Sequence record: OR637327.1
DNA length: 64,000 bases
Origin: Klebsiella phage iPHaGe-KPN-11i
Reading direction: 5' to 3' (one strand)
Shown: positions 1-64,000 of the stretch, piece by piece
How the letters are laid out: every line of letters begins with the position of its first letter
Position numbering within the stretch: position 1 is the stretch's first letter
Position numbers and translations under genes: made by a program
Notes under the pieces: generated by a model
Databases searched by the model: none
What the model saw: the letters and a program-made list of their open reading frames with translations, nothing else
Told to the model about the DNA's origin: nothing

Positions 1-298
1 TTCTTTGAATGATTTCATGTTTTCAATCTCTTTTGAAAGTATGGGTATGATATACCTATTTATTGAATAGATCAACTAAATTATTCAAGGTTACGAGCGA
101 AGCGAGTTCCGTCAAGCGAAGCGAAGACGGATAGTTAACAACTGTTCAAAAACTAGTCTAAAAACTACAGTTTTCTCTATATATAAAATATAAAAATATA
201 ATAATGTAGTTCTGTAGTTTAGTTACCCAACACTCACTTCGTTCGTGTGTTCGCTTCGCTCACGGTCTAACCTAAATATCTATAAAATGGAGATCATC

Positions 299-838
299 AT
301 GAATACAACTGCTATGATCCTGAACCAGATTTCACCTACTAACTTCATGTTAGATATTCCTGACAATGATTATGTAAAAGGGTTGAAACTACAAGTTCAG
401 GGTGTTACACTACCTTCTATCAACATTCCAATTACGGATGTCCCACTGAACCCAATGATTCGAGGGAAGATCCCTGGATCTGCAATGGAGTTCGATCCAC
501 TGACTATTCGTTTTGCTGTTGATGAAGAACTGCGATCGTATCTTGGGGTTTACCTTTGGATGCTCGGTACTGTCGATTTCAATACCTTCGAGTCTGTGCG
601 CTGGAGTGAACCACAACAGGCAATGGCCTTGCATATTCTGGATAACTCGCAATCAAAAACTGTAGCGACATTTCGCTTCTATGGCGCTTGGCCCTCCAAC
701 CTCGGAGAGCTTGAGCTTATGTATACTAATGATTCGGATGAAGCCGTATCCTGTATGACGATGTTCAACTTTGCACACATGGAAATTGAAATCGACGGAA
801 AGGTGATCGTGCCGACTCCACGGAAAACGCAAAAATGA
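299..838 (+). CDS. tail-tube-fold protein (gp19/gp48/gp54-like)
   Basis: C-terminal GAWPSNLGELELMY...EIEIDG resembles the T4 gp19 tail-tube C-terminus (GLWPTNVGELQLDW...). GGAG RBS 6 nt upstream of the ATG at 299. Confidence 0.45.
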   Translation: MNTTAMILNQISPTNFMLDIPDNDYVKGLKLQVQGVTLPSINIPITDVPLNPMIRGKIPGSAMEFDPLTIRFAVDEELRSYLGVYLWMLGTVDFNTFESVRWSEPQQAMALHILDNSQSKTVATFRFYGAWPSNLGELELMYTNDSDEAVSCMTMFNFAHMEIEIDGKVIVPTPRKTQK

Positions 839-1503
839 TTTATGGTATTTGTGGTAAAAAGCGAACGGGTAAAGATACCGTTGCTCAAATGGTTGTGCAT
901 AACTTCCGCAATGTTGAAGTTATCGCGTTAGCCGACGAAATCAAAGCTATCCTGAAACGTTCTATGGAACATCATGATAACAGGCAATTGCGAGAACTGG
1001 CAGCGAAGAACCCGTTTTATGATGGTGACCGTGAAGCCCCGCTGGTGATGTCAAATAACGACGCATACGCGCTGTTTTCTAGCGGTATCAAAAAATTAAG
1101 TTCTCGTGGGTTCTTCATGAGTAACGCAGATGTTATCGCTCATAAAATTTGCGAAGAAAACAGCCAGCCCTGGACGATTCGCCGTTTGATGCAGGTGTTC
1201 GGGACTGATATTGTTTGTAAAATAGATCCGTCTATCTGGACTTCAATTACGCTTCAAAAAATGTTGAAATCCTACTCGGATCACTTTATCATTACCGATG
1301 TGCGTCAACCGCATGAATATAAATACCTGAGCAAGTTCGGGACTCGCTTTGTGTTCCTTGAACGTGAAACTGGTATTGAAGATAATCATTCAACGGAGAA
1401 AGGTTTGACACCTGGCTTGAGTGATTATACAATCCTAAATAATGGTACGTTAGACGATTTGAAACGCAACGTGCTTAATGTATTCAATCTTTTAAGAGTG
1501 TAA
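835..1503 (+). CDS. deoxynucleoside monophosphate kinase (T4 gene 1-like)
   Basis: P-loop GKKRTGKDT. WTIRRLMQVFGTDIV, DNHSTEKGLTP and ILNNGTLDDL align with T4 gp1. ATGA coupling with the upstream gene. Confidence 0.75.
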   Translation: MIYGICGKKRTGKDTVAQMVVHNFRNVEVIALADEIKAILKRSMEHHDNRQLRELAAKNPFYDGDREAPLVMSNNDAYALFSSGIKKLSSRGFFMSNADVIAHKICEENSQPWTIRRLMQVFGTDIVCKIDPSIWTSITLQKMLKSYSDHFIITDVRQPHEYKYLSKFGTRFVFLERETGIEDNHSTEKGLTPGLSDYTILNNGTLDDLKRNVLNVFNLLRV

Positions 1504-1506
1504 ACA

Positions 1507-1773
1507 ATGACTGAACAAAACCAAACCCAACAGCTTCAAAACGATGTCCTGATCCTGAAAGCCCGTGTATTCGACCTGAACGAAATCATTCAGGGTAAAG
1601 AACAAGAACTGGCAAATCACCGTCAACTCGTAGGCCAGATTTGCGGTCTTCTGGAAATCGACGGTTCGCAGGGTGTATCCCCTGATGCCCTGATCGGCGC
1701 GATCAAAGCACTTCTGCCAGCAACAGTAGAAATCGCTGGTGATAATGAAGCGATTGATGCATCAAAAGCATAA
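1507..1773 (+). CDS. hypothetical protein (88 aa, coiled-coil-like N-terminus)
   Basis: ORF tightly following the gene-1-like CDS. A terminator hairpin lies downstream. Confidence 0.5.
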   Translation: MTEQNQTQQLQNDVLILKARVFDLNEIIQGKEQELANHRQLVGQICGLLEIDGSQGVSPDALIGAIKALLPATVEIAGDNEAIDASKA

Positions 1774-1795
1774 TTAACGCTTAGGCGTTTAACCA

Positions 1796-1819
1796 CTGGG
1801 GGCGAAAGCCCCTTTTTCA
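1796..1819 (+). terminator. rho-independent terminator
   Basis: gggggcgaaagccccc hairpin followed by a TTTTT run. Confidence 0.55.
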
Positions 1820-1831
1820 TTTGGAGTACAC

Positions 1832-2455
1832 ATGAAAAGTTTTCTTGAAGTAGCGAAACCCGTAGTTGATTCGGGGATCTATATGTGTGCGAAGTTCGAT
1901 CAGGCTTCCTGTGAAGCGCTCGCGAAGGTGCAAAAACTTCTTGGTGTAGAGAATCCTGTTTCCGCTGCAAAACTGCATACAACGATTGTGTATAGCCGTA
2001 AGACGGTTGATCTGTTCCCTGCCTCCGGTATCTCTGAACCTGCCCGACTGGTTGACGTGGAGAAGTGGGACACGAAATACGGTAATACGATCGTGGGCGT
2101 TCTGGAATCTGATTATCTCCATAGCCGCTTCAAAGATGCAATGGATGCTGGAGCAACATACGATTATGACGATTACAAACCACACGTAACGCTCGCATAT
2201 GATTCCCGCATCGAAGATATCAGCGGAGTTAAAAGACTGTTGACACTGCCCGTAGATTTGACTATTATCGAGGAAGATGCTGAACCGCTGGATCTTGATA
2301 AGAAAGTTGAAGACATCACGGAGCACATCGAACATCGCGGCGATAAATGGGTTATTCTGAACCACGATCGCACAAAAGAACTTGGTGAATATGACTCGAA
2401 GGAAGCCGCCGAAAAACGGTTATGCCAGATTGAGTTCTTCAAACATAATGGGTGA
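1832..2455 (+). CDS. 2H phosphoesterase (LigT/Acb1-like)
   Basis: Two H-x-T/S-x motifs (HTTIVYS, HVTLAYD) typical of the 2H phosphoesterase fold. Adjacent to the gene-1 homolog, as acb1/57B is in T4. Confidence 0.5.
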   Translation: MKSFLEVAKPVVDSGIYMCAKFDQASCEALAKVQKLLGVENPVSAAKLHTTIVYSRKTVDLFPASGISEPARLVDVEKWDTKYGNTIVGVLESDYLHSRFKDAMDAGATYDYDDYKPHVTLAYDSRIEDISGVKRLLTLPVDLTIIEEDAEPLDLDKKVEDITEHIEHRGDKWVILNHDRTKELGEYDSKEAAEKRLCQIEFFKHNG

Positions 2456-2458
2456 TTT

Positions 2459-3016
2459 ATGAACAGAGCACGATTGATGTATGTTATCAATAACTTACGC
2501 AGAGAAGTTAACCAAAATTTCAGTAAAGCGTTAAGTGATTGGTATGTGACAAAGGTTTCAATGACTACAGATCACATCGCAGACCGATTCCTGGATCGTT
2601 CCGCGTCAGTCAAAAAAGACTTTGCGATCTACAGTGAAATTCTTAATAGTCTCGCTAAACATTATTCGTGTAACGTTCTGTATTACGCGGTGAAAGCGAA
2701 AAACGAAGGTATGCAGGAAGTCATTGCATATCGCCGGATTAATGGCAAAGTGTTTGCCTGTGCGTTCACCGTCCAGATGTTCGAAAACATGGATGATTCT
2801 GTTGCTCACGAAAAGCCAGTGATTGCTTTACGATTCCGAACCGTTATCCCTGAGTATACGTTGAGCCTGAACACGCGAAACGCGATCCATGTGAATTACA
2901 TCGCACCTAAAATCAAGTTCGAGTATGACGGCTACAGACGCGTTATGTCACGCCTGGATCGCCTGATTGCTTCAAAAGATTGTCCGCCTCAACTACACAT
3001 GTTGAAAAATATTTGA
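2459..3016 (+). CDS. hypothetical protein (185 aa)
   Basis: ORF only. Coupled to the upstream gene. Confidence 0.5.
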   Translation: MNRARLMYVINNLRREVNQNFSKALSDWYVTKVSMTTDHIADRFLDRSASVKKDFAIYSEILNSLAKHYSCNVLYYAVKAKNEGMQEVIAYRRINGKVFACAFTVQMFENMDDSVAHEKPVIALRFRTVIPEYTLSLNTRNAIHVNYIAPKIKFEYDGYRRVMSRLDRLIASKDCPPQLHMLKNI

Positions 3017-3082
3017 AAAAAGCCCTTGCATTCGTGCAGGGGCTTTTGTTATATTAGGGGTGTCGAAACAAAGGAGGCAATC
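3017..3082 (+). promoter_or_regulatory. terminator-promoter-leader cassette (copy a, diverged)
   Basis: Hairpin agcccttgca-ttcg-tgcaggggct plus a T-run. Then TTGTTATATTA (TGnTATATT extended -10-like) and AGGAGG RBS before the ATG at 3083. Confidence 0.5.
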
Positions 3083-3223
3083 ATGAAACTTTACTGGCTG
3101 GTGTTCTCAAACGGGTTTGTAATGAAAGGCACTGTTCACTGTGCGAAAACTTATTGCAAATGGAATGAATGCTCTTTCCGTATCCTGAGCGTTGCATCTT
3201 CTCAACCTGTAGGGGATTACTAA
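3083..3223 (+). CDS. small protein (46 aa, Cys-rich)
   Basis: Start placed after the cassette leader with a strong AGGAGG RBS. The upstream in-frame sequence is translated leader. Confidence 0.35.
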   Translation: MKLYWLVFSNGFVMKGTVHCAKTYCKWNECSFRILSVASSQPVGDY

Positions 3224-3312
3224 TGACTGGTGATAAGTGGGTTGATAAAACTTTGTTGTTGACAGTAATCTACTTTCTGGTAAAATACCTGGTGTAGACA
3301 AAGGAGGGAGTT

Positions 3313-3453
3313 ATGAGAAACTTACTGAATATCGCGGAAATCTTTTGCTATGGTGTCGCTGTGTATGTCCTGTTTAACGGTGACGGCGCGGGATACTGGA
3401 TCATGTTCGGTGGTGGATTGTTCCTCTCTTTCCTCAAACGATTCTTTAAGTGA
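3313..3453 (+). CDS. small membrane protein (46 aa)
   Basis: AAGGAGGGAG RBS. Hydrophobic Gly-rich segment IFCYGVAVYVLF...GGGLFLSFL. Below the ORF-track length cutoff. Confidence 0.3.
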   Translation: MRNLLNIAEIFCYGVAVYVLFNGDGAGYWIMFGGGLFLSFLKRFFK

Positions 3454-3460
3454 GAAATAT

Positions 3461-3784
3461 ATGATGAAAAAATTTAGTGTGATCACCCCTGCTGATCTGA
3501 GAATTCTCGATCTGCGTCAATTATGTGCGGTATTTGGTGGCGAGAAAACGTTGCGTCAGATCTCCGATGAACTGAAAGCGAAATATCCGCACCAATGCCC
3601 GAAATGTGAGGGTAAAGGGTTCGAAGTCAAACGTGTTAACACGTATCCTTCTGGCTTGCCGGATTCTGGCTGGGTTGATCAGATGGAAGATATCAGTTAC
3701 GTGTGTGATATCTGTAACGGGCAAGGCTTCACCAAAGAACGCCTTATCGCAAAACCTGTCAAAGTGGAATATGTACCCGCATGA
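3461..3784 (+). CDS. zinc-ribbon protein (CxxC x2)
   Basis: CPKCEGKG...CDICNGQG paired Cys motifs. Internal ATG chosen after the small TM ORF. Confidence 0.45.
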   Translation: MMKKFSVITPADLRILDLRQLCAVFGGEKTLRQISDELKAKYPHQCPKCEGKGFEVKRVNTYPSGLPDSGWVDQMEDISYVCDICNGQGFTKERLIAKPVKVEYVPA

Positions 3785-4083
3785 AAATTACCGATCTCGT
3801 AAAGGCGGCTAATGCGCTGGTAACAAGCGATCATTACGTCAACTACTGCGAGCAATACCCTGTTCCCCTGGAACGCGCGATTGCTCAATCCGGTTATGAC
3901 GGTATCAGTACCGTAACCGTTGAAAACCTGAAAACGTTCATCGTGTTTGCTAACACGTTCTGGATGTACTTACCCGATAATATCGGAATCCGCCAGCCTA
4001 CTTTTTTCACGCTGTGCATGTTCTGTGAAACTTATCTCCCTGAATGCGATGACTACGAAGAACATTATGGAAAAAGTGAATAA
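3781..4083 (+). CDS. hypothetical protein (100 aa)
   Basis: ORF, ATGA-coupled. Confidence 0.45.
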   Translation: MKITDLVKAANALVTSDHYVNYCEQYPVPLERAIAQSGYDGISTVTVENLKTFIVFANTFWMYLPDNIGIRQPTFFTLCMFCETYLPECDDYEEHYGKSE

Positions 4084-4333
4084 AGTATCCCTGATATTCT
4101 TCGATCCGAAACTCGGTATCACGTTCTGTAACGGATTCGCGCCGAACGCCGAAGAAATGTTCAGGATTGCATTTAGCAATGAACCTGACAAACTCGATAA
4201 AGAAGTGTTGGCAGAGATAAACAAAACTGGTACGCTGTATTATGCCCGACGCAACGACATTGTGAACGGCATTCAGTACCAATCAACCCTTGAAAAACTC
4301 AAAACTGAACTGAAAGAAATAGGTGAATTATGA
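4067..4333 (+). CDS. hypothetical protein (88 aa)
   Basis: ORF. Start at MEKVNK overlaps the end of the upstream gene. Confidence 0.4.
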   Translation: MEKVNKVSLIFFDPKLGITFCNGFAPNAEEMFRIAFSNEPDKLDKEVLAEINKTGTLYYARRNDIVNGIQYQSTLEKLKTELKEIGEL

Positions 4334-4575
4334 CTTCTACAGCTATTCAACAACAAACCATTGATCATGATGCTGAATTCGCACAACTGATCAAAGAACA
4401 TAACGCTTTTGCGGCTTCTCGCGTCAATGAAGAAAGCGAACAGACCCGCCGATCCCTCTGGGTTGCCATTTACCGCGAAGTGTTCAGCGAGAAATCCGCT
4501 AACAAACACACTCAGGCAGTTGATGCAGCAGATAAAGCGCTGGCAGCATACGATCGTAAGTTCGGAGCACAGTAA
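4330..4575 (+). CDS. hypothetical protein (81 aa)
   Basis: ORF, ATGA-coupled on both sides. Confidence 0.45.
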   Translation: MTSTAIQQQTIDHDAEFAQLIKEHNAFAASRVNEESEQTRRSLWVAIYREVFSEKSANKHTQAVDAADKALAAYDRKFGAQ

Positions 4576-4988
4576 TGGAACGGTCTGCTGGTATTCTCTT
4601 CCTGAATAACGGCAGCGTTTTAATGGGCCACGCAACCGAAACGCCTCATTGGGACATCCCAAAGGGGCATATCGAAAAAGGCGAAGAACCTATTCACGCT
4701 GCGATCCGTGAGTGCTTCGAAGAAACCGGAGTTCTTGTTGAACCGCACGAACTGGAAAGCCTCGGAAGACTGGATTATACCAGTAAAAAAGAGCTTTACT
4801 TATTCGTGTATAAAGGCAATAATTACCCCGAAGCCGATAAATGCTTCTGTGCGTCAACGTTCGTGAAGAACGGGCGAACCATCACAGAAATGGACGGTTT
4901 CAAATATGTTCCGTATAGCCAGATCCGCGATCATGCGCGTAAGACTATGGGACAACTTCTATCTAAACTTGTGGGATATACATCATGA
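4575..4988 (+). CDS. Nudix hydrolase
   Basis: Nudix box GHIEKGEEPIHAAIRECFEETGV (GX5EX7REUXEEXGU). Confidence 0.7.
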   Translation: MERSAGILFLNNGSVLMGHATETPHWDIPKGHIEKGEEPIHAAIRECFEETGVLVEPHELESLGRLDYTSKKELYLFVYKGNNYPEADKCFCASTFVKNGRTITEMDGFKYVPYSQIRDHARKTMGQLLSKLVGYTS

Positions 4989-5365
4989 AAGCAACTACTT
5001 TCCAAATCTGCCAAATGATCCTTCTGGCTACCGCAACCCGCGCCGCTGAACCTATCGCGTATCAGTCATGGGGTGATTCATTCACCGTGAAAAATATTCG
5101 CGATCTGCCTGGACGCCTTTACGCTTCCCCTGATTTCGAACCCGTCGATCCGAATGATTTGACGCTGGAAGAAATGAAAAATCTGGGCTTCCGTAAGTGG
5201 AGCGACGATTCAAACATGATGCTGATCCCTCTGTATCTGTTGCCATACCTGAAAGACGGTTTCCGCGCTATCAGTATCAGCGGTGAAGAATTTGAATTCA
5301 GCACTGGTGAATCAGATAACGATCATCGTATGGGGCTGCTGTCTTTCGGGGCATTGCCTAAATGA
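4985..5365 (+). CDS. hypothetical protein (126 aa)
   Basis: ORF, coupled. Confidence 0.5.
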   Translation: MKATTFQICQMILLATATRAAEPIAYQSWGDSFTVKNIRDLPGRLYASPDFEPVDPNDLTLEEMKNLGFRKWSDDSNMMLIPLYLLPYLKDGFRAISISGEEFEFSTGESDNDHRMGLLSFGALPK

Positions 5366-5622
5366 GTCACGTTGATTTCAACACCTTATCTCAATTGGGG
5401 CTGATTTGGAAAATCAATAAAGATATCCTGCATCCCCTGGGGCTGGCGTTGACGCGTGATCCTGAAACTGGCGTATCAATCGGTGCGCTGGTTTCCGATG
5501 ATGGTGTCTGGTCGTTCAGCGAAAAATCAGACTTTGAAAACATCGCAAAGTTGAATAAACTTTATGCTTTACAGGCCGAAGGAAAGCTGTTAGAGTTCCT
5601 ACAACAAAACGTGAAAGAGTGA
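5362..5622 (+). CDS. hypothetical protein (86 aa)
   Basis: ORF, coupled. Confidence 0.5.
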   Translation: MSHVDFNTLSQLGLIWKINKDILHPLGLALTRDPETGVSIGALVSDDGVWSFSEKSDFENIAKLNKLYALQAEGKLLEFLQQNVKE

Positions 5623-5628
5623 TATATT

Positions 5629-5967
5629 ATGACTTACAAAGCTGGCGATCGTGTAGTAACCGTTAAGGATGGTAAGTTTGCCAAAGCCGGAACGCACGGA
5701 ATTGTCAATACCGACCGTGATGGTATTCTGGGTGTGGTTGGGCCGGATCATGGAAAATCAACATTATTCGAAACAGACAAAGTGCGTATCGCAACCGCTG
5801 CTGATCCTGGTTACTATGGAACCCGCGACGAGTTCGAAAGTGAAAAGGATCAGGAGATCGCAGAACTGAAAACTAAAGTTCATAACGCGCGGGTGTTGGC
5901 GGTGATTTGCCTTACCGTTGCGGCTATCAATACTGGTTTGTTGGGTTGGGTGGTGAATCATGTCTAA
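5629..5967 (+). CDS. hypothetical protein with C-terminal TM helix
   Basis: Hydrophobic C-terminus VLAVICLTVAAINTGLLGWVV. Confidence 0.5.
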   Translation: MTYKAGDRVVTVKDGKFAKAGTHGIVNTDRDGILGVVGPDHGKSTLFETDKVRIATAADPGYYGTRDEFESEKDQEIAELKTKVHNARVLAVICLTVAAINTGLLGWVVNHV

Positions 5968-6493
5968 AGATGATATTCCGGTTCATAACCGTATCCGCGA
6001 TCAGTTAACTTTTCGCAGTCGCGATCACGCGATCATGGTTGGGAGTTATCTGCATTGGTGGAAGAATAAAGATCTGGATCTGAATCCATCTTATCAGCGC
6101 CCCTATGTGTGGACGCAGAAAGAGCAAGATGCGTTTCTGACTACCCTGATCAGTGGTTTCCCTTGCGGTATCATCGCGATCGCGGTTGATAGCCAGTTCA
6201 ACGAAACTCACTGGGTAGAAGTCATCGACGGTAAACAACGCCTGACGACGATTATCAAAGTCTACGAAGGTGAAATTGGGATTCCTATGCCGGACGGTTC
6301 CCGTTTGTTCTGGGACGAAATGCCACGACACGAACAGCGAGCCTTTGAAAACATTTCATTACCTGCCCTGGGGCTGGATGAATGCACCAAAAAGGATCGT
6401 CTGGAATTCTTCATCAAACTGAACTTCGCGGGTGTGCCTCAATCTCAAGATCACATGAACCGCGTCCTGGAAATGTATAAGGCTGCAAAATGA
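5960..6493 (+). CDS. DUF262/ParB-like nuclease-domain protein
   Basis: DGKQRLTT motif (the DGQQR signature of DUF262/ParB-like NTPase folds). YQRPYVW upstream of it. Confidence 0.45.
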   Translation: MSKDDIPVHNRIRDQLTFRSRDHAIMVGSYLHWWKNKDLDLNPSYQRPYVWTQKEQDAFLTTLISGFPCGIIAIAVDSQFNETHWVEVIDGKQRLTTIIKVYEGEIGIPMPDGSRLFWDEMPRHEQRAFENISLPALGLDECTKKDRLEFFIKLNFAGVPQSQDHMNRVLEMYKAAK

Positions 6494-6798
6494 ACAAAGA
6501 CGAAGAACTGTATATGGATTCAGCAGAACCAAACCAGTTTATCATCGGCAAAGAAGATCATGAACTGTTGCAAGCGGTTAAAAACTTGCTGGCGTATTCT
6601 CATATCCGCGTACCGAATGGCGATAATGCAAAACTGGAAATCTCGTGTTCTGGTTATGGTTACACCGCTACCGCTGATAAACTCATTAGCTATTCCGCAT
6701 CAAGAACCCGTGAACTGGTTCATTACCGCGATAAATTGAGTGAAGAAATCCATCAAACTCAGGTAATTGTAGACCAGTTGCCAGAAAAATTCGATTAA
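6490..6798 (+). CDS. hypothetical protein (102 aa)
   Basis: ORF, coupled. Confidence 0.5.
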   Translation: MNKDEELYMDSAEPNQFIIGKEDHELLQAVKNLLAYSHIRVPNGDNAKLEISCSGYGYTATADKLISYSASRTRELVHYRDKLSEEIHQTQVIVDQLPEKFD

Positions 6799-6803
6799 AG
6801 TGA

Positions 6804-6877
6804 AAAAAGCCCTTGCAGCAATGCAGGGGCTTTGTTATATTACACACATCGAAACGAAACAGAGAAAGGAAAACATC
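6804..6877 (+). promoter_or_regulatory. terminator-promoter-leader cassette (copy b)
   Basis: Hairpin gcccttgcagcaatgcaggggc with a T-run. Then TTGTTATATTACACACATCGAAACGAAACAG and the RBS AAAGGAAA. Confidence 0.55.
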
Positions 6878-7081
6878 ATGAACATGAACAAAAACATTGC
6901 TTCTGTAGTTGGTTGTGAAGTTTCTAACGCAGAACGTTATGACAACGGTTTCTCTTTCTGTGTTCCGACTGAACTCGATGCGTACAAAGCCGCATACAAA
7001 TACCGCACTATGCCGATGGTGAACGTTACTTACTCACCGAACATCGAAATGTGGGTTGTTCAGGTTTACAACAAAGTATGA
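6878..7081 (+). CDS. small protein (67 aa), probably highly expressed
   Basis: First ATG after the conserved leader. Confidence 0.5.
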   Translation: MNMNKNIASVVGCEVSNAERYDNGFSFCVPTELDAYKAAYKYRTMPMVNVTYSPNIEMWVVQVYNKV

Positions 7082-7272
7082 ACTTCCACGAACGCAAGGC
7101 CGCACGAACCGATTATTATATGCGGTTCGTGTATGGCTGGAAATTACGGAAATGTGTTGCATGTAATGGATCTGGGCGATATGATAGCGACCGATCTCCG
7201 AAATGCAGTTCATGTAATGGAACCGGAAAAGAACGCTTTAAACCTGTGAGGAATATATTATGCAACATGTGA
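7078..7272 (+). CDS. zinc-finger protein (CxxC...CxxC)
   Basis: CVACNGSG...CSSCNGTG. ATGA overlap with the upstream gene. Confidence 0.4.
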   Translation: MNFHERKAARTDYYMRFVYGWKLRKCVACNGSGRYDSDRSPKCSSCNGTGKERFKPVRNILCNM

Positions 7273-7676
7273 ATCTCAACCCAAAAATGGAAAAGTATCT
7301 GAATCGCCGTCATGACAACCAGGCGCAAAGGGATCAGGAACGCGCAATCAACATTGAAACGGCTAAACTCCTTACCCAGATGTTCCGTAAGTTTCCTAGC
7401 AAATTCCCATGCAATTCTATGCATTCAAGTAACTGTATCAGCGTAGAACTGGCTGATAAGCGTTGTATCAGGGTTAACCTGGCTTACGGGTTATCCGAAG
7501 ACGGATATAACCTGGTGATGGGCTGGACATCAATGATTGGCAACTTCGTTGAACAGAACAATATTGAGTTCAATATGATGCGCTCTGATTTGTTCCAGTG
7601 TCCGGTCGATTCAATCAATATCGGTAGCCTTTACGCTATCCTTCGCGCACAATATGATTTGTGGAGTACAAAATGA
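7260..7676 (+). CDS. hypothetical protein (138 aa)
   Basis: ORF. Confidence 0.5.
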   Translation: MQHVNLNPKMEKYLNRRHDNQAQRDQERAINIETAKLLTQMFRKFPSKFPCNSMHSSNCISVELADKRCIRVNLAYGLSEDGYNLVMGWTSMIGNFVEQNNIEFNMMRSDLFQCPVDSINIGSLYAILRAQYDLWSTK

Positions 7677-8263
7677 AAGTAACAAGTGAAAAACTTGAAG
7701 AAATTGAAAAATCAGCCCGTTCGATTTCTTTTATGATGGGTAGTAAGTGGACTCTCGTTGAAAATATGAGCATCCAGGGAAATCAGGAATATGGTTTCAG
7801 GGGCAAAGAGTATAAACGCGCGTTCTCATATGGTGTTCCATATGGCGACAGCCCTACACAGATTAAAAGCTGGGAAGAGGGTCTCGGAAAATATCTGGAA
7901 ACCGTAGATCCGCAAACGGTTCTGGATCTGGTTAGCGATCTGTCACTCGCGCTTCGAGACAAGCAAAAAGCAGAATCAGAAGCCGCACACTGGAAAGCAA
8001 ATCATGAATGTGAAGTATCCCGCGCCCGTGTCCTCAAAGAGCGTCCTGATATGCCGCTGGAGCGCGTCAACGCATACAACCGTATGGTTGAGTTAGAAGA
8101 GGAAAACAAAGCCTTAAAACAGCGTATAGCGAGCCTGGAGGATGTCAATCAAACCCGCATGATGTTGCAGATGATTCAGGGTATGGTGATTGATACCCAA
8201 AACATGAACCGCGAACAACTGCGCTACTGGCAAACACATTTCCGCAATCCTAACGGGTGGTAA
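7673..8263 (+). CDS. hypothetical coiled-coil protein
   Basis: GGAG RBS before the ATG at 7673. Coiled-coil-like C-terminal half. Confidence 0.5.
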   Translation: MKVTSEKLEEIEKSARSISFMMGSKWTLVENMSIQGNQEYGFRGKEYKRAFSYGVPYGDSPTQIKSWEEGLGKYLETVDPQTVLDLVSDLSLALRDKQKAESEAAHWKANHECEVSRARVLKERPDMPLERVNAYNRMVELEEENKALKQRIASLEDVNQTRMMLQMIQGMVIDTQNMNREQLRYWQTHFRNPNGW

Positions 8264-8264
8264 T

Positions 8265-8513
8265 ATGTTCGGACGAAAACGAGAATGTAAACATGTTGCT
8301 ACCGGATGGATGCGGGGAACTCCTTACGCCTGGATGCATCATTCCGTAACCGATGGGATCGGGCGTATACATGGCGATATGTATGCAACATGCGACAAGT
8401 GCGGGGAGAAGTTTTTGATGTGTAAGATACACGTTGACCACGCGATCCGTGAGCTGGCAAAACATCCAATCACCCGCGCCGAAATCCTTCGAATCCTCGA
8501 AGAAACAAAATAG
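8265..8513 (+). CDS. hypothetical Cys/His-rich protein (82 aa)
   Basis: ORF with a CDKCGEK...H..H zinc-binding-like pattern. Confidence 0.45.
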   Translation: MFGRKRECKHVATGWMRGTPYAWMHHSVTDGIGRIHGDMYATCDKCGEKFLMCKIHVDHAIRELAKHPITRAEILRILEETK

Positions 8514-8526
8514 CACTTTTTGTTTA

Positions 8527-8602
8527 AAAAGCCCCTTGCAACCGCCAGGGGCTTTTGTTATATTACACACATCGAAACGAAACAGACAAAAAGGAAATCA
8601 TC
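8527..8602 (+). promoter_or_regulatory. terminator-promoter-leader cassette (copy c)
   Basis: Hairpin gccccttgcaaccgccaggggc plus TTTT. Then TTGTTATATTACACACATCGAAACGAAACAG and the RBS AAAGGAAA. Confidence 0.55.
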
Positions 8603-8881
8603 ATGAAACTTGTTCGCGAAGCAATCAAACTGGGTAACGAATACAACGGCAAATGGTACTTCATCATTTATGACGACAACGCAGAAAAACTGGAAAAAGT
8701 TGAAGATGCATTACGTGCGATGGAAACTGGTGCTTCTGTTGGTGGTAAAGTGATGACCTGGGAAAACTACTGCGACGGTTGCCCTTGCTACAACGATGGT
8801 TTCGGTTCTGGTTTCTGGGTTGAGATTGAAGACGTTCCAGCGTTCAAAGCCGCCTGGAAAATCGCTAAGAAAATGGCATAA
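8603..8881 (+). CDS. small protein (92 aa)
   Basis: First ATG after the conserved leader. Confidence 0.5.
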   Translation: MKLVREAIKLGNEYNGKWYFIIYDDNAEKLEKVEDALRAMETGASVGGKVMTWENYCDGCPCYNDGFGSGFWVEIEDVPAFKAAWKIAKKMA

Positions 8882-8910
8882 TTAGCACGAATTGCTAAAA
8901 CTCGATAACC

Positions 8911-8952
8911 CTGATTTGTTATTGTACACACATCGAAACGAAGGAGGATATC
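8911..8952 (+). promoter_or_regulatory. promoter-leader element (copy d, no hairpin)
   Basis: TTATTGTACACACATCGAAACGAAGGAGG precedes the ATG at 8953. Confidence 0.45.
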
Positions 8953-9204
8953 ATGGAAATCATCTACAAAAGCCGGAACTACAAAAAAGAAGATGTTGCA
9001 GCAGTTTACATCAAGTACCGGAACGTGAAATGTGAGTACAGTGGGGCATGGGGTTATGAAATCGTTGTTGAAGAAGTTAACGCCGACAACAAAACCATTT
9101 GCAGTTTCACCACTAACACCGATAGCCCTCTGTTCACTACTGAACAGCTTGAACAGGCTTATGAACTGCGCAACCAGTCTTTTAACGCGGTACGTATCAA
9201 ATGA
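8953..9204 (+). CDS. hypothetical protein (83 aa)
   Basis: ORF after the leader motif. Confidence 0.5.
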   Translation: MEIIYKSRNYKKEDVAAVYIKYRNVKCEYSGAWGYEIVVEEVNADNKTICSFTTNTDSPLFTTEQLEQAYELRNQSFNAVRIK

Positions 9205-9346
9205 GATTCCGTCCTTATATCGAATTCCTTCGCGGTATCAGTGAGATCCTGAACCGCGAAATCAAACCCAGTCCGTTAGCCGTTGAGCTTTACCGACTGG
9301 ACGCAACCCCCGAAGATGCAGCGAAAGATTACGGAGATCAGTTATA

Positions 9347-9607
9347 ATGTTAACTTTTGAAGAGTACAAAGCACAGCGTGATCAGTTAAGCAACTGGTAC
9401 AGAGAGATCGGCGCGGAGTTGAGCGCATACCCTAAAAACGAAATGGGGATGACGATCGAATCAATCCGTAATACGCCGGAATACAAAGCGAAACGTGCTT
9501 TGTGCAACAAGGTTTTCCAACAGCTTCGCACCCTTAACGGGAAGTACATTAAACTGTACAAAAAAGAACTGGCTGACGAACGTAAACTGAAACGGAGTGT
9601 AAAATGA
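9347..9607 (+). CDS. hypothetical protein (86 aa)
   Basis: ORF. Confidence 0.45.
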   Translation: MLTFEEYKAQRDQLSNWYREIGAELSAYPKNEMGMTIESIRNTPEYKAKRALCNKVFQQLRTLNGKYIKLYKKELADERKLKRSVK

Positions 9608-9810
9608 TGCAGCACGAAATCAAAACAGAGATTGACAAACGCACCTTCCTGGAAAAGAATAAAACGGTAACGCTGATGCATTACTCCACCAAAAACGGTT
9701 CGAGTGAGTTCTGGCGCGTTAACATTGACAGCAAAGAGAAACACCAGTCGATACCGTTCGACAATGAAAGCCTTGCTCGCGCTGTCTTCCAATCCCACGT
9801 TAAATTTTGA
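9604..9810 (+). CDS. hypothetical protein (68 aa)
   Basis: ORF, ATGA-coupled. Confidence 0.4.
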   Translation: MMQHEIKTEIDKRTFLEKNKTVTLMHYSTKNGSSEFWRVNIDSKEKHQSIPFDNESLARAVFQSHVKF

Positions 9811-9820
9811 GAATTATATT

Positions 9821-10972
9821 ATGAAATCTGTCGATATCGTTACCAGCATCAAAGCGCCGTCCCTGTTCATCTATCAACACGGCAATATGCGCTTCGCTCG
9901 CTCGAAGTTCTACAACTATAATTTCAACGTTGATACTGGTGAATTCGCTCGCTGGGGTGCAACATATTCCCACGATCCAGAATACGCACCATTCCCCGAA
10001 ATTCTCGATATCGAGATCACTACCAAATGCAACGGGCCAGCGGGTAAACTCTGCGGGTTCTGCTACAAGTCCAATAACCCGAACGGGTTCAACATGGATC
10101 TTGCCAACTTCAAAAAAATCATCGACAAAATGCCCTGGCTTACTCAATGCGCACTCGGTGCTGATGCACAGGGGCAAACAAACCCCGATATGTTCGATAT
10201 GATGGCGTATGCGCGTTCTAAAGGCATTGTGCCGAACCTTACCATTGCTGACGTATCAAAAGACGTTGCAGCGCGTTTAGCGGCGGTTGCTGGGGCTGTT
10301 GCGGTATCGGTTTATAAACACGCTGGTTTTGATGTCGCTTTCGACTCAGTAGCGAACCTGACAGAAGCCGGACAACAGCAAATCAACCTTCACTTCATGG
10401 TTAGCTCGAAAACCTATGATGATGCGTTTAACGTGGTTGACGCTGTGAAGAATGATCCGCGCCTGAAACAAGTAAACGCGATCGTGTTCCTGGGACTGAA
10501 ACAAAAGGGACGCGGTAAGAACTGGGACACAGTTACCCGCGAACAATATAAAAAACTTGTTGAATATTGCCTCGATTCTGGTGTAGGATTTGGATTCGAT
10601 AGCTGTTCAGCCCCCGCTTTCGTTGAAGCGATGGAGGGACACCCGAACTTCGAACAGTACAAGCAATACGCCGAAGACTGTGAAGCGACGATGTTTAGCT
10701 CTTACATCAATGAACGTGGTCAGTTCTTCCCTTGCTCGTTTACCGAACGCTGGGTTGAAGGTGGCTGGGAAGAAGGTCTGGATGTTCTGGAAGCCGAAGA
10801 TTTTGTGAAGGATATCTGGGAACACCCGAAAACAAAACAGTTCCGTAAAGAATTGACGGGCAACAAGGATCATAACGGTTGTCGTAACTGTCCGGCTTAT
10901 GCGGTATGTGGTAAAGATATGCGCGTACACAAAGCCCCTGAAACCGATGTATATGCAGTGGAGTTGAAATAA
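9821..10972 (+). CDS. Cys-rich putative Fe-S enzyme (radical-SAM/SPASM-like)
   Basis: N-terminal CNGPAGKLCGFCY (Cx8Cx2C) and C-terminal clusters CSAPAF...FPCSF...NGCRNCPAYAVCG. Non-canonical, so the assignment is tentative. Confidence 0.4.
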   Translation: MKSVDIVTSIKAPSLFIYQHGNMRFARSKFYNYNFNVDTGEFARWGATYSHDPEYAPFPEILDIEITTKCNGPAGKLCGFCYKSNNPNGFNMDLANFKKIIDKMPWLTQCALGADAQGQTNPDMFDMMAYARSKGIVPNLTIADVSKDVAARLAAVAGAVAVSVYKHAGFDVAFDSVANLTEAGQQQINLHFMVSSKTYDDAFNVVDAVKNDPRLKQVNAIVFLGLKQKGRGKNWDTVTREQYKKLVEYCLDSGVGFGFDSCSAPAFVEAMEGHPNFEQYKQYAEDCEATMFSSYINERGQFFPCSFTERWVEGGWEEGLDVLEAEDFVKDIWEHPKTKQFRKELTGNKDHNGCRNCPAYAVCGKDMRVHKAPETDVYAVELK

Positions 10973-11265
10973 TGTTAATCGTATCTCGTATTAAATCATA
11001 TGTTCGTGATCGTGATATTCTGGATGTGTCGCCTTTGGTTGGCGAAACAGCTACCGTAAGAAACTATCCGGTGAATCTGGATCACGTAACATGGATCGAA
11101 GATGATGCAACAATCGTTGTTGAAGGGAAGAGACACCCAGCAATCACTTTTCATCTGATCTGTTCAACCCCGATTACCTGGGCTGGATATGAAAACAAAG
11201 AACAGCGTGATAACGCTATCCATGCGATTGAGCGTAGAATGCAGTTTGAGGAGATCACATTCTGA
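10972..11265 (+). CDS. hypothetical protein (97 aa)
   Basis: ORF, coupled. Confidence 0.5.
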   Translation: MLIVSRIKSYVRDRDILDVSPLVGETATVRNYPVNLDHVTWIEDDATIVVEGKRHPAITFHLICSTPITWAGYENKEQRDNAIHAIERRMQFEEITF

Positions 11266-11645
11266 TGATTTATCAATCCCATAATGATTCAACGATGCGA
11301 ATGGTTCCGGTAACGGTTGACATTCCAGTAAAACCGCGTACACTGGAATCGTTGATTGAAAAATACTCTGGAATGGTTATTTGTCCTTCTACTGCACAAT
11401 TAGCAATGGAAGAACGCGATGAAATTGTATTTGAATGTGATATGAAAGGATATCATACCGTTGAAGATATGCAGATGATTGAATATCTCTGGGAAATCCG
11501 AAACGCTGTAGTGCATCACATGCTGACCGCTGAAAAGAAAGCCGAAGCCGTGAGAGAAGTTGAACAGCGCGAAGAGATCCGCTATAATCGGATGTCTGCA
11601 CAGGAAAAGGATGAAGCATATGAAGTGTACCGCCGTAGTCGATGA
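11265..11645 (+). CDS. hypothetical protein (126 aa)
   Basis: ORF, coupled. Confidence 0.5.
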   Translation: MIYQSHNDSTMRMVPVTVDIPVKPRTLESLIEKYSGMVICPSTAQLAMEERDEIVFECDMKGYHTVEDMQMIEYLWEIRNAVVHHMLTAEKKAEAVREVEQREEIRYNRMSAQEKDEAYEVYRRSR

Positions 11646-11973
11646 ATTAATGAGCGCGTTTAAAACGCGTCGTACAGATGGGCGTATTAAAGATCCGAAG
11701 TCAATCGCGATCATCGAACGCTACGCGATGAAGTTAAGCGAACAGGAATTCACGCCAAAGGCGCTCAATAGCCTGATGGTTCTGAAACTGCTGATCGCTT
11801 CTGGTGATGATATGCCACACGATGAAAACAGCGCAGAGTCATTCCAAAAGGCGTATCGTTCATGGGGAGTGATTTACTCCCGCTCGCTGGGTTCGTATGA
11901 CTCCGTTATGTGGAATCTGATGCACCTGGATCGCCTGATCTGGGAAGTGCTTGAAGAAGAGGGTATTGTATGA
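11611..11973 (+). CDS. hypothetical protein (start uncertain)
   Basis: ORF 11560..11973 overlaps the upstream gene. An internal start is more likely. Confidence 0.35.
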   Translation: MKHMKCTAVVDELMSAFKTRRTDGRIKDPKSIAIIERYAMKLSEQEFTPKALNSLMVLKLLIASGDDMPHDENSAESFQKAYRSWGVIYSRSLGSYDSVMWNLMHLDRLIWEVLEEEGIV

Positions 11974-12145
11974 TTTTCACACATACAGGAATGGTTGATT
12001 CTAATAAAACAGGGCGTAGACGAATTCCTTTGATGAAGTCCGGCAAATACTGGAAGAGTGAAGAACATAAGTTCGACCATAACGGCAACGCTTTCGGGCC
12101 TTACGATGCTCGGTTAAAACTTGATTCTATTAAAGAGATTAAATC

Positions 12146-12586
12146 ATGAAACTCGATCGTGAATTAAGCGGAGCAATCCGAACCCTTGAGAAAGTGCTTG
12201 ATGATTTGAGCGCGGGTAAAGAGATCAACGTTAGCGACATCGAAGCAAAGCTGTATGAATGGCGCGGTGCGCTTTACAACGCGACAAAAGGCAATGATCC
12301 CCTGTTTGATGAATATGATGTGTACAACGTCAAGGTCTGGAACACTGAATACCGTTTCAAGTGGCCTGGTGACGCTTACGGGCATATTCAAACCATTTAC
12401 GTAACTGGTGGTATGGTGTTTGCGACCAGTGTTGGGGCTAGTGAACTTCCGATCAATCCCGATAGTAAAGTAACGACACCGAACCCATTCGGACATACTA
12501 CCGTTTGTTTGGGTGTGGCGGAGGACTTCTCCCCGAACTATTCGGGCTGGATTGAAGCCTGTAAAACTAACCTTAAAAGAGTATAA
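12146..12586 (+). CDS. hypothetical protein (146 aa)
   Basis: ORF. Confidence 0.5.
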   Translation: MKLDRELSGAIRTLEKVLDDLSAGKEINVSDIEAKLYEWRGALYNATKGNDPLFDEYDVYNVKVWNTEYRFKWPGDAYGHIQTIYVTGGMVFATSVGASELPINPDSKVTTPNPFGHTTVCLGVAEDFSPNYSGWIEACKTNLKRV

Positions 12587-12589
12587 ATT

Positions 12590-12853
12590 ATGTGGAAAAT
12601 TGTTGCGTGTATTTTTATGGTTGCCGTTGTTGTGCTCTTGCAGTCAAGCTGTACTGACGAGAAAGAGGCACAGCGTATCCTGGAAGCACAGGGTTATACG
12701 AACATCCAGTTCACGGGTCATAAATGGTTTGCGTGTTCCAAACAAGATACATTCTCAACCGGATTCGAAGCAACTGGTGTGAACGGCAAGCAGATCAAAG
12801 GATCTGTGTGCTCTGGATTATTTTTCAAAAATAGCACAATTCGTTTCGAATAA
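12590..12853 (+). CDS. putative lipoprotein
   Basis: Signal peptide with lipobox LLQSSC. Confidence 0.5.
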   Translation: MWKIVACIFMVAVVVLLQSSCTDEKEAQRILEAQGYTNIQFTGHKWFACSKQDTFSTGFEATGVNGKQIKGSVCSGLFFKNSTIRFE

Positions 12854-12925
12854 CTGTTGACTCTAATCCCCGTTGTGGTAATATATCTCTCGTAGACAAC
12901 GAAACAGATAAACAAGGGGATTAAA

Positions 12926-13189
12926 ATGAACTTACTGAACGAAATGCTGGAAATGGTTGAAGCGAACAAAGAAGCGATGAAAGCGAAAGAAGGTTGGGTA
13001 GTTGTTACTGACTGCTTCAAACCGCAAAGCTGGCTTCCTGTGTTCCTCAATAAAGATGGTAACGAAGAACACGGCTTCTATGATGCTGCAATCTTCGAAA
13101 CCGCTGAACAGGCTTGCGATTTCTGGTCTTACCTGAGCGGTGACAAGCCTTTCACCAAATACGGTGTTTGCCAGTGCAAAGACATTTAA
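12926..13189 (+). CDS. hypothetical protein (87 aa)
   Basis: ORF with a GGGATTAAA RBS. A terminator follows. Confidence 0.5.
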   Translation: MNLLNEMLEMVEANKEAMKAKEGWVVVTDCFKPQSWLPVFLNKDGNEEHGFYDAAIFETAEQACDFWSYLSGDKPFTKYGVCQCKDI

Positions 13190-13192
13190 TCC

Positions 13193-13216
13193 CAGCCCCG
13201 AAAGGGGCTTTTTTGT
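13193..13216 (+). terminator. rho-independent terminator
   Basis: agccccgaaaggggct plus TTTTTT. Confidence 0.55.
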
Positions 13217-13225
13217 AGGTGAAAT

Positions 13226-13546
13226 ATGACCAAAGCAGAAAGAATTATCAATCATCTTCAAACCGGATTCCCGTACCAGGGAGATTTACAGCGCGATATC
13301 ATCGAACTGTTATCCCAGCATGACGGGATGGAAGCGGAGATAAAGGAATTGACTCACCCTGACGTGAACGTATTCGCTTCACTGATGGATGATGTGATCG
13401 CTATCGACTCGGACGAACTGATCTGCATCGAGACAACGAACCCAGAAGATAAGACGATCCTGAAACAAGCGTATGAGCGGATCGAAGCGTTACACGATCG
13501 CCTGTTCCAGTTAACTTTCCCAAATAAAAACGATAGACCTTGTTGA
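13226..13546 (+). CDS. hypothetical protein (106 aa)
   Basis: ORF. Confidence 0.5.
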   Translation: MTKAERIINHLQTGFPYQGDLQRDIIELLSQHDGMEAEIKELTHPDVNVFASLMDDVIAIDSDELICIETTNPEDKTILKQAYERIEALHDRLFQLTFPNKNDRPC

Positions 13547-13601
13547 CATCAAACCAGATTATGATAATCTGTATATGAAAACTAATTGTGAGGAATATAT
13601 T

Positions 13602-14000
13602 ATGAACGCTTTTGAAAAACGTGCTGTCCTGAAAGATATCAAACCTGGAGCAATCCTGTACGAAGTAATCAGTATCACTGGTGAAAAGGCACAGATGGGT
13701 CGAAAACATATCATCACTGGATTCCCGCGTGAACATCGTGGGCTGGGGCTGTTTGTTAACGGAATCACTGTGTATGATGATTGGGAAAATAAAGGTCAAT
13801 TCTCTCTGGATGATCGTAACGTAACTGGGCGCAACCATTATAATTTCCATGCGTTGTTCCGTAGCGAAGCAGATGCGCAAGCATATATTGAACAAATCAA
13901 TAATGATAAACTTCCTCCTGATGACAAACAGGAAAGTGTTGAAATGACGATTCGCTGGAAACGCGATCGCGCGGAAGATGCAATTTGGGGTTACATGTAA
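13602..14000 (+). CDS. hypothetical protein (132 aa)
   Basis: GAGGAA RBS. A TTGACA -35-like box lies upstream at 13543. Confidence 0.45.
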   Translation: MNAFEKRAVLKDIKPGAILYEVISITGEKAQMGRKHIITGFPREHRGLGLFVNGITVYDDWENKGQFSLDDRNVTGRNHYNFHALFRSEADAQAYIEQINNDKLPPDDKQESVEMTIRWKRDRAEDAIWGYM

Positions 14001-14067
14001 AACGTTGCGCCTCTTAAACCGTAAATACCCTGTGTAGCCCATAGGGTATTTTCATAAAGAGGTATGT

Positions 14068-14463
14068 ATGTTTAAATTTAGTCAGAAAAGCCTGAACAAC
14101 CTGCAAGGCGTGAAGCCGGAACTGGTTAAGGTAGTAAAACGTGCTCTGGAACTCTCACCTGTTGATTTTGGTGTACGCGAAGGTCTGCGCACCGTAGAGC
14201 AACAGCGCGAAAACGTCCGCAAGGGTGTTTCCCAGACCATGAACTCAAAACACATCACTGGTGATGCTGTGGATCTGTATCCTAGCGTTCTCCCTGCTGG
14301 CTGGCAGACTAACCCGAAAGTGTGGTTGCCTGTCCTGAATGCAGTGAAACAAGCCGCTGATGAACAGGGCGTAAAACTGCGTTACGGTATCAACTGGAAG
14401 AACGATCCAAACCTTCCGATTGAAACGAAATTTATCGACGCACCACACGTTGAACTTGCATAA
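14068..14463 (+). CDS. endolysin, L-alanyl-D-glutamate peptidase (peptidase M15)
   Basis: LRTVEQQ...SKHITGDAVDL motifs as in T5-type Lys and VanY-like M15 peptidases. Confidence 0.7.
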   Translation: MFKFSQKSLNNLQGVKPELVKVVKRALELSPVDFGVREGLRTVEQQRENVRKGVSQTMNSKHITGDAVDLYPSVLPAGWQTNPKVWLPVLNAVKQAADEQGVKLRYGINWKNDPNLPIETKFIDAPHVELA

Positions 14464-14472
14464 GGCGACAAC

Positions 14473-14943
14473 ATGATTTCACAATTCTATGTTGACGCTG
14501 TAAAGCAGTCACGTAACCTGCACCTTGCGCGAATCGTTGATGGGCGTTGGGGGCAAGAATGCGGCGGTGTGTCTATCTTCGAAACTGCGCTGGATATGGG
14601 CCGGATGTCGGGTAAAACCAAAGCGGCTTTCGATATCATCAAGCAGTCGAAAGGGACACTGAATATCTACGTTGCGCCGACAAAGCAAATGGGTATTTGT
14701 GCTGCGGCAGAACATGGAATGGATAAGGGCGCTGATTCGTCTTTCATTCTGTCGAAACGTCAAGATCTGAATACCATTTTCCGTGGACAAACGATCAAGT
14801 ATCAGGCAATCAACCTGATTTTCGATGAATGCGACATGACGATCGACGAACGGTTTGAACTGGCAAAAACACTGACCTTGTGTATGCGTTCAAGTCATCT
14901 TCACCCGTTCCCATATATCCATATTATCCGTTTGGGTATGTAA
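14473..14943 (+). CDS. hypothetical protein (156 aa)
   Basis: ORF. Confidence 0.45.
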   Translation: MISQFYVDAVKQSRNLHLARIVDGRWGQECGGVSIFETALDMGRMSGKTKAAFDIIKQSKGTLNIYVAPTKQMGICAAAEHGMDKGADSSFILSKRQDLNTIFRGQTIKYQAINLIFDECDMTIDERFELAKTLTLCMRSSHLHPFPYIHIIRLGM

Positions 14944-15455
14944 TGAAAAGTCATGGTTATTCATCAAGAACCATACAGGAAGAGATTCAAGGGATTGAGT
15001 CTCTTCTGAGTTATGTAGATGTTGATACATCTACGGGAAAAGTGTATTGGAAAATTCAGCGCGGCCCTATGTCTCCTGGAAGTGAAGCCGGAAGCAAGAA
15101 CGAGTATTCCCAAATTCATTTTAAAGGTTCTATGTATTTGCGACACCGAATAGTGTTTTACGTTGAGAATGGTTATCTTCCTCCTATCGTAGATCATGTG
15201 TATGGTGTTGAAAATGGAGATACAGCAAGAAATCTACAGAAAGCGACGAACCAACAAAACGCGATGAAAAAGAAATGTAATTCAAACAGCAGTACGGGGT
15301 TGAAAGGTGTTTCTTATCACAAAGCAAATGGGAAGTATAAAGCGCAGATAAACATAGATGGAAAAAGAAAATTTTTGGGGTATTATACCACTCCAGAAGA
15401 AGCAAAAGCCGTTTATGACCGGAAAGCGAAAGAGGTTTTCGGCACATTTTTTTAA
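14943..15455 (+). CDS. HNH homing endonuclease with AP2 DNA-binding domain
   Basis: HRIVFY...DHV..N HNH core and a C-terminal LKGVSYHKANGKYKAQI...GYYTTPEEA AP2 domain. Confidence 0.7.
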   Translation: MKSHGYSSRTIQEEIQGIESLLSYVDVDTSTGKVYWKIQRGPMSPGSEAGSKNEYSQIHFKGSMYLRHRIVFYVENGYLPPIVDHVYGVENGDTARNLQKATNQQNAMKKKCNSNSSTGLKGVSYHKANGKYKAQINIDGKRKFLGYYTTPEEAKAVYDRKAKEVFGTFF

Positions 15456-15477
15456 CGAAACCACATAAGGTTAATGT

Positions 15478-16824
15478 ATGTCAAAATACGTATTAGACAC
15501 CAATGTTTTGATTAGTAACCCATATTCAATCTATTCTTACATCGAACCTGACAGCGAAATCATTATCACCGCTGCAACGATGGAAGAACTGGATCACCTG
15601 AAAAGCAAAGAGCGAACCGCTCATGAAGCACGACTGGCGATCCGGCTTTTGTCCAAAGCAATCCTGGGACAAAATTATGAAGCAATTACCCAAACAGGGG
15701 TTTCGTTAAACTTAACAAACCCAGCAGTACCAGAAAATGTAACACTAAAAATCGTCGATTATGTCGGCCCCGAAGAGTTCCCTCTCGATAAACAGGATGC
15801 GCGGATCATTGCAACCTGTATTCAACAGGGCGCAACGCTGGTGACTCGCGATATTAACATGCTGTTGATTGCGATGTCTAAAGGTTGTCCGGTTCTTCAA
15901 TACACTGGCGATGACTCGCTGAAAGATAGTGATGTGTTGTATTCAGGTTATATCGACCTGCCTCTGTTCTGGGAAACTGTTGAAGTCCTGGAGTATGTCG
16001 GGCCTGTTGCCGTTATAACGTATTCATCGCTTCCTGACGCAGATTTCTACCCTAACCAATACATTCTATCGGATGGTGAGATTGTGGGGCGTGTGGTTGC
16101 TGCTGGAGAGTTTCAGCTTGAAGTATTGCCTATTAAGCACGAACAAGCGTTAAAGCGTAAGCTGATGAAAACAATTCAGCCCCGCGATGCTCTGCAAGCG
16201 TCATTCGTTGATGCTATTCTGGACAAAAACAATGACGTTGTGACCATCATGGGCGCGGCGGGTTCAGGTAAAACCATGCTGGCTGTTGCTGGTGCAATGC
16301 ACATGGTAAACGCGGGACACTTCGCAAACCTGATGTATGTCAAGGCAGATAGCCCTCTGTCTGGCGAAATCGGGTTCCTACCTGGTACTCTGGGCGAAAA
16401 ACTGCGTCCTGCTGTAGAACCATGTATTACGAGCCTGAACATTCTGTTTAAGGATCAACCGGAAGTTGACAAATATGTAGAAGGGCTGCTGGAGAAAAAC
16501 GTTGTCCAGTTCCCTAGCCTGTATTACTTCCGTGGGCGCTCTATCGGACACCCTGATCCGGGTAAAGGTTCGGTTCTGATTGTTGATGAATGTCAAAACT
16601 TGAGCAATCACGAAATCAAATCCATCATTTCCCGTTGCGGTGAGAACACCCTTCTGATACTATGCGGGAACATTAAACAGATTGACAACCCGCGAAACAC
16701 TGCTGTTAACAACGGCTTTGTGTATGCGGTTGAAAAACTTAAAGAGTACGGTCATTCAAGTCATGTGATCCTGGATACCGTATATCGTGGGCGACTTGCA
16801 GCTTTTGTTGAAGACAATTTTTGA
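15478..16824 (+). CDS. PhoH-like ATPase with N-terminal PIN domain
   Basis: N-terminal LDTNVLI (PIN). Walker A GAAGSGKT and DECQN Walker B in the PhoH-like C-terminus. Confidence 0.75.
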   Translation: MSKYVLDTNVLISNPYSIYSYIEPDSEIIITAATMEELDHLKSKERTAHEARLAIRLLSKAILGQNYEAITQTGVSLNLTNPAVPENVTLKIVDYVGPEEFPLDKQDARIIATCIQQGATLVTRDINMLLIAMSKGCPVLQYTGDDSLKDSDVLYSGYIDLPLFWETVEVLEYVGPVAVITYSSLPDADFYPNQYILSDGEIVGRVVAAGEFQLEVLPIKHEQALKRKLMKTIQPRDALQASFVDAILDKNNDVVTIMGAAGSGKTMLAVAGAMHMVNAGHFANLMYVKADSPLSGEIGFLPGTLGEKLRPAVEPCITSLNILFKDQPEVDKYVEGLLEKNVVQFPSLYYFRGRSIGHPDPGKGSVLIVDECQNLSNHEIKSIISRCGENTLLILCGNIKQIDNPRNTAVNNGFVYAVEKLKEYGHSSHVILDTVYRGRLAAFVEDNF

Positions 16825-16827
16825 TCA

Positions 16828-16850
16828 AGGGGGCTTCGTCCCCCCTTTTT
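16828..16850 (+). terminator. rho-independent terminator
   Basis: aagggggcttcgtcccccc plus TTTTT. Confidence 0.5.
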
Positions 16851-16862
16851 CGTGAGGTATAC

Positions 16863-17057
16863 ATGATTAACATTATTCCGTCCGATAAGCTAATTACCGT
16901 TTGCGCCAACTGCAAAAGTGGGTTAGAGTATGAACTGTCTGATGTACAGAAGAAAAACGAAGTGTTCTACAACGGTTTCTTCCGTGCTGCTGATTACATC
17001 GTGAAAAAACATATCGTCTGCCCGAAATGCGGTAGCGAAGTGAAACTATTTTTGTGA
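16863..17057 (+). CDS. zinc-ribbon protein (64 aa)
   Basis: CANCKSG...CPKCGS. GAGG RBS. Confidence 0.45.
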   Translation: MINIIPSDKLITVCANCKSGLEYELSDVQKKNEVFYNGFFRAADYIVKKHIVCPKCGSEVKLFL

Positions 17058-17288
17058 GGTTATTATGGTTCAAGTTGTAAGCATTACCCCAAAACAAACT
17101 GCCTGTCGTTGTGGTGCTGTTCTGTCATACACTGCGCAGGATATCAAAGAGAAGGTATCAACCGATTATACAGGCGGTCGTGATGTGTATCGTGTGATCC
17201 GGTGTCCGGTCTGTGATAAGGATGTAGTAGTATGAAACGCTGAATTTATCGCGAACAGACTACGTGCGGCGAAACCCATTTAAAAATG

Positions 17289-17317
17289 TTGCATAAATAA
17301 TAAGACGAGGGTATCAT
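17289..17317 (+). promoter_or_regulatory. sigma70-like promoter
   Basis: TTGCAT, 17-nt spacer, TATCAT, about 30 nt upstream of the ATG at 17348. Confidence 0.35.
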
Positions 17318-17347
17318 AGCCCTCTCTTGTTACAAATAGGTATTACA

Positions 17348-17995
17348 ATGAAGAAAATTATCTTTGCTGCCAGCATTTTCTTATGCTCTTTTTCTGGCAA
17401 CGCGGCGACTGATCCGTTAGGAGAGTTTATCCAAACACTCCCCGCTGTGAAGTCAACTTTACCGCTACAACAAGCAACAGTAATGAAGAAAGCGCCAGCC
17501 AATGCCCCCAGCTATGTTAAGGAATTGGATGATATTACACCAAAGCAGAAAAAGGTTTTGGAGTACGCTTTCAGGATCGGAAATGAGTACGATCGCAAAA
17601 CTGCAAAGCCAGTTGAATCGGAAACATCGAAACGTTTGGGATATCATTTAGCGGCTATTGCCTGGATCGAGTCTCGCGCATGTGAGAACGTAGGGAAAGG
17701 CAAAAAGAATCATCATGCTTATGGTTGTTTTCAAGTAACAGCCCGTAGCGCGTCCGCACGAATGGATAAATCATATTCCAAACGCGTAGTAATCAATAAG
17801 CTCGAAACCCTTCGGGGTGGTTCCAAGTACGCACTTCACGAACTGGAATACTGGCTTGATTACCACAAAGGCGACTTAAAAAAGGCGCTGGCGAGTTATA
17901 ACGCGGGGTTCAAGTATGGAAAGAAAGAAGCCCGTGAGTATGCTCGCATGGTTAACCATACCGCGAAGCTGTTAGAAGAAAAACGCATTATCTGA
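17348..17995 (+). CDS. secreted lytic transglycosylase (SLT domain)
   Basis: Signal peptide MKKIIFAASIFLCSFSGNAA. Catalytic-region motifs IAWIESRA...GCFQV...SYNAG. Confidence 0.6.
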   Translation: MKKIIFAASIFLCSFSGNAATDPLGEFIQTLPAVKSTLPLQQATVMKKAPANAPSYVKELDDITPKQKKVLEYAFRIGNEYDRKTAKPVESETSKRLGYHLAAIAWIESRACENVGKGKKNHHAYGCFQVTARSASARMDKSYSKRVVINKLETLRGGSKYALHELEYWLDYHKGDLKKALASYNAGFKYGKKEAREYARMVNHTAKLLEEKRII

Positions 17996-17996
17996 T

Positions 17997-18062
17997 AAAA
18001 AGCCCTTGCGAAATTGCAAGGGCTTTTTTATTATGTGTGTACCAACTATTGAGGATTAAATC
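17997..18062 (+). promoter_or_regulatory. terminator-promoter cassette (copy e, diverged)
   Basis: aaaagcccttgcgaaattgcaagggctttttt hairpin, then TTATTATGTGTGTACC before the ATG at 18063. Confidence 0.5.
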
Positions 18063-18467
18063 ATGAGTACATCACATCGAGTTATTACCAGTCACCCGAC
18101 TATCATCAAGCCGAACATGCTACACATCATTCAGGGTGTGCTGGACGAACTGAACAAAGATCCAAAGGTTAAAGTAGACACCATCACGGTCGATCGTCAT
18201 CGCATGGAATCTTTCAGCATTTACTTCGCATATGGTGAAGAAAAACGCAAACTGTTTATCTGTGAAAGTCAAGATATGTATCTTGACGTTGATGATAACA
18301 CAATTCATAGCGGTGGCGTTTACTTCAACCTGAACGTGTGGGGTAGCAACAAAGAGATCATGGATATCGTGAAAGTGGGTATTCGTAAGCACGTCCCGAA
18401 TGACGTTAGCATTTACGAATGTGTTAATGATGCAATTGAAGATCGCTTTGTGCGTGTGGGGGCGTAA
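18063..18467 (+). CDS. hypothetical protein (134 aa)
   Basis: ORF. Confidence 0.5.
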   Translation: MSTSHRVITSHPTIIKPNMLHIIQGVLDELNKDPKVKVDTITVDRHRMESFSIYFAYGEEKRKLFICESQDMYLDVDDNTIHSGGVYFNLNVWGSNKEIMDIVKVGIRKHVPNDVSIYECVNDAIEDRFVRVGA

Positions 18468-19078
18468 TGGAAACTAAACTGACACCAGAACAGCAGTTAG
18501 TAATTATTGATGAACGTATCGACGAGATCAGGGCGGTAATGAAACCCTATCAGGAAAAGCTGAGTGGGTTGCTGAAAGCCCGTCAGGAGGTCAAAGACGA
18601 GATCGACAAGGCTACCGCGTCCCGCGTCCGTGCGATGACTCCAAAGAAACGCATGGAGTTTTACATCAATTCACCGAACAGCGGACATGAAATTTTCAGT
18701 GATGCGACTAAGTTCTTCCAGGATATGGGGCTGGGGATCGACGGGTACAACCCAGAAATAAATCAGCATATCCTCCGTATAGCGATGAATGAGGATCGTA
18801 GCAATCTCGAATCAGTCCTGAAATCGCTTCAACGCGTGAAACCATATGTGAAACCGATCGGCGGTAAACTACTATTCGATATCTTCGAACATACATGTTC
18901 ACAGTTCAACACGTATTGGTTAGCCTTTGACGTTGCAGAAGAACGCTGGATGTGCTTCACTGGCTGGAGCCTGAAACGCAATCAAAAGCCGGAATTTGAA
19001 AGCGATAGTTTGCGATCAGTGCTTGCGTATGTCTGCGAAACCCATTATTATAACCCTATCGAAAACGATTCATACTAA
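18467..19078 (+). CDS. hypothetical protein (203 aa)
   Basis: ORF, ATGA-coupled. Confidence 0.5.
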   Translation: METKLTPEQQLVIIDERIDEIRAVMKPYQEKLSGLLKARQEVKDEIDKATASRVRAMTPKKRMEFYINSPNSGHEIFSDATKFFQDMGLGIDGYNPEINQHILRIAMNEDRSNLESVLKSLQRVKPYVKPIGGKLLFDIFEHTCSQFNTYWLAFDVAEERWMCFTGWSLKRNQKPEFESDSLRSVLAYVCETHYYNPIENDSY

Positions 19079-19087
19079 GGTAAAACG

Positions 19088-19408
19088 ATGAAAAAACTTG
19101 CGCTGTTACTCACTCTGTTCGCTGGCTTCGCTCATGCTGATGATCGACTGGCTGAACTCTGCAATAATCGTGACATTAAAGACGTTGCGGTATGTGAACA
19201 GGTGATTGCCGAACAACTGGACGCGGCTTATGTGTGGGGAGAAGAAAACGCGCACCTCTTCAAGCGTCAGAAGCTGGTTAAACAGCGTGAGTTTTTGCAG
19301 TCTGAACCGATGATGACCCTCTGCACCAAAGCGCCAAATAAGGAACGTTGTGAAAAACTCCGTACTTACCTGGTTGAAGAATATAACGCTGGTATAGGAT
19401 TATACTGA
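19088..19408 (+). CDS. secreted protein (106 aa)
   Basis: Signal peptide MKKLALLLTLFAGFAHADD. Confidence 0.5.
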   Translation: MKKLALLLTLFAGFAHADDRLAELCNNRDIKDVAVCEQVIAEQLDAAYVWGEENAHLFKRQKLVKQREFLQSEPMMTLCTKAPNKERCEKLRTYLVEEYNAGIGLY

Positions 19409-19554
19409 TGATGGGATTAGTGATCTTTTATGGGTGTGTGATTGCTGCTGCAATCATTATCTGGTATTACGTTAAAAAGCCAAACGAAAGCTCGTTCCCT
19501 GTATATGATGACGAGTTGGAAGCGTGGCAAAGATGGGACGACGAATTTAAATGA
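19408..19554 (+). CDS. small membrane protein (48 aa), holin-like candidate
   Basis: TM helix LVIFYGCVIAAAIIIWYYV with a charged C-terminus. TGATG overlap with the upstream gene. Confidence 0.3.
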   Translation: MMGLVIFYGCVIAAAIIIWYYVKKPNESSFPVYDDELEAWQRWDDEFK

Positions 19555-19649
19555 ACACAGGTTATATCTTAATGTGTGTTATTGTTGTGATCGCGGGGCT
19601 GGCTGTGCTGGCTTACCGCCACTATACAGGTGATGAAAATGATTATTAA
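19551..19649 (+). CDS. small membrane protein (32 aa)
   Basis: TM segment ILMCVIVVIAGLAVLAY. ATGA overlap with the upstream gene. Confidence 0.2.
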   Translation: MNTGYILMCVIVVIAGLAVLAYRHYTGDENDY

Positions 19650-20157
19650 CAAGGAGAAAGAAACCGATTACACTCTTTCTCTTCTACGGGAATCTTTCTC
19701 GTATAATAAAGATACGGGTATCTTTACTTGTATAAACAAGAAAGCAAAACGATATTTTGGGAAACCTGCCGGAACGTTACATAACAGTGGGTATATCCGA
19801 TTAGGCATTCGTGTAGATGGAAAGCCAGTATTATATCTTGCTCAACGTGTTGCGTGGGCTTTTGTTACTGGAAGTTGGCCTGAAAATATGATTGACCATA
19901 AAGATACGATTAAACAAAACAACGCTTTTGATAATCTACGAGAGGCTACACGTTCAATCAATGCGTATAATTATCGACGGATAAGCAACGCAAATGCTTC
20001 TGGATATAGGGGTGTTCATGTTGATTCTCGTGGAAATCGTGTACGATATGGTGCATATTATGGGAAAACGAGATTAGGTACTTTTGACAGTGCCGAAGAA
20101 GCACACGAAGCATATATGAAATATGTTAAATCTATTCATGAGGTTGTGATTGAATGA
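19630..20157 (+). CDS. HNH homing endonuclease with AP2 domain
   Basis: HNH core LAQRVAWAF...DHKD..N and an AP2-like YRGVHVDSRGNRVRYGAYYG...GTFDSAEEA. Confidence 0.65.
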   Translation: MMKMIINKEKETDYTLSLLRESFSYNKDTGIFTCINKKAKRYFGKPAGTLHNSGYIRLGIRVDGKPVLYLAQRVAWAFVTGSWPENMIDHKDTIKQNNAFDNLREATRSINAYNYRRISNANASGYRGVHVDSRGNRVRYGAYYGKTRLGTFDSAEEAHEAYMKYVKSIHEVVIE

Positions 20158-20366
20158 GACCGCAAGAACAAAAGCTGTTAAAACACAAGCTGAAACAACT
20201 GGGAGAAGCGTATCAGGATTATGCCGAAGATGATGATCCTGATTCACGTAACTACAATCAATCCTGTATCGACGATATTACAGCGGATATCCTGGATTTC
20301 GTTGAAAATGAAATCACCGATGCTGTTCGTGATGCGGTAGCAGTGGAGCGAGCTAATCATGACTGA
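20154..20366 (+). CDS. hypothetical acidic protein (70 aa)
   Basis: ORF, ATGA-coupled. Confidence 0.45.
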   Translation: MRPQEQKLLKHKLKQLGEAYQDYAEDDDPDSRNYNQSCIDDITADILDFVENEITDAVRDAVAVERANHD

Positions 20367-20574
20367 CAAAATCAAAGCTAAAGCAATGAAGGTGATTGCG
20401 ACATACGGAACACTCCGTTGGTGTAACGCGCAGGTGTGCGGGTGTATGGGTTGCGCAAATCATACTATGACGAAAGAAGAGTATGATATTGCTATCCAGA
20501 TACCGGAAATCAAAGAGCATCTTGCGCGACATAATGAAAAACTCATGGGTAAAGGATGGTTTTCAATTGGCTAA
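20359..20574 (+). CDS. hypothetical Cys-rich protein (71 aa)
   Basis: CNAQVCGCMGC motif. Confidence 0.45.
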   Translation: MTDKIKAKAMKVIATYGTLRWCNAQVCGCMGCANHTMTKEEYDIAIQIPEIKEHLARHNEKLMGKGWFSIG

Positions 20575-20764
20575 CGCACACATTATAGAAAAAGTTCGTT
20601 GTCGGGATTGTCATTTTCCTTTGATTTGCGTCATGAACATTGACAAACCCCCTTACGACGAGTGGGATTGGTGGATATACTGTTCAAACAAAACATGCAA
20701 AAACCATGAAGGTGAGGGCAAATTCCAGAATCATATTAAGTTTGTGGAGCGTGTCAATGGCTAA
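20483..20764 (+). CDS. zinc-finger protein (start uncertain)
   Basis: CRDCH...C...CSNKTC motifs. The true start may lie internal to the listed ORF. Confidence 0.3.
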   Translation: MILLSRYRKSKSILRDIMKNSWVKDGFQLANAHIIEKVRCRDCHFPLICVMNIDKPPYDEWDWWIYCSNKTCKNHEGEGKFQNHIKFVERVNG

Positions 20765-21341
20765 ATTGTATTATCACTATGCATCCATGAACGCTGGCAA
20801 AAGTGCGCGACTATTGACGGACGCGCACAATTACAAAGAGCGCGGTATGCGAGTTGTAATCTATAAGCCAGCAATCGACACCCGCACATCAAACACAGTG
20901 AGTTCGCGTATCGGGCTGAACGAAAAGTGTGAATTGATTGCGCCTGATATGGATCTGTTCTGGGACATTCAGCGCCGGAATAAAATTGCTTGCATCTTCG
21001 TTGACGAGGCGCAATTCCTTTCGAAGAAAAACGTTTTCGATCTATGTCGCGTTGTTGATGAACTCGAAATCCCTGTAATGGCTTACGGTCTGCGTACTGA
21101 TTTTCAGTTGAATCTGTTCGAGGGTTCTTACTGGTTGCTGGCCTGGGCAGACGAGATCCGAGAACTGCGCGGAATGTGTCACTGTGGGCGTAAAGCAACT
21201 ACGGTTGCACGTATCGACGCACAAGGCAACTTCGTAACCGAAGGGGCGCAGGTTGAGATCGGAGCCGAAGACAAATACGTTTCGCTCTGTCGCAAACATT
21301 ATCACGAAAAACTTCTTGATAATGTTGGTCTGAACTGTTAA
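20757..21341 (+). CDS. tdk: thymidine kinase
   Basis: MAKLYYHYASMNAGKS P-loop, FVDEAQF, and the C-terminal zinc knuckle CHCGRKAT...CRKHY. Confidence 0.8.
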   Translation: MAKLYYHYASMNAGKSARLLTDAHNYKERGMRVVIYKPAIDTRTSNTVSSRIGLNEKCELIAPDMDLFWDIQRRNKIACIFVDEAQFLSKKNVFDLCRVVDELEIPVMAYGLRTDFQLNLFEGSYWLLAWADEIRELRGMCHCGRKATTVARIDAQGNFVTEGAQVEIGAEDKYVSLCRKHYHEKLLDNVGLNC

Positions 21342-21371
21342 GGTGTATTCAGACAAACAAAGGAGAACACT

Positions 21372-21764
21372 ATGAGCCGTACTTACCGTAAGAAATATGT
21401 TCCAGTCCGTGATAAGTCCTCTATCGAACAAATCGAAGAGACAAAAGCATTTTCACAGTATTATGCACAGCACGGAGAAAGCCCTGATGGTATTCGTTGG
21501 TACTCAACCAACTGGAAACACAAATCAGGTTGCGCATATATCCGGTTCGATAAAAACCTGAATCGCGACGGTAACAAAGCTCATCGTGATATCTCCGCGA
21601 TGCTTTCAATCGCTGTGAAAAAGATTGATTCGAAAGTACGCGCTAAAATGCGTCAGGAATTACGCCGGATGAAAGCTGGCGTAATTGGATGGGATGAAAA
21701 TATCGAGAACGCAAATAAGATCCGCGCTTTTGAGCGTAGCTTATGCTGGTATGAGATAACTTGA
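21372..21764 (+). CDS. hypothetical basic protein (130 aa)
   Basis: ORF with a GGAG RBS. Confidence 0.5.
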   Translation: MSRTYRKKYVPVRDKSSIEQIEETKAFSQYYAQHGESPDGIRWYSTNWKHKSGCAYIRFDKNLNRDGNKAHRDISAMLSIAVKKIDSKVRAKMRQELRRMKAGVIGWDENIENANKIRAFERSLCWYEIT

Positions 21765-21789
21765 TGTATTTTTAGACTAATTTTACATA

Positions 21790-21811
21790 AGGGGCGATTC
21801 GCCCCTTTTTT
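21790..21811 (+). terminator. rho-independent terminator
   Basis: aaggggcgattcgcccctt plus TTTTTT. Confidence 0.55.
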
Positions 21812-21871
21812 GCTATAAATATATACAGGAACGGATCTATTGTTGATCCGTAAGCACGTAGAGAATTGCTT

Positions 21872-22156
21872 ATGAACATTAAACGCATATCTAAAGCGCT
21901 GATGTTTGGTTTGTTAATCTTGTCTCCGTCATCACATGCTGATGATAGGTCAGTAGTCGCCAAAGAGTTCGATTACTATATCAATGCGGCGCTACAGGTA
22001 TATCTTGACACCATCCCTCCCAGCGTAAATACCAGTGAACTATTCTATAATTACATGGAACGAAAATGGCAGCAGAAGCAATGTAAATCCGAACCCGAAT
22101 GTAAACGTTTAGGGCTACGGGTTGCAAGTGAATTCGCCGCTATTCATCGTTCATAA
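21872..22156 (+). CDS. secreted protein (94 aa)
   Basis: Signal peptide MNIKRISKALMFGLLILSPSSHADD. Confidence 0.5.
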   Translation: MNIKRISKALMFGLLILSPSSHADDRSVVAKEFDYYINAALQVYLDTIPPSVNTSELFYNYMERKWQQKQCKSEPECKRLGLRVASEFAAIHRS

Positions 22157-22159
22157 GGG

Positions 22160-22549
22160 ATGAAGATGCAGACGTTTAACGAAGTAACAGAACGCGATAC
22201 CGCGAGTAAAATTGATGCCTTTATTGGCACTTGCTTAATGTCTGTAACCTATATGCACAGCGCACATTTTGCGACTGGTTCATATTCACAGCATAAAGCA
22301 TTTGAAGGGTTTTACGAAGATATGCAGGATTTGGTTGATAAATTCACCGAAATCCATATAGGCATTACTGGTCGATACAAACCCGTATTAAAAACAGAAA
22401 ATGTGCTTGACACGGTCGCGTATCTCCGTAAAATAGCCGATGAAGCCAACGAAATCTATGATTCAGTAGATAGTTCATTGAAGAACGTCCTGGACGAGAT
22501 CAAAGGCTTGTGCTATCAAACGATTTACAAGCTGACAAAACTTTCTTAA
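22160..22549 (+). CDS. hypothetical protein (129 aa)
   Basis: ORF. Confidence 0.5.
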   Translation: MKMQTFNEVTERDTASKIDAFIGTCLMSVTYMHSAHFATGSYSQHKAFEGFYEDMQDLVDKFTEIHIGITGRYKPVLKTENVLDTVAYLRKIADEANEIYDSVDSSLKNVLDEIKGLCYQTIYKLTKLS

Positions 22550-22610
22550 AAAGAGTTTGACAAGCGAAAAAGTGATGATAGAATAACTATCGAATTGAAA
22601 CATAAACCCA

Positions 22611-23537
22611 ATGGAAATAATGATGAACTTAAACACTATCGTAAACAACCCGAAGAAAACCACACTGATCGCTCTGGGCGTAATCGCCGCTCTGTGGCTG
22701 GTTCCGAACTCGTACACTATCGTTCAGGATGGTACGGTAAAAACTCAAACCTTCATGGGTAAAGTTTCACCGAAGCCTGTTCTGCCTGGTTTCCACCTGG
22801 TAAATCCACTGGCTGATTTCGAGGTGTTCAACACCAAAGACATCGCAATGAAGTTCGACAAGTTGCAGGTTCCGTCCCAGGATAAATTCAAATCCACTGT
22901 GGATATGACCGTGATGTTACAGTTCGATGGTAGCAAAGCCCCGATCAACCGTATCAATGCGGGTAGTCAGGATCAGGCGCTGGATAAATATGTGACTGAA
23001 AAACTTCTGTCAACTGTCCGTGAGTTCGGTAAATCTGTACCGAAAGCACAGGATCTGTATAATGCAGAAGTTCAAAGCCAGCTACAGATCGCGATTCAGC
23101 AGGAAGTAGAAGAGTATGCCCGTCCTTACGGTTACACCGTGAAACAGGTATTCTTGCAGGATATCGACCTGCCGGAAGCGATCAAGAAGCAGGTTGAAAA
23201 CACGAAAATTCGTGAAGAACAGGTGAACGCAGAAAAAGCAGAACTTGCGCGTAAAGAGCAAATCGCTCAACAGGCGGTTGTTCAGGCAGTAGCCGACAAA
23301 GAAGCCCGTAGCAACGCTGCACAAGCTAACGAACGTGATGCTGATGCCCGTCTGTATGCGGCTAAGAAAGAAGCCGAAGCAAACGCCATTCTGCAACGCA
23401 CAATCACCCCAGAAATGATCCGCTGGAAAGAACTTGATGTTCAGCAGACCATCGCGGAAAAATATCAGGGCGGTGTACCTCAAACTGTCATGGGTTCTGA
23501 TTACGCTGGTAAAGTGATTTTCGATTCTCGTAAATAA
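22611..23537 (+). CDS. SPFH/band-7 (prohibitin-like) membrane protein
   Basis: N-terminal TM LIALGVIAALWLV, an SPFH-type core, and a long Ala/Glu/Lys-rich coiled-coil tail. Confidence 0.55.
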   Translation: MEIMMNLNTIVNNPKKTTLIALGVIAALWLVPNSYTIVQDGTVKTQTFMGKVSPKPVLPGFHLVNPLADFEVFNTKDIAMKFDKLQVPSQDKFKSTVDMTVMLQFDGSKAPINRINAGSQDQALDKYVTEKLLSTVREFGKSVPKAQDLYNAEVQSQLQIAIQQEVEEYARPYGYTVKQVFLQDIDLPEAIKKQVENTKIREEQVNAEKAELARKEQIAQQAVVQAVADKEARSNAAQANERDADARLYAAKKEAEANAILQRTITPEMIRWKELDVQQTIAEKYQGGVPQTVMGSDYAGKVIFDSRK

Positions 23538-23543
23538 GGGTTT

Positions 23544-23566
23544 AAAGCCCCCAGAGCGGGGGCTTT
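23544..23566 (+). terminator. rho-independent terminator
   Basis: aaagcccccagagcgggggcttt. Confidence 0.45.
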
Positions 23567-23586
23567 CTCCGAACGAGAATACTACA

Positions 23587-23685
23587 ATGAACATAAAACA
23601 GATCATCCTTACTATCTTCATTTCGCTATTCTTCGGCTTTATTGGCGGTTTTCTTGGTGTATTGGTGATTGCGTCTGTTTTATGA
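23587..23685 (+). CDS. small membrane protein (32 aa)
   Basis: Almost entirely hydrophobic: IILTIFISLFFGFIGGFLGVLVIASVL. Confidence 0.25.
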   Translation: MNIKQIILTIFISLFFGFIGGFLGVLVIASVL

Positions 23686-23710
23686 TTAACCTTTAAACGT
23701 GGAGCACGTT

Positions 23711-24766
23711 ATGAAACAATTTGATAAAGCTGTCGTAATTGGCAGATTCCAACCCTTCCATAATGGTCATGCAGCAATGGTGCGTAAAGCACTCGGAGAA
23801 GCAAAGATCGTTTACATCCTTCTGGGTTCAGCATATGCTTACCCTAACGTTTTAAACCCGCTGACGGCGCGTGAGCGTCAAACCATGATCTTCTCATGGC
23901 TTAATGCTAACTTCCCGATCGAAGATGTTGTTCGTGTTCAGTTTGAGAACATTCCAGATTATCTTTACAACGAAGAGAAATGGAAAACCTCTGTTCGTAC
24001 TGCTATCAGGGAAACCAAAGGCGACAAAATCGCTATCTACGGTTACGAAAAAGATGCAGGTTCATACTGGCTTAAAGCGTTCGGATGGACACACGTACCA
24101 GTTCCACCTGTCCAGATTAACGGCAAGGATCTATCAGCAACCGATCTTCGTCCGATTATCTTTAACCATAAAAACGGGTGGGATAAGCAACTGTTGCGCT
24201 TTGTTCCTCAAACAACAGTCAATTATATTGACAAATGGATGATGGAAGACACGTTCTGGCGTTTATTCTACGAATACGAGAAATGGGAGAGCGAATTGGA
24301 GAAATTCAAAAACTACCCATACCCCGACGCGCTGAACTGCTGCACGGGTGATAGCGTGGTTGTGTGTAACAATCACCTGCTAGTAATTCGTCGTAAGTTC
24401 GCCCCAGGTAAAGACGCGTTAGCCCTTCCCGGCGGACACAAAAACGCAAATGAAACGTTCCTGGATTGTGCGATCCGTGAACTGCTCGAAGAGGTGCGGA
24501 TCAAAGTTCCTGAAAAGGTTATCCGTGGTTCAATCCGCAATTCGATGTTGTTCGATCATCCGAAGCGTTCCGTACACTTCTCAAAACCGACTGTGGCGCA
24601 GTACATCAAGTTAGAGCCTAACAATGATGGAAGTCTGCCCCGTATTATGGGCGGTTCTGACGATGCGTTAGAGGCGTTCTGGATGCCCTTACATGAGGTC
24701 GTGCAACGACAAGGGGAATTCTTCGATGACCACTATCAAATCGTTGTAGCTTTCACGGGACTCTGA
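23711..24766 (+). CDS. bifunctional NMN adenylyltransferase / Nudix hydrolase (NadM-Nudix type)
   Basis: N-terminal GRFQPFHNGH nucleotidyltransferase motif. C-terminal Nudix box GGHKNANETFLDCAIRELLEEV. GGAG RBS. Confidence 0.7.
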   Translation: MKQFDKAVVIGRFQPFHNGHAAMVRKALGEAKIVYILLGSAYAYPNVLNPLTARERQTMIFSWLNANFPIEDVVRVQFENIPDYLYNEEKWKTSVRTAIRETKGDKIAIYGYEKDAGSYWLKAFGWTHVPVPPVQINGKDLSATDLRPIIFNHKNGWDKQLLRFVPQTTVNYIDKWMMEDTFWRLFYEYEKWESELEKFKNYPYPDALNCCTGDSVVVCNNHLLVIRRKFAPGKDALALPGGHKNANETFLDCAIRELLEEVRIKVPEKVIRGSIRNSMLFDHPKRSVHFSKPTVAQYIKLEPNNDGSLPRIMGGSDDALEAFWMPLHEVVQRQGEFFDDHYQIVVAFTGL

Positions 24767-24775
24767 TAAAAGATT

Positions 24776-24850
24776 AAAAAAGCCCTTGCGTTCGCGTGAG
24801 GGCTTTTGTATTATATACACATACCGCATGAATAATGAAAAGGAAGAAAA
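24776..24850 (+). promoter_or_regulatory. terminator-promoter-leader cassette (copy f)
   Basis: Hairpin agcccttgcgttcgcgtgagggct. Then TTTTGTATTATATACACATACCGCATG...AAAAGGAAG RBS. Confidence 0.5.
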
Positions 24851-25045
24851 ATGAATACGATCAACGTTTCTAAAGCTGATGTTATGAAAGCAACGATTAT
24901 TGCTACCGAAGCCATTTCATTCATGGCTAAGAAAGCAGGAGTTGATGGTGCTGTTATCCTGATGGAGATTACAAACAACCCAGAAGGCAACACCGCAAGG
25001 TATTTCAAAGATCTTACTTCCTATGCAATGGAAGAATTTAAATGA
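24851..25045 (+). CDS. small protein (64 aa)
   Basis: First ATG after the cassette. Confidence 0.5.
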   Translation: MNTINVSKADVMKATIIATEAISFMAKKAGVDGAVILMEITNNPEGNTARYFKDLTSYAMEEFK

Positions 25046-25314
25046 TTAAACGTCCTTACTGCCTCGTAAACCGTCCGATCTGTGCGGGTGGTTTACCCGT
25101 CAACTGCTGGCAGTTGGTTGAAACAGGTGAAGCGTTCCTGAATAAACGCGGTGATAAAGTATTCGTCTATGGTGTGGACTCGATCGAGAATGAAACGATG
25201 GTGATCACCGACGAGAAAACAAAAGAAAAATATACGTTGACTTCCGACCACGATTGCCGTAACTTCAACGTGTACTGGAAATCTAATGAAGACTTTGAAG
25301 GAATTAAATCATGA
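25042..25314 (+). CDS. hypothetical protein (90 aa)
   Basis: ORF, ATGA-coupled. Confidence 0.5.
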   Translation: MIKRPYCLVNRPICAGGLPVNCWQLVETGEAFLNKRGDKVFVYGVDSIENETMVITDEKTKEKYTLTSDHDCRNFNVYWKSNEDFEGIKS

Positions 25315-25868
25315 AAGTAGCAACCCTTAGCGGTATATCTGATGTAAAATGTCGTATGTCGCTGGAACCCGGTAATCGTGTAGGAATCAAACACACGGGT
25401 TCAGTAGGTACGAAGAATTTTACTTTGCAATCTGTTGCGCGTGATAAAAACGATATGGTTTATGTGTTTGTTACAGAACCGATGTCAAATAATATCCGTC
25501 AAACACTGGTGATGAAACTGGGAACCAAAGATCCGGCAATGCTGATCGGTGGAACTGTAGAGCCTGTTACTGTTGCGAGCGTCACACATAAGGGCATTGA
25601 ATGCGCCGTAGACGGCAACGGCAAACTGTCCTACGAAGGGACTAAACGCCAGAATGTCGATCGTCCGGTTGTTGTTGGTGATGTGTTTACGTCAGAACGC
25701 CGTGAATACCATGTTGAATACATAGCACAGGATGGTTCTCTGGTTTGTCGCATGTACTCCCGTAAGAGCACAGACGATAACAAATACATGGGATTGACCA
25801 TCATTGATGGACGTGATGCGATCCTGCTGGATTCACTGAATGTTAAAATTAAGTTTGCATACTCATGA
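25311..25868 (+). CDS. hypothetical protein (185 aa)
   Basis: ORF, coupled. Confidence 0.5.
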   Translation: MKVATLSGISDVKCRMSLEPGNRVGIKHTGSVGTKNFTLQSVARDKNDMVYVFVTEPMSNNIRQTLVMKLGTKDPAMLIGGTVEPVTVASVTHKGIECAVDGNGKLSYEGTKRQNVDRPVVVGDVFTSERREYHVEYIAQDGSLVCRMYSRKSTDDNKYMGLTIIDGRDAILLDSLNVKIKFAYS

Positions 25869-26116
25869 TTCACACAATTAGCGTTATTATGGGTGATGTC
25901 GTAAACATCAATGGACACGATTACTACGTAGCGGAAATCAATACAAAGGGTAATCGTGAGATCTTGGAACTGGACATTGTAAGGCCGTCCGAAGGGCAAT
26001 CCCTTACAATCGAAGTGGTTCATAACACGAACACAGGGGAAGACGTAGTGAAGCCAGTTCTGGCCCGTCTTCCGGTGTTCTACTGTGAAAAGTCAAAACG
26101 TTGGAAAATGAAATGA
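25865..26116 (+). CDS. hypothetical protein (83 aa)
   Basis: ORF, coupled. Confidence 0.5.
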   Translation: MIHTISVIMGDVVNINGHDYYVAEINTKGNREILELDIVRPSEGQSLTIEVVHNTNTGEDVVKPVLARLPVFYCEKSKRWKMK

Positions 26117-26508
26117 ATCCGAAAGATTTAACTGATGTGAAAGTGGGTGATACCCTTTACGATCCTGGCGAAAGGTTATACAATACCCGTAAAACAGCAA
26201 ACCCTCGCGAATTTCACGTTCTAAAGGTTGCGCGTCAATATCTGTATGCATCCACTGATAAAGACGCTGATTTGAAAAGCTGGAACATCGAGAAAGTCGA
26301 TCGTAAGACTGGATTGACTTCTGGTAGTGGCGGGGGCTGGGGCGGATTTTATATGTATCGCAGCGAAGCGGTATACAAAGAAATCCAGTATCGTGCTGAA
26401 CTGAGTGAAAAGATCCGAAAAGAGTTCGGTTCTCACGCTGTTGTTGTTCCTGAAATCACTACCGCTGAACTGCGCGGTATCGCAAAAACCCTGGGGGTTA
26501 AATTTTGA
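26101..26508 (+). CDS. hypothetical protein (Gly-rich loop SGSGGGWGGF)
   Basis: ORF. Start may be at 26113. Confidence 0.45.
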   Translation: MENEMNPKDLTDVKVGDTLYDPGERLYNTRKTANPREFHVLKVARQYLYASTDKDADLKSWNIEKVDRKTGLTSGSGGGWGGFYMYRSEAVYKEIQYRAELSEKIRKEFGSHAVVVPEITTAELRGIAKTLGVKF

Positions 26509-27491
26509 AAACTGTAATGGAAACCGTGTTTGGTTCTCACCTGTATGGACTGAACACACCGACAAGCGATAAAGACTATAAAGGGATCTTTCTCCCGCAC
26601 CCGCGCGATATTCTCCTGGGGAAAGCCCCAAAGACTATCGACACCAGCACGGGCGATAAAAGCTCTAAAAACACCGTAGACGACGTTGATCGTCAGTTGT
26701 ATAGTCTGACTAAGTTTATCAGCCTTGCGTGTGATGGTGATACCGTAGCGCTAGATATGCTTCACGCTTCGGATGACAAGCTGATCGCTAACTCTGAAAT
26801 CTGGCAATATATCCGCGCTAACCGCTGGCGTTTTTACACCACTGAACTAACTGGCCTGTTCGGTTATGTTCGTAAGCAAGCCGCGAAATATGGCGTGAAG
26901 GGTTCCCGACTGGCTGCACTGCGCGAAGTGTACGATGTGTTGCAAAAAACCGACAACTCGCACTATGATGAAAATGCTACGTCGCTGGTCAATACAAAAG
27001 TCAGTGACATTGTGGATAAACTACCAACCAATGAATTCTGTCGTGCTATCCTGCACTATAGCGAAAAGGGCGGTATGCAGAACTTCTATGAAGTGCTGGG
27101 GCGTAAATTCCAGTATACGATCACCATAGCGGAAATGAAAAAGTCAGTGTATAAACTCTGGGATGAATACGGAGAACGCGCACGACAAGCAGAAGCCAAC
27201 AACGGGATCGACTGGAAAGCATTAAGTCACGCGTTGCGCGGTGGTATGCAGTTGATCCAGATTTACAAAGATGGTGATATCGTTTATCCTCTGCCTGATA
27301 GCGCATTCCTGAAACTGGTTAAATCTGGCGGCGTACCGTTCACAACCGTACAGGAAAAGCTGGAAGAAGTCATGGGTGAAGTCGAACGCCTTGCAGCGAT
27401 TTCAACATATCCGAAAGAAGTTGATCGCGAATTCTGGAACGATTTCATCGAACGCGTATACCGTGATCATGTTGTGGGGTATTACAAATGA
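26505..27491 (+). CDS. putative nucleotidyltransferase (Pol-beta superfamily)
   Basis: GSHLYGLNTPTSDKDYKGIF (GS-x9-D-x-D) followed by a downstream acidic residue in DGDTVALDMLH. Confidence 0.4.
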   Translation: MKTVMETVFGSHLYGLNTPTSDKDYKGIFLPHPRDILLGKAPKTIDTSTGDKSSKNTVDDVDRQLYSLTKFISLACDGDTVALDMLHASDDKLIANSEIWQYIRANRWRFYTTELTGLFGYVRKQAAKYGVKGSRLAALREVYDVLQKTDNSHYDENATSLVNTKVSDIVDKLPTNEFCRAILHYSEKGGMQNFYEVLGRKFQYTITIAEMKKSVYKLWDEYGERARQAEANNGIDWKALSHALRGGMQLIQIYKDGDIVYPLPDSAFLKLVKSGGVPFTTVQEKLEEVMGEVERLAAISTYPKEVDREFWNDFIERVYRDHVVGYYK

Positions 27492-27730
27492 TGTATCCTA
27501 AATTGTCCGGCGCTGAAATTGATGTTCTGTATAAACTTTACGGATACGCAACTAAAGTGCTAGACTTAGATTTCAATGACGTACCCAGCAAATCAGGGCG
27601 TGATTCCCTGATTCAAAAAGGTTACGCTCGAAGAGTAACGGGTTATCACGATAATTCGAAAGCATGGTTGCTGATTACCCCACTGGGGATTGACGCATAC
27701 CGACACGGTATTAAAACGGAGTGGCACTAA
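27488..27730 (+). CDS. hypothetical protein (80 aa)
   Basis: ORF, coupled. Confidence 0.45.
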   Translation: MMYPKLSGAEIDVLYKLYGYATKVLDLDFNDVPSKSGRDSLIQKGYARRVTGYHDNSKAWLLITPLGIDAYRHGIKTEWH

Positions 27731-27990
27731 TGACTGATGTTATTTTGAAAGTTAAAGATGTTGTACTGGGCGATACCAAAAACCCAGACGCGGTTACACT
27801 GGAACAGGCTGTTGTTCAGATCATGCGCGATAGCCTCCGCCTGGAAGTTACTGAACGCACCGAAAGCAATTACACGGGCGGAATTGATGGTCGCCAGTTG
27901 TACGAAGATAACAAACACGTTAATGTAACCCTATGGGCGGACATTGACGAAAACTCATACAAAATTGACGAGATTGATTTTGACGTATGA
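27721..27990 (+). CDS. hypothetical protein (89 aa)
   Basis: ORF, coupled. Confidence 0.45.
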   Translation: MALMTDVILKVKDVVLGDTKNPDAVTLEQAVVQIMRDSLRLEVTERTESNYTGGIDGRQLYEDNKHVNVTLWADIDENSYKIDEIDFDV

Positions 27991-28910
27991 AAATAATTGA
28001 CCTCTGTGCTGGTGTGGGCGGGGTTCGATTAGGATTTGATAAGGCATTCGGCGGTGTCGAATGCCTTTTAACGTCTGAAATCGACAAGTTCGCACAGCAA
28101 ACATATATCGAAAACTGGGGCGATGATAACCTACAGGGTGATCTATTCGCCATTGATGAAAACAAAGTGCCGGATCATGATATCCTGCTGGCGGGGTTCC
28201 CGTGTCAGGCGTTCAGTAAAGCCGGATTGAAACTGGGCTTTGACGATGTGCGCGGTACGGTGTTCTTTGAAATCCTCCGCATTATACGCGCTAAAAAGCC
28301 CCGTGTACTGTTCTTTGAGAACGTGCCTGAACTGCTAACCCATGACAAGGGGAAGACGTTTAAAACGATTTACGGGCTTCTGGAGGCCGAAGGATATAAC
28401 GTATTCTATCAACGCCTGAACACAAAGGATTTCGGACTACCCCAAAGACGGGAACGCGTGTTTATTGTCTGCTTCCTGGATGATGTATTCTTTTCGTTTC
28501 CGGTTCCCCCGCGTACCCCTACACGCGTAGGCGACATCCTCGAAGATGCTGATGATTCATTCACCCTCTCAGATAACGCATGGAAAGGCTTTAGAGAGCG
28601 TAAGGAACGAAATAAGGCAAACGGTAAGGGTTTCGGTTATCAGGCCGTCACAAGCGATTCTGCGCACACTGGGACTATCACTGCAAATTACTATAAAGAT
28701 GGTGTTCAATGTCTGGTATTGCAGGAAGGAAAGAACCCCCGAAGACTTACTCCCCGTGAGTGTTTTCGTTTGCAGGGTTTCCCAGATTCGTTTATTATCA
28801 ACAAAAGCAAGATGCAAGCGTATAAACAAGCAGGTAATTCTGTTTCAATACCAGTCATCGAGGCTATAGCAAAACAAATCAAGAAGGTGTTATGTCACAC
28901 AACGGACTAA
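27987..28910 (+). CDS. DNA (cytosine-5)-methyltransferase
   Basis: Motif I DLCAGVGG, motif IV GFPCQAFS, motif VI ENV. The C-terminal target-recognition region ends ...QAGNSV. Confidence 0.8.
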   Translation: MKIIDLCAGVGGVRLGFDKAFGGVECLLTSEIDKFAQQTYIENWGDDNLQGDLFAIDENKVPDHDILLAGFPCQAFSKAGLKLGFDDVRGTVFFEILRIIRAKKPRVLFFENVPELLTHDKGKTFKTIYGLLEAEGYNVFYQRLNTKDFGLPQRRERVFIVCFLDDVFFSFPVPPRTPTRVGDILEDADDSFTLSDNAWKGFRERKERNKANGKGFGYQAVTSDSAHTGTITANYYKDGVQCLVLQEGKNPRRLTPRECFRLQGFPDSFIINKSKMQAYKQAGNSVSIPVIEAIAKQIKKVLCHTTD

Positions 28911-29428
28911 GAACAATCGAAGAAGAACAGAAAGGAATTGACGAATTCCTTAAAACTGTTTCTGTTGATATACAAACGGGGACAATTATACGAACGTCAC
29001 ACAAACGTTCTGACTTGATCGGAAAGGAAATAGGTTCGAAGATTAAAGGAGGATATACCCGCGTTTATTTCAAAAGCAAAGGATATCTACGTCATCGAAT
29101 CATCTACTACGTTGCAACCGGAAAACTGCCTGATGTGATTGATCACAAAAATGGTGTTGAGGCTGGCGACGGGATTTATAACTTGCGTGAAGCGGATCAA
29201 TCCCGAAACTGTCAGAACCGGACTAAACGAAGAGTAGCAACCAGTCGATTCAAGGGTGTATGTGTACGTGATCAACCTACTGGAATACGTTACATTGCAC
29301 AGATAAAGATTGACGGCAAGGTTAAACATATCGGTTCCTATCGTGACGAATACGAGGCTGCAAAAGCATACGATCGGGAAGCGATAAAACATTTTGGTAA
29401 ATTTGCAAAATTAAACATTGCATACTGA
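28892..29428 (+). CDS. HNH homing endonuclease with AP2 domain
   Basis: HRIIYYV...DHKNG HNH core and an AP2-like FKGVCVRDQPTGIRYIAQIKIDGKVKHIGSYRDEYEAA. Confidence 0.7.
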   Translation: MSHNGLRTIEEEQKGIDEFLKTVSVDIQTGTIIRTSHKRSDLIGKEIGSKIKGGYTRVYFKSKGYLRHRIIYYVATGKLPDVIDHKNGVEAGDGIYNLREADQSRNCQNRTKRRVATSRFKGVCVRDQPTGIRYIAQIKIDGKVKHIGSYRDEYEAAKAYDREAIKHFGKFAKLNIAY

Positions 29429-29436
29429 CCAGGATA

Positions 29437-29481
29437 GTGATACATTATCTTTACCGAAACGAAACTGAAAAGGAACATACC
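29437..29481 (+). promoter_or_regulatory. leader element (copy g, partial)
   Basis: CCGAAACGAAACTGAAAAGGAAC precedes the ATG at 29482. Confidence 0.35.
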
Positions 29482-29760
29482 ATGACTTTTAATGACCTGT
29501 TTAACGGATGTACTGGCGCTGGTGCGAAATTCAATCTACTGAAAGATTACCCGCTGGGTTCTAATCCAGGTTACGTGATGGTTGAAGTGCGTAACGGTGA
29601 ATACTACAACGTGTTCATGTGGGATCGTTCTTTCTCTTACTGCTGGTTCGGTGCGAAATACAAACCAGATTACATCCTGGAACAAATCGAAACAGTGAAA
29701 GCGAAAAACCCTGAACTGTACGCGTTCGCAGAGTCTATTCGTGGTGTGTTCGGACACTGA
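29482..29760 (+). CDS. hypothetical protein (92 aa)
   Basis: Start set after the leader motif. A terminator follows. Confidence 0.5.
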   Translation: MTFNDLFNGCTGAGAKFNLLKDYPLGSNPGYVMVEVRNGEYYNVFMWDRSFSYCWFGAKYKPDYILEQIETVKAKNPELYAFAESIRGVFGH

Positions 29761-29766
29761 TTAATC

Positions 29767-29787
29767 AAGCCCCGAAAGGGGCTTTTT
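29767..29787 (+). terminator. rho-independent terminator
   Basis: agccccgaaaggggct plus TTTTT. Confidence 0.55.
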
Positions 29788-29802
29788 CGTGAGGAAATTA
29801 TT

Positions 29803-30075
29803 ATGATTTACACTGTTGAATGTTTGGTTGATTATGAACCTTGTAATCTGATCTGCGCGTCTGATACCGTTATGGACTGCATCGACGCGGTGAACAATCA
29901 CGAAACCTTCCCGTATGTTGCGGATAATCTGCATTTCACTGCGTGGAAAGACGGCAAGAAAGTTGCGGTTGCTTCTTTAGTAGGAAACAGAGTAGGCGAT
30001 ACAATAGGCGCTAACGGTTATGAACCGAACCCTGTGACCTATGAAGAAGTCATTGGTAAAATGGAGGCGGTATGA
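29803..30075 (+). CDS. hypothetical protein (90 aa)
   Basis: ORF. Confidence 0.5.
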   Translation: MIYTVECLVDYEPCNLICASDTVMDCIDAVNNHETFPYVADNLHFTAWKDGKKVAVASLVGNRVGDTIGANGYEPNPVTYEEVIGKMEAV

Positions 30076-30314
30076 AGGTTAAAAACGCCGAACGCGGGGA
30101 GAATACCAACGAAATGTTCTTCATTCGTTGCAACCGTAAGCCTCTCAAATGCGGGTATGACGACATAGACGAAGCCCTGAGCAAGTTTAACGAAATCATC
30201 CGTTCATCCGTCTACCGTAGCGGGGAACATCCTGGCGACCTGTGGGAACTGGTAGCAAAAGATCCTTACAGTAACATCGTCCTGAAATCCGAAACAAAGG
30301 GTAAAGTATCATGA
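30072..30314 (+). CDS. hypothetical protein (80 aa)
   Basis: ORF, ATGA-coupled. Confidence 0.5.
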   Translation: MKVKNAERGENTNEMFFIRCNRKPLKCGYDDIDEALSKFNEIIRSSVYRSGEHPGDLWELVAKDPYSNIVLKSETKGKVS

Positions 30315-30544
30315 AAATTTATACTGTTGAAAGTTTAAGCGAAGATTACTATACATTTAGTGATTTGGTTGGTTCTACCGTATCGCTGGAACGTGCGATT
30401 GAAATGGCTAAACCTTTTGACTGGGTGAGTATCACTGAATGCGACGGCTTTACTGGCGAACGTCTGCGCATAGTAACACTGAGCAACGAAAAAGCCGTTG
30501 CGAACGCAACCAAAGAAAACTTACAATTTGAGGATGTAAAATGA
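30311..30544 (+). CDS. hypothetical protein (77 aa)
   Basis: ORF, ATGA-coupled. Confidence 0.5.
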   Translation: MKIYTVESLSEDYYTFSDLVGSTVSLERAIEMAKPFDWVSITECDGFTGERLRIVTLSNEKAVANATKENLQFEDVK

Positions 30545-31053
30545 AAATACGTTCTGGTTTTGTGAGCAACAGTTCATCAAGTAGTTTCATCGTCCGGTTC
30601 CCGAAAGATCCGACTAATATCGACAACCTGCGCGAAATGATGGGCGATTGCGTCCCTGATTGTGGTTACTACGATCCGCCGTTGACAGCGGAAGAAGTGG
30701 TCAATCACGTTCATCGTGACTTAGGCGGTCATCTGGGTAATAGCTTTGAATCGTTCTACGACGATAAACGCTATGACTGGGAAACCGAAGAAAGCGCAGA
30801 AACCCGCTACCGTTCAAACCCTCAAATTGCGCTTGCGTATGACGGGCGAGACTGGTACGATCTGGACACAGAAGAGAAAGACGCTCTGATCAAAATGTGG
30901 TTGTATGAAGAGTACAACACGAAGTATGGCAATCAGGACGGCGTGTTTATCTATGAATTCACGTACTCCGATGAATGCGGCCCGATCGGAACTCAACTGG
31001 AACATGGAAACATCTTCCGTAACCTTGAACACACATCAAAGAGTCATCACTGA
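30541..31053 (+). CDS. paralog A of the 'MKIRSGFVSNSSSSSFI' family (170 aa, acidic)
   Basis: The first 17 aa are identical to ORF 34488..34955, encoded with synonymous differences. ATGA-coupled. Confidence 0.55.
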   Translation: MKIRSGFVSNSSSSSFIVRFPKDPTNIDNLREMMGDCVPDCGYYDPPLTAEEVVNHVHRDLGGHLGNSFESFYDDKRYDWETEESAETRYRSNPQIALAYDGRDWYDLDTEEKDALIKMWLYEEYNTKYGNQDGVFIYEFTYSDECGPIGTQLEHGNIFRNLEHTSKSHH

Positions 31054-31388
31054 TGGATAAGTTAAAAACCGAAGTCTGTGTTGTTATGCCTCGCTATGCA
31101 TTAGGGGATTCGATCCCCTTTAGCCAGGATCGCCCCGCACCGTTTGATGTATTTTCTTTGCGAAAATATCTTGAACGTTTTGAACTGAACGAGTATACTC
31201 TCCAAATCGTTCGGGTATGGAATCCGGTAATGTATGCGCTTGCGTTTGACATTGCAGAATCCAAACTCACTACGATGGATGAATACGTTGAACTCCTGGC
31301 GCGTAAGTTCGGGTGTGATCGTACAGTCGAAGCAGTAAGCAATAAAGTTAACGAAATTTTAGAAAAATTCAAATACGAGAAAATTTAA
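31053..31388 (+). CDS. hypothetical protein (111 aa)
   Basis: ORF, coupled. Confidence 0.5.
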   Translation: MDKLKTEVCVVMPRYALGDSIPFSQDRPAPFDVFSLRKYLERFELNEYTLQIVRVWNPVMYALAFDIAESKLTTMDEYVELLARKFGCDRTVEAVSNKVNEILEKFKYEKI

Positions 31389-33635
31389 ATGTCAATAACA
31401 AATATCGAATTCAAAAACGCTGTATCGAAGCCAACCCCGACAAACCACGTTTTCGTGTGTGACGTATCCGGTTCAATGTATAACGAACTGCCTAAGATCC
31501 GTAAACACCTGAAAGCAAATCTGGCGAGTCTGGTTAAACAGGATGACACTGTTTCGATCCTGTACTTCTCCAGCAAAGGCGATTACGGCACGGTGTTCCG
31601 TGGTGAGAAGGTTAGCAATGTCTCTGACCTGTCTAACATCTGCGCGGCTATCGACCGTTACCTGAAACCTACTGGTTGTACTGGCTTCGTTGAGCCGTTG
31701 AATCTGGCTGCGGAAATCGCTACAGATCTGCAATCCGAAAACGGCAACCTGAACAGCCTGATCTTCCTGACAGACGGTTATGATAACTGCTGGCGTACCG
31801 ATGACATCCTGAAAGCGTGTGCGGTTCTGCCACTGACTTTCAACAGTATCGCGTTCCTGGAATACGGTTATTACGTGAATCGTCCTCTGCTGGAAAAAAT
31901 GGCAGAAGCAACCAACGCATTACACAAATTCGTTGAAGGTTTCGACGCATACGAACCAGCATTTGCCGAAATCATCACTGCGCAAACTTCTGCACGTATC
32001 GAAGTCAAAGTTGCTGACGCTACCCATGCGATCTACCTGGACGAAGGGCGCGTGTATGTCCTGAACGCTGCAAACGGTGTTGTGCTGGTTCCAGAACACA
32101 TCAAAAACATCTGGGCGCTGGGTGACAACGCGATCAATGATGTTGACGGCTTCGATCCAAACATCGCCAGTGAACAGCAAGTTCTGTATGTCGTGCTTTA
32201 TCATGCACTACACACAATGAACCCTGATCTGGCATGGAAAGTGCTTCAAAAGCTGGGTGATGTCCGTCTGATCAAAGCGTATGACAACTGCTTTACCAAA
32301 CAGGACTACTCCAACGCAAAAGACCTGATTGCACAGGCTGTTGTAGATCCGTCACAGCGTTTTGTTGATGGTATTGATTACAACATGGTTCCAGACGAAA
32401 ACGCGTTCACTCTGGTTGATGCGCTCGAACTGCTGGCACAAACTGACACAGTGATCGACCTGTCTTCTGAGCACTGGGCGTACAACCGCACAGGCCGTCA
32501 GACTGTACAGAAAGAAGATGATACACTGGATCAACTGTCTGAACAGATCGCAAACGCTGCAACCCCAGAAGAACGTAAAGCACTGGCGGCGCAAATGGTA
32601 GCGCATGAAGTATGGGTTCCGAAGTTCACCCAGACTACAACCAAAGTATCGGTTAAACATCTGGTGGGTAACAGTTCCCGTCCTAACATTTCCATCAACA
32701 CGGATCTGGAAGGGTATGTGACTATCCCAGAAAGCAAACAGAAAGAATTCGGTCTGCCGGAAAAAATCGAAACTAAGCAGGTGCGTAACTTCACCATCGT
32801 TAAAGATGGTATCGTGAACGTTAAAGTTCTGCCGCTGGAAACCGATATTCCGACACTGAAAAACCTTCGTGCTTCTGGCCTGACTATCAAGCCGCTCGAA
32901 AAAATCGGTGATGATCGTATGTCTGTTCTGGTAGACTTTACCTCTCTGCCTCTGGTTAACCGTGGCATGACTCGCGGGTTAAGCGGTAAAGAGTTCGTGA
33001 CTGATAACGTGCGTCTGGAAATCCTGAAAGGCCGTCAGAAGGTTATGAAGTTCTTCCGTGACAACGCGATCGGACTGCGCAACGCAGAAGGGCTGAAACA
33101 GCGCTTTGGTGAGGCTGCGGGTGAATGGCTGTCTGAACAGGGTATTCGTGATTACGGGTTCTCTCCGAAGGTTGAGCGCACAGAATCGACTGATGTTTAC
33201 ATGTCGAAAGAACTGAACGTGAAAATCAAGGGTGTTTCCTCCCTTCCTGCTGTAGCGGCTACCGTCGCGAAGCGTGAAGAAGGTAAGAAGAAACTGAACA
33301 ACGGCGACCTGATTATCCTGTGGGCTTACGATCAGGTGAAATCTGAACTGGATGCGCTTGACAAAGATCAGGTAGTCGAGTATCTTGATAAGCAGACAAA
33401 GGCAACGATTCAGGAAGTCCGTAAACTGAATGCCCGTTTAAGTCGCGTAATGTACGGTGTTGTAGTAGCCCATGCATGGTTCGCGGATCTGGACTTCGAA
33501 GAAACCAAAGTTTCTATCGCTGCGAAAGATATTCTTCCGAAAGAAGATAATATTCCGTCCGATTTCTGGAAAGTCTGGGAAACCACATCATTCGAATGTG
33601 AAATCGTCCTGGAAGAAAAAGAAGTCAAAATCTAA
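31389..33635 (+). CDS. von Willebrand factor A (vWA) domain protein, 748 aa
   Basis: N-terminal MIDAS motif VFVCDVSGSM (DxSxS) with downstream T and D residues. Long C-terminal extension of unknown fold. Confidence 0.6.
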   Translation: MSITNIEFKNAVSKPTPTNHVFVCDVSGSMYNELPKIRKHLKANLASLVKQDDTVSILYFSSKGDYGTVFRGEKVSNVSDLSNICAAIDRYLKPTGCTGFVEPLNLAAEIATDLQSENGNLNSLIFLTDGYDNCWRTDDILKACAVLPLTFNSIAFLEYGYYVNRPLLEKMAEATNALHKFVEGFDAYEPAFAEIITAQTSARIEVKVADATHAIYLDEGRVYVLNAANGVVLVPEHIKNIWALGDNAINDVDGFDPNIASEQQVLYVVLYHALHTMNPDLAWKVLQKLGDVRLIKAYDNCFTKQDYSNAKDLIAQAVVDPSQRFVDGIDYNMVPDENAFTLVDALELLAQTDTVIDLSSEHWAYNRTGRQTVQKEDDTLDQLSEQIANAATPEERKALAAQMVAHEVWVPKFTQTTTKVSVKHLVGNSSRPNISINTDLEGYVTIPESKQKEFGLPEKIETKQVRNFTIVKDGIVNVKVLPLETDIPTLKNLRASGLTIKPLEKIGDDRMSVLVDFTSLPLVNRGMTRGLSGKEFVTDNVRLEILKGRQKVMKFFRDNAIGLRNAEGLKQRFGEAAGEWLSEQGIRDYGFSPKVERTESTDVYMSKELNVKIKGVSSLPAVAATVAKREEGKKKLNNGDLIILWAYDQVKSELDALDKDQVVEYLDKQTKATIQEVRKLNARLSRVMYGVVVAHAWFADLDFEETKVSIAAKDILPKEDNIPSDFWKVWETTSFECEIVLEEKEVKI

Positions 33636-33676
33636 CAATGTCCGCCCCCGAAAGGGGGCATATTGAGGAAAATACT

Positions 33677-34303
33677 ATGTCACGTAACGTATTCTGGGAT
33701 GAAGTTGTAAAAGGCGATATCCTGTACCTGTCCGAACCACAAGCCTATCGTGAAAACGACGAAAAGAATCACGCATACGCGCCTATGCTGCCGGATTTCG
33801 TGGTTGTTGATGATGTATTTGTCGGTGAAAATGGCTGGCAGATCGATTTAGTCGGGTTCCCTTACAAAAAGGGTGCAATCCTTCTCGAACTGGAAGACCA
33901 TAATTTCTTCGCCCATGTTGGCAATATCGGAGATCATGGTGAATTCGGTATCGAAGATATCCGCGAAAACCCGTATGTATTCAGCAACTACTACAAGGTC
34001 GGCGGACACCTGCGCAGTGATAACAAAACTGTTCTGTATCTGGATGGTCTTCTGTCTGGAATGCATAATTTCAGCATCGAGAAGCCAGGCAACAGCGCAG
34101 AACTCTACCGCCTGTTTGAGAAGTACAATCATCAAGATGGTAAACTGTTGCCGTCAGAAATGGCTTACATTGTCAACCGTCTGATCATGGGACTACACAA
34201 AACATTCCTGATTCACTTTGACGGTGATATACAACAGGCGATGGAAACTGTGATCACCATCCTGAAAGAAAAATCACGCTGCATGGATACCCTGTCAAAA
34301 TGA
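33677..34303 (+). CDS. hypothetical protein (208 aa)
   Basis: GAGG RBS before the ATG at 33677. Confidence 0.5.
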   Translation: MSRNVFWDEVVKGDILYLSEPQAYRENDEKNHAYAPMLPDFVVVDDVFVGENGWQIDLVGFPYKKGAILLELEDHNFFAHVGNIGDHGEFGIEDIRENPYVFSNYYKVGGHLRSDNKTVLYLDGLLSGMHNFSIEKPGNSAELYRLFEKYNHQDGKLLPSEMAYIVNRLIMGLHKTFLIHFDGDIQQAMETVITILKEKSRCMDTLSK

Positions 34304-34491
34304 CTCTATTCTTTATCATTGCATTGGGTGTGTTTATTCTGGGCGCTGCGATTTCATTCATGGCGTTCGATAAGCGCGAATATCAAATGGTTGTCATTGG
34401 CCTTATCGTGGCAAGTATCCCGCTGGTGTTGTCATACAACCTGTATCATGAGAAAATCGCGGAGAACGCGAAATATGAGGCAAGACGATGA
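34300..34491 (+). CDS. small membrane protein (2 TM, 63 aa)
   Basis: Two hydrophobic helices. ATGA-coupled on both sides. Confidence 0.45.
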   Translation: MTLFFIIALGVFILGAAISFMAFDKREYQMVVIGLIVASIPLVLSYNLYHEKIAENAKYEARR

Positions 34492-34955
34492 AGATCCGTT
34501 CTGGGTTCGTGAGCAATAGCTCAAGCAGTAGTTTTATCATCGGGGTCGGACTTGTCCGCCCTGGTAAAGAAAAAGAAGTGGCGGCGATTTACGGCGAAAA
34601 CAACATTGAATCGCTGATGGATATGTTTGATGATACTCGTCCTCGCTGGGATTTACCTCAAATACACGATGACGGCACAATCACACTGGAAGCGTTCGGA
34701 TGTAATAGCGTAGAAATAACCCGCATCTGGGACAAGTTGAAAGAACTGAATCTGGATGATGTTAAAATCGTTCACTTCAATGAGCGCGGCGACGAACCGG
34801 AATACGACGATGAAACCGGAAGTTATAACTATGACTGGTATGACGACGCGGACGCATTCGGGCCGGAACTCGAAAAGAAATACAATCTCCTGAGAGATAA
34901 CCGCGAACTGTTTATTGAAGGTGATGTTCGTTGCGGTGGTGGTTATGACGGCTAA
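34488..34955 (+). CDS. paralog B of the 'MKIRSGFVSNSSSSSFI' family (155 aa, acidic)
   Basis: Shares the N-terminal 17 aa with ORF 30541..31053. The remainder is diverged and rich in acidic and aromatic residues. Confidence 0.55.
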   Translation: MKIRSGFVSNSSSSSFIIGVGLVRPGKEKEVAAIYGENNIESLMDMFDDTRPRWDLPQIHDDGTITLEAFGCNSVEITRIWDKLKELNLDDVKIVHFNERGDEPEYDDETGSYNYDWYDDADAFGPELEKKYNLLRDNRELFIEGDVRCGGGYDG

Positions 34956-35088
34956 ACGATTGGTGATCTGTTACCGCTGTTTGCATGTGTATGATCACAA
35001 CACAGCGAAGCGAACAGCAACAAAGCGCTTGCGCGTTAAAGAGGCGGAATGTCCTCTCTGTAAATGTAAAATCTGTTTGGGGTAATCC

Positions 35089-35379
35089 ATGATAACGATA
35101 GTATACTGGGAAGAACTGGAAAGCGAATTCAGTGATGAAGCTGGAGAAATGGCTGCTGTAGCGGGTGAATCTGAAATGCTTACAGCTACCGAAAGTATGG
35201 ATGATGCATTTGATCGCATCAAGAAACACCAGAAAGAAAACGAAGGTCGGGATATTCAGTACATGCTATCGTTCTGGCTGGATGGTGAAATCTTCTGTCA
35301 TGCTGCTATTGCTGAGGATACTCCGGTCGATATGTGTCGTGAAGAAATCGTGAAGTACGTCAAATCTTTTATGCATTAA
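35089..35379 (+). CDS. hypothetical acidic protein (96 aa)
   Basis: ORF. Confidence 0.45.
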   Translation: MITIVYWEELESEFSDEAGEMAAVAGESEMLTATESMDDAFDRIKKHQKENEGRDIQYMLSFWLDGEIFCHAAIAEDTPVDMCREEIVKYVKSFMH

Positions 35380-35397
35380 TTAAATGAGAATTGAAAA

Positions 35398-36051
35398 ATG
35401 GCTTATGTATCTAAAAAAATTGAAATAATTTCGTCGATGATGGGTAAAACCCTGGAAGAGATCGACCGGATTGGGAAGAACTTTAAAGATGAAGTTTTCC
35501 GTTTACCTGAACGTGAAATAAATTTAATCCCGCATTTCAACACGGTTAAAATTCTGATCGATCCTGGTTTTGGATTGACGGCAACTCATTACATTGTCGG
35601 TAATGTCCCGTATATGTTCGTGTTCAGAAAATCTAAGCTGATTGCGTATTTCGATCGCGCTAATCTTGGACACATTCGGGCAATCATCGACCGGATCGAC
35701 CGTTATGAAGTCGGGAATTACACGGAACAAACCAGACGCACTACATACGGAAAGATTACGAGTATGCTGGAACAAACCAAACAATTCGACGGAGCTAACA
35801 TCGAATTGATTGATGACCTGCTAAAAAGAATCAACAAGTTCAAAGAAGCGTTTGACGTAAAGAAAACTGTGATTGCTGAACCAGAAACGGTGAAAGCACC
35901 AACCCTGTCATCTTTCGAAGAACCAGAAACCATTCCAGTAAACACAGCGTTGAAATACATCATCGAAATCGAACCAACAGATCTTGATGCAACATGTAAA
36001 GCATTGAATTCTATAGGGATTAATTTCACTCTCTATAATAAATTCAGTTAA
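35398..36051 (+). CDS. hypothetical protein (217 aa)
   Basis: ORF. Confidence 0.5.
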   Translation: MAYVSKKIEIISSMMGKTLEEIDRIGKNFKDEVFRLPEREINLIPHFNTVKILIDPGFGLTATHYIVGNVPYMFVFRKSKLIAYFDRANLGHIRAIIDRIDRYEVGNYTEQTRRTTYGKITSMLEQTKQFDGANIELIDDLLKRINKFKEAFDVKKTVIAEPETVKAPTLSSFEEPETIPVNTALKYIIEIEPTDLDATCKALNSIGINFTLYNKFS

Positions 36052-36055
36052 CCCA

Positions 36056-36130
36056 AAAAGCCCTTGCGTTCGCGTGAGGGCTTTGTTATATTACACATAT
36101 CGAAACGGAACAGCCAAAAGGAACGAGAAC
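36056..36130 (+). promoter_or_regulatory. terminator-promoter-leader cassette (copy h)
   Basis: Hairpin cccttgcgttcgcgtgaggg. Then TTTGTTATATTACACATATCGAAACGGAACAG and the RBS AAAAGGAAC. Confidence 0.55.
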
Positions 36131-36346
36131 ATGAAAGCTAAAATGATGAAGTTCGTAAAAGACTGGAGAAAAGGCGCGACAATCGGTGAGAGCTACGTAA
36201 TCGTAGACATCGAAAGCAACCTGCTCGAAGGTGCGAACGTTTTAGAAGTTCCTCGTTACGGTATGGTTGAAGCCGCTGATAAAGCAAAAGAACTGAATGG
36301 TTACGTTCTCCACATCATCGAAGCAATCGAGAAGGAATTAGCATGA
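36131..36346 (+). CDS. small protein (71 aa)
   Basis: First ATG after the cassette. Confidence 0.5.
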   Translation: MKAKMMKFVKDWRKGATIGESYVIVDIESNLLEGANVLEVPRYGMVEAADKAKELNGYVLHIIEAIEKELA

Positions 36347-36573
36347 ACAGCGTTTATCTGATTGAAGAAACCATTATCCAGCCAAACGGCGGAGTGTATG
36401 AAAAGAATATCGTGTGTGCTGCCCTGGATGAACAAGAGGCAAATCACAAAGTGAAATATTTAAATGAAAATGCTGTTGTATGTCAGACGTATTCCGGTTA
36501 TAGTGTTGCATATGCTTGGAAAGCGGTTAGTTTAGAAACCCAACCATCTTGGTTAATCAACCTGAAAAAATAA
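36343..36573 (+). CDS. hypothetical protein (76 aa)
   Basis: ORF, ATGA-coupled. Confidence 0.45.
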   Translation: MNSVYLIEETIIQPNGGVYEKNIVCAALDEQEANHKVKYLNENAVVCQTYSGYSVAYAWKAVSLETQPSWLINLKK

Positions 36574-36583
36574 GGGGCTTATC

Positions 36584-37081
36584 ATGAAAATGAATTACGT
36601 TCGCGGCGGTATCATGGCACTGTTACTGAAAGGTGTTTCTCGTAGTGAGAATCGTATGGGTATGGGGCCGATGGGTAAAGTCTGGTCTGTCTATATTGGC
36701 GGTGACTGTATCGGTTACATCGGCAATGATGGATTGAGCCGCGTTTACCTGGCTATCTCAAGCGGAGGCCGTGAAGTCGAATGTAGTAATTTCATGCAAG
36801 CACTTGCGCAGTTCATTGATACTGCGATTACTCAGATTGAAAAACAGGGTTGTATCGAACGTCGTTACGCGAACAAGATCGGGATGATTGAATATTCCAA
36901 CTTCTGCTTCGAAGTCGAAGAAGTGCGTTATGATACGATGGATGAAGTATACGAATATGTGCTTCGTGGTGAGGAAGTGATTAAGTCCTATAACGGGACG
37001 AAGGTTGTCAATAACCGCTCTTTCATCACTCCGTTCGAATTGCGATATCAACAGCTAATGGGCTGGATCGTGATGGAATAA
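36584..37081 (+). CDS. hypothetical protein (165 aa)
   Basis: ORF. Ends at a bidirectional terminator. Confidence 0.5.
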   Translation: MKMNYVRGGIMALLLKGVSRSENRMGMGPMGKVWSVYIGGDCIGYIGNDGLSRVYLAISSGGREVECSNFMQALAQFIDTAITQIEKQGCIERRYANKIGMIEYSNFCFEVEEVRYDTMDEVYEYVLRGEEVIKSYNGTKVVNNRSFITPFELRYQQLMGWIVME

Positions 37082-37083
37082 GA

Positions 37084-37107
37084 AAAGCCCCTTTCGGGGC
37101 TTTTTTG
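37084..37107. terminator. bidirectional rho-independent terminator between convergent genes
   Basis: aaaagcccctttcggggctttttt with A/T runs on both sides. Confidence 0.6.
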
Positions 37108-37509
37108 TTATGAGGATGATAGCTGGAGTTTGATTCTTTCTATTTCTTCCGGTTCATCAATGATGCTGTAGTAAATCGTTACGGTGATCGCGTTCTCGTC
37201 ATACTGCGGAATCACTTCAACATCCAGATTGTAAACACGGGGTTCGTATGCGCGGATCGCGGAGACAATCGAAGTCCTTACTGCTTCCGCTGTTAGCGGG
37301 TTCATGTTCTCGAAAATCTGTTCCCCGATCTCACAACCAAAGTTGCTATCGAAAGGCCGTGTGCCTTTTTGTGTTGTTACGATACCGATCAGACTATTCT
37401 TTACCGCTGCCGCCCCTTTCGAGGCGGTTACGTCATTGTTCCAGTCTTTTGTTAAGTTGGGATCGATATCGCTATACAGTAAGCGAAGGTTAACACCCAT
37501 TTTATCCAA
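37108..37509 (-). CDS. baseplate wedge protein, gp25-like (GPW/lysozyme-like fold)
   Basis: LYSDIDPN..DWN.DV, GIVTT.KG.RPFD..FGC and YEPRV...VIP.YD align with T4 gp25 throughout. Confidence 0.8.
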   Translation of the reverse strand: MDKMGVNLRLLYSDIDPNLTKDWNNDVTASKGAAAVKNSLIGIVTTQKGTRPFDSNFGCEIGEQIFENMNPLTAEAVRTSIVSAIRAYEPRVYNLDVEVIPQYDENAITVTIYYSIIDEPEEIERIKLQLSSS

Positions 37510-38065
37510 CCACCTTTAGAAACGCCTCTAAGCCTCTCAGTGCAACGATATGTTCGTAGCCACACGAACACCTTACCGGAATGTTTGCAACGATTGCTGG
37601 CTTATCCAGAGCGCTATTTATTGATTTAAAGACCGGATAGTCGATACTATCCAGAACGGCTTCTTTCTCTGACTCTTTACAGTCATCCCATAAGATTTGT
37701 TCACCGTCGATGACTACAAACTTAATCAGTTCGGGTAACTCTTCCTTTCCGGTGCGGTGTGGTTCGACTGAAATCTTGATCTCATTGCCGTACAGCTTTT
37801 CTTCGTATTCATCCACCATGATATGATGACGATTGAGCACAAACTTAATCAGTTCCCCGCATTCAGGGCATTTGATTTGGAGATCTACAGTCTCTTTGTT
37901 GATACTGTCGAACAGAGCCATAATGTAAACATAATCGCGCTGATGCTTGAACACATCACCTTCAATAATGAAGTTATCCGTGTCATCAAGATCGCCAATG
38001 GTTAACGGGCGATAAGTCACATTATATTTTGGGATATGTCGTGGTGTATGTTTACGCATTTGCAT
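37502..38065 (-). CDS. putative baseplate protein with zinc ribbon (187 aa)
   Basis: CPECG...CSCG. Position and size fit a gp26/gp53-like baseplate component. Confidence 0.4.
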   Translation of the reverse strand: MQMRKHTPRHIPKYNVTYRPLTIGDLDDTDNFIIEGDVFKHQRDYVYIMALFDSINKETVDLQIKCPECGELIKFVLNRHHIMVDEYEEKLYGNEIKISVEPHRTGKEELPELIKFVVIDGEQILWDDCKESEKEAVLDSIDYPVFKSINSALDKPAIVANIPVRCSCGYEHIVALRGLEAFLKVVG

Positions 38066-38795
38066 TCTCTTTTCGTTTCAAGTCTTCCGCCAGCAATGCA
38101 ACGTAAATTGAACGTTCCATCGGGCTTCCATTCATTATAGGTTCAATCTGTACGGTATTCTTATTTAACAAATAGTTGGTTTTGAAGAACTCATTCAGTT
38201 CTGATTTGTTGAACAGGATTTTGTACAGTGTCAATAAGTCGCTGAACTCAATATCACGCACGGTAACATGACAGGACTTGCGTAACAGTTTAACGATATT
38301 TTCCATATCTTCAATAGACACCAGATCCAGGATCGCGTTCTTTGTATCCTCGTCTAATGCATTCCATTCGTATCTTTCGCCGTCCTGCTTGACATACTGG
38401 ATACATTCAAGGAATAATTGTTCACTGTTGTTACGATGTTTCGGGAATTTGAATCCCAGAGTAAGCGAATCATCAAGGGCATATTCATTTTGCAGAACGT
38501 AATCAGTTACATGCATGAATGCTTCTGATTGTCCGCTGCTTCCTTTGATTCGGATCTTGATTGCGTTCTTACCGAACGATACACAATACACCTTAGTGAA
38601 TATGTTTTCCTGTTCGGTGCGGGAATAACCCGGATACAGAATATCTAAAATTTCATCCAGCATTTCTTGCTGTTCTGTGAGCGTCTTCCCTTCCATGTCC
38701 GCGCTTGTGAGTAAGAAACTCAACTGATCGCGCACGGTAAACATAGGGAATCGCTTCACTCCACCAGGGAGTTTTACGCGGATTATATCAATCAT
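38052..38795 (-). CDS. putative baseplate/tail assembly protein (247 aa)
   Basis: ORF in the morphogenesis operon, with overlapping start and stop codons. Confidence 0.45.
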   Translation of the reverse strand: MIDIIRVKLPGGVKRFPMFTVRDQLSFLLTSADMEGKTLTEQQEMLDEILDILYPGYSRTEQENIFTKVYCVSFGKNAIKIRIKGSSGQSEAFMHVTDYVLQNEYALDDSLTLGFKFPKHRNNSEQLFLECIQYVKQDGERYEWNALDEDTKNAILDLVSIEDMENIVKLLRKSCHVTVRDIEFSDLLTLYKILFNKSELNEFFKTNYLLNKNTVQIEPIMNGSPMERSIYVALLAEDLKRKENANA

Positions 38796-38804
38796 TTTAA
38801 CCTC

Positions 38805-38822
38805 AAAAGGGGCTTTCGCCCC
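38805..38822 (-). terminator. intra-operon terminator/attenuator
   Basis: ggggctttcgcccc hairpin with a T-run on the minus strand, just downstream of the 287-aa gene. Confidence 0.4.
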
Positions 38823-39686
38823 TTATTGTCCTGTAACCACACCACGAACGGCAATTGCTGCCCCTTCGATAAGTGATTGTTTGAATCCGTCCCAACCTTC
38901 TTTATCTGCTTCGACAAGCCAGCCTGTTTTATAGGCAAAGTCAACAGTGAATGTCCAGATTTCGTTATTGCTTTCATAACTCAGTTCTGGATTGCTGACT
39001 TTAACAGGCAAACACTTCTGGAATACATACGTGCTGTGCGGGACACCATCGCGATTGTGTAAGTTTACCTGGATCGCGCTTGATACTTCATCAATGAATG
39101 CGAACTGGCCTGAGACATCATCACGAATAGCTGATAACCATTCGTTGAATACTTTCAGGTTACGCGCTTCTGAATCCACACGGAACGTTAGCGATAATTC
39201 ACCATTCTCCGGTCGGGTGAATCGGATCTGGGGTACACCGCCATTATACACGTATTCATAACCCAGTGTTTTACCAGGCAACTGAACACCAACGATGCTC
39301 AACCCCATATTATACATCATTTTGTCACGGAATTCTGTTAGCATCTGTCCGTAAACACTATCACCAAACAGGGAAGTAATTAAACGAGGGCTTAACGCCC
39401 CCATGATTTTACTGAAACCTGTTTTGTTCAGGGACATAATAGCTTTATCAACTGTATAGCTGAATAGCTTGCTTACGCCCCCTGTAATAGCGTTCATGAA
39501 CTCGTTCGGGTTATTCGCGTTAATGGAACTCATAGTACCATCTATTAAAGTATCGCGGATACTCCCTATCGTGCTATCGAGAATGCGTGATGCTGGACTG
39601 GTTGCGAATACAACACTAAACAGGTTGCTTCGCTGAAAGTCTCTATTTGCCATTCCTGACAAAAATTCATCTACGCTATAGAACAT
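38823..39686 (-). CDS. putative tail/baseplate structural protein (287 aa)
   Basis: ORF in the morphogenesis operon. Confidence 0.45.
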   Translation of the reverse strand: MFYSVDEFLSGMANRDFQRSNLFSVVFATSPASRILDSTIGSIRDTLIDGTMSSINANNPNEFMNAITGGVSKLFSYTVDKAIMSLNKTGFSKIMGALSPRLITSLFGDSVYGQMLTEFRDKMMYNMGLSIVGVQLPGKTLGYEYVYNGGVPQIRFTRPENGELSLTFRVDSEARNLKVFNEWLSAIRDDVSGQFAFIDEVSSAIQVNLHNRDGVPHSTYVFQKCLPVKVSNPELSYESNNEIWTFTVDFAYKTGWLVEADKEGWDGFKQSLIEGAAIAVRGVVTGQ

Positions 39687-39695
39687 TGTTCCCCC

Positions 39696-40781
39696 TTAAT
39701 ACTGCGTATCAAAAATCGAATCCTGACGCATATCGATCAGTTCCATAAACTGAATTTCGATTTCAACTGCGATCGGGGTGTTCGGTGATTCTCTCAACGT
39801 ATTTACAATGTTGTCCATTGTACGCCCGAAACGAACGCTGGTAATACCTGCTGGCCCAAATGTAGAATGAGGGAACCGCAAACTGTCACCTGTCTGGAAG
39901 TCACGAATAAACCACACAGGAGGCGATTTAATAACTTCAACGTTCGATACGAAGTCAACAATCTGATCCCCGATACTGCCGTTGAAATCGCTTGCTGTCG
40001 TCTGGTTTGTTGATGGTGCAAAAACGTTTGCAACCTTCGAAGCGCTGGAATTATACGCTTGCTTAACCAGTCCGGCTAATTCTGCTGGAGTACCACCCGA
40101 AGTAGTACCATAACCCAACACCGTGAACAGGTAATAGATTTTAATCAGTTCCAGCAGGTCATAACGGCTTTCGATAACGAATGTATTGTAATACATCTTT
40201 GTGCGCTTATCAGAGCCTTGAAACGCTGCTTTCGTACCGATGTCGATTGCTTCCCTACGGTCTGCCAGAATACCACCAGAAACGGATTCTACAGCGCCCC
40301 AGATAACGTTTGATACTGCACGGGATAGACCTTTAGCAACAATACTATCGGTCGCGTCCTGATAGCGGTGTGAGTTCACTTCGTTATCGTTCAGGCTTCG
40401 CGGTAAAAGTATTTGACAAATTGGGTTAAGTGTACCCATAGTACGGGTATTCAAAACCTGTTTGTATCGAACGTTCCCAGTGTTGGCACTAAGGATCTGT
40501 TGCGCGTTCTGTGCGGCCTGACGCAATGAGCGATAGTTATCTTTGCTTCCTGGTGCAAGTCCACCACTGAAATCATATGCTGTAAACAGCAAGCCGTTAT
40601 TATAAAGGCTTGATGCGTTGTACGCGTTATCAATACCTGCTGCACGTTGGGAAGGAAATTCCGCTGTTACGATCGGTTGAGTCAACGCGTTTTTAGTTGT
40701 TGCAGCACCCCCAGAGGGGATGCCAGCATTTTTGATTTCAGCAAATGATTGTACAGTGTCTTGCAATACTGTAATTTTCAT
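39696..40781 (-). CDS. putative tail/baseplate structural protein (361 aa)
   Basis: ORF in the morphogenesis operon. Confidence 0.45.
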   Translation of the reverse strand: MKITVLQDTVQSFAEIKNAGIPSGGAATTKNALTQPIVTAEFPSQRAAGIDNAYNASSLYNNGLLFTAYDFSGGLAPGSKDNYRSLRQAAQNAQQILSANTGNVRYKQVLNTRTMGTLNPICQILLPRSLNDNEVNSHRYQDATDSIVAKGLSRAVSNVIWGAVESVSGGILADRREAIDIGTKAAFQGSDKRTKMYYNTFVIESRYDLLELIKIYYLFTVLGYGTTSGGTPAELAGLVKQAYNSSASKVANVFAPSTNQTTASDFNGSIGDQIVDFVSNVEVIKSPPVWFIRDFQTGDSLRFPHSTFGPAGITSVRFGRTMDNIVNTLRESPNTPIAVEIEIQFMELIDMRQDSIFDTQY

Positions 40782-40792
40782 TTAAATTTCCT

Positions 40793-42541
40793 TTAAGCTA
40801 ATGCAATCAATGGTTTACGGTCAGTTCGTTGGACTGAATGCTGAACCGTGTTGTTTACTGTTTTGTTGTTGACCTGAACGCTGTTAGGCGTTGTAGGCTG
40901 AACAGGCGCTTTCACTGCTTCCGGTTGCTTGTCAATACTTGCACTCGTTTCCGGTACTGCGGTGATTTTTTCCTGCCAGCGGGAGATCATATCACGATAT
41001 CGGTCTTTATCGTCCTCATTCAGCTTGTTCGAATTGTTTTTCTCTTCAAGCGATTCTATGAGTTTTTCCATTACCTTTTTATCGTTGCCCGTCAAATTGT
41101 CTTTGTTCAGGATTTCATCGCCCTGATCGAATTCATTATCTGCTTTAGGTTTCGCTTTCTCTTGCGCTGCTTCGATCTGTTTGGTTTCATCTACACGTTG
41201 ACGGTTCGCGGTATTCTCTTTGTCAACCTCAGCCTGTAACAGTGCAGGGTTTTCCTGCAATGCTTTCAGTTCTTTCTTCTTCTCTTCGGTGATCTTCTCT
41301 TCGAGTTCTACCTGATTGCGAAGTTCTTCAAGATGCTTGGATTGTGCTTTCTGTGCTTCTGTCTGTTGCCCGAAACTATATGAGAATGTACCCTGCGTAG
41401 CCTTAACCTGATCGACGAGCTTAGAACGCTGTTCAACAACTTTATCGTTCTGATCTTGGATCTCTTGCTGTTTCAACAGAACCAAATCATCTTTATCAAT
41501 CTCAAGACCGTATTTCTGTTTATCGCGTAGCGCTGATACCTTCATCCCGCGTCCGGCGTTAGTAATCGTTTCTGATCCGGTATATTCGCCCAGAGCATAG
41601 ATTAGATTACCGATACCTTCCGTGATTGCGGTTTTAATGGTATCGCCCAGAATTTTAAACGGTTCGAGGAACAAGTTTTTCAATGATCCGCCCAAATCCT
41701 TCATATTGAAGTTTTGCAGCCCTTCATTGATTTTTTCTGCAAGGGCTTTAATATTTCCGAAGTATGATCCAAATAACTCTTTCGAGGCTTCACCCTCTGC
41801 GAGAATATCCTGGAACCACTTCTGAATAACCTTGCTCAGAACGTCGATAGCGAATACGATACTACCGATAATCAAAGTCCATTTGGCAAACTTCGCCAGC
41901 GCTTCGAGAGAGTATCCGATAAAGCGAGACAGAAGACCAGATGTATTATCCTTGATTGAACCCAGCAACGCAAGAACGCGCTTACTGAATTTCTTCTCGT
42001 CTTTATCCTTATCGCGGATCTTCTTCTTGTCCCGATCGACCTCCGGTTCCTCTTCCGGTACTGGTTCAGGTTCCGGCGCGGGGGCTGGTTTCTTTTCAGC
42101 GAGTTCGATAAACTTGGTGATTGCTTCTGCAATCGTTCCGGTGTATGTTTCGATTTTCGCAAATGGGTTATGCTGGTTCGATACACTGACGGAGTTATCA
42201 ACACTGGTTGTGCTGTTGTCTGTTAATGATGGTGGACGCGCTGGCCCAACAAAATCGGGCAACTGTTCAGCAAGTGGTTGTTGATCCTGTTCGTATTGTT
42301 CCTGGAAGCCAGCGAATTTCTCTTTGAAACGATCCTCAAAGGATTTCACACTGTCTTTGATGTCCAGTGTATTCAGCGCGGTTTCAAGGGTGTTATCATT
42401 GATATCCTTTAACTCGCGCATCGAATCTTTATCTAACGTTGCCTGGATCTTCCGAACAGTTGGTTGCGCCTGTGGTTTTGGTGGATTCTGCATCCGACGA
42501 CGTTGTTCTTCGTTAAAATATGGATTGCTAGCCATTATCAT
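40793..42541 (-). CDS. tape-measure/gp29-like tail length protein candidate (582 aa)
   Basis: Long K/E-rich coiled coils, a Pro/Glu-rich linker and a central hydrophobic patch. Size is close to T4 gp29 (590 aa). First large gene of the operon. Confidence 0.35.
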   Translation of the reverse strand: MIMASNPYFNEEQRRRMQNPPKPQAQPTVRKIQATLDKDSMRELKDINDNTLETALNTLDIKDSVKSFEDRFKEKFAGFQEQYEQDQQPLAEQLPDFVGPARPPSLTDNSTTSVDNSVSVSNQHNPFAKIETYTGTIAEAITKFIELAEKKPAPAPEPEPVPEEEPEVDRDKKKIRDKDKDEKKFSKRVLALLGSIKDNTSGLLSRFIGYSLEALAKFAKWTLIIGSIVFAIDVLSKVIQKWFQDILAEGEASKELFGSYFGNIKALAEKINEGLQNFNMKDLGGSLKNLFLEPFKILGDTIKTAITEGIGNLIYALGEYTGSETITNAGRGMKVSALRDKQKYGLEIDKDDLVLLKQQEIQDQNDKVVEQRSKLVDQVKATQGTFSYSFGQQTEAQKAQSKHLEELRNQVELEEKITEEKKKELKALQENPALLQAEVDKENTANRQRVDETKQIEAAQEKAKPKADNEFDQGDEILNKDNLTGNDKKVMEKLIESLEEKNNSNKLNEDDKDRYRDMISRWQEKITAVPETSASIDKQPEAVKAPVQPTTPNSVQVNNKTVNNTVQHSVQRTDRKPLIALA

Positions 42542-43116
42542 TCACCGATGATGTTAAGCCCTTTAATGGTTTTCCCCTCATGCACAATATAGACTTCCTG
42601 GAGTACGCCACGTTTTACATCGTCATATTCATAACGATACAGGCAGTTAATTAATTGAATACGGTTTTCGTCCGTCAGTTCGATCGGCTTCCCGTTGTCA
42701 TACGCTTCTTTAAGCAGTAATGCCAGATCATCCAGCATTAGGGTCGGTTTGTTGAAGACCAATCGAAGGTTATCAAAAGTATGTTCATACTTAGCTTCGC
42801 TGATTTTCATATCATCCAGATTAATACCGATCTCTTTCAATACAGCCATTGCTTTATCGTCATTATGATAATGCAGGTGAATCAAAAGGAATTCGGTTTC
42901 TGCTGCGGTTAATTCGCGCGGTTGAATCTCTTTGATGATATACTCAAGCAACTGCATTGGGTCTTTCATTGCTTTAATCTGGGTGAAATGACGATAACCC
43001 AGACGGGGGATCGTAACCTGTTCACCAGTAGGCAACGTGACTACTTTATTTTTGCTGTTCTTGATGTTTAAACGCGTAACCATAAATTTATCAAGTGTGT
43101 TTTTCTTCTCTTTCAT
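42538..43116 (-). CDS. hypothetical protein (192 aa), possible tail assembly chaperone
   Basis: First gene of the minus-strand operon, ATGA-coupled to the gene downstream. Confidence 0.4.
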   Translation of the reverse strand: MKEKKNTLDKFMVTRLNIKNSKNKVVTLPTGEQVTIPRLGYRHFTQIKAMKDPMQLLEYIIKEIQPRELTAAETEFLLIHLHYHNDDKAMAVLKEIGINLDDMKISEAKYEHTFDNLRLVFNKPTLMLDDLALLLKEAYDNGKPIELTDENRIQLINCLYRYEYDDVKRGVLQEVYIVHEGKTIKGLNIIGE

Positions 43117-43134
43117 GATCGCCTCAAGTATCCC

Positions 43135-43156
43135 GATATTTACTATTTAGTAAATA
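43135..43156. promoter_or_regulatory. palindromic operator-like site in divergent promoter region
   Basis: ATATTTACTA-tt-TAGTAAATAg, a 9/10 inverted repeat between the divergent starts at 43116 (-) and 43179 (+). Confidence 0.35.
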
Positions 43157-43178
43157 GAATATAAAGGGAGGATGTCTA

Positions 43179-44282
43179 ATGTCCAGTAAAGTTATAAACC
43201 GCGTCGTGTCGGTTAAATTATATCCAACATATGAAAAGTTCGCTGATAACGTCTATCTTGAATTGTTACCTGCCCTTGTCTCAATGAGTGAGAAAACCAT
43301 CATTAACGGTACTTCTGAAACATTGATGCAGATCTATGATAACCAGTTAATCTATCAGTTGACAGAGAAACCGATTATTCAGGTATCCTTCCAGTATAAC
43401 GAAACGTTAGAACAGCATTACTACGGTGTTCTGTATTCAAACGTCGAAACCGATGATATGAACCGCTCTATACTGCGCCTAAACCTTTCTCCGGTGCATA
43501 CGGTGTTTCGTCGTAAGTTTTCCCGTTCGTTCAGTAACAACGCCGTACAGACGATTACAGAGTGCATGACGGCACTGTATAATGATATGAAGTTGATCAC
43601 ACCACCTATCGACGCATCAAACGTGCGTATTCCTCCGGCTTGCCTGAGCGGGACGTATGAAACCGTGTTTGATTACATCCGTGACAACGGGCAGAGCGTA
43701 GATTCGTCTGACTTCTGTTATCTGTGGGAAGATGGTTCCGGTATCTTTATGAAAAGCAATACGGAGATCCTCGCACAAACCCCGTTAAAGGCTTACAAGT
43801 TCAACGTTAGTAACCCGTTTTTAGGTGACACTTTGGTATTCACTAAAGCGGAATACATTACGCATAAGGATAACACTACCCTGTTAGGGGATGCAAGTTT
43901 CTTTAGTTTCTCGATGACGGATAAAAAACTGTACAGTGATATCCTTGCGAGTACCGATATTGAAAACGCATGGATCACCATGAACCGGAACGCGGTATAT
44001 GAGAACAACTTCCAGAACCCAGACAAACAGGGCCAACCGTTCCAGGCTGTGAAGTGTCAGACGTTATCCAGTTATGAAAAACGTATTCGGTTTGATATCA
44101 ATCAGGGTCGAATGGATGTTAAAGTGGGGGCATTGATTGAGGTGTTAGGGGATGAATATTCAGGGAAGTATCTGATCGTTGAATGTATCCGCGACGTATC
44201 AAAAGATTTCCACCTGCAAACATTAGAATGTGTACAGGTGGCAGCGGCTACTAACGACACCAGCAAAACAAGTGAGGCTTAG
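43179..44282 (+). CDS. hypothetical protein (367 aa)
   Basis: AGGGAGG RBS. Lone plus-strand gene embedded among minus-strand genes. Confidence 0.5.
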   Translation: MSSKVINRVVSVKLYPTYEKFADNVYLELLPALVSMSEKTIINGTSETLMQIYDNQLIYQLTEKPIIQVSFQYNETLEQHYYGVLYSNVETDDMNRSILRLNLSPVHTVFRRKFSRSFSNNAVQTITECMTALYNDMKLITPPIDASNVRIPPACLSGTYETVFDYIRDNGQSVDSSDFCYLWEDGSGIFMKSNTEILAQTPLKAYKFNVSNPFLGDTLVFTKAEYITHKDNTTLLGDASFFSFSMTDKKLYSDILASTDIENAWITMNRNAVYENNFQNPDKQGQPFQAVKCQTLSSYEKRIRFDINQGRMDVKVGALIEVLGDEYSGKYLIVECIRDVSKDFHLQTLECVQVAAATNDTSKTSEA

Positions 44283-44653
44283 GCCGTAGTTTCTTCATGA
44301 TAGCCCATGAACAGGTCGAACACGTTGTTCTTGTTCTGTTTACGGGCTTTCTTGATATTCTCGTAGTTCTCGCGAGGCATATCAATCATGAAGCACTTCT
44401 GACGCGCTGTAGCGTTCTCTGTGAGCGCAAACAGTTCATCTTCGGTGTAATCCTTGTTTTTGTCCAGATCGAGAATGACGCATTGCCAGGTGTCTTCATC
44501 ACTGGTTTGCTGCATCATCACCAGTGCGGCGTTTTTGAATCCTAGATTATGCGCAAGCATTTCATGGACGAATTCACGATCCTGATCTTCATAACGGATT
44601 TCTTGTCCTTCCCAACGGATAAGGCGCACAGTCTTACTTGGTTCATTTTTCAT
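44279..44653 (-). CDS. hypothetical protein (124 aa)
   Basis: ORF convergent with 43179..44282. Confidence 0.45.
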   Translation of the reverse strand: MKNEPSKTVRLIRWEGQEIRYEDQDREFVHEMLAHNLGFKNAALVMMQQTSDEDTWQCVILDLDKNKDYTEDELFALTENATARQKCFMIDMPRENYENIKKARKQNKNNVFDLFMGYHEETTA

Positions 44654-44940
44654 AACGTGGTTTTCCTGCTCATAAGTTCGCGTAAACGTTTCGTCGGTTC
44701 AGGTGGGTTTTTGATGATCTCTTGAATCTGATCCCACACTTCCGGTGAAACTTCTTTCCTGTCCATGATAACGATATTCTGATTATCACAGCACTTTCCA
44801 ACCATTACGGATCGCCCACAATTAAGGCAAATCGTATCAGGGCATTTTCCAAGTTTATCAGGGTCGATAGATTCAAGGAATCTTCTTGCTACCGATAACC
44901 GCTCTTTAACTTCTATTGGGTCATATTCTTTATTTTTCAT
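44650..44940 (-). CDS. zinc-ribbon protein (96 aa)
   Basis: CPDTICLNCGRSVMVGKCC. Confidence 0.45.
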   Translation of the reverse strand: MKNKEYDPIEVKERLSVARRFLESIDPDKLGKCPDTICLNCGRSVMVGKCCDNQNIVIMDRKEVSPEVWDQIQEIIKNPPEPTKRLRELMSRKTTL

Positions 44941-45128
44941 GCTAACAATTGACTCCCCTCATAATTGGTAGGAACCCGACAGGCAAAAAACAATTGTTGG
45001 TGTTCCCAGTTTTTACGCGCCTGTTCTGGAGTATCACCCCATGCAGCATCAAACCCAGTTTTCGCACAGCACCAGCGAAGATTCGGGTCTTCGCTGATAG
45101 TTTCGAATATTTCGAGTTTCTTACTCAT
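44937..45128 (-). CDS. hypothetical protein (63 aa)
   Basis: ORF, coupled. Confidence 0.4.
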   Translation of the reverse strand: MSKKLEIFETISEDPNLRWCCAKTGFDAAWGDTPEQARKNWEHQQLFFACRVPTNYEGSQLLA

Positions 45129-45304
45129 TTCAGGTCACCGATAATTTCCATCGCGGCTTCGATGTTTTCAACACCACCAAAGGTATTCCAACTTACTTCA
45201 AGGAGTTTGATACCAGGAAGATAAACCCCAACCAGCGCACCGATAGCATCGTGGATAGCGTAGTTGCCGTTTTGAAGTTGATTTGCAGTGTGCATAACTT
45301 TCAT
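45125..45304 (-). CDS. small protein (59 aa)
   Basis: Start reassigned to the ATG after the minus-strand CATCGAAACGAAAGGAGA leader. The listed N-terminal extension is translated leader. Confidence 0.45.
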   Translation of the reverse strand: MKVMHTANQLQNGNYAIHDAIGALVGVYLPGIKLLEVSWNTFGGVENIEAAMEIIGDLK

Positions 45305-45350
45305 GATGTTTCTCCTTTCGTTTCGATGTAGGTAATGTACCACTACATTA
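45305..45350 (-). promoter_or_regulatory. promoter-leader element (copy j, minus strand)
   Basis: Reverse complement reads GGTAATGTAGTGGTACATTACCTACATCGAAACGAAAGGAGAAACATC-ATG. Confidence 0.4.
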
Positions 45351-45365
45351 CCCAGAACACAAGCA

Positions 45366-45638
45366 TTATTTTTCGATTTCGTAGCACTCTTCAACTTCGA
45401 TGTTTACCAGAGGTACTTCGATATCCCATGAATCCGCTTGTGCATCGTATACGGCTTTGTCTTCGTCGTTCAGAGGCAGACAAGTAACCCAACCGTCAGT
45501 AACGCGCATCACGCGCATTTTAGAAAGGCTTTCGAGTGCGTCCGCTGGCAGTTTTTCACCACCGTTACCCAGTTGTGCCAAACGGTCTTCATTTACCAGA
45601 ACGATTACTTTGCCTTCGAGTTCTTTAGTGATTTGCAT
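45366..45638 (-). CDS. hypothetical protein (90 aa)
   Basis: First ATG after the minus-strand cassette. Confidence 0.5.
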   Translation of the reverse strand: MQITKELEGKVIVLVNEDRLAQLGNGGEKLPADALESLSKMRVMRVTDGWVTCLPLNDEDKAVYDAQADSWDIEVPLVNIEVEECYEIEK

Positions 45639-45716
45639 GGGATGTTCCTTTTGTCTGTTTCGTTTCGATGTGTGTAATATACAAAAAGCCCCTCACATAT
45701 GCAAGGGGCTTCTTTA
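45639..45716 (-). promoter_or_regulatory. terminator-promoter-leader cassette (copy i, minus strand)
   Basis: Reverse complement reads agccccttgcatatgtgaggggct-TTTTTGTATATTACACACATCGAAACGAAACAGACAAAAGGAAC. It terminates the ligase gene and drives 45366..45638. Confidence 0.55.
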
Positions 45717-45730
45717 GCAAAAAGTGCTAT

Positions 45731-47254
45731 TTAAAACAGATCAGCGAAGATAACGTGAATGTCATCCGGTTCGGTCTTATCGCGTCGAATCTTCTTGATG
45801 ATTGGCAGGAAGAAACTGAACTCAGGTTCGCCCTTCTTACGCGTTTTCGATTTCTGGAGTCCGTCAACTTCCATTTCGACGATAGCGCCGATATAGTCAT
45901 CTTTGTTCGCCATAATGTATTCGCGATCCAGTTCACCACGTTCTTCTAACGGGATGTACACGCGGTTAATACCGTCTTCATCGTATCGGTAATCCGTATC
46001 AGTCAGACCGGAACCTGTGTTTGTTCTGGCTTCTCCTGATAAGTCCTCAACCACGAACCCGCCAACCTTATGAGGTTCTTTGGTGTGTTCGTACACGTCA
46101 ATGATTCGCAGTTCGATCGGTGTTTTGTTCTTCAACTTCACCTGATCCGCAACGCGTGAATCCTTCCATTTGAAATCAACGTTTTTCAGGATTGAACCCT
46201 CTTTACCGTCATTGCGGTAATTGTTGTAATCCTTTTTCGCTTCCGCATAGTTCTGCACCAGGATAGAAGGGATCAGCTTAACCGATGTTACACCAGAGCC
46301 AGCCAGCGCACCTTCCAGGATGCTAAAGCGATCGCAATATGGTTGAACACTCGGAGCATCACCATAGTACACTTCATACGGTACGATATCCCAGACAACA
46401 TAAACGATATTGCGCTGTTCTTCGTCGCTGATAGTGCCTTTCAGGGATTTGTTTACAATCCCGTTGCCCTCTTCGCGTTTCGCTTCCGCTTGTGTCTCGT
46501 TCTCGGTAGCTTCCCGCCTAACATCTGCCACAAGGTCAGAAACAGAATCGTCGTCATCGCCCATAAACCCAGCAAGACTAAATGGAACGCTGTTTGAAGG
46601 AACGACAGCAGTTTTTTCAGCAGGGACATAAATCAGTTCTCCATCAAGTACAACATCATAACCCAGATATTCACGAATCTTTTTCAGATCCTTGTCCAGA
46701 TTCACCAAACCTTCATACTCATTCCCCGCGCGGGATGCTTTGCGGATCTGATTCTCTAACAGATCGGACATACAACGCGCACCATCGGCTTTAAGCTGCG
46801 AGTAAGCAGGGAAGCGAATACGTTTTAAGGCTTTCTCGCTAAACGGCGTAGCGAGGCATTGAGGCTGTTCTGGAATGAGTTTCTTCCATACGCGGTTCGG
46901 TAACGTTGTACCAGCACCACATTCCAGATCGCGGTTAATGATACGGCGAAGCACTTCGCGATCATTCTCATTCACCGATGATACGATATCCAGCAGACGA
47001 TCACGGGCTGCATTGCCCGTATATTTTCGCGTTGCCAAATCAGACATCAAATCCGCGATAGCATTCGATAGCGGGGTTGTGCCTGGCTTGCCGTCCACCT
47101 GCGGGAACTTCTTAATGTGAAACATAATCTGTTTCGTGTACGTAATGCGGAAAATCTCTTTTAGCAGATCATTACCTGCATTACGTTTCAGGATCGCTTC
47201 CTTCTCTGAAATTTTCAGAGTCGAAGCGAGTTCATTTAGAATCTGTAAGATCAT
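45731..47254 (-). CDS. ATP-dependent DNA ligase (T4 gp30-like)
   Basis: N-terminal MILQILNELAS and the FPAYSQLKADGARC adenylation motif (KxDG). RDLECGAG also aligns with T4 ligase. Confidence 0.85.
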   Translation of the reverse strand: MILQILNELASTLKISEKEAILKRNAGNDLLKEIFRITYTKQIMFHIKKFPQVDGKPGTTPLSNAIADLMSDLATRKYTGNAARDRLLDIVSSVNENDREVLRRIINRDLECGAGTTLPNRVWKKLIPEQPQCLATPFSEKALKRIRFPAYSQLKADGARCMSDLLENQIRKASRAGNEYEGLVNLDKDLKKIREYLGYDVVLDGELIYVPAEKTAVVPSNSVPFSLAGFMGDDDDSVSDLVADVRREATENETQAEAKREEGNGIVNKSLKGTISDEEQRNIVYVVWDIVPYEVYYGDAPSVQPYCDRFSILEGALAGSGVTSVKLIPSILVQNYAEAKKDYNNYRNDGKEGSILKNVDFKWKDSRVADQVKLKNKTPIELRIIDVYEHTKEPHKVGGFVVEDLSGEARTNTGSGLTDTDYRYDEDGINRVYIPLEERGELDREYIMANKDDYIGAIVEMEVDGLQKSKTRKKGEPEFSFFLPIIKKIRRDKTEPDDIHVIFADLF

Positions 47255-47783
47255 TTAAGTACCTTTCATTATGTGTAAAGGAAACGAGTGCTTTGGCCTT
47301 ATATGCTTCACTTGCTTCCTCGGCAGAATCATAAAATCCTAACCACTTAGTCACTCCATGTAAAGTGATTTTGGCGCTATATTTTTGCGATTTCTTGTTG
47401 AATGACACGCCCTTAAACCCAACGGTATTATTTTTATTCCGTGTGCGGTTTTGTTGATTTGTTACCTGATTGGACTCCCTTAGATTAGAAATCATATCAC
47501 CGCATTCAACACCGTGAACATGGTCAACCATCACTGGAAGATAACCATTAACGTAATAAAATATCACCCTTGACCGGATGTACATCGCATTTTCGAATTT
47601 TATTCGCGTATATCCACTTGATTTATGAAAAGAACCTGCTTCACTTCCAGCAGGAATTTTATTACTTCTCTTTTCCAACCAGAAACATTTTCCGGTTTCT
47701 GGTTCTACTCGAATACATTGTAGTAGGTTTTCTATACCTTGCGTTTCTTCATCAAGAGTTCTCAATTGCTTTTTCAATTTCAT
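47232..47783 (-). CDS. HNH homing endonuclease with AP2 domain
   Basis: SRVIFYYV...DHVHG HNH core and an AP2-like FKGVSFNKKSQKYSAKITLHG...GFYDSAEEA. Overlaps the ligase start by 23 nt. Confidence 0.7.
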   Translation of the reverse strand: MKLKKQLRTLDEETQGIENLLQCIRVEPETGKCFWLEKRSNKIPAGSEAGSFHKSSGYTRIKFENAMYIRSRVIFYYVNGYLPVMVDHVHGVECGDMISNLRESNQVTNQQNRTRNKNNTVGFKGVSFNKKSQKYSAKITLHGVTKWLGFYDSAEEASEAYKAKALVSFTHNERYLNDLTDSK

Positions 47784-48357
47784 GCCAGTTATTCACTTTA
47801 GTATGAGGTACACTCGGTTCACTACGTTCGCCACGCAACATATGGAATAACGGCAACTGACTGATGACGTTATGACACTCATTCAAGTTTACTGCAAGGT
47901 CATCAATGAAACATACTAAACGATCGCCATATTTTGCTTTGGCTTCCAGGTAACGATGTACTTTCGTTTCGCCGTGACCGACAACACAAACCTCTTTGAA
48001 TGCAGAAGGGAACAGGGTGTTCAGGTTTGCAATACGGTTAAGGCTTGCCGTAGGAGTGGTTCCCAGCGCCGTGACAGCCACGAAATCATATTTGGCTTTC
48101 AGACGGTTGATCACAATTAACGCATCGTCATACGCGCTTAGATAGCGAATAAACGAACTGTTATTGTATTCTTCCATGAGGATTTTAGCCAGTTGGTGAT
48201 CACACCCGAAGATTTCGGTCATATCACGGAACTTTTCATCCGTAACCATATCCAGCGCGATATCGGTCGGCATGTTGTGTTTAGACAAAAAGAACGGCAA
48301 TCCCGACTGCCATTTTACGGCGATCCCGTCAATGTCGGTAAGAATAACTGGTTTCAA
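47752..48357 (-). CDS. HAD-like hydrolase (possible 5'-nucleotidase)
   Basis: N-terminal ILTDIDG (HAD motif I DxDG) and C-terminal FIDDL (motif IV-like). Confidence 0.45.
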   Translation of the reverse strand: MKPVILTDIDGIAVKWQSGLPFFLSKHNMPTDIALDMVTDEKFRDMTEIFGCDHQLAKILMEEYNNSSFIRYLSAYDDALIVINRLKAKYDFVAVTALGTTPTASLNRIANLNTLFPSAFKEVCVVGHGETKVHRYLEAKAKYGDRLVCFIDDLAVNLNECHNVISQLPLFHMLRGERSEPSVPHTKVNNWHEIEKAIENS

Positions 48358-48581
48358 GATATAACCTCATAACGGTCGAAGAAAAGGGAACTTTTAAACG
48401 CTTGTATATCAGCGAGGAATTGATCACGCTCGAATGTACGATAGTAATCAAATTCGATGCACAGCATATCATCGTTTGTTACACCAATGCCAACGACATC
48501 TTGATGATATTTCTTTGCCTGTTGCAGAACGAAAGGATCGAGATCCGAACAATCGAAATAAATTACGTAACTCATTATCAA
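48354..48581 (-). CDS. hypothetical protein (75 aa)
   Basis: ORF, coupled. Confidence 0.45.
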   Translation of the reverse strand: MIMSYVIYFDCSDLDPFVLQQAKKYHQDVVGIGVTNDDMLCIEFDYYRTFERDQFLADIQAFKSSLFFDRYEVIS

Positions 48582-48847
48582 CCCTTGTACATATAAACAG
48601 CGTCGAAACCTGGAACATCCATTTCGACTTTATCGAAAACGATATCTCTCAGCTTACATTTTTCAACGTAGCTGTTGATCACGTTAATGTTGTTTGCGCC
48701 GATGGTAACGTAATACACACCCGCTTTGTAGATAACACCCATAATCAGGGTAGAACTCAAAGCACCCTGTGCGTGGAGTAATGCCAGCGGGTTAATCGCG
48801 CCTTTGAACAGGAACGCGCATTCTACTCTTTCATCATAATCTTTCAT
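48578..48847 (-). CDS. hypothetical protein (89 aa)
   Basis: ORF, coupled. Confidence 0.45.
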   Translation of the reverse strand: MKDYDERVECAFLFKGAINPLALLHAQGALSSTLIMGVIYKAGVYYVTIGANNINVINSYVEKCKLRDIVFDKVEMDVPGFDAVYMYKG

Positions 48848-49284
48848 AACAGATCTCTCAATCGGGTTAAATTTCGGACAAACTCACGTTCAGTGAGTAC
48901 CGTTTCATTCATCTTATTCTTTCCCATTGAATGAGTCAAGGTACTTTTTCCGGTTGCAGCCAGCGCACGGCGGAACCCGTCATTCAGGAAAAGAGCATTA
49001 TACGCGTTTTCAATCAGGATTTGATACGCTTCTGATTCACGGTGAATCGGCATACCCTTCCAGTATAGGGTCTGATCGCGATACCATTTCTTTTTCTTGC
49101 CTTTGAACTTGGCGGCTTTACCAACCAGCGTACACACATGCGCTTGCATATCTGGATTACTGAATTTCAGACTTTGTAAAAAGCCCTCCATTGATGCACA
49201 TTCTACCCCGTCAAACGTAAAAGGATGCGGGGCGAAGTTGCTCAATGCGCATGATGGATACTGACTACCCGATCCTATGTCCAT
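48844..49284 (-). CDS. NADAR (YbiA/DUF1768) domain protein
   Basis: LSNFAPHPFTFDGVECASMEGFLQSLKF matches the NADAR signature LSNF.P.PF..DG..Y.S.EH.FQ..KF. Confidence 0.6.
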   Translation of the reverse strand: MDIGSGSQYPSCALSNFAPHPFTFDGVECASMEGFLQSLKFSNPDMQAHVCTLVGKAAKFKGKKKKWYRDQTLYWKGMPIHRESEAYQILIENAYNALFLNDGFRRALAATGKSTLTHSMGKNKMNETVLTEREFVRNLTRLRDLL

Positions 49285-49475
49285 TATCCAATCACCCTTA
49301 AAATATACGCTGTTAAAGGAATACCCCCAAACACAAGAAGCATTCCCAGAACAGCACCAATTATCATTGCAATGGGTTGATCACAGTTCATTTTCTGCTT
49401 CCTTCTTCCCTTCCTGGCGAGCGCGTTTGCGTCCAGCACGTACCAGAGAATCATAGTACGGACGTTTGCGATCAA
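49284..49475 (-). CDS. small membrane protein (start ambiguous)
   Basis: C-terminal TM segment IAMIIGAVLGMLLVFGGIPL. An alternative basic-protein frame overlaps the N-terminal half. Confidence 0.3.
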   Translation of the reverse strand: MIANVRTMILWYVLDANALARKGRRKQKMNCDQPIAMIIGAVLGMLLVFGGIPLTAYILRVIG

Positions 49476-49529
49476 TGTTGTCAGTGCGGTATGCTTTACC
49501 GTAATGACTCGTTTTGAATCCGTAATACT

Positions 49530-49691
49530 TCACGCTTTAACCTCGTAAGGCTTATGGAGTCCACGCGCCGGATCATAACGGTCATATGTTGTCCCGTTGG
49601 TTGATGCCTTGATAGAAACATCCTGGCGACGGTTCCAGTTCAGCAGAGCCAGAACGATACGATCTGTCGCTTCAATAAAATATTGTTTCAT
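49530..49691 (-). CDS. small protein (53 aa)
   Basis: MKQYFIEATDRIVLALLNWNRRQD... Its start codon overlaps the stop of the upstream gene (TAATG). Below the ORF-track length cutoff. Confidence 0.3.
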   Translation of the reverse strand: MKQYFIEATDRIVLALLNWNRRQDVSIKASTNGTTYDRYDPARGLHKPYEVKA

Positions 49692-49921
49692 TAGAAACCT
49701 ACCTTCCATACTTTTTCGAATTTGTCGAAGATTGCACCGATGCTTTTCAGATACGCGGTTGCGTCGTCTTCGGAATTTGTGTACATCGCGAAGGAGTATC
49801 CCCCAAATTCACGACACACTGATAGCGGTTTGATGCTGGTAATGTTTTGGTTATATACCCGCATCTTATCAATCATTGCTTCGGTAATTTGATACTCATG
49901 ATATTCGAGAATATATTTCAT
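49691..49921 (-). CDS. hypothetical protein (76 aa)
   Basis: ORF. Confidence 0.45.
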   Translation of the reverse strand: MKYILEYHEYQITEAMIDKMRVYNQNITSIKPLSVCREFGGYSFAMYTNSEDDATAYLKSIGAIFDKFEKVWKVGF

Positions 49922-50169
49922 TTGATTGTATACCCGTATTTGTTGGTTTCTGCATTCAATGCAATAGCCAGCTTATTCAGATCCCCAATATCACCCTCAA
50001 GGTCTAAATCAATACTGTCAATCTTCGCATCATTATAAAGATCAGTACCCGCGTATGCATCAATTTCTACGATTTTCACGTTGTGTTCTCGAATGAGATT
50101 CATTGATGCTTCTGGGATACGACGCATTTCGAACTGAAACGTTCTTACTTCGATACCGTCACGCATCAC
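49918..50169 (-). CDS. hypothetical protein (83 aa)
   Basis: ORF, coupled. Confidence 0.45.
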   Translation of the reverse strand: MMRDGIEVRTFQFEMRRIPEASMNLIREHNVKIVEIDAYAGTDLYNDAKIDSIDLDLEGDIGDLNKLAIALNAETNKYGYTIK

Positions 50170-50393
50170 GCTCTCTCCAGACGGGTTGTTACTTCACGGT
50201 TATAGATCCGCGCATACTGGCGAATGTCTTCGTTATCGCTGGTGTTCTTCGCGATATATGCATCATCTTCGGTTTCGAATGATGCTGGGTTGCGATCGTC
50301 GTTTGACAGATACAGTTTACCGAAGATATCTTTCTTTACAGTCTGTACCCCGACAAACATCACAAAATCTTTTTCTGTGTTAATTGAACTCAT
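50166..50393 (-). CDS. hypothetical protein (75 aa)
   Basis: ORF, coupled. Confidence 0.45.
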   Translation of the reverse strand: MSSINTEKDFVMFVGVQTVKKDIFGKLYLSNDDRNPASFETEDDAYIAKNTSDNEDIRQYARIYNREVTTRLERA

Positions 50394-50394
50394 G

Positions 50395-50685
50395 TTAAGC
50401 CCTCAAACCAAAGCTACGTTTTTTGATGACGGTGACATTATGAACACCTCTGTTATTGCAAGTGCTGGTTTTCAGAGTTTCGGCTTTACGCGCACCCAGA
50501 ACCAGAGTTTTAACAGGAGTCACAGGAGCAGCGATAACCACAACAGCAGCCCAACGTGCGCCAACAGCTTTATCAGTACCCAGGTCGATTACAGCAGAGG
50601 TATTTTTACCAGCAGCCAGAACATACGCACGGGCTTCACGACGAGTGTTGAAGCAAACCAGTTCTTTCATGTTGTAAGTTTTCAT
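50395..50685 (-). CDS. hypothetical protein (96 aa)
   Basis: ORF preceded by a candidate promoter. Confidence 0.45.
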   Translation of the reverse strand: MKTYNMKELVCFNTRREARAYVLAAGKNTSAVIDLGTDKAVGARWAAVVVIAAPVTPVKTLVLGARKAETLKTSTCNNRGVHNVTVIKKRSFGLRA

Positions 50686-50727
50686 AATGTCATCCTCAAA
50701 GTTAAGTTGTATTGCCTACGTGGTTAA

Positions 50728-50756
50728 AGATACAAGAAAGCCGGATTCAGTGCAAG
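50728..50756 (-). promoter_or_regulatory. sigma70-like promoter (minus strand)
   Basis: TTGCAC, 17-nt spacer, TATCTT on the minus strand, about 40 nt upstream of the ATG at 50685. Confidence 0.3.
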
Positions 50757-50770
50757 CATTATTTTGCATA

Positions 50771-50806
50771 AAAACGAAAAAAGCCGCCACCTTTCGGCAA
50801 CGGCTT
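50771..50806 (-). terminator. rho-independent terminator (minus strand)
   Basis: gccgttgccgaaaggtggcggc imperfect hairpin followed by TTTTTTCGTTTTT on the minus strand. Confidence 0.4.
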
Positions 50807-50811
50807 CATTT

Positions 50812-51093
50812 TTAATACTTTTCTTCTGGCTGGAACACCGCACGACACGCCCACATAGAGGCTTCTTTCAGTCGGTCTTTCGCCTTTTGGATTTGATGGA
50901 TACGTTCAAGCATCGCATCGAGTTCTTCGGTAGTGAATGAATCGGTATCTGATACCGCGTAATCACTTGAATACTCTTCATCAAGTTCTTTGAAGATTTC
51001 GCCCAGGGCAACTTCTGCGGCCTTGATGCGGTTTACTTTGTCGATCTTTTCTTTCGAGTGGGGCTTATAGCCCTGTACGTCTTCAATCGCCAT
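50812..51093 (-). CDS. hypothetical protein (93 aa)
   Basis: ORF, ATGA-coupled with the GrcA homolog. Confidence 0.45.
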   Translation of the reverse strand: MAIEDVQGYKPHSKEKIDKVNRIKAAEVALGEIFKELDEEYSSDYAVSDTDSFTTEELDAMLERIHQIQKAKDRLKEASMWACRAVFQPEEKY

Positions 51094-51455
51094 TATATAC
51101 TCTCTGTAAAGGTTCGGGCGATAACGTCGCGCTGTTGTTCAGGAGTCAGTGAATTGAAACGCACTGCATAGCCGGACACACGGATCGTTAACTGCGGGTA
51201 TTTTTCTGGATGCTTCACAGCATCTTCCAGAGTTTCACGGCGCAACACGTTTACGTTTAAGTGTTGTCCACCTTCCACTTTAACAGTGGGTTGAAATTCA
51301 ATATCAACTTCACGTTTTGCGAATGGAGCAACGCGAGCTTTACCGATCACTGAATCCATTTCGATGGTTTTGGATACCACCACACGAACATCATTACCTT
51401 CTTCCAGGTAGATTGTACCAGTGTGTAAACCTTCTAAAATCTGATATGCTTTCAT
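51093..51455 (-). CDS. grcA: autonomous glycyl-radical cofactor (GrcA/YfiD-like)
   Basis: [60 protein letters not shown] is essentially identical to E. coli GrcA over the glycyl-radical region (RVSGY). Confidence 0.85.
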
Positions 51456-51459
51456 TGTA

Positions 51460-52029
51460 TTACCTTTCTACGACATAATAACGTAACGGGTTGATATGGA
51501 ACGCCAGCATTGCACGATCCAGCCCGTTAGGGTCAGTTACTTCCTGTTTCAGTTTCCACCCGCAATACACGCGTAAGCAGAACTGAACCTTTCCGACTTT
51601 AAGCCACGGTTTGAAGACATAAAGCCCCCATGCCGAATCATTCCACATCAACAGATAACCGTGACGCGAAGGATCGGAACCACCTTCTGTTTTCGGGTTG
51701 CCCTTCCAGGCGAAGTCTGACTGTGCTTCACGCCCTAAGACGTGATAAGCGAAGTTGTACGCTTTGTTACGCCACAACCAGCCTACACGTTGCGCATACA
51801 CACCCAGATCGCCTAAGTGATACCGGATGTTAGCCCAACGCCGGATATGTCCACCATCACCATCGATCGGGTTATCGAATGTTTCCATCCAACGGAACCC
51901 TTTAGGTAAGTGTCCGGTTTCGTCACTGTAGAACGGAACCACGAAAGGAGCCAGCAGAATAGCCAGAACACCCGAAAGAATATCCAGGGGAACCAGTACA
52001 AGCCAGCTTGCGTATTTCAAAAAGCGCAT
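51460..52029 (-). CDS. membrane-anchored protein (189 aa)
   Basis: N-terminal [25 protein letters not shown]. Trp-rich soluble domain. Confidence 0.45.
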
Positions 52030-52071
52030 ATGCTTCTCCAGAAAAAAGGCTATCCGAAGATAGCCTGTTGA

Positions 52072-52491
52072 TTAACGAACTGCTTTGATATACTTATACG
52101 CTTCTGCGAACTCTTCTTCCAGAGCTTCGTTACAGAACGGGATACCTTCTGCTTTAAATCCACCAGTGATAAGGTACTGGATAAAGAATACAGAAGAATC
52201 TATAGAGATCAACTGATGGTTCGTAGGTTCGATATCAGTTCGACGAACGATATTGACGATCGACCAGTCAAAGAATCGTCGATGATATTCGTGTTTGCTA
52301 TTCACCTGCGGTGATGCAAAGAAACCATCAACAGAATACGCATCGAACGCTTTACGATATTCTTTATCGAAATCAGTGATTTCTTCGGTAAACAGTTTCA
52401 TCAATTTACCGTTGATTTCTTTTTCAGTTGATGCAGCGACGATTTCGCGAATTTTTGGGGTTAACTCAAACAGCTTTTGAAGACCTTTCAT
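52072..52491 (-). CDS. hypothetical protein (139 aa)
   Basis: ORF. Confidence 0.45.
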   Translation of the reverse strand: MKGLQKLFELTPKIREIVAASTEKEINGKLMKLFTEEITDFDKEYRKAFDAYSVDGFFASPQVNSKHEYHRRFFDWSIVNIVRRTDIEPTNHQLISIDSSVFFIQYLITGGFKAEGIPFCNEALEEEFAEAYKYIKAVR

Positions 52492-52640
52492 ATTTTTCTC
52501 TTTTAAATTTGTGGGCTGGAAGTTTCTTTACTTCACCCCGCATTCCGGGGAACCTATTACCGGATACCAACAGAGCCTATCGCATACGATAAGGTTGCAT
52601 ATTCCGAACCATTTAACGGCATTGCGCTACGCACCCGAAT

Positions 52641-52716
52641 TGGAGCAGGTGAAGGGACTCGAACCCTCAACAATCTGGATGGAAACCAGATATTCTACCA
52701 ATTGAACTACACCTGC
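52641..52716 (-). tRNA. tRNA-Gly (anticodon UCC)
   Basis: Reverse complement GCAGGTG...CACCTGC-T-CCA folds as a cloverleaf. T-loop GGGTTCGAGTCCC. Anticodon loop TTTCCAT. CCA is encoded. Confidence 0.8.
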
Positions 52717-52721
52717 GTATT

Positions 52722-52798
52722 TGGTGGCCCCTGCTGGATTCGAACCAGCAACCGCGCGATTATGAGTCACCCGCTCTAACCAATTAAGCTAAAGGGCC
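52722..52798 (-). tRNA. tRNA-Met or tRNA-Ile2 (anticodon CAU)
   Basis: Reverse complement GGCCCTT...AGGGGCC-A-CCA. T-arm GCTGGTTCGAATCCAGC. Anticodon loop CTCATAA. G1-C73 is paired, so not an initiator. Confidence 0.8.
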
Positions 52799-52805
52799 GG
52801 AATTT

Positions 52806-53057
52806 TTAGAACTGTTTGCGATAGATTTCGCGAACCAGCGGATCAACATCTTTCGCGTACTTACATACGTCTTCGAACTGGACGATGTACGCCATGACTT
52901 CATCGGCACGGGATTTCAGTTTACCCTGATGCGCGTCAATGATCATTGCTGCCATTACGTCAATACGCGCTGGGGCTTCCAGAATTTCGCCTTTGTCGAA
53001 CAGCTTTTTGGATTTGCTGACGGTATCAGCGATAATTGCTTGAATTGATTTAGCCAT
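52806..53057 (-). CDS. hypothetical protein (83 aa)
   Basis: ORF. Confidence 0.45.
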   Translation of the reverse strand: MAKSIQAIIADTVSKSKKLFDKGEILEAPARIDVMAAMIIDAHQGKLKSRADEVMAYIVQFEDVCKYAKDVDPLVREIYRKQF

Positions 53058-53059
53058 TT

Positions 53060-53416
53060 TTAGATCTCGTAGATTGCCTGGATTGCTTTGTAATGTGCGG
53101 AAACGTATTTTGTTTCCTTCTCTTTTGCTTCTTTTTCGGAAATGTAACCCGCAACCAGATCAGGGTCAGGAACATTCGCCATGTGAGCGCTTGGCAGTGG
53201 AATATATTTACCCAGGATTCGTTCTGCCGCTTCTGCTGGAACGTCTACGCCTACAGAAACAACTTTACCATAAAAAGGTTGTTCCCCGTGCTGGCGTACA
53301 CCAACCACGATACCAGATTCAGATTTGATTTCGGAACCCTGCGGACGCGCAGTAGCTTCGATGATCACATATTCGCCGGATGCTTTTACTTTCAGTTCAG
53401 ACATTTCTTTACTCAT
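53060..53416 (-). CDS. co-chaperonin, T4 gp31-like (GroES functional analogue)
   Basis: SGEYVII (T4 VGEYVIL) and C-terminal AHYKAIQAIYEI (T4 CHYKAIPCLYK). Similar length. Confidence 0.7.
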   Translation of the reverse strand: MSKEMSELKVKASGEYVIIEATARPQGSEIKSESGIVVGVRQHGEQPFYGKVVSVGVDVPAEAAERILGKYIPLPSAHMANVPDPDLVAGYISEKEAKEKETKYVSAHYKAIQAIYEI

Positions 53417-53939
53417 TGTTGTTAAACACTACTTTGGAAAAGTCGATAAACGATTCTAACTCTTCCCGTTTAATTTGTTCCACGACACAGCCATATTTCT
53501 GCAAGCGTGAAATCCATTCATCATTACCACGATCGTATTTATCGAGATAATACACCGATGTAATCGCCCCGTTAGCAACATACCATTCGATATGTTTCGC
53601 GCAGTTAGGGCAAGGCGATGCAGTTGTGTAAAGTGCTGCGTCTTTGAGTATAACACCTCTTGTGTGCGCACTCAATAGCGCTTTCATTTCTGCATGAATT
53701 TCGTTATCGTTTGACCATGCTGAATGTTCAGGACGATCAACCGCTTTCAGTTTACCGTCATCATTCACCATATGATTGTTGCATGAGTTGCAACGACAAT
53801 CAAGGTCAACCGTATTATTTTCGCCCCACGCGACGGCACGACCACCAATCGCGATAATAGCACCTACACGATTCGAAATACATTGAGAACGTTGACTCCG
53901 ATCGATTGCTCTCAACATATTCATTACTTTGAATTTCAT
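53409..53939 (-). CDS. cd: dCMP deaminase
   Basis: Zinc-binding motifs HAEMKAL and SPCPNCAKHI, as in T4 Cd and the cytidine/dCMP deaminase family. Confidence 0.8.
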   Translation of the reverse strand: MKFKVMNMLRAIDRSQRSQCISNRVGAIIAIGGRAVAWGENNTVDLDCRCNSCNNHMVNDDGKLKAVDRPEHSAWSNDNEIHAEMKALLSAHTRGVILKDAALYTTASPCPNCAKHIEWYVANGAITSVYYLDKYDRGNDEWISRLQKYGCVVEQIKREELESFIDFSKVVFNNNE

Positions 53940-54208
53940 TAACGGTCATCCATATATTTCAGAATGTCTTTGATGAAATCGTTATCAGGGTTGACGATGT
54001 GATACGTAGTACCTGAACGTGTCACCACTTCAACAAACGATTTGTTCGCCGGAATCGCGTATTCGACAACCGGACTTGTTGCAATGTCCTGTTGAGGATC
54101 GTTATCAACCAACCCAAACACACAACCATAACGAAGCATCGTTGGTTCAGTACAGAACCATGCCTGATGGATCTTTCTGATTTTGTCACTCATAATACTG
54201 CCGCCCAT
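53939..54208 (-). CDS. hypothetical protein (89 aa)
   Basis: ORF, ATGA-coupled. Confidence 0.45.
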   Translation of the reverse strand: MGGSIMSDKIRKIHQAWFCTEPTMLRYGCVFGLVDNDPQQDIATSPVVEYAIPANKSFVEVVTRSGTTYHIVNPDNDFIKDILKYMDDR

Positions 54209-54456
54209 GTTACGAATTTAGTTACCGGATTCCACTGAATCCCGAACTGCTGTTCAACGATGTTACGTTGACTCAGAATACCCAGAAGGAAGGAGAACTG
54301 ACCATCGCGGACAATCTTCACTGTATAACCAGCAGGAATTTTATCAGCAATGCGCTGGCCTAACTGGTTGAGTTTCAGTTGTAGTTCAACAGGATTCTCA
54401 ACTTTAACACGATCACCCAGTTCAACCATCACATTTTCATTTTCACGAATAACCAT
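54190..54456 (-). CDS. hypothetical protein (88 aa)
   Basis: ORF. Confidence 0.45.
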   Translation of the reverse strand: MVIRENENVMVELGDRVKVENPVELQLKLNQLGQRIADKIPAGYTVKIVRDGQFSFLLGILSQRNIVEQQFGIQWNPVTKFVTWAAVL

Positions 54457-54516
54457 AATATTCTCCTTTGTTTGTGCGGGTATCTTATCACACCCGCACC
54501 CACTGTCAACTGTTTT

Positions 54517-55404
54517 TTAGAAGTCGCCGTAATCAACCTGGAAACACGGGATACCGTTCATTCGCCACATCCCGACTGGTGTATCCCTGTCGTCCACTGC
54601 AAGAACAGGATAATACTTATCGAGAATCTTTTCAACAAGTATTTGCTCTTTTACGTGGAAATCGTGACGATGATCACCTTCTTCGCGCATGTAGATACCA
54701 TCACTCAGATCAATATCATATCCGATCAGGCTTGCAGCGGTATCATGTGCGCACTGCGCAGTACCCTCACGCCCCGATACGACAACACAGGCATAGCCAG
54801 CGGCCTTATACATCCTGAACAGTTCTTGCACAGGAGGGTTAGCCGGATCGTTGATTACTTTCGTGAAATCATACGGGCTACGTTGTCCGACTTTGGTTAG
54901 AGTCCCGTCAACGTCGAAGATAACGCATTTTGGTTTCGTCGGATCTGCATAGCTCATAGCCGGAACCCAGCCACGGAGTTTACGGTACTGTTCGAACATC
55001 GCCCAGACACGGGAAACAGGTAAAGCATTTACACCGCGTTTATGGTTGCGTTTCAGAAGTTCAACGATATCAACATCAAAGTATTCGAAATGCAACTCCG
55101 CGCCTGTTCCTTTCGCGAGTTCTTTCCAGAAGATATGGTCGCCTGGTTTAAGATGCGTATTGTGTACAATAACGTTCTTTCCATGCCCCAGAGCACTAAG
55201 AACAATATTGGTTTGCATCTGAGTTACCAGTTTTTCTTTCTCTTCGGTGAAGCGGTAGCCAGTTAGATCACCGCCAGCACAATAAAGGGTTCGACGGATA
55301 TCGTCACGGGAAACAGTCAGAGTGTTCCCCAGTTGACGCGCTTTTTCTTTCGCCCATGTAGTTTTCCCGCTACCTGGTACGCCTACAGTAATAAACAGAT
55401 TCAT
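54517..55404 (-). CDS. pseT: polynucleotide 5'-kinase/3'-phosphatase (T4 PseT-like)
   Basis: P-loop GVPGSGKTTWA. The HAD phosphatase half has VIFDVDGTL and ends ...CFQVDYGDF. Collinear with T4 Pnk. Confidence 0.85.
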   Translation of the reverse strand: MNLFITVGVPGSGKTTWAKEKARQLGNTLTVSRDDIRRTLYCAGGDLTGYRFTEEKEKLVTQMQTNIVLSALGHGKNVIVHNTHLKPGDHIFWKELAKGTGAELHFEYFDVDIVELLKRNHKRGVNALPVSRVWAMFEQYRKLRGWVPAMSYADPTKPKCVIFDVDGTLTKVGQRSPYDFTKVINDPANPPVQELFRMYKAAGYACVVVSGREGTAQCAHDTAASLIGYDIDLSDGIYMREEGDHRHDFHVKEQILVEKILDKYYPVLAVDDRDTPVGMWRMNGIPCFQVDYGDF

Positions 55405-55552
55405 TTCAAGATCTCATATTCAATTAGTTCCTGATTGGCTTCGGTATGCAGATTGACTGCAATCCCCCAATCGCTATCAATCCATAGTTCATTTTTGGAT
55501 TCTACAGCATCATACACCTTTCCGACCGTCAAGTCATCAAAGAATGTATCAA

Positions 55553-55870
55553 TTATTTTGACTTGCATTTCTCAGGGTATCCCACGGTACACAGAATGTT
55601 ATCCGTCTGGTCTTTCTGACGCTTAACGTCATTCATCCAGCTACGGAAGATTAACGAATCGGGATATGAAAGGGCAACGTATGGGTTTCCGTCATAAGGC
55701 ATGACAAGGTATTTTTTACCGTCAATCTCTCGGACTTCTGCAACCACTTTCCATTTCACATTAACCGGATTCACCTTAGCGGGGAGTGTAGGCAAAATCT
55801 TTTCTGGCGGCTTCTCCGCGCACCCAACCAACAGAACGCCCAGAACAAGGGCTAATGTCGTTATTTTCAT
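55553..55870 (-). CDS. lipoprotein (105 aa)
   Basis: Signal peptide with lipobox LLVGC. Confidence 0.5.
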   Translation of the reverse strand: MKITTLALVLGVLLVGCAEKPPEKILPTLPAKVNPVNVKWKVVAEVREIDGKKYLVMPYDGNPYVALSYPDSLIFRSWMNDVKRQKDQTDNILCTVGYPEKCKSK

Positions 55871-56193
55871 TTTTCGAAATCTCTCATATACTCTTCGAAG
55901 GATTTATTGATCTTGATTTCGATCAGTCCTGGTTTCTTGAACAGCAGGTCTTTACGTCCGGCATCCTTGACCAACTGCTGATCCTTCGCTTTCTGTTCGA
56001 CATAGATCACCGTATTGGTGTTGTTTGTCTCTTTGACTTTTTTGATATCAGCCTGTAACTCTTTGATATCTTTAGCCAATTGATCGTTTTCGCTCTTTAG
56101 CGTGATTGTCATGTACAAAAGCCCTGCCAAAGACAGGGCAACAAGCACAGGCCACACCAAAGAAGTTAACTTTGGAAAGGCTGGTAATGTCAT
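55867..56193 (-). CDS. membrane protein with coiled coil (108 aa)
   Basis: N-terminal TM LVWPVLVALSLAGLLY. ATGA-coupled. Confidence 0.45.
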   Translation of the reverse strand: MTLPAFPKLTSLVWPVLVALSLAGLLYMTITLKSENDQLAKDIKELQADIKKVKETNNTNTVIYVEQKAKDQQLVKDAGRKDLLFKKPGLIEIKINKSFEEYMRDFEK

Positions 56194-57347
56194 TTATATT
56201 CTTCCGGTATAAACTGTTCGTAGTTCTTCGCCATTAATGCAACGATGTTATCGACCAGCTTTTGCTTATCGGTATCATCGAAATAACGCATCATAGGCCC
56301 GAAGATGATACGACCGTCAGGGGTTAAGTCTGCGCTCAGGGCGATCGCGTAGTCTTTGCGTGATTTGCCTTTCGTGTCTTCGATTGCCTGGAATGCTTTT
56401 GCAGTCAGACGATTGAGACTATCAAGGAATAACGTTTCGAATGCGTCAATTTTCTTGAGTGCGTACATATCATCGAGGAACATTTGTTTCAGGTCATCGA
56501 CGGTATTTTCAACAATATTTAAGAACAGATCCTTATTATTGTTGATGCTATCTTTTGTGCGGTGAAGGTTTACATACCAGTTAGTTTTCGCTTTCACGAA
56601 ACCTTTATCAGTTTTAATTACGTAACCCTCGAAACCTTCTTTCGTGTATGCATCGGCAATGAATGCATCCAAATCGGTGACTTCGATTTTCTCGCGCTCA
56701 ACCAGGAACGGACGTAATACACCATCTGCGAAAATATCCTGATAATCAACATATTCGCCCGTGTCGTTATTACGGATGTTCAGGATCACCACTGCTGGTT
56801 CCTGATAGCCAATTACAATACGGTTTGTCGGTGCGACGTATTCCATGTTGACTGTGAAACCATCATTAACCAGTTCGGTCAGACGATCGAACAACGCGCG
56901 GTTAGTCTGGATCACGCTCATAGCGTCCATAGCCTGTTCAGATTGAACGGATGCTTTAGACTTAACGCCCAGATAGCCGGAATCACAGAAGGTGGAGATC
57001 AGGGAACCATCTTCCTTAATCATCACATCCACTACGGTTTCACCAATCGCCACAGGAGAGGCTTTCAGTGCTTCCCATGCCTTTACCTCGGCATAGTTGA
57101 AAAACTTCTCCATAGGGCGACTGGCGAGTTTTACGGGGGTATCCCCATCCATTACAAACATGATGCCGCGACATTCCAGCGCACCAGGTTTTAACCAGTC
57201 GGAATAGCTCGCCATGCGATAGTTAAAGATGCGAACATTGGTTTGCATCACAGTTTTTTGATCAATGAAGTAGAAGCATTCGCTTTCGTTACACAGTTTC
57301 ATCAACTGGTTGAATAAGGTTTTCTGATTTTTGGTTATCTTTGTCAT
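56190..57347 (-). CDS. rnlA: RNA ligase 1 (T4 RnlA-like)
   Basis: LFNQLMKLC...YRMASYSDWL.PGALECRGIMF..DGDTPVKLASRPMEKFFN aligns with T4 Rnl1 nearly residue for residue. Lysine-adenylate and C-terminal regions are conserved. Confidence 0.85.
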   Translation of the reverse strand: MTKITKNQKTLFNQLMKLCNESECFYFIDQKTVMQTNVRIFNYRMASYSDWLKPGALECRGIMFVMDGDTPVKLASRPMEKFFNYAEVKAWEALKASPVAIGETVVDVMIKEDGSLISTFCDSGYLGVKSKASVQSEQAMDAMSVIQTNRALFDRLTELVNDGFTVNMEYVAPTNRIVIGYQEPAVVILNIRNNDTGEYVDYQDIFADGVLRPFLVEREKIEVTDLDAFIADAYTKEGFEGYVIKTDKGFVKAKTNWYVNLHRTKDSINNNKDLFLNIVENTVDDLKQMFLDDMYALKKIDAFETLFLDSLNRLTAKAFQAIEDTKGKSRKDYAIALSADLTPDGRIIFGPMMRYFDDTDKQKLVDNIVALMAKNYEQFIPEEYK

Positions 57348-57711
57348 AGTGCTGTTTGTTCCATTCAGGATTGATTTTTCGGATCATGTTTATTTCAAAA
57401 TCATGATATGTGTCTTCATCGTGTGTTGTCACGATAAGATTTACACGCTTACGTTTTTTGATTGCCATTTCCAGACGTGCGGTTTTCAAAATGTTACTGG
57501 GGTTTGCTTCCCGCCAGTATTTCGAATTGCGGTATGTGTCTAACCGCTTCCACATGTCTTTTGCTTTACCAACATACACTATAACATTGTCGATTTCAAT
57601 ACAATAAACGCAATTTCTCAACTCACCACACTTAACGAAACTGCGGTCTATTCGACCGCATTTGTCAAGAGACATTTTATAAACTTTCGTTGTAGTATTC
57701 ACCATGAACAA
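57289..57711 (-). CDS. GIY-YIG homing endonuclease-like protein
   Basis: VYCIEIDNVIVYVGKAKDMWKRL..Y (GIY-x10-YIG-like spacing). Free-standing between nrdB and rnlA. 59-nt overlap with rnlA. Confidence 0.5.
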   Translation of the reverse strand: MFMVNTTTKVYKMSLDKCGRIDRSFVKCGELRNCVYCIEIDNVIVYVGKAKDMWKRLDTYRNSKYWREANPSNILKTARLEMAIKKRKRVNLIVTTHDEDTYHDFEINMIRKINPEWNKQHYDKDNQKSENLIQPVDETV

Positions 57712-57733
57712 CCTGTGCTTTCATTTTATGACC

Positions 57734-58909
57734 TTACGCGTATTTTTGTCGCCATTTTGCATAGGCTTCGTCGCTGATCTCAGTGTTGAGGTTGCCAACC
57801 AGGTAAGAACTAACTTCAACTTCCTGCGGGGCTACCTGTACGTTGTCAGACTTCAACCATTTGTTCATCCACGGATACGGGTTTGGCGTTGGTTTAAACG
57901 GAGACTGCAAGCCAACCGCGCGCATACGCTGATCCGTCAGGTGTTCGATATATGCGATCGTACTTTTCAGGGATACGCCGTCTACATCACCGATAGAGAA
58001 CAAATGTTCAGCCCATTCTTTTTCCTGTTCGTATACTTCCAGGAAAATCTTTGTCGCTTCCTCTTCGTACTGGTAAGCGATTTCCGCCATTTCTGGATCG
58101 TCTTTACCCATCTGCCAGAGTCGGATCTTGCTTTGAGTGCCTTTCTGGTGAAGTGCTTCATCACGGGCAATCAGGCGCATGATCTTCGCGTTACCTTCCA
58201 TCTTGCCTTGTTCGGCAAAGTTGAACGTGAAGGTAAACGACACGTAGAAGCGGATCGCTTCCAGAGCGTTGACAGCGTGCATACACAGGTACAGAGCAAC
58301 CTTACATTTACGCATTTGCTCTTTGCGTTTCTTCTCGTACTCTGCGATCGATTCGTCTGGGTATCCGTGGGACGTTAACATTTCGATTTTGAGCACAATG
58401 TTTTTCAGTTCGTGACACTCTGCGATCAGATCATCGTAGTATTTTGTCATGGAAGCCGAACGTTTCATGATCGCTTCGTTGCGCAGAATCTTATCGAACT
58501 CTTTAGACGGATCGATGTGTAGGTTACGCTGAATGTGCGTATAGCTGCGGCTATGGATTGTTTCACTGAACGCCCATGTTTCGATCCACGTTTCCATAGA
58601 GACATCGGAAGCGATAGGGAGGAACGCCAGGTTCGGGCCGCGCCCCTGAATGGTATCCAGCAGGGTTTGATATTGCAGGTTCGAATCGAAAATGATTTTT
58701 TCGTGATCCGGCATTTTCGCGTACTGCATACGGTCGATCGATAAGTCAATTTCTTCTGGACGCCAGAAGAATGACAGTTGTTTTTCAGTCAGTGTTTCGA
58801 ATACACGGTGTTTCTGTTCTTCGTATCGTGCTACGCCCGTATCCTCACCGAAGAACATAGGCTGTTCTAAGTGTTTGTGATCTGGGTTTGTGTTCATTAC
58901 AGTTAACAT
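57734..58909 (-). CDS. nrdB: ribonucleotide reductase class Ia beta subunit
   Basis: N-terminal PMFFGEDTGVARY...FFWRPEEIDL aligns with T4 NrdB. Di-iron ligand residues EALH and EAIRF are present. Confidence 0.9.
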   Translation of the reverse strand: MLTVMNTNPDHKHLEQPMFFGEDTGVARYEEQKHRVFETLTEKQLSFFWRPEEIDLSIDRMQYAKMPDHEKIIFDSNLQYQTLLDTIQGRGPNLAFLPIASDVSMETWIETWAFSETIHSRSYTHIQRNLHIDPSKEFDKILRNEAIMKRSASMTKYYDDLIAECHELKNIVLKIEMLTSHGYPDESIAEYEKKRKEQMRKCKVALYLCMHAVNALEAIRFYVSFTFTFNFAEQGKMEGNAKIMRLIARDEALHQKGTQSKIRLWQMGKDDPEMAEIAYQYEEEATKIFLEVYEQEKEWAEHLFSIGDVDGVSLKSTIAYIEHLTDQRMRAVGLQSPFKPTPNPYPWMNKWLKSDNVQVAPQEVEVSSYLVGNLNTEISDEAYAKWRQKYA

Positions 58910-58927
58910 GGATTTACCTTATAAAAA

Positions 58928-58942
58928 GCCCCCGAAGGGGCA
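58928..58942 (-). terminator. terminator hairpin after nrdA (minus strand)
   Basis: gccccttcgggggc followed by TTTTTAT on the minus strand. Confidence 0.45.
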
Positions 58943-58947
58943 TTGAA

Positions 58948-61194
58948 TCAAATTTTGCAACCTTCGCAATCTTCCGCTTCTTCCTCACCTGCACCGTCGC
59001 GGGTGTTGTGGTAGTACAGCGTTTTGATGCCGAAATAGTTTGCATACAGCAGATCTTCGAGGATGGTTTCAGATTTCACTTTACCATCTGGGAAGTTAGC
59101 CGGGTCATAGTTGGTGTTTGCAGAGATAGCCTGATCAACAAACTTCTGCATAACCGCTACATGAGACAGATAACCTTTGTTTCCACGTTTTGCCATTGTC
59201 CAGAGATAATCATAGAAGTCAATCTGATTATTCTGGTTTGGTACTACCTGATTGAATGAACCTTCTTTCGAAGATTTCACACTCACAGGGCCGCGCGGAG
59301 GTTCAATCCCGTTGGTTGAGTTACTCACCTGTGAGCTACTTTCACAAGGCATTAAAGCAGAAAGCGTTGAGTTACGCAAGCCATGTTTTTTGATTTCACC
59401 GCGTAACCATTCCCAATCGCAGTTATACACAGGTGATGCCAGTTCATCAACGTTTTTGCAGTACCAGTCAATAGGCAACAGCCCTTGTGCATATTTCGTT
59501 TCGTGGAACAGTCCACATGCACCACGTTCCTGTGCGAGTTCCATAGAGGCAACCAGCAGGTTAAATTGAAACGCTTCCATCAACTCATGAACGTTTCCGG
59601 CGTATGCTTCGGAGTAGTCGCAATAGTTGCTTGCCAGCCATGATGCATAGTTGGTAATACCAACACCCAGAGAACGACGCTGTTTGGCTTTCAGAGCCGC
59701 TGCAACAGGGTAGTTCTGATAATCCAGCAGGTTATCCAGTGCTCGTACTGCGATGCGTGTAAGGGCTGGGAATTCGCTTATATCGGCATTATCGAGAACG
59801 ATCGCCATAAGCGTACACAGTCCAATTTCGCCAGCCAGTTTATCATCGTCATCCAGTGGTGAAGTTGGGATCGCGATTTCACAGCACAGGTTCGACATAC
59901 GAACCGGAACAGAGAAACTACCCTGCTGGTTTACGTGATGACTGTTGAAAATGTAGTTGCGTCCGGTCTGTGCGCGTTCCTGAACAAGCAACTGGAACAG
60001 ATCTACCGCTTTGATGCGTTTCTTGCGTACCGTTGGGTCTTTTTCAAGACTGGTATACAGTTCTTCAAACTCAGTCTGATCCGCTTGATAGAACGCGTCA
60101 TACAGGCGATCGTTCGCAACGTCAGGGCTGAACAGAGTGATGTAATCGTTATTGATTAAACGCTTATACATCAAATCGTTAAGCTGTACGCCATAATCCA
60201 GGTGACGAATACGGTTTTCTTCAACGCCACGGTTATTTTTCAGAACCAGTAGGTTTTCAACTTCAAGATGCCAGATCGGATAATACAGGGTTGCTGCACC
60301 ACCACGAACACCGCCCTGGGAACAAGATTTAACCGCCGTCTGAATGTGTTTCCAGAACGGGATAACGCCTGTATGGACTGCTTCACCACCACGGATTTTT
60401 GAACCCATAGCGCGAATGTGTCCGGCGTTGACACCAATACCAGCACGTTGAGAGATATACTTCACGATCGCGGACGTAACAGCGTTCAGAGAACCCAGAG
60501 AATCACCCGATTCGATTACAACACAACTGGAGAACTGACGCGTAGGAGTACGCACACCCGCCATAATAGGCGTAGGCAATGACAGTTTACGATCCGAAAT
60601 CGCGTTATAGAAGTCAACCACATGACTGATTTTATCAGCGTGTTTTTCGTCCTGATGCAGACACATCGCGATCAGCATGAATGCATACTGTGGTGTTTCG
60701 TAGATGTCGCCGGACGTGCGATCCTGCAACAGATATTTCCCGATCAACTGCTGAACGCCAGCATACGAAAATTCAAAATCTTTATCGTGATTGATTTTCG
60801 ATTCCAGATAATCAATCTCCGCTGGAGTCCATTTTGCCAGGATTTCTTTATCGTATTTCCCAGCGAGAACCAGATTAGCGATGTGGTCGTAGAACGGAAT
60901 CGGGTCAAACTGTCCGTAAACGGTTTTACGAAGGGCGAACATTTCGAGGTTAGCCGCTACATACTGCCAGTCAGGTTCTTTTGCGGAGATTCGATCCGCT
61001 GCATACTTGATCGCTACAGCCTGGATCTGTTTGGTAGTCATACCATCACGAAGCAGGTCAACGACACTTTCAAGGAATGCGTTAACATCAATATTTCTTC
61101 CAATACTCGCCCAATTAAGGACTTTGAACAGTTTTTCTTTTTCGAACGTTTGACTTACGCCAGAAGACTTCACTACTGTTTTAATATCACTCAT
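58948..61194 (-). CDS. nrdA: ribonucleotide reductase class Ia alpha subunit
   Basis: N-terminal ATP-cone. Catalytic motifs NLCCEI and PCESS. C-terminus ends DCEGCKI. 748 aa. Confidence 0.9.
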   Translation of the reverse strand: MSDIKTVVKSSGVSQTFEKEKLFKVLNWASIGRNIDVNAFLESVVDLLRDGMTTKQIQAVAIKYAADRISAKEPDWQYVAANLEMFALRKTVYGQFDPIPFYDHIANLVLAGKYDKEILAKWTPAEIDYLESKINHDKDFEFSYAGVQQLIGKYLLQDRTSGDIYETPQYAFMLIAMCLHQDEKHADKISHVVDFYNAISDRKLSLPTPIMAGVRTPTRQFSSCVVIESGDSLGSLNAVTSAIVKYISQRAGIGVNAGHIRAMGSKIRGGEAVHTGVIPFWKHIQTAVKSCSQGGVRGGAATLYYPIWHLEVENLLVLKNNRGVEENRIRHLDYGVQLNDLMYKRLINNDYITLFSPDVANDRLYDAFYQADQTEFEELYTSLEKDPTVRKKRIKAVDLFQLLVQERAQTGRNYIFNSHHVNQQGSFSVPVRMSNLCCEIAIPTSPLDDDDKLAGEIGLCTLMAIVLDNADISEFPALTRIAVRALDNLLDYQNYPVAAALKAKQRRSLGVGITNYASWLASNYCDYSEAYAGNVHELMEAFQFNLLVASMELAQERGACGLFHETKYAQGLLPIDWYCKNVDELASPVYNCDWEWLRGEIKKHGLRNSTLSALMPCESSSQVSNSTNGIEPPRGPVSVKSSKEGSFNQVVPNQNNQIDFYDYLWTMAKRGNKGYLSHVAVMQKFVDQAISANTNYDPANFPDGKVKSETILEDLLYANYFGIKTLYYHNTRDGAGEEEAEDCEGCKI

Positions 61195-61211
61195 TATCTT
61201 ACCTTGTTAAG

Positions 61212-61232
61212 AAAGGGGCTTTCGCCCCCTTT
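61212..61232 (-). terminator. hairpin after thyA (weak T-run)
   Basis: aaagggggcgaaagccccttt on the minus strand. Confidence 0.3.
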
Positions 61233-61234
61233 GT

Positions 61235-62089
61235 TTATACTGCCATAGCTGCTTTTAGCGAGCCGTGGTGATTATAGTCTTTCAAATGGATGGAGTCAAA
61301 GAATTCTTGATCCAAATCAAGTAAGCTATTTACCTTCGGCATTACGAGCGTCGGAAGTGGAAGCGGTGCGCGTTCCGGCTTCAACAACTCTTTCGCTTGT
61401 TCTACTGCGTTTTTGTAGATATGGACATCACCGCCAGTCCAAACCAGATCGCCCACTTCATACCCGCAAATATCAGCGATAATATGCGTCAGGAGAGCGT
61501 AGGAGGCGATATTGAACGGCAACCCTAAGAAGACATCAACTGAACGCTGATACCACTGTAGAGACAGTTTGCCGTTGATTACGACGAACTGGAAGAAACA
61601 GTGACACGGACGCAACGCCATATCATCCAGATCAACAGGGTTCCAGGCAGAAACGATGATCCCGCGATCGTCTGGTGTGGTTTTCAGTTGTTCGATGATT
61701 TTTGCAATCTGATCGACACCAGTGTAAAAACCTTCTTCACCAAACGAGCGCCATTGATGCCCGTAGATCGGCCCCAGATAACCATTCGTATAACCCAGCG
61801 CTTTAGCCTGATTTTCGTAGTTATCGTCCCAGATCGTCCGCTTATCGCTATCTTCGCCCCACGTCATTTTACGCAGTGTTTCCACGTTGGTAGAACCGGA
61901 CATGAACCATTGTAATTCATGCTTACACGGTTTGAAGAATAGCTGTTTGCTGGTAGTCGCTGGGAAACCTTCTGCGAGGTTCCAACGTGCTTGCATCCCG
62001 AAGATGCGCAGTGTGCCAACACCAGTACGATCGGTTGATTCAGTACCGTGTGTTAGAACGGTGTTGACGATATCAAGATATTGTTTCAT
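61235..62089 (-). CDS. td: thymidylate synthase
   Basis: ThyA catalytic motif ALRPCHCFFQF (PCH). Roughly 284 aa overall. Confidence 0.9.
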   Translation of the reverse strand: MKQYLDIVNTVLTHGTESTDRTGVGTLRIFGMQARWNLAEGFPATTSKQLFFKPCKHELQWFMSGSTNVETLRKMTWGEDSDKRTIWDDNYENQAKALGYTNGYLGPIYGHQWRSFGEEGFYTGVDQIAKIIEQLKTTPDDRGIIVSAWNPVDLDDMALRPCHCFFQFVVINGKLSLQWYQRSVDVFLGLPFNIASYALLTHIIADICGYEVGDLVWTGGDVHIYKNAVEQAKELLKPERAPLPLPTLVMPKVNSLLDLDQEFFDSIHLKDYNHHGSLKAAMAV

Positions 62090-62090
62090 T

Positions 62091-62672
62091 TTATGCCTTT
62101 TTCGTATGTCGGTCGACGATAATTTTTCTAACGCGTTCGTTTGATTCGATCTGTTGAATTTTGAAATCAGTCAGTTCATATTTCAGAACCGCTTCACAGA
62201 ATTCAGGAACCGTGAATGAAACATCACGTTTAAAAGCTGGCGCATTATATGCATGATGTCCGTAAATGTGCGTCACAACCACTTCGTCAACCAGTGTATT
62301 ATTGATTGCTTCCAGAAGCAACCCCTTACCGCCAATGAGACACACATCACGATCTGGATGCGTTGCTTTCATTACGTCGATTGCAGCAGACAACCCGCCA
62401 CCGTGGATGACATAATCAGCAATATCGCCTTTTTTGGTTTTTAGGAAACTACCAGAACCAGACAGAACACAATGGATTCGCCCTGGCAATTTACCAGGCA
62501 GAGAAGTAAAAGTGTTCGCACCCATGATCAGGACGCTATTTGCGGTTTCTGTTTTGAAGTTCTGCAAATCCTCTTTGCAGTGGCCCCACGGTAAACCCTG
62601 TTCATAACCAAACGCATAGTCCACTTCGTACATATCATGACCAACGGCGAAAACTGCTTTTACTTTGCTCAT
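62091..62672 (-). CDS. frd: dihydrofolate reductase
   Basis: Length and order (frd-td) as in T4. NADPH-binding-like GGKGLL stretch. Start set at MSKVKAVFA (ATGA overlap). Confidence 0.75.
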   Translation of the reverse strand: MSKVKAVFAVGHDMYEVDYAFGYEQGLPWGHCKEDLQNFKTETANSVLIMGANTFTSLPGKLPGRIHCVLSGSGSFLKTKKGDIADYVIHGGGLSAAIDVMKATHPDRDVCLIGGKGLLLEAINNTLVDEVVVTHIYGHHAYNAPAFKRDVSFTVPEFCEAVLKYELTDFKIQQIESNERVRKIIVDRHTKKA

Positions 62673-62950
62673 AGCGCGATCCACATTTTGTTGTCTTCAA
62701 TAGTCACGATGTAGCCCATAGCTTCAACCATGACGCGCAATTTGTCTTTACAGGCTTCATTGTACCCGCGAATCTTTTCAAATTCAACAGAAAAGATACT
62801 CAATCCGTTAACATGCGCGTTAATGATTTTGGATTCCAAATCGAAAACCATCACATCTAACGGACTCCATTCAACCGAATGAAGTTTTTCGCGGGTTAAC
62901 AGGGTTGTGTGTTTTGGTAGTTTCATTGGGGTACAGTTTGCCATAGCCAT
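62669..62950 (-). CDS. hypothetical protein (93 aa)
   Basis: ORF, coupled. Confidence 0.45.
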   Translation of the reverse strand: MAMANCTPMKLPKHTTLLTREKLHSVEWSPLDVMVFDLESKIINAHVNGLSIFSVEFEKIRGYNEACKDKLRVMVEAMGYIVTIEDNKMWIAL

Positions 62951-63156
62951 TGTTCCATTTTACGTAAATCTTCCTCTAACGGAGTGAAACCAAAGGATTC
63001 TTCGATCACACCGTCTTCCCATACATCAATTTCCAGAATTTCCGTTACCGGAGGGTTTGACATCACATGATCACGACATGCAGCCATAGCGGTCATAATG
63101 GAATTTGTTACTGTCAGGGTATTGCCCTGAACCGATACCTGAATAATCATACTCAC
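62923..63156 (-). CDS. hypothetical protein (77 aa)
   Basis: ORF, overlapping-coupled. Confidence 0.45.
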   Translation of the reverse strand: MSMIIQVSVQGNTLTVTNSIMTAMAACRDHVMSNPPVTEILEIDVWEDGVIEESFGFTPLEEDLRKMEQWLWQTVPQ

Positions 63157-63208
63157 CTCATAAAAAAAGGGAACTGCTTTTCAACAGTTCCCATTATAGC
63201 ATAACCAG

Positions 63209-63985
63209 TTAGTATTTCAAGCGCCAAAGAGCTATTGCTTCATCAACTGCTTTTTTAATTTCTTCCGGCGTGTCTTTGCGTCCGGCTTTAACCAGGGCAG
63301 AGAGCATAGAACGAATGGTTGCATTCATCTGTGACTTCTCACGATCCATCTGTGCCTGATGCGCCTTATCAACCGCTGGGGCTTCTTTCTTCGCTGCCTG
63401 TGGTTTCGTAGGCTGTGCGCCTAACTCGTCCTTAGCTTGCGTTTCAGTGCGTTTCTGTTCGGCTTCTTTCTTCACATGAGGTGCGGAGAATTTACCAGCC
63501 TTGAAGTTATCACGCATACCTTCCAGGATCTTACGGGCTGTGTACCAGTCAGCAACACCACGAAGTTGTTTCAGGGTATCAACCAGCAAACCGATACTTG
63601 CGCCTTTGCTATCCTCGTCAATGTCGATATCTTTCAACCATTCAACATGTTTCTGACCGGAGTGCATGAAATCAAAGCTGCTGAAACTCCAGAAACCTTT
63701 GCGGTTGCTGATCTCGCGTTTGAAGTGGAAAGTCAAACCCGCGCCGTTATCAAACTCACCGTAGTTACTGCGGAATGTTGCCCCTGCTTGTTTCAGTGCG
63801 TTGAAATAGTCATCTTTATTGATGCGGTTAACGGTGCGTTTTGGTTTCTCTTCCGGCGCTGGTGCTGCTGCTTGCTGTGCGGTACGTTTAACAAAAGATG
63901 CTGAACGATGCCCCGCTGCAAACTCTGCGTTCATCCGGTCGATTACCGCTGCGATGCCGCTTGCGTCTGGTTTCACTTTCTGCAT
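63209..63985 (-). CDS. hypothetical protein (258 aa) with a basic, low-complexity C-terminal tail
   Basis: ORF. Ala/Lys/Gln-rich C-terminal half. Confidence 0.45.
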   Translation of the reverse strand: MQKVKPDASGIAAVIDRMNAEFAAGHRSASFVKRTAQQAAAPAPEEKPKRTVNRINKDDYFNALKQAGATFRSNYGEFDNGAGLTFHFKREISNRKGFWSFSSFDFMHSGQKHVEWLKDIDIDEDSKGASIGLLVDTLKQLRGVADWYTARKILEGMRDNFKAGKFSAPHVKKEAEQKRTETQAKDELGAQPTKPQAAKKEAPAVDKAHQAQMDREKSQMNATIRSMLSALVKAGRKDTPEEIKKAVDEAIALWRLKY

Positions 63986-64000
63986 TTCTTTGAAAGTGTC

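Follow-up and report, generated by a model that had tools for sequence, protein, structure and literature searches.

Promoter-early stem-loops (PeSLs) were defined as a class in RB49 and phi1, where reporters proved both promoter and terminator function (Arbiol et al. 2010, PMC2839356), and they are also found in T4/PST and KVP40/nt-1 (Comeau et al. 2014, PMC4122927). Their accessible text does not describe Pseudotevenvirus or Slopekvirus. According to the accessible parts of the RB43 papers (Nolan et al. 2006, PMC1524935; Perrody et al. 2012, PMC3486835), RB43 early promoters have G at -33, G/C at -36 and an A-rich tract at -40 to -44, and a northern blot detected transcription of a gene under such a promoter 5 to 8 min post infection. 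Those parts give a promoter logo and describe no embedded terminator hairpin or shared leader; the experimentally tested RB43 rki promoter is of the TTGACA type and has no hairpin. T1-like phages carry a 21-nt intergenic direct repeat, aaATAGCACnnnTTGnTAAAA, for which a stoperator, an enhancer site and an UP element were offered as candidate roles with none chosen (TLS paper, 2024, PMC11447400).

The window, a 64,000-nt stretch of Klebsiella phage iPHaGe-KPN-11i (OR637327.1), comes from a T4-type myovirus of the genus Pseudotevenvirus (RB43-like) and is 97-99% identical to Klebsiella, Enterobacter and Cronobacter phages. A preliminary description had listed ten copies of one repeated cassette. 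The family is real and far above chance: the 31-mer TTGTTATATTACACACATCGAAACGAAACAG occurs four times at <=3 mismatches versus 0 in 100 shuffles, and CATCGAAACGAAA five times versus 0.26 expected. The sites are not uniform, however, and fall into three structural classes. At 7/10, a hairpin has its T-run abutting the -10 hexamer, and five of these seven (3017, 6804, 8527, 36056 and, on the minus strand, 45639) also have the ACACAC-ATCGAAACGAAAC leader, in the variant form GTCGAAACAAAGG at 3017. The leader motif is absent from the other two hairpin sites (17997 and 24776), while 8911, 29437 and 45305 (minus strand) have promoter and leader and no hairpin. All ten are intergenic, share the orientation of the downstream gene and end in a Shine-Dalgarno sequence (SD) and ATG, with 27-38 nt separating the -10 hexamer from the ATG. 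The copies are as follows.

3018..3085, plus strand: full cassette with variant leader; hairpin 3018-3047 (-20.2 kcal/mol, z -5.2; called a terminator by the scanner), -35 TTGCAT 3026-3031, 18-bp spacer, TGT plus -10 TATATT 3050-3055, leader GTCGAAACAAAGGAGG 3062-3077, ATG 3083; cargo, a 46-aa ORF (phrog_7770).
6806..6880, plus strand: full cassette; hairpin 6806-6833, -35 TTGCAG 6813-6818, 17-bp spacer, TGT plus TATATT 6836-6841, predicted +1 at 6848, leader ATCGAAACGAAACAG 6848-6862, SD AAGGA, ATG 6878.
8510..8605, plus strand: full cassette with 21-nt upstream motif; ATAGCACTTTTTGTTTAAAAA starts at 8510, hairpin 8527-8556, -35 TTGCAA 8536-8541, 17-bp spacer, TGT plus TATATT 8559-8564, leader 8571-8585, ATG 8603; cargo, a 92-aa DUF5417 ORF.
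8882..8955, plus strand: hairpin-less copy in T1-like register; 21-mer TTAGCACGAATTGCTAAAA from 8882, TGT plus -10 TATTGT 8920-8925, ACACAC, leader ATCGAAACGAAGGAGG 8932-8947 overlapped by the SD, ATG 8953; 43 nt from the end of TAGCAC to ATCGAAAC, matching Webervirus.
17997..18065, plus strand: hairpin and promoter, leader motif absent; perfect 14-bp hairpin 17997-18028 (-20.5 kcal/mol, z -6.1), -35 TTGCGA 18006-18011, 17-bp spacer, -10 TATTAT 18029-18034, ATG 18063.
24778..24853, plus strand: hairpin and promoter, different leader; hairpin 24778-24807, -35 TTGCGT 24786-24791, -10 TATTAT 24809-24814, ATG 24851.
29418..29484, plus strand: hairpin-less promoter and leader; TTGCAT 29418-29423, 17-bp spacer, TACATT 29441-29446, leader ACCGAAACGAAAC 29453-29465, ATG 29482.
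36057..36133, plus strand: full cassette; hairpin 36057-36084, -35 TTGCGT 36064-36069, TGT plus TATATT 36087-36092, leader ATCGAAACGGAACAG 36099-36113, ATG 36131.
45302..45362, minus strand: hairpin-less promoter and leader; TTGTGT 45362-45357, 17-bp spacer, TACATT 45339-45334, leader ATCGAAACGAAAGGAG 45327-45312, ATG 45304-45302.
45636..45731, minus strand: full cassette with 21-nt upstream motif, 3' of DNA ligase; AATAGCACTTTTTGCTAAAG starts at 45731, hairpin 45712-45684 (-21.2 kcal/mol, z -6.1), -35 TTGCAT 45704-45699, -10 TATATT 45681-45676, leader 45669-45655, ATG 45638-45636; the KP27 orthologue of this copy is annotated as terminator plus promoter.

The hairpin consensus given earlier, GCCCTTGC-N4-GCAAGGGC, has no literal match at <=2 mismatches. 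The actual hairpins have stems of 12-14 bp closed by 4-nt loops, with G-U pairs frequent on the right arm. Folding energies of all seven lie between -18 and -21 kcal/mol (z -4.0 to -6.1), a stability equalled in 0/200 shuffles. Among 15 distinct copies the left arm hardly varies, and the right arm retains pairing by wobble or compensatory changes, such as C-G to T-A in copy 64323 and TTGACT/GTTGAG in copy 51451 of the near-identical genome PP889458. The window also holds plain terminators, with GAAA tetraloops followed directly by SD and ATG; these have no TTG and no -10. The proposed composite of intrinsic terminator, sigma-70-type promoter and short shared 5' leader before early-strand genes is supported: an independent scanner called the hairpins terminators and copy 8527 also a promoter (TTGCAA-17-TATATT with TG), the KP27 and Miller records annotate the element as terminator plus promoter and terminator plus RBS, respectively, and the element agrees with the description of RB43 early promoters. 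Over the 2500-9500 stretch, this generic scanner called a promoter at 1/3 hairpin copies. Transcription probably terminates at these hairpins, as it does at the PeSLs of RB49/phi1 tested with reporters.

Does the promoter work without a -35 box, as had been proposed? The sequences argue otherwise. In 7/7 hairpin copies the left arm contains a TTGCnn -35, spaced 17-18 bp from the -10 (TTGACT replaces it in one genome copy), although it agrees with the consensus at only 3-4/6 positions. The suggested extended -10 held for the 4/7 hairpin copies with a canonical TGn and failed for the rest. The start proposed near ACACA was close: the predicted +1, 7 nt past the -10, is the A of AUCGAAAC. Judged by its sequence, the A-run is the UP-like tract that RB43 early promoters have at -40 to -44. 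Analogy with the reporter-tested PeSLs and with the RB43 gene seen by northern blot suggests that the cassettes are active promoters.

In the record of Klebsiella phage KP27 the orthologue of the cassette is labelled 'putative middle promoter; discovered using MEME', and the sub-consensus -35 would suit a middle-mode promoter dependent on a MotA/AsiA-type activator. However, the Mot box (TGCTTtA centred at -30) is absent and a TTG-type -35 stands at the canonical distance instead. RB43, the type member of the genus, has neither a MotA orthologue nor a middle-promoter consensus, going by the accessible text (PMC1524935; PMC3486835); MotA/AsiA is found among 0/289 annotated features of PP889458; and the promoter classes in the KP15/KP27 paper were derived by MEME with no experiments. 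We regard activator dependence as very improbable and the KP27 'middle promoter' label as not supported.

We conclude that the cassette is most likely the Pseudotevenvirus version of the PeSL, packing a terminator and a host-sigma-70 early promoter into ~75-80 bp. The cassette and the described PeSLs both begin with an A/T-rich tract and have a sigma-70 -35/N17/-10, a 3' SD and ATG, and a stem-loop overlapping the -35 or lying between -35 and -10. Both occur as many conserved copies in non-structural regions before ORFs of unknown function, and in both, within-element crossovers delete or swap ORFs among close relatives. The consensus of the cassette promoters, TTGC(A/G)n-N17-TA(T/A)(A/T)(T/A)T, is an almost exact match to TTGYVH-N17-TAWWAT of the nt-1/KVP40 PeSLs. 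Because this class is already described, the element is largely ordinary. It differs from described PeSLs in its genus-specific GCCC(C)TTGC stem (versus Gn-loop-Cn), in having the -35 as part of the stem (all seven hairpin copies of the window), in a strongly conserved, predicted-transcribed leader, and in the T1-type 21-nt upstream repeat of a subset. RB43 early promoters, from the same genus, share the -33, -36 and -40 to -44 features and, as far as the accessible text describes them, are sigma-70 dependent, MotA-free and placed before novel ORFs, as the cassettes appear to be. Lambdoid morons (promoter, gene, terminator) are likewise insulated, autonomously expressed single-gene additions to a phage genome. 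They lack a bounding conserved repeat that mediates homologous exchange, whereas all units here share one ~80-bp element in which the terminator overlaps the promoter.

In such an arrangement, the A-run at -44 to -40 would also flank the terminator on its 5' side, the left arm GCCC(C)TTGC would hold the -35, and the 17-18-bp spacer would consist of loop, right arm and T-run. The T-run would be the U-tract of the terminator and supply the TG of the extended -10 where one is present. After the -10 (TATATT or TATTAT) would come the discriminator ACACAC, and transcription would start at the A of AUCGAAACGAAAC. The leader, 22-30 nt long, unstructured and rich in A/C and purines, would be followed by the SD (AAGGA/GGAG) and the ATG. 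Upstream RNA polymerase would stop at the hairpin and U-tract, and host E-sigma-70 would restart 20-25 bp downstream. Hence, the cargo would be insulated and driven early after infection.

The claim that every copy precedes a small ORF of 46-92 aa is true of 9/10, the ORF after 17997 being 134 aa. Nor are small ORFs the only cargo: the unit headed by copy 6804 has five genes (6878-8513), and other copies in the genome stand before an Erf-like gene, a denV-like gene and a gene adjoining DNA polymerase. The ten cargo ORFs are mutually unrelated, belong to ten different PHROGs and have no assigned function; host takeover and anti-defence, the roles first suggested for them, are candidates. The cassette is found in 306 phage records, with 3-9 copies per T4-like genome and a single partial match in each of the ~50-kb siphovirus records among them. 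PP889458 carries 17 copies, all on the early-gene strand and 0/17 in the late/structural 31% of the genome (P = 0.0017).

A role of the cassettes as recombination joints, absent from the preliminary description, is visible among relatives. Cronobacter phage leB lacks 6883..8525 (plus strand), a segment of ~1.64-1.7 kb with five ORFs between the direct-repeat cassettes 6804 and 8527. The HSPs stop at q6882 and resume at q8526, with a 79-bp overlap in leB, one cassette length; its chimeric junction joins the left arm of 6804 to the loop and right arm of 8527, then the SD of 6804 to the ORF of 8603. Phage leE has two ORF swaps with breaks inside cassettes (24816 and 45320), one of them common to leB. 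At the first, leE has another -10, leader and ORF in place of 24817-25042, which extends from just past the hairpin to where the next gene starts; at the second, the ORFs 3' of the 45302..45362 copy are replaced in leE and leB directly after CATCGAAAC (45320). Relatives have a swapped gene 5' of the 29418..29484 copy, where the window has a putative homing endonuclease; the breakpoint falls at 29433-29464. Cassettes hold 5/44 breakpoints, an enrichment over a uniform null (p = 9e-4); against a null restricted to gene junctions there is none (5/29 vs 9.7% expected, p = 0.14). The majority of regional indels involve no cassette, and many fall at overlapping stop/start junctions or with homing endonucleases. 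Because direct-orientation copies precede unrelated ORFs, each probably offers an ~80-bp homology patch for phage recombination, which would yield cassette-bounded deletions, insertions and ORF swaps.

Multiple dispersed copies, some partial or degraded, and a loop of hairpin 3022 that is inverted relative to PP889458 could also reflect selfish mobile DNA of the MITE or REP kind, or repeats left behind by tandem gene duplication, with no regulatory role. We regard this as highly improbable. The intergenic, gene-oriented placement at a constrained distance from the ATG and the empty late/structural blocks speak against it, and neither terminal inverted repeats nor target-site duplications nor a transposase accompany the copies. 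The downstream ORFs are unrelated, so duplication does not account for the repeats.

The leader is predicted to be unstructured (MFE 0 to -0.9 kcal/mol) and is enriched in A+C (69% vs 51%, p = 1e-4), and the initiation region is less structured at cassette genes than at other genes (p = 0.007). Translational enhancer and RNase site, the roles first suggested for the leader, are candidates.

It is possible, though we lean against it, that ACACAC-AUCGAAACGAAAC is functionless and conserved only by hitch-hiking on gene conversion or recombination between copies. Mosaic exchange does occur: in PP889458 and leB, the SD-region variant AGAGAAAGGAAAAC is exchanged between the 6804 and 8527 sites; hairpin copies 17997 and 24776 carry quite different leaders; and, compared with F20, conservation from -10 to ATG is similar to that of coding sequence (75% vs 74%). 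In T1-like siphoviruses, however, the same leader 5' end, AUCGAAAC, is fixed 7 nt past the -10 while the promoter spacer differs in every copy. This position is kept at 5/5 ATCGAAAC sites in KLPN6 and at 129/414 distinct sites in IMG/VR loci, which looks like site-specific constraint and not recent copying. Sequence-divergent leaders also retain an A/C-rich, U-poor make-up (A+C 67%, T 11% vs 26% background).

Could the leader instead be a specific cis-regulatory RNA, whether a riboswitch or attenuator, a translational operator bound by a RegA-like repressor, or the target of an RNase like RegB? It is conserved in sequence and predicted to be transcribed, the genome encodes a RegA-like translation repressor, and the SD of three copies contains GGAG, the motif cleaved by T4 RegB. 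Yet no Rfam family matched the leader at the gathering threshold, the predicted lack of structure fits poorly, and the T1-like leaders vary in sequence with composition kept, which argues against one sequence-specific operator. We therefore consider a dedicated RNA element of this kind unlikely.

Window copies 8527, 8911 and 45639 and, in PP889458, copies 15658 and 63348 are preceded by the 21-mer, which is co-oriented with transcription and ~75-95 nt 5' of the ATG. It is the same 21-mer as the T1-like repeat. In T1-like phages it lies 22 bp 5' of the -10 and a canonical -35 is absent, whereas in the hairpin-type cassettes it sits 11 bp further upstream, behind a canonical -35. That the cassettes have the 21-nt upstream motif and the A/C-rich leader in common with T1-like siphoviruses is a new observation. 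That the outer parts of the cassette are shared with unrelated T1-like phages was unexpected.

We observed that the recurrent elements of the window form a genuine family. A 31-mer searched at up to three mismatches occurred 4 times in the window and 0 times in 100 shuffles, the core CATCGAAACGAAA was present 5 times against 0.26 expected, and the ten sites could be aligned. The preliminary description had read them as a terminator, a promoter and a shared leader upstream of early genes, and in outline this was right. The ten sites, named here by approximate position, are a modular family of unequal copies. Five carry hairpin, -10 and leader (3017, with a leader variant, 6804, 8527, 36056 and, on the minus strand, 45639); two carry hairpin and -10 with leaders of another type (17997 and 24776); and in three the hairpin is missing while promoter and leader are present (8911, 29437 and, on the minus strand, 45305). 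All ten are intergenic and oriented with the next gene, whose ATG lies 27-38 nt from the -10 and is preceded at 6-8 nt by a Shine-Dalgarno (SD) sequence, AAGGA or GGAG. Every copy had been said to precede an ORF of 46-92 aa; this holds for nine of the ten, and the remaining downstream ORF (the cargo) is 134 aa long. The seven hairpins range from -18 to -21 kcal/mol (z -4.0 to -6.1), each with a T-run after it. Because of their 12-14-bp stems, 4-nt loops and G-U pairs, the hairpin as first written, GCCCTTGC-N4-GCAAGGGC, had zero matches in the window at up to two mismatches; structure-aware scans took the place of that literal search.

Where does the promoter lie relative to the hairpin? In all seven hairpin copies a TTGCnn element sits in the left arm, separated from TATATT or TATTAT by 17 bp or, in one copy, by 18, and two hairpin-less copies read TTGCAT/TTGTGT-17-TACATT. 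The extended -10 without a -35 that had been proposed overlooked this embedded -35; the canonical TGn, with TG at -15/-14, occurs in 4 of the 7 hairpin copies. TGT-TATATT is found at 3017, 6804, 8527 and 36056, and TGT-TATTGT at 8911; the TG is off by one base in 45639 and 24776, and 17997 has none. The spacer is taken up by loop, right arm and T-run; the last of these doubles as the terminator U-tract and supplies the canonical TGn in those four hairpin copies. The predicted start is the A of AUCGAAACGAAAC, 7 nt past the -10, with an ACACAC discriminator ahead of it. Further upstream, a run of five to six A residues spans -44 to -40. For RB43 early promoters, Nolan et al. (PMC1524935) give G at -33, G/C at -36 and an A-rich, UP-like tract from -40 to -44, and with that description the cassette agrees.

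We compared 15 distinct hairpins, counting pairs from individual folds anchored on TTG, as a MAFFT alignment misregistered the GCCCC variants. The left arm was almost invariant, while the right arm varied by wobble or compensatory substitution. This pattern would follow from a left arm that has to serve both as stem and as -35. One copy in PP889458, a near-identical complete genome, lies upstream of an Erf-like gene and has TTGACT as its -35, with the stem kept by two wobble pairs. Between the hairpin at 3022-3043 and its counterpart at 152369 of PP889458, loop and inner stem differ by an inversion (GCATTCGTGC versus GCACGAATGC) that resembles the outcome of a template switch or of a cruciform-type event inside the palindrome. 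A generic scanner called the hairpins terminators and copy 8527 a promoter with TG, and ARNold annotation in phage KP27 likewise calls the hairpin a terminator. Plain terminators in the window (short GC stems, GAAA tetraloops, then SD and ATG) have neither TTG nor -10; hence the TTGC stem is specific to promoter-bearing hairpins. This second, promoter-less class has short GC stems and mostly GAAA or TTCG tetraloops, with SD and ATG directly 3'.

Hairpins of the second class in the window
1798, promoter-less hairpin
13193, promoter-less hairpin
16826, promoter-less hairpin
29766, promoter-less hairpin
33643, promoter-less hairpin
37082/37103, promoter-less hairpin (37082-37107), at the convergence of two strand blocks and reading as a terminator on both strands
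38806/38823, promoter-less hairpin
58944 (-), promoter-less hairpin
61231 (-), promoter-less hairpin

The preliminary description had not recognised that such elements belong to a published class. The promoter-early stem-loops (PeSLs) of RB49 and phi1 are small cassettes in which an AT-rich tract leads into a strong sigma-70-like promoter, combined with a stem-loop and with SD plus ATG, the stem-loop lying between -35 and -10, overlapping either box or flanking both; they are concentrated in hyperplastic regions, lacZ fusions demonstrated promoter and terminator activity, and inverse PCR detected mini-circles in RB49/phi1 (Arbiol et al. 2010, PMC2839356). The class was later widened to T4/PST and KVP40/nt-1, with an nt-1 consensus, TTGYVH-N17-TAWWAT (Comeau et al. 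2014, PMC4122927), that is essentially the cassette consensus found here. In our sites we find a sigma-70-type promoter (-35-like element, about 17 bp, -10-like element), a stable stem-loop adjoining or overlapping it in 7 of 10, an A/T-rich tract 5' of the -35, and SD and ATG at the 3' end of an intergenic, co-oriented element. There are many copies in non-structural regions before ORFs of unknown function, and close relatives differ by indels and ORF replacements with crossovers inside the element. The three hairpin-less sites match the "degraded" or "half" PeSLs of those papers. With all sequence-level defining features present, the cassette fits the class as the PeSL of Pseudotevenvirus/Slopekvirus. 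Its promoter and terminator functions are inferred from sequence together with the experiments on other genera. A literature search for transcriptomes of Pseudotevenvirus/Slopekvirus returned nothing relevant, and one for the motif strings returned only chance matches to primers.

Some database records describe these elements otherwise. At 711-743 and 1062-1090, the KP27 record (NC_020080) carries an ARNold terminator overlapping a MEME "putative middle promoter"; the phage Miller record has a terminator and RBS annotated at the cassette. Perhaps, then, these are T4-type middle promoters dependent on MotA? The "middle" class of KP27 was defined by MEME clustering alone. In the aligned cassettes, the stretch 11-13 bp before the -10 contains no Mot box, which reads (a/t)(a/t)(a/t)TGCTTtA and, centred at -30, takes the place of a -35. 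MotA and AsiA do not appear among the 289 annotated features of PP889458, and the published RB43 account reports no motA orthologue and no middle-promoter consensus. We therefore reject a MotA-dependent promoter: in a genus without MotA, and at sites without a Mot box, the KP27 label is probably wrong, and "middle promoter" should be dropped from the records that use it.

The window is 97-99% identical to phi1_146002 (Klebsiella, PP889458), CYPEBC003 (Enterobacter), leE, leN and leB (Cronobacter) and about 180 other records of about 178 kb; GenBank places leE and leB in Straboviridae, genus Pseudotevenvirus, RB43 group. Genes, called separately by strand block, run on the plus strand to about 37.1 kb and thereafter mostly on the minus strand, where a baseplate block comes first, followed by DNA ligase and more early genes; two tRNAs lie at 52.6-52.8 kb. 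The whole-genome motif search that had been proposed located 17 copies in PP889458, all on the early-gene strand and 0 in the 31% of the genome made up of late/structural blocks (P = 0.0017). Some of them precede larger genes, encoding the Erf-like annealing protein, a denV-like protein and a protein whose gene adjoins DNA polymerase, and copy 6804 heads a five-gene unit. Hence a "regulon of small proteins", as first suggested, is too narrow a description. BLAST found the cassette in 306 phage records, at 3-9 places in each T4-like record of about 174-182 kb and as one partial match in each siphovirus record of about 50 kb. The roughly 80-bp elements mark early transcription-unit boundaries in about 180 Pseudotevenvirus/Slopekvirus genomes on which phage therapy work for Klebsiella, Enterobacter and Cronobacter draws.

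Could the repeats have arisen by duplication of genes? No two of the ten cargo ORFs were significantly similar in an all-against-all blastp, and we reject this source. Each was assigned to a PHROG family of its own, none with a known function, and one is DUF5417; the host-takeover or anti-defence roles first suggested for them are hypothetical. As the cargo ORFs are mutually unrelated, the cassette is a portable non-coding module on unrelated genes. Against KP27 the cassette is more conserved than the cargo (84% versus 67%), against phage F20 the two are about equal, and for the 45305 unit the values are 88.5% for cassette and 90% for cargo. For engineering, the cassette would offer a ready-made, insulated, strong early expression unit, its activity being predicted, and a predictable recombination site for adding or removing cargo.

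We then compared the window with six relatives by local blastn. leB lacks window 6883-8525, a five-ORF segment lying exactly between cassettes 6804 and 8527, and its junction is chimeric: the 6804 flank and left arm are joined to the 8527 loop and right arm, followed by the 6804 SD region and ORF 8603. This deletion is a clean natural case, from a fourth T4-like lineage, of modular shuffling of the PeSL type. leE carries a different ORF behind cassette 24776, with a break at 24816; identity is lost between hairpin and -10 and regained at the start of the next gene. Downstream of the 45305 promoter, both leE and leB have other ORFs in place of those in the window, and the break, at 45320, falls directly past CATCGAAAC. 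All six relatives break at 29433-29464, where the homing-endonuclease gene upstream of 29437 is swapped. Across the six relatives, 5 of 44 breakpoint clusters fall in cassettes, an excess by a uniform null (p = 9e-4) that is no longer significant when a gene-junction null is used (p = 0.14), and most rearrangements in the window involve overlapping stop/start junctions or homing endonucleases. We conclude that cassettes are real recombination joints, directly visible against relatives; that they dominate among joints is not supported.

Gain and loss of ORFs at stop/start junctions is a route that does without cassettes: small extra ORFs (165-540 bp) in relatives sit exactly at such junctions, and the flanking alignments overlap by a few bases. 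Three presence/absence differences from the relatives that are unrelated to the cassettes are listed with these junctions.

Sites of ORF gain, loss or replacement in the window
3781-3787, extra-ORF junction in relatives
8879-8881, extra-ORF junction in relatives
17239-17244, extra-ORF junction in relatives
27726-27732, extra-ORF junction in relatives
63153-63156, extra-ORF junction in relatives
14943-15455, HNH endonuclease gene missing in leE and leB
28892-29428, putative homing endonuclease gene with another ORF in its place in five relatives
47259-47823, 565-bp insertion in the window, absent from 5 of 6 relatives (not resolved in EcL22g)

In PP889458 the SD-region variant of copy 6804 sits at the 8527 position, which indicates gene conversion between copies. 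If this phage alone is considered, conversion of this kind may have conserved the leader in a purely neutral way. The predicted 5' UTRs are unstructured (MFE 0 to -0.9 kcal/mol) and, compared with other initiation regions of the window, rich in A+C (69% versus 51%, p = 1e-4) and in purines (70% versus 58%), and the -30 to +30 region is less structured at cassette genes than at other genes (p = 0.007). A fixed 6-nt discriminator ties the leader to the -10 independently of the hairpin; at 63734 in PP889458, a plain TTGACC -35 has the identical -10 and leader. Spacing from leader to SD varies from 0 to 10 nt. Rfam at gathering score matched two tRNAs alone in the whole window and no family over leader or hairpin, and a known structured RNA was rejected. 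The leader is best taken, provisionally, as a generic, unstructured, U-poor leader and initial transcribed sequence that would keep the SD accessible for any ORF.

The siphovirus matches cover -10, leader and SD. In F20, an Enterobacter phage (Drexlerviridae, Webervirus), the match lies upstream of a homologue of ORF 8603 with 68% aa identity; positions 180-560 of the F20 locus L012 correspond to window 8505-8881, with the DUF5417 ORF and its upstream cassette in common. The upstream region there has the same layout and the AAATAGCACTTTTTG motif, with a shorter hairpin lacking TTGC. This cassette and its ORF have evidently moved together between phage families, to judge by the sequences. Neighbouring unrelated ORFs of F20 carry the same motifs. 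A multi-gene block common to F20 and the window was rejected, the DUF5417 ORF being the sole homologue. KLPN6, a complete Webervirus genome, has five ATCGAAAC sites, which all follow one arrangement (AAATAGCAC-N3-TTGnTAAA, then a variable GC stem-loop, TATNNT, 6 nt, ATCGAAAC, SD, ATG); TAGCAC stands a constant 43 nt from the start. With a gapped pattern, IMG/VR gave at least 118 stretches, and among the matches listed nearly all are in contigs of 45-53 kb.

A 21-nt intergenic repeat, aaATAGCACnnnTTGnTAAAA, has been described in phage TLS, with 18 intergenic copies, and also in T1, Rtp and Rogue1; its function was listed as an open question (2024, PMC11447400). We found this 21-mer upstream of three window cassettes, each time intergenic, co-oriented and upstream of a start codon.

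Matches to the 21-mer in the window, each with at most one mismatch
8510-8530 (+), 21-mer upstream of a cassette
8882-8902 (+), 21-mer upstream of a cassette
45710-45731 (-), 21-mer upstream of a cassette

KLPN6 has 16 sites of the 21-mer. Searched alone, with downstream sequence unconstrained, it occurred at 414 distinct sites in the fetched loci. At 250 of the 414 the best TAnnnT lies exactly 31 nt past TAGCAC, and TTGnTA is then 22 bp upstream of the -10. The consensus downstream of the 21-mer is c.cAtcgaaac. In the predicted leader, A+C make up 67% and T 11%, where the background has 26% T. ATCGAAAC follows at 43-44 nt in 129 of the 414 and at 54 nt in 4 more, a share that is inflated because the loci were fetched with ATCGAAAC; the unbiased figure, from KLPN6, is 5 of 14 intergenic 21-mer sites. 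General enrichment of the 8-mer AATAGCAC was rejected (9 observed versus 6.2 expected): what carries meaning is the complete 21-mer within a promoter, not AATAGCAC alone.

In T4-like genomes the 21-mer stands in two registers, one 43-44 nt from the start without a canonical -35 (window 8911; PP889458 63348), the other 54 nt from it with a canonical -35 (window 8527 and 45639; PP889458 15658, TTGACG). The two are 11 bp, or one helical turn, apart, the difference one would predict for an upstream element that is contacted from a single side of the helix. The 21-mer could be a UP-like contact for the alpha subunit or a factor site. What is modestly novel here is that the 21-mer and the A/C-rich leader are shared with T1-like siphoviruses. 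Might these observations belong together? One joint reading, which we consider possible but somewhat doubtful, is that the outer modules, the 21-nt ATAGCACnnnTTGnTAAAA and the A/C-rich leader starting AUCGAAAC, would constitute a promoter grammar shared across families, by RB43/KP15-like myoviruses and T1-like Drexlerviridae. The 21-mer would be the upstream half of the main T1-like promoter class, fixed 22 bp 5' of TATAAT without a canonical -35, and would be contacted, in a phase-dependent manner, by the alpha subunit of RNA polymerase or by an unknown factor. Early genes would then cross phage families on shared cassettes, already equipped for expression, as the DUF5417 gene may have done with F20. 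This tie gives the 2024 question on the role of the 21-mer a testable answer, and it suggests that phage families exchange genes with regulatory cassettes as their common currency.

Other composites of promoter and hairpin are present in the window. At 21787-21830 on the plus strand, a GC hairpin (AAGGGGCG-ATT-CGCCCCTT) and T-run lead directly into TATAAATA, a late promoter box of T4 type, upstream of an rI-like lysis-inhibition gene (22156 being the end of the gene that starts at 21872); by its sequence this is a putative terminator-plus-late-promoter composite, analogous to the early cassette. Promoters of early type with a near-consensus TTGACA -35 also occur, and those at 54.5 kb and 63.2 kb correspond to other PeSL subclasses.

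Near-consensus TTGACA promoters of early type in the window
54457-54525 (-), promoter with a stem-loop, GTGCGGGT...ACCCGCAC, spanning the -10
63151-63208 (-), promoter with TATAAT, then hairpin and T-run
Upstream of gene 3350 (+), promoter
Upstream of gene 12926 (+), promoter with AATAGCAC upstream and a ACGAAACAGA leader
Upstream of gene 13602 (+), promoter
Upstream of gene 22620 (+), promoter

Follow-up and report, generated by a model that had tools for sequence, protein, structure and literature searches.

The DNA analyzed here, a stretch of 64,000 nucleotides of Klebsiella phage iPHaGe-KPN-11i (record OR637327.1; hereafter, the window), carries at 23711..24766 on the + strand a gene whose sequence supports assignment of its product to the NadM-Nudix, or NatV-type, enzymes. 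Our favored interpretation, to which we give a probability of about 85%, is that this salvage enzyme works with a distantly encoded phage nicotinamide phosphoribosyltransferase (Nampt) as the pathway called NARP2, rebuilding NAD+ and offsetting NADase defences. The proposal is carried by the domain architecture of the protein, its intact catalytic motifs, its full-length homology, and the presence of the partner gene in near-identical phages. Both the fusion gene and the pathway have already been annotated and published for the RB16/GAP161 phage group, and the finding is therefore correct but ordinary: it adds little that is new and confirms the published NARP2 pair in T4-like phages of Klebsiella, Cronobacter, and Enterobacter.

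The window derives from a Pseudotevenvirus, a member of the RB16/GAP161 group of the Straboviridae. It shares 98% identity with Cronobacter phage GAP161 and with Klebsiella phage phi1_146002, and over its whole length it is collinear, in reverse orientation, with ~37.3–101.2 kb of GAP161. The 2.5 kb around the fusion gene match 175 phage records; here the identity is 98.6% with phi1_146002 and 98.0% with Cronobacter phage vB_CsaM_GAP161. At the protein level, the fusion is 100% identical to its counterpart in phi1_146002 (CDS0209), 86% identical to that of RB16, and ~73% identical to those of Slopekvirus-like Klebsiella phages (Matisse, PMBT1, and relatives), and NadM-Nudix homologues are found in 468 phage records. 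Its orthologues are GAP161_126, the RB16 NadM-Nudix protein, and KVP40 NatV; GAP161_126, the RB16 protein, and CDS0209 represent the same gene (stated protein identity, 98–100%). From RB16 onward this gene has carried the label “bifunctional NMN adenylyltransferase/NUDIX hydrolase”; given the existing annotation of GAP161_126, its identification is more than a decade old. In many GenBank records, however, it is labeled “hypothetical protein” or, by derivation from pharokka and PHROG, “cytidyltransferase.” These labels, together with “nicotinate phosphoribosyltransferase” for the GAP161 partner, conceal the pathway.

The features of the fusion gene and its flanks are as follows.

23701..23704, + strand: GGAG Shine–Dalgarno/ribosome-binding site; 6 nt separate it from the ATG at 23711 (sequence reading)
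23711..24766, + strand: coding sequence, an ATG-started ORF of 351 aa, predicted bifunctional NMN adenylyltransferase/Nudix (ADP-ribose pyrophosphatase-type)
23711..24280, + strand: NMN adenylyltransferase domain (HIGH-superfamily nucleotidyltransferase), ~aa 1–190 (PDB search)
23759..23770, + strand: HNGH, the (H/T)xGH ATP-binding motif, aa 17–20, within GRFQPFHNGH (regex check)
24134..24151, + strand: SATDLR, the second nucleotidyltransferase signature (SxTxxR), aa 142–147 (regex check)
24341..24763, + strand: Nudix hydrolase domain, ~aa 211–351 (Pfam and alignment with the Nudix halves of 2qjo and 2qjt)
24434..24502, + strand: Nudix box GHKNANETFLDCAIRELLEEVRI, aa 242–264 (regex check)
24778..24807, + strand: terminator-like hairpin of the intrinsic type, with a stem of 13 pairs and then a T-rich tail (consensus scan and sequence)

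An in-frame GTG at 23699 was considered as the start codon and rejected because it overlaps the GGAG and is used in none of the annotated homologues, all of which begin at the ATG. The hairpin lies directly 3′ of the stop codon of the fusion gene and is a putative intrinsic terminator. Every gene around the fusion ORF is on the + strand of the window, and a consensus scan places a strong σ70-like site (TTGACA-16-TAGAAT with an upstream TG) at 22557–22584, before the upstream SPFH gene, where it may serve as an expression signal.

The two-part nature of the 351-aa protein is evident from Pfam, in which CTP_transf_like (Cytidylyltransferase-like; aa 9–63, 6.6e-8) and NUDIX (aa 215–336, 5.6e-14) both score above the gathering threshold. 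Together with the regex checks, these matches bear out the first-pass annotation, which had described a fusion of an N-terminal (H/T)xGH motif and a C-terminal Nudix box. The HNGH motif is invariant with that of KVP40 NatV and aligns with the same motif of 2qjo and 2qjt, while the counterparts of SATDLR at the aligned place are SATDFR in NatV, SSTAIR in 2qjo, and NATEFR in 2qjt. The Nudix box retains an intact catalytic REx2EE. At its penultimate position, where the consensus has G, the window protein has R, as does Synechocystis slr0787, and KVP40 NatV has N.

Homology extends over the entire protein. A PDB search returned Synechocystis slr0787 (2qjo; aa 4–349, E = 2e-53) and Francisella tularensis NadM-Nudix (2qjt; aa 3–346, E = 1e-45), and KVP40 NatV aligns at 40–42% identity over 98% of the length (E = 3e-73), so that the NatV-like architecture previously read from the letters alone also holds in full-length alignment to all three proteins. 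All seven NCBIfam PRK05379 models (“bifunctional NMN adenylyltransferase/Nudix hydrolase”) match, six of them essentially over their full length and the best at 1.6e-73. The best score, 247.9 bits, falls short of the equivalog cut-off of 397, which lowers the automatic naming and not the homology, since the models are tuned to bacterial subclades and the match is full length. With phrog_395, labeled “cytidyltransferase,” matching at 2.6e-96, the full-length matches range in E-value from 1e-53 to 1e-96, far beyond chance.

Could the N-terminal domain instead belong to the cytidylyltransferases that serve cell-wall or lipid metabolism? The name of phrog_395, copied into many GenBank records, and the Pfam family name “Cytidylyltransferase-like” would suggest so, but both are generic superfamily names, and this reading, which had been set out beforehand as the one that would overturn the assignment, is refuted by the sequence comparisons and has in our view next to no chance of being correct. 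When aa 1–195 alone were compared with the PDB, the domain grouped with NMNATs only (2qjt, 1.6e-22; 2qjo, 1.1e-18; 1f9a, 1.2e-8; NadR, 4e-4), the archaeal NMNATs 1f9a and 1ej2 among them. No cytidylyltransferase, of the TagD/CCT type or otherwise, was found with this 195-aa query in the PDB at E ≤ 1, and none of the TagD/CCT type among the NCBIfam matches of the protein, where NMNAT families rank first and the sole other matches are weak ones to CoaD and RibF.

Among known systems, a close likeness is to KVP40 NatV (KVP40.0162), the Nmnat of NARP2, which shares the two-domain architecture, a similar length (341 aa in NatV versus 351 aa here), and identical GRFxPFHNGH, SATDxR, and GGHK...ETFLD.AIREL.EE motifs. 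The two come from different hosts and from different genera of the Straboviridae, Schizotequatrovirus for KVP40 and Pseudotevenvirus here, and whereas the activity of NatV has been demonstrated, the window protein is a putative enzyme known from sequence; its activities are predicted from homologues at 30–42% identity. With the bacterial NadM-Nudix proteins (slr0787, PDB 2qjo; F. tularensis, PDB 2qjt/2r5w) it shares the DYLY...W segment and, following the Nudix box, FD.P.RS. Those enzymes, however, serve cellular housekeeping NAD metabolism, and the NCBIfam cut-offs, below which the window protein scores, were built on their clades.

NARP2 is defined as the KVP40-type combination of Nampt and Nmnat. 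NatV has been demonstrated to be an Nmnat and forms NAD+ jointly with the KVP40 Nampt, and 94% of phages with a KVP40-type Nampt also encode an Nmnat (Osterman et al., bioRxiv 10.1101/2024.02.11.579819). Table S2 of the same study classes the Nampt proteins of GAP161 (JN882287), RB16, and KP15 as “Nmnat-associated,” that is, as NARP2. NadV has been reported in every NadM-containing phage (Iyer et al. 2022, PMC9503650), and nadV in 50 of the 50 NatV-like phages then known (Lee et al. 2017, as relayed by PMC7139368).

In the window itself no Nampt was found by tblastn with the GAP161 protein as query (best E = 1.8, noise). The first-pass annotation had likewise seen no NadV/Nampt gene there and had supposed that the partner lies elsewhere in the genome, and in GAP161 and phi1_146002 it does. 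GAP161_237 (149632–151065 in GAP161), annotated as “putative nicotinate phosphoribosyltransferase,” contains NAMPT_N and NAPRTase domains (Pfam) and matches human NAMPT over its full length (E ~1e-85) and a Xanthomonas homologue at 1e-105; the domains and the human match identify it as a nicotinamide phosphoribosyltransferase. The phi1_146002 Nampt (CDS0039, 25168–26601) occupies the syntenic site, between the rnlB/srd cluster and dam/nrdC. Because NadM-Nudix and Nampt lie ~73 kb apart on opposite strands in GAP161, they do not form an operon. By analogy with these near-identical relatives, the Nampt partner of the present phage is expected at a similar distance, ~73 kb off and outside the window.

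Within this phage group the two genes track each other: at ≥60% identity, 176 phage records carry NadM-Nudix and 179 carry Nampt. In other lineages the genes are adjacent: in Yersinia phage fHe-Yen9-04 (NadM-Nudix 50019–51086, Nampt 51733–53178) and in Rhizobium phage RHph_I1_18 (NadM-Nudix 130632–131645, Nampt 131701–132954). This adjacency supports a functional link between them. In KVP40, too, the partner Nampt is encoded in the genome of NatV itself.

The search for Nampt or Adps homologues beyond the window, which had also been suggested, was run in the relatives and succeeded for Nampt but not for Adps. Neither Prs/Adps, PnuC, nor NadR appears in the GAP161 annotation, and Pfam detected no Prs/Adps, PnuC, NadR, Macro, NADAR, or ART in 20 ORFs of the window or in 10 large ORFs that are unannotated in GAP161; PRPP must therefore be derived from the host. 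What sets NARP1 apart, a Prs-like Adps beside Namat, was thus absent from the GAP161 annotation and from these 30 unannotated ORFs, and what marks NARP2, an Nmnat homologous to KVP40 NatV, is present. NARP1 (Adps and Namat) and NARP3 (PnuC and a NadR-like protein) reach the same end result, NAD+ rebuilt during infection, but by other chemistry and other proteins, and the Nampt of the GAP161 group belongs to the “Nmnat-associated,” not the Adps-associated, clade.

Taken together with the literature, these observations suggest the following scheme. Nampt/NadV would convert nicotinamide and host PRPP to NMN, from which the N-terminal domain of the fusion, using ATP, would form NAD+ and PPi. The C-terminal Nudix domain would most likely hydrolyze ADP-ribose to AMP and ribose-5-phosphate, and host Prs could then convert ribose-5-phosphate to PRPP, closing the loop, such that both products of an NADase would be recycled to NAD+. 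A different description of the Nudix half has it cleave NAD+ and thereby regulate the NAD+ level (Iyer et al. 2022, PMC9503650). Rebuilding of NAD+ during infection would in turn offset host defences that destroy it (Thoeris, DSR, SIR2-HerA, SEFIR). In this scheme, the enzymatic activities, the Nudix substrate, the closure of the loop through host Prs, and the anti-defence role are drawn by analogy from homologues and published work. The precedent for the anti-defence role is that the KVP40 Nampt/Nmnat pair, whether coexpressed or knocked in, overcomes NAD+-depleting defences (Osterman et al.). Were the same to hold here, such defences may give Klebsiella strains less protection from phages of this group, a point of relevance to host range in phage therapy.

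A role in general auxiliary metabolism has also been considered, in which a larger NAD+ pool would favor replication in nutrient-poor or NAD+-limited hosts irrespective of any NADase. This was the view of KVP40 NadV/NatV before 2024, and it is compatible with an anti-defence role. KVP40 NARP2 raises NAD+ in cells without a defence system as well, corroborating earlier KVP40 work (Osterman et al.), and anti-defence may thus not be the sole or the original role of the pathway. In addition, the genes lie among nucleotide-metabolism and early genes (tk, nrd, dam, rnlB) and in no recognizable anti-defence island. Against this, KVP40 NARP2 rescued phages from NAD+-depleting defences, and NARP2 is described as metabolically costly, which speaks for some selective benefit, the evasion of defences for example. 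We therefore regard a purely metabolic role as possible but rather unlikely.

A different emphasis would make the Nudix half primary, as a hydrolase of ADP-ribose, ADPR-derived immune signals, or NAD caps, with the adenylyltransferase secondary or regulatory. The Nudix box of the fusion is indeed intact, and phage Nudix enzymes of the NudE clade hydrolyze ADPR, FAD, and Ap3A and, in vitro, NAD-RNA caps. But both nucleotidyltransferase signatures are intact too, and invariant with respect to those of KVP40 NatV, which is active, and a Nudix-only role leaves the strict co-occurrence of NadM and NadV in phages unexplained. This arrangement seems to us very improbable, and NAD+ reconstitution by NARP2 remains the preferred reading. 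A related and speculative notion, to which we give little credence, is that in this lineage the Nudix half, perhaps with the NudE-like enzyme described below, might return ADPR set free by defence NADases to the pathway, by way of ribose-5-phosphate and host Prs, and might also destroy ADPR-derived immune signals such as the gcADPR of Thoeris. If this were true, a single protein would both quench immune signaling and rebuild NAD+.

The window encodes a second, stand-alone Nudix protein.

4575..4988, + strand: stand-alone Nudix hydrolase, orthologue of T4 NudE (e.1), a 137-aa ORF (Pfam NUDIX, 7.5e-16)
4665–4733 (nt), + strand: strict-consensus Nudix box of this ORF, aa 31–53 (regex check)

Its product matches phrog_1185 at 8e-57 and T4 NudE at 40% identity (E = 1e-13, 82% coverage), and the GAP161 counterpart, GAP161_171, is annotated “NudE nudix hydrolase,” a name also used in RB16. 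It shares with T4 NudE the PHROG and the canonical Nudix box, and differs from it in a C-terminus that is shorter in the alignment. Two main clades of Nudix domains are distinguished in phages, with T4 NudE and NadM as their respective types (Iyer et al. 2022, PMC9503650). NudE-type homologues were counted in 1263 phage records, most of them from T4-like phages that infect Escherichia, Klebsiella, or Shigella, against 468 records for NadM-Nudix, and the second Nudix is thus not tied to NadM. The first-pass annotation had listed the two together and had asked whether the second, 19 kb away, is an ADP-ribose or NADH pyrophosphatase. The Nudix ORF itself is confirmed by its Pfam match and strict box, but a specific tie to the NAD+ pathway is not upheld: judged by its homologues, this is a general T4-type accessory enzyme and not a dedicated member of NAD+ reconstitution. 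Among the substrates that T4 NudE hydrolyzes are ADPR, FAD, and Ap3A (Xu et al. 2002, cited by PMC9503650), and the enzyme is reported in the literature to decap NAD-RNA in vitro; the window enzyme may contribute to ADPR turnover.

The immediate surroundings of the fusion gene offer no further NAD+-related function: a Pfam search of its immediate neighbors for NAD/ADPR-linked domains returned only SPFH/Band 7 and DUF5856. The upstream neighbors rI, rI.-1, and the SPFH gene are common to the window, GAP161, RB16, and phi1_146002. The DUF5856 protein (rI.-1) is encoded at 22160..22549 (+) and adjoins the lysis-inhibition gene rI. The SPFH/Band 7 protein (22611..23537, +; 7.6e-18) is wrongly called a “lipoprotein” in pharokka records, and its stop codon is followed at ~23544–23568 by a GC-rich hairpin without a T-run. 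Between the SPFH and NadM-Nudix genes lies a strongly hydrophobic ORF of 32 aa, MNIKQIILTIFISLFFGFIGGFLGVLVIASVL (23587..23685, +). At the DNA level it is 100% conserved in GAP161, which leaves it unannotated, and in phi1_146002 it is CDS0210. It could encode a small membrane peptide with a link to the SPFH protein.

On the downstream side, 1.3 kb from NadM-Nudix, a phage ProQ C-terminal-like protein (26101..26508, +; 1e-19) overlaps the start of an RlaP-type nucleotidyltransferase of the Pol-beta superfamily, a homologue of NrdC.11 (26505..27491, +); the two may act as a pair in RNA repair or RNA binding. Farther along come a C-5 cytosine DNA methylase (27987..28910, +; 3e-92) and then an HNH_3 endonuclease ORF (28892..29428, +) that is likely a homing-endonuclease insertion, as the segment containing it, 28888–29433, does not align to GAP161. 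Another mobile-endonuclease polymorphism is represented by a second HNH_3 ORF (19630..20157, +; 2.8e-14), where the segment 19649–20154 is unaligned to GAP161.

Several other genes of the window and its relatives deserve mention. A stand-alone GmrSD_N/DUF262 (ParB-like) protein of 177 aa (5960..6493, +; 7.7e-20) lacks the nuclease half and is an odd cargo for a phage whose DNA is modified or methylated. The early-gene region contains a radical SAM protein with a SPASM domain (9704..10972, +; GAP161_155), and a protein of 748 aa (31389..33635, +; GAP161_109, annotated as hypothetical) carries a von Willebrand factor A domain in its N-terminal part. Genes for tRNA-Gly(UCC) and tRNA-Met(CAU) adjoin each other at 52641..52798 (−). 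Outside the window, the hypothetical protein GAP161_224 (L004:6740-7573, −) has a Zeta-toxin-like kinase domain (5.3e-8), and GAP161_058, whose homologue reaches the right end of the window, shows a weak DnaJ match below the Pfam cut-off.

Follow-up and report, generated by a model that had tools for sequence, protein, structure and literature searches.

The two proteins with an identical N-terminal peptide in Klebsiella phage iPHaGe-KPN-11i, hereafter called A and B, belong to a large family of proteins that share this peptide as a common motif, and the genes of this family show genetic coupling to a single subfamily of radical SAM/SPASM enzymes (hereafter abbreviated as rSAM). Comparative analysis leads us, with moderate confidence, to consider A and B as substrates of this putative maturase and their N-terminal motif as its recognition site. 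Gene coupling of this kind is a functional link, and does not assign who modifies what. The window considered here is the whole stretch of 64,000 nucleotides that was analysed (record OR637327.1), which derives from a T4-type phage. A preliminary description of it had centred on the vWA protein encoded between A and B, and had proposed that their common N-terminus could be a targeting, packaging or interaction tag, possibly for the vWA protein, in an architecture that lacks a characterised counterpart. The latter statement has been borne out, and the partner of the motif now appears to be a different protein.

The common N-terminus of A and B

A (30541..31053, plus strand, 170 aa) and B (34488..34955, plus strand, 155 aa) are both acidic (pI 4.66 and 4.34, respectively) and have identical residues 1-17, MKIRSGFVSNSSSSSFI, which are encoded on the plus strand at 30541..30591 in A and, with other codons, at 34488..34538 in B. 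This peptide is the putative site of recognition or modification by rSAM/SPASM. The two 51-nt stretches encoding it differ at 10 nucleotides in 8 of the 17 codons, always synonymously, and include a switch of serine codon family at Ser13 (TCA vs AGC). Past residue 17 the two proteins are diverged, as previously described (best BLASTP E value 0.73), and the profiles of their two families, when compared with hhalign, align over residues 1-35 and nowhere else. The motif is also invariant in the family alignments of A and B (alignments A2 and A3) down to about 30% identity; this invariance, together with the synonymous differences, agrees with the purifying selection on the peptide, rather than recent duplication, that had been deduced initially. 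The window contains only these two copies of the motif, and the remainder of the closest complete genome adds none.

The opposite ends of the proteins have signatures of their own: the C-terminus of A is family-specific (YSDExG...LEHGNIFRN..H..SHH), while B is a member of a very large subfamily ending in ...YGAGRNG, which reads CGGGYDG in B. In both AF2 models, residues 1-11 form the sole low-confidence stretch, a prediction that fits a flexible, accessible N-terminal peptide. AF2 assigns the latter half of the motif (SSSFII...) to beta strand 1 of the fold, so that any modification there would have to precede or accompany folding. Searches of Pfam, NCBIfam and PADLOC returned zero matches for A and B, as well as for p111 and p221, two of the proteins encoded between them. 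The label 'head-tail adaptor' that several GenBank records attach to B (phrog_132) was rejected, for neither a full-length profile match nor structural similarity was found. Self-processing of the pyruvoyl or Ntn type at the serine run, an idea based on Ser-Ser-Phe cleavage sites, is equally unsupported, the sole BFVD match (an AdoMet decarboxylase proenzyme, E 0.67) being noise.

Distribution of the motif and its coupling to radical SAM/SPASM genes

At least 343 distinct proteins begin with the same 16-18 residues, while their tails fall in 110 BLAST clusters (78 singletons) and extend for 60-370 residues after the motif; an exhaustive profile search raises the family to 3802 clusters of motif proteins at 50% identity. 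Its near-invariant N-terminus can be written as M-K-x-R-x-G-F-V-S-N-S-S-S-[S/T]-S-F-[IV]-[IV]. Among the 343 proteins, conservation amounts to 97% for K2, 99% for R4, 96% for G6 and 98% for F7, all of which lie outside the search pattern; N10 and S11-13 are conserved at ~100% but were required by the pattern, and their pattern-independent support is the invariance in alignments A2 and A3. All six serine codons are in use at each serine position of these proteins. Because these codons are interchangeable, conservation of the 5' end at the DNA or RNA level, for instance as a recombination cassette or translational element, is ruled out.

The motif is present across many unrelated large phages (T4-type and jumbo) from many environments, and in a few bacterial cassettes. 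Among cultured phages, sequence comparison suggests that the family is confined to the clade of the window, and metagenomic B-type proteins found no matches in cultured phages with tblastn. Many subfamilies share semi-conserved extreme C-termini (...GAGRNG, ...SHH, ...GGY, ...DNH). Pfam and NCBIfam contain no model for the family, and its PHROGs entries are either of 'unknown function' or wrongly labelled as above; a scan of 133 further motif proteins revealed no significant Pfam domain (one match to MLLE was borderline) and nothing in NCBIfam or PADLOC. Literature searches with motif strings retrieved no paper on the motif, and those on phage rSAM/SPASM systems and on Ackermannviridae vWA proteins found nothing relevant.

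Clustering of the neighbours of motif genes identified rSAM/SPASM as the single recurrent non-motif family, present in 24 of 29 locus groups. These motif-seeded loci were collected by an exact-pattern scan and then a tblastn filter, and hence are not an unbiased sample; for two loci that seem to lack rSAM, the gene is found at another position of the contig (L021 with L055, L023 with L058). IMG/VR yielded 487 motif stretches and 243 rSAM hits in all. In the reverse test, motif ORFs occur within 10 kb in 67 of the 79 rSAM-seeded loci of IMG/VR, the 12 exceptions being six loci from the clade of the window, in which the genes are 20 kb apart, and six non-clade loci. All but one of the 266 motif ORFs at rSAM-seeded loci (265/266) are on the rSAM strand, with the nearest one lying downstream of rSAM in 56 of the 67 loci at a median gap of ~0.5 kb; control phage DNA (220 kb) contained 0 motif ORFs. 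The common layout consists of one rSAM gene followed by a same-strand tandem array of 1-13 motif genes, and no recurrent protease or exporter gene emerged from the neighbour clustering of motif loci. Of 50,697 cultured-phage records, 174 contain rSAM and 173 contain B, and the two counts nearly coincide for each host genus. Chromosomes of Veillonella parvula have one motif gene, which overlaps the beginning of rSAM. (A 462-kb uncultured phage, LR756500.1, has a 32%-identical rSAM with no motif ORF within 20 kb; its enzyme may belong to a different subfamily, or the genes may be far apart as in L021/L055).

The search for motif N-termini and their neighbours that had been suggested in the preliminary description returned rSAM/SPASM, and not vWA, as recurrent partner. 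The enzyme was missed at first reading because its gene in the clade of the window lies 20 kb upstream of A, at 9704..10972 (plus strand). In view of this distance, the link in the window rests on phyletic co-occurrence and on relatives. The longest ORF has 422 aa; GenBank annotators place the start at a position equivalent to 9797, and the ATG at 9821 is another possible start. The enzymes of the family have ~350 aa. SPASM (PF13186) is matched by the window protein with 24.3 bits vs a cut-off of 21.5, while Radical_SAM (PF04055) is over its cut-off in the relatives L018 (31.5 bits) and L150 (49 bits). Alignment of 21 members (alignment A6) shows Cys109, Cys117 and Cys120 to be invariant, mostly spaced as CX3CX2C and as CX7CX2C in the clade of the window, together with conserved C301, C326, C344 and C396 in the SPASM region. 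Given this cysteine triad and the SPASM features, the window ORF and its relatives are predicted radical SAM/SPASM enzymes; a homologue in the record of phage Olmo is annotated as 'radical SAM superfamily protein'.

The best PDB sequence matches of the enzyme are BtrN, SuiB and SkfB, and the NCBIfam matches of the window protein are all at or below 28 bits, with cut-offs of 170-400. The Veillonella parvula enzyme passes the Pfam cut-offs of both Radical_SAM (49 bits) and SPASM (28 bits) and has MftC as best NCBIfam match (1e-26; 93.8 bits vs a cut-off of 265), followed by WgkB, PqqE and StrB-type models. For the named maturase families MftC, PqqE, anSME, SkfB, StrB and WgkB, no NCBIfam equivalog cut-off was reached; judged by sequence similarity, the subfamily is related to the peptide/protein maturases MftC, PqqE, WgkB and StrB. 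Since the partner of B is a maturase of the SPASM type and not a glycyl-radical activase, a glycyl-radical reading of the GxG in the C-terminus of B was abandoned.

These relationships bear on a different interpretation, according to which the motif would constitute, with the C-terminus, an intrinsic site such as a phosphate-, nucleotide- or metal-binding hairpin. The rSAM would then work in the same pathway without modifying the motif proteins, for example by making a small molecule that they bind, carry or sense. The motif continues directly into strand b1 of the predicted folds, beside which the conserved extreme C-termini could pack; moreover, K2, R4 and N10 together with the serines resemble an anion-binding set, and A has conserved D/E/H residues (in YSDE, EHGN and SHH). 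We regard this interpretation as unlikely, since up to 13 paralogs with BLAST-unrelated tails and one enzyme form the pattern of a maturase with its substrates, not of ligand binders, and the nearest named relatives of the rSAM are maturases of peptides or proteins rather than small-molecule enzymes. An invariant peptide of 16 residues on a freely changing protein is also hard to fit with a composite binding site.

The vWA protein and the genes bracketed by A and B

All six ORFs of the locus were verified on the plus strand. Between A and B lie the genes for a 111-aa protein (p111, 31053..31388; phrog_7677), the vWA protein (31389..33635; 748 aa), a 221-aa protein (p221, 33638..34303; phrog_7309) and a hydrophobic protein of 63 aa (34300..34491; phrog_7160). 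The ATGA start/stop overlaps at 30541, 34300 and 34488, of which the last two flank the 63-aa gene at either end, and a TGATG overlap at 31053 substantiate the translational coupling noticed initially. No function is assigned to p111 or p221, the homologues of which are restricted, among the loci compared, to the Pseudotevenvirus/Karamvirus/Slopekvirus clade. The real start of p221 is probably Met14 (position 33677), considering that its alignment to phrog_7309 begins at residue 14 and that GenBank places the start of the equivalent protein of a 98%-identical phage at Met14. The 63-aa protein has matches to membrane-protein families, all weak, and probably is a membrane protein.

The N-terminal vWA domain has an intact MIDAS, as originally reported, with D25, S27 and S29 (DVSGS), T98 and D129 unchanged across 22 homologues, the most distant of which is 31% identical. 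Pfam gathering thresholds are passed narrowly over residues 21-176 (28.7 vs 27 bits for VWA_3, 27.5 vs 27 for VWA_2 and 26.0 vs 23.8 for VWA), and the protein belongs to phrog_2426, which has no assigned function. Profile searches of the PDB match the vWA part only (ITIH1, E 6e-6), the nearest domains by sequence being of extracellular type (ITIH1 and calcium-channel alpha2delta); the C-terminal region of ~550 residues, which has no assigned fold, has no relative detected in the PDB or Pfam. The absence of a partner AAA+ ATPase also holds for the operon, with no ATPase match among the five neighbouring ORFs (Pfam, PHROGs); no MoxR-type protein was found among the 25 listed of the 46 Pfam families in the 61 further large ORFs of the window. 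The protein thus resembles the vWA components of vWA-MoxR (AAA+) and CobT-CobS pairs in its N-terminal domain with complete MIDAS, and differs from them in lacking an adjacent AAA+ partner.

Could the shared N-terminus be a tag by which the vWA protein interacts with, or handles, A and B? Gene order and translational coupling speak in its favour within the clade, for the order A, p111, vWA, ..., B is conserved in Pseudotevenvirus, Karamvirus and Slopekvirus phages. However, this possibility is already contradicted by comparative sequence data and appears to us highly improbable. Among cultured phages, 503 records contain the vWA gene, and B went undetected in the majority of them (B is found in 173 records). 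The carriers of vWA include Ackermannviridae, Bacillus phage PBS1 and Rhizobium phages; in PBS1 and in one phage from each of the other two groups, no motif gene lies closer than 6 kb to the homologue. Conversely, no vWA gene lies within 10 kb of any of 26 metagenomic motif loci (0/26). One T4-type metagenomic contig (L005) combines an A-type gene, a B-type gene, two more motif genes and rSAM in 7.4 kb, within the same tk / NMNAT / RlaP context as the window, and vWA is absent from it. The N-terminal identity is a signal common to many unrelated proteins, as documented by the 343 proteins and 110 tail clusters described above, and consequently the link to vWA fails. What may survive of the proposed interaction tag is its broad sense, with rSAM as partner in place of vWA. 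The vWA protein itself is most likely part of an unrelated cassette inserted between two motif genes.

The packaging role that had also been contemplated does not find support either. T4 internal proteins are small and hypervariable, with a 10-residue N-terminal CTS, and the motif could be likewise a capsid-targeting signal for delivery to the head and injection: the window is from a T4-type phage, A and B are small and acidic, and in both systems a short conserved N-terminal peptide precedes a hypervariable protein. Yet the motif and the T4 CTS are dissimilar in sequence, alignments A2, A3 and A5 show no conserved L/I-x-E protease site after the motif, and the motif is distributed across many unrelated large phages, where it tracks rSAM and not head genes. 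It is found even outside phages, as in the Veillonella cassette, the 8-kb locus of which has no phage structural genes among its identifiable genes. In the window, A and B belong to a strand block that also holds nucleotide-metabolism and DNA methylase genes, with the baseplate genes on the minus strand. We consequently judge a packaging signal to be improbable. (A late-promoter scan of the 64 kb with TATAAATA gave two matches, zero of them on the minus strand, and sigma-70 matches in the window were at the level expected by chance; no virion proteome covering the A/B genes was found in literature searches that included KP15/KP27 proteomes).

Comparison with known maturases and proposed function

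Well-known rSAM/SPASM systems for the maturation of RiPPs include MftC-MftA, PqqE-PqqA, StrB/WgkB and the sactipeptide and ranthipeptide maturases, while the prochlorosins are the best-known case of many precursors served by one enzyme. The motif loci resemble these systems in having an rSAM/SPASM gene that adjoins, upstream, tandem genes with a common N-terminal segment and a variable remainder. This arrangement of same-strand genes beside the maturase is found in relatives; in the window itself the genes are 20 kb apart. The differences are several. The conserved segment is confined to ~16-18 residues at the extreme N-terminus and is itself nearly invariant, whereas what varies is a whole folded protein (60-370 residues) rather than a short core peptide; the motif is devoid of Cys, Trp-Lys, Glu-Tyr and Val-Tyr; protease or exporter genes do not recur; the carriers are mostly large lytic phages; and all NCBIfam scores of the rSAM remain far under the family cut-offs.

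Another parallel may be offered by anSME/AtsB, rSAM/SPASM enzymes that oxidise a Ser or Cys of sulfatases to formylglycine at a motif near the N-terminus. Here too, a full-length protein would be modified at a short invariant Ser motif near its N-terminus, and the serine-rich target makes formylglycine chemistry a natural candidate. The sulfatase motif C/S-x-P/A-x-R is nevertheless absent from MKIRSGFVSNSSSSSF, and the 133 motif proteins scanned have no significant Pfam domain, hence no sulfatase domain; the putative substrates are arrays of unrelated proteins, and neither NCBIfam nor PDB profile searches found a specific likeness of the rSAM to anSME. More generally, known chemistry is not transferable to the motif, which is devoid of Cys and does not match any known substrate motif of rSAM enzymes. 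The candidate reactions are oxidation of Ser to formylglycine, epimerisation, and formation of an ether crosslink or of a cyclophane of the F-x-S type.

A related combination of rSAM and Ser-containing motif in a protein effector, again in the conflict between phage and host, is the HXS anti-phage system, in which an effector with HxS repeats is reported to be matured by rSAM enzymes (PMC13128918). The HXS effector is periplasmic, has His-x-Ser repeats and serves the defence of bacteria, whereas the system considered here is mostly phage-encoded and presents a single N-terminal SNSSSSS stretch with no signal peptide.

We propose that the N-terminal motif would be the recognition site of the rSAM and most probably also the site of modification, so that a single maturase could install the same post-translational modification on many different protein bodies. 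In the clade of the window the array would have been split, leaving the rSAM at 9704-10972 and A and B alone as its substrates, with a clade-specific cassette (p111, vWA, p221 and the 63-aa membrane protein) now placed between them. The arrays of hypervariable acidic proteins in the early region of lytic phages suggest a role in host takeover or anti-defence. More tentatively, and with less confidence than in the recognition of A and B as substrates, we envisage that a dedicated rSAM/SPASM of large lytic phages, and of a few bacterial cassettes, puts one reactive group, or one resembling a protein-derived cofactor, on the invariant 16-residue Ser-rich peptide of entire arrays of unrelated effectors, for instance in the form of formylglycine or of a Phe/Ser crosslink, and thereby arms these proteins for takeover or counter-defence.

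If true, this proposal would reveal a widespread system of protein maturation in phages that has no name in any database, and would take rSAM/SPASM maturation beyond short peptides and a few enzymes by adding folded viral proteins encoded in arrays, with a clean new substrate motif for enzymologists. The annotation of B as 'head-tail adaptor' and that of the vWA protein as 'minor tail protein', both of which are propagating through GenBank, would be corrected. One enzyme and one easily synthesised peptide would also provide a handle on 'dark matter' genes of phages, and therapeutic phages of Klebsiella, Enterobacter and Cronobacter would carry a minimal version of the system, with one enzyme and two putative substrates. 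Phage proteins armed by an enzyme in this manner would then form a new class.

The locus and the shared N-terminal peptide

The phage is T4-type, of the Pseudotevenvirus/Karamvirus group. Klebsiella phage Olmo matches window bases 30000-35500 with 99.2% identity, and Cronobacter phage GAP161, along with numerous phages of Enterobacter, Citrobacter and Klebsiella, matches them with 96-98%. The six ORFs named in the preliminary description were all recovered on the + strand with unchanged coordinates: paralog A (30541-31053), p111 (31053-31388), the 748-aa vWA protein (31389-33635), p221 (33638-34303), p63 (34300-34491) and paralog B (34488-34955). Thymidine kinase, a C5 DNA methylase and genes of nucleotide metabolism share their strand block, and baseplate genes in the opposite orientation follow directly. 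The translational coupling previously proposed for this operon is matched by ATGA overlaps at 30541, 34300 and 34488 and a TGATG at 31053; both the PHROG profile and GenBank annotators start p221 at Met14 (33677), which would put a 41-bp gap behind the vWA stop codon, and coupling at 33638 is therefore less certain than elsewhere.

A C5 cytosine DNA methyltransferase gene lies at 27987-28910, and the HNH/AP2-type homing endonuclease gene behind it (28892-29428) begins within its 3' end; a passage in the literature on phage Lw1, of the same group, reports AP2 endonuclease genes as absent there (PMC3861415). Other products of the window, found in a Pfam overview of 61 ORFs, are a glycine-radical domain protein (PF01228, E 3e-18), an Acb1 anti-CBASS phosphodiesterase (PF23474, E 4e-49) and a GmrSD_N (DUF262) domain protein (E 8e-20).

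Paralogs A and B are identical over residues 1-17 (MKIRSGFVSNSSSSSFI), the coding DNA of which carries 10 differences in 8 codons, all synonymous and one of them a switch of serine codon family (TCA vs AGC). BLASTP detects no relationship between them past residue 17, and profile-profile comparison of their families aligns only residues 1-35, even as the first 16-19 residues stay unchanged in homologues of either protein with about 30% overall identity. Among 343 motif proteins, that is, proteins headed by the near-invariant MKxRxGFVSNSSS[S/T]SF, all six serine codons occur at each of the serine positions, which indicates selection on the peptide rather than on DNA or RNA and bears out the earlier suggestion of purifying selection.

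Extent and conservation of the motif family

When the B family served as query in an exhaustive profile search, with hits counted as 50%-identity clusters, 3802 clusters passed E<=1e-3 and 297 passed E<=1e-10; of the 150 clusters listed, nearly all have 130-170 residues, start with MK[ITV]RxGFVSNSSSSSF and end in ...YGAGRNG. Scanning IMG/VR for VSNSSSSSF found 487 stretches, and the loci retrieved, on contigs mostly of 50-550 kb, contain up to 10 motif genes in tandem. The 343 distinct proteins collected in total (median length 134 residues) conserve K2 (97%), R4 (99%), G6 (96%) and F7 (98%), positions lying outside the search pattern; N10 and S11-S13 are conserved at about 100%, but were demanded by that pattern, their independent support coming from two family alignments. 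The tails beyond residue 20 form 110 BLAST clusters, 78 of which have a single member. None of 133 motif proteins tested has a significant Pfam domain, NCBIfam contains no model for the family, the sole PHROG recognizing the motif is phrog_7397 ('unknown function') and a literature search did not find the motif in any paper.

One recurrent subfamily has a CxxC-containing segment directly after the motif (...SSF[IV]CD[VI]CGxxxSGWDM...), which suggests a zinc ribbon following the tag; its members lie at 12267 in locus L018, 12394 in L019, 12422 in L020, 11592, 12099 and 12609 in L027, 12406 in L031 and 6976 in L036.

Association with a radical SAM/SPASM enzyme

The preliminary description had advised recording the neighbors of such N-termini in other phages. 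Clustering of all ORFs in motif-seeded loci produced a single recurrent non-motif family, a radical SAM/SPASM enzyme of 300-420 aa (hereafter rSAM) present in 24 of 29 locus groups. The window copy (9704-10972) is annotated as 'radical SAM superfamily protein' in phage Olmo; since the longest ORF at 9704 carries about 30-40 extra N-terminal residues that are absent from relatives and GenBank annotations, its start may be 9704, 9797 or 9821. The family has a conserved N-terminal segment of about 45 residues ahead of the radical SAM core, a cysteine triad (C109/C117/C120) and four more conserved cysteines in the SPASM domain. The triad spacing is CX7CX2C (CNGPAGKLCGFC) for the window's clade and CX3CX2C for the majority of members, insertions there occurring in a few other relatives too. 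Among solved structures the enzyme matches BtrN, SuiB and SkfB best by sequence, and among families the best matches of a bacterial member are the peptide maturases MftC (1e-26), WgkB, PqqE and StrB-type; because the latter all score far under family cut-offs, we take rSAM to form a new subfamily of the clade that modifies peptides and proteins.

In the reverse direction, the rSAM profile retrieved 79 IMG/VR loci; 67 of them carry one or more motif ORFs within 10 kb, and the window's own clade accounts for six of the other 12. Motif ORFs lie on the rSAM strand in 265 of 266 cases, the nearest being downstream of the enzyme in 56 of the 67 loci (median gap about 0.5 kb), and a control of 220 kb of phage DNA outside motif/rSAM loci contained none. 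Two motif loci apparently lack rSAM, but their contigs encode it elsewhere. On one of these, a 461-kb jumbo phage contig, 13 tandem motif genes directly follow the rSAM gene (L055, 11750-17475) and a lone B-type gene lies about 330 kb off (L021), so that motif genes can be remote from the enzyme, as in the window. Among 50,697 cultured-phage records, rSAM occurs in 174 and paralog B in 173, with nearly matching counts by host genus (Klebsiella 112/113, Enterobacter 20/20, Cronobacter 14/14, Citrobacter 11/11, Escherichia 9/9); exactly one rSAM gene and two motif genes are present in the closest complete genome.

In the original RB43 record (AY967407.1, 92715-93891; IMG/VR copy at 6069 of L010), A is cut to 160 aa, ending LEHGNIFP without the conserved ...RNLEHTSKSHH, and rSAM is matched in two pieces, among several 'hypothetical protein' features; in re-sequenced Escherichia phage RB43 (HE858210.2) it is matched in one. 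Sequencing error is one explanation; the other is that enzyme and substrate decayed jointly in a laboratory stock. On two large phage contigs (L006/L007, 17771-18912), genes resembling ThiF and ThiS, of ubiquitin-like activation, follow the motif array at a distance of about 6 kb.

A motif scan of 185,579 species genomes returned only 93 stretches, mostly on metagenome-assembled contigs, and rSAM was also present in 39 of 80 8-kb loci examined. In Veillonella parvula chromosomes (L150, 5009-7757; also L136 and L183), a one-strand cassette encodes a 136-aa ORF, a single 137-aa motif protein (MKIRNGFVTNSSSTSF...) whose gene overlaps the start of that for a 338-aa rSAM/SPASM protein, and a 302-aa ORF. 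Ordinary cellular genes flank this small cassette on one side, downstream, and include, by eye, macro-domain-like, SIR2-like and methyltransferase-like genes. PADLOC detected in the cassette nothing beyond generic viperin-type rSAM similarity. The cassette may be what is left of a prophage, or the module may serve the cell itself, possibly in defence. The chromosomal setting of this cassette, together with the tracking of rSAM by the motif, the lack of a protease site and the non-structural block in which A and B reside, disfavors the view that the motif is a packaging signal akin to the T4 capsid targeting sequence.

The vWA cassette and the proposed maturation system

The 748-aa protein narrowly passes the Pfam vWA thresholds, and its matches to solved structures, confined to the first ~220 residues, are extracellular-type vWA domains such as that of ITIH1. 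As previously described, its MIDAS is intact (D25, S27, S29, T98 and D129 do not vary among homologues with as little as 31% identity) and its gene has no adjacent AAA+ partner. Full-length relatives occur in 503 cultured-phage records, those outside the window's clade including Ackermannviridae (~48% identity), Bacillus phage PBS1 (25%) and T4-like Rhizobium phages (23%). No motif ORF lies within 6 kb of the vWA gene in representative loci of these three, nor is a vWA homologue found within 10 kb in any of 26 metagenomic loci with motif genes. Homologues of p111, p221 and p63 are limited to the window's clade, and a related T4-type contig (L005), which has the tk, NUDIX-cytidylyltransferase and RlaP context in common with the window, contains A-type, B-type and two more motif genes and no vWA gene. 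The simplest reading would be that a clade-specific cassette with the vWA gene sits inside a formerly contiguous motif-gene array. These separate occurrences contradict the earlier idea that the shared N-terminus is a tag for the vWA protein; selection on the peptide stands, with rSAM as its partner instead.

At the level of sequence, these comparisons show that one rSAM/SPASM subfamily, the nearest relatives of which modify peptides and proteins, is in strict genetic coupling with an invariant N-terminal peptide found on many unrelated protein bodies. We infer that the peptide is the recognition target of rSAM and probably also its modification target, one enzyme giving the same modification to the whole protein set. 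Semi-conserved extreme C-termini in many subfamilies hint at a composite site, as expected if the motif were an intrinsic ligand- or metal-binding site, a reading that we consider rather improbable. Modification by rSAM fits two AF2 models in which residues 1-11 are the sole low-confidence part and the first strand begins around Ser13, suggesting that the enzyme would act on a flexible N-terminal arm or on a protein whose fold is not yet complete. Oxidation of serine to formylglycine, as catalyzed by anSME, is an attractive candidate for the serine run; F-x-S cyclophane formation, ether crosslinking and epimerization are equal candidates, and the recognition motifs known for these four reactions are absent from the peptide. 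Arrays of fast-diverging, often acidic small proteins in non-structural regions are typical of host takeover or counter-defence in lytic phages, making these candidate roles for motif proteins. The proposed system, in which a radical SAM/SPASM maturase acts on protein substrates tagged at the N-terminus, would belong among rSAM/SPASM maturation systems, and the window appears to hold a minimal version (one enzyme, two putative substrates) of a widespread, apparently undescribed phage system.
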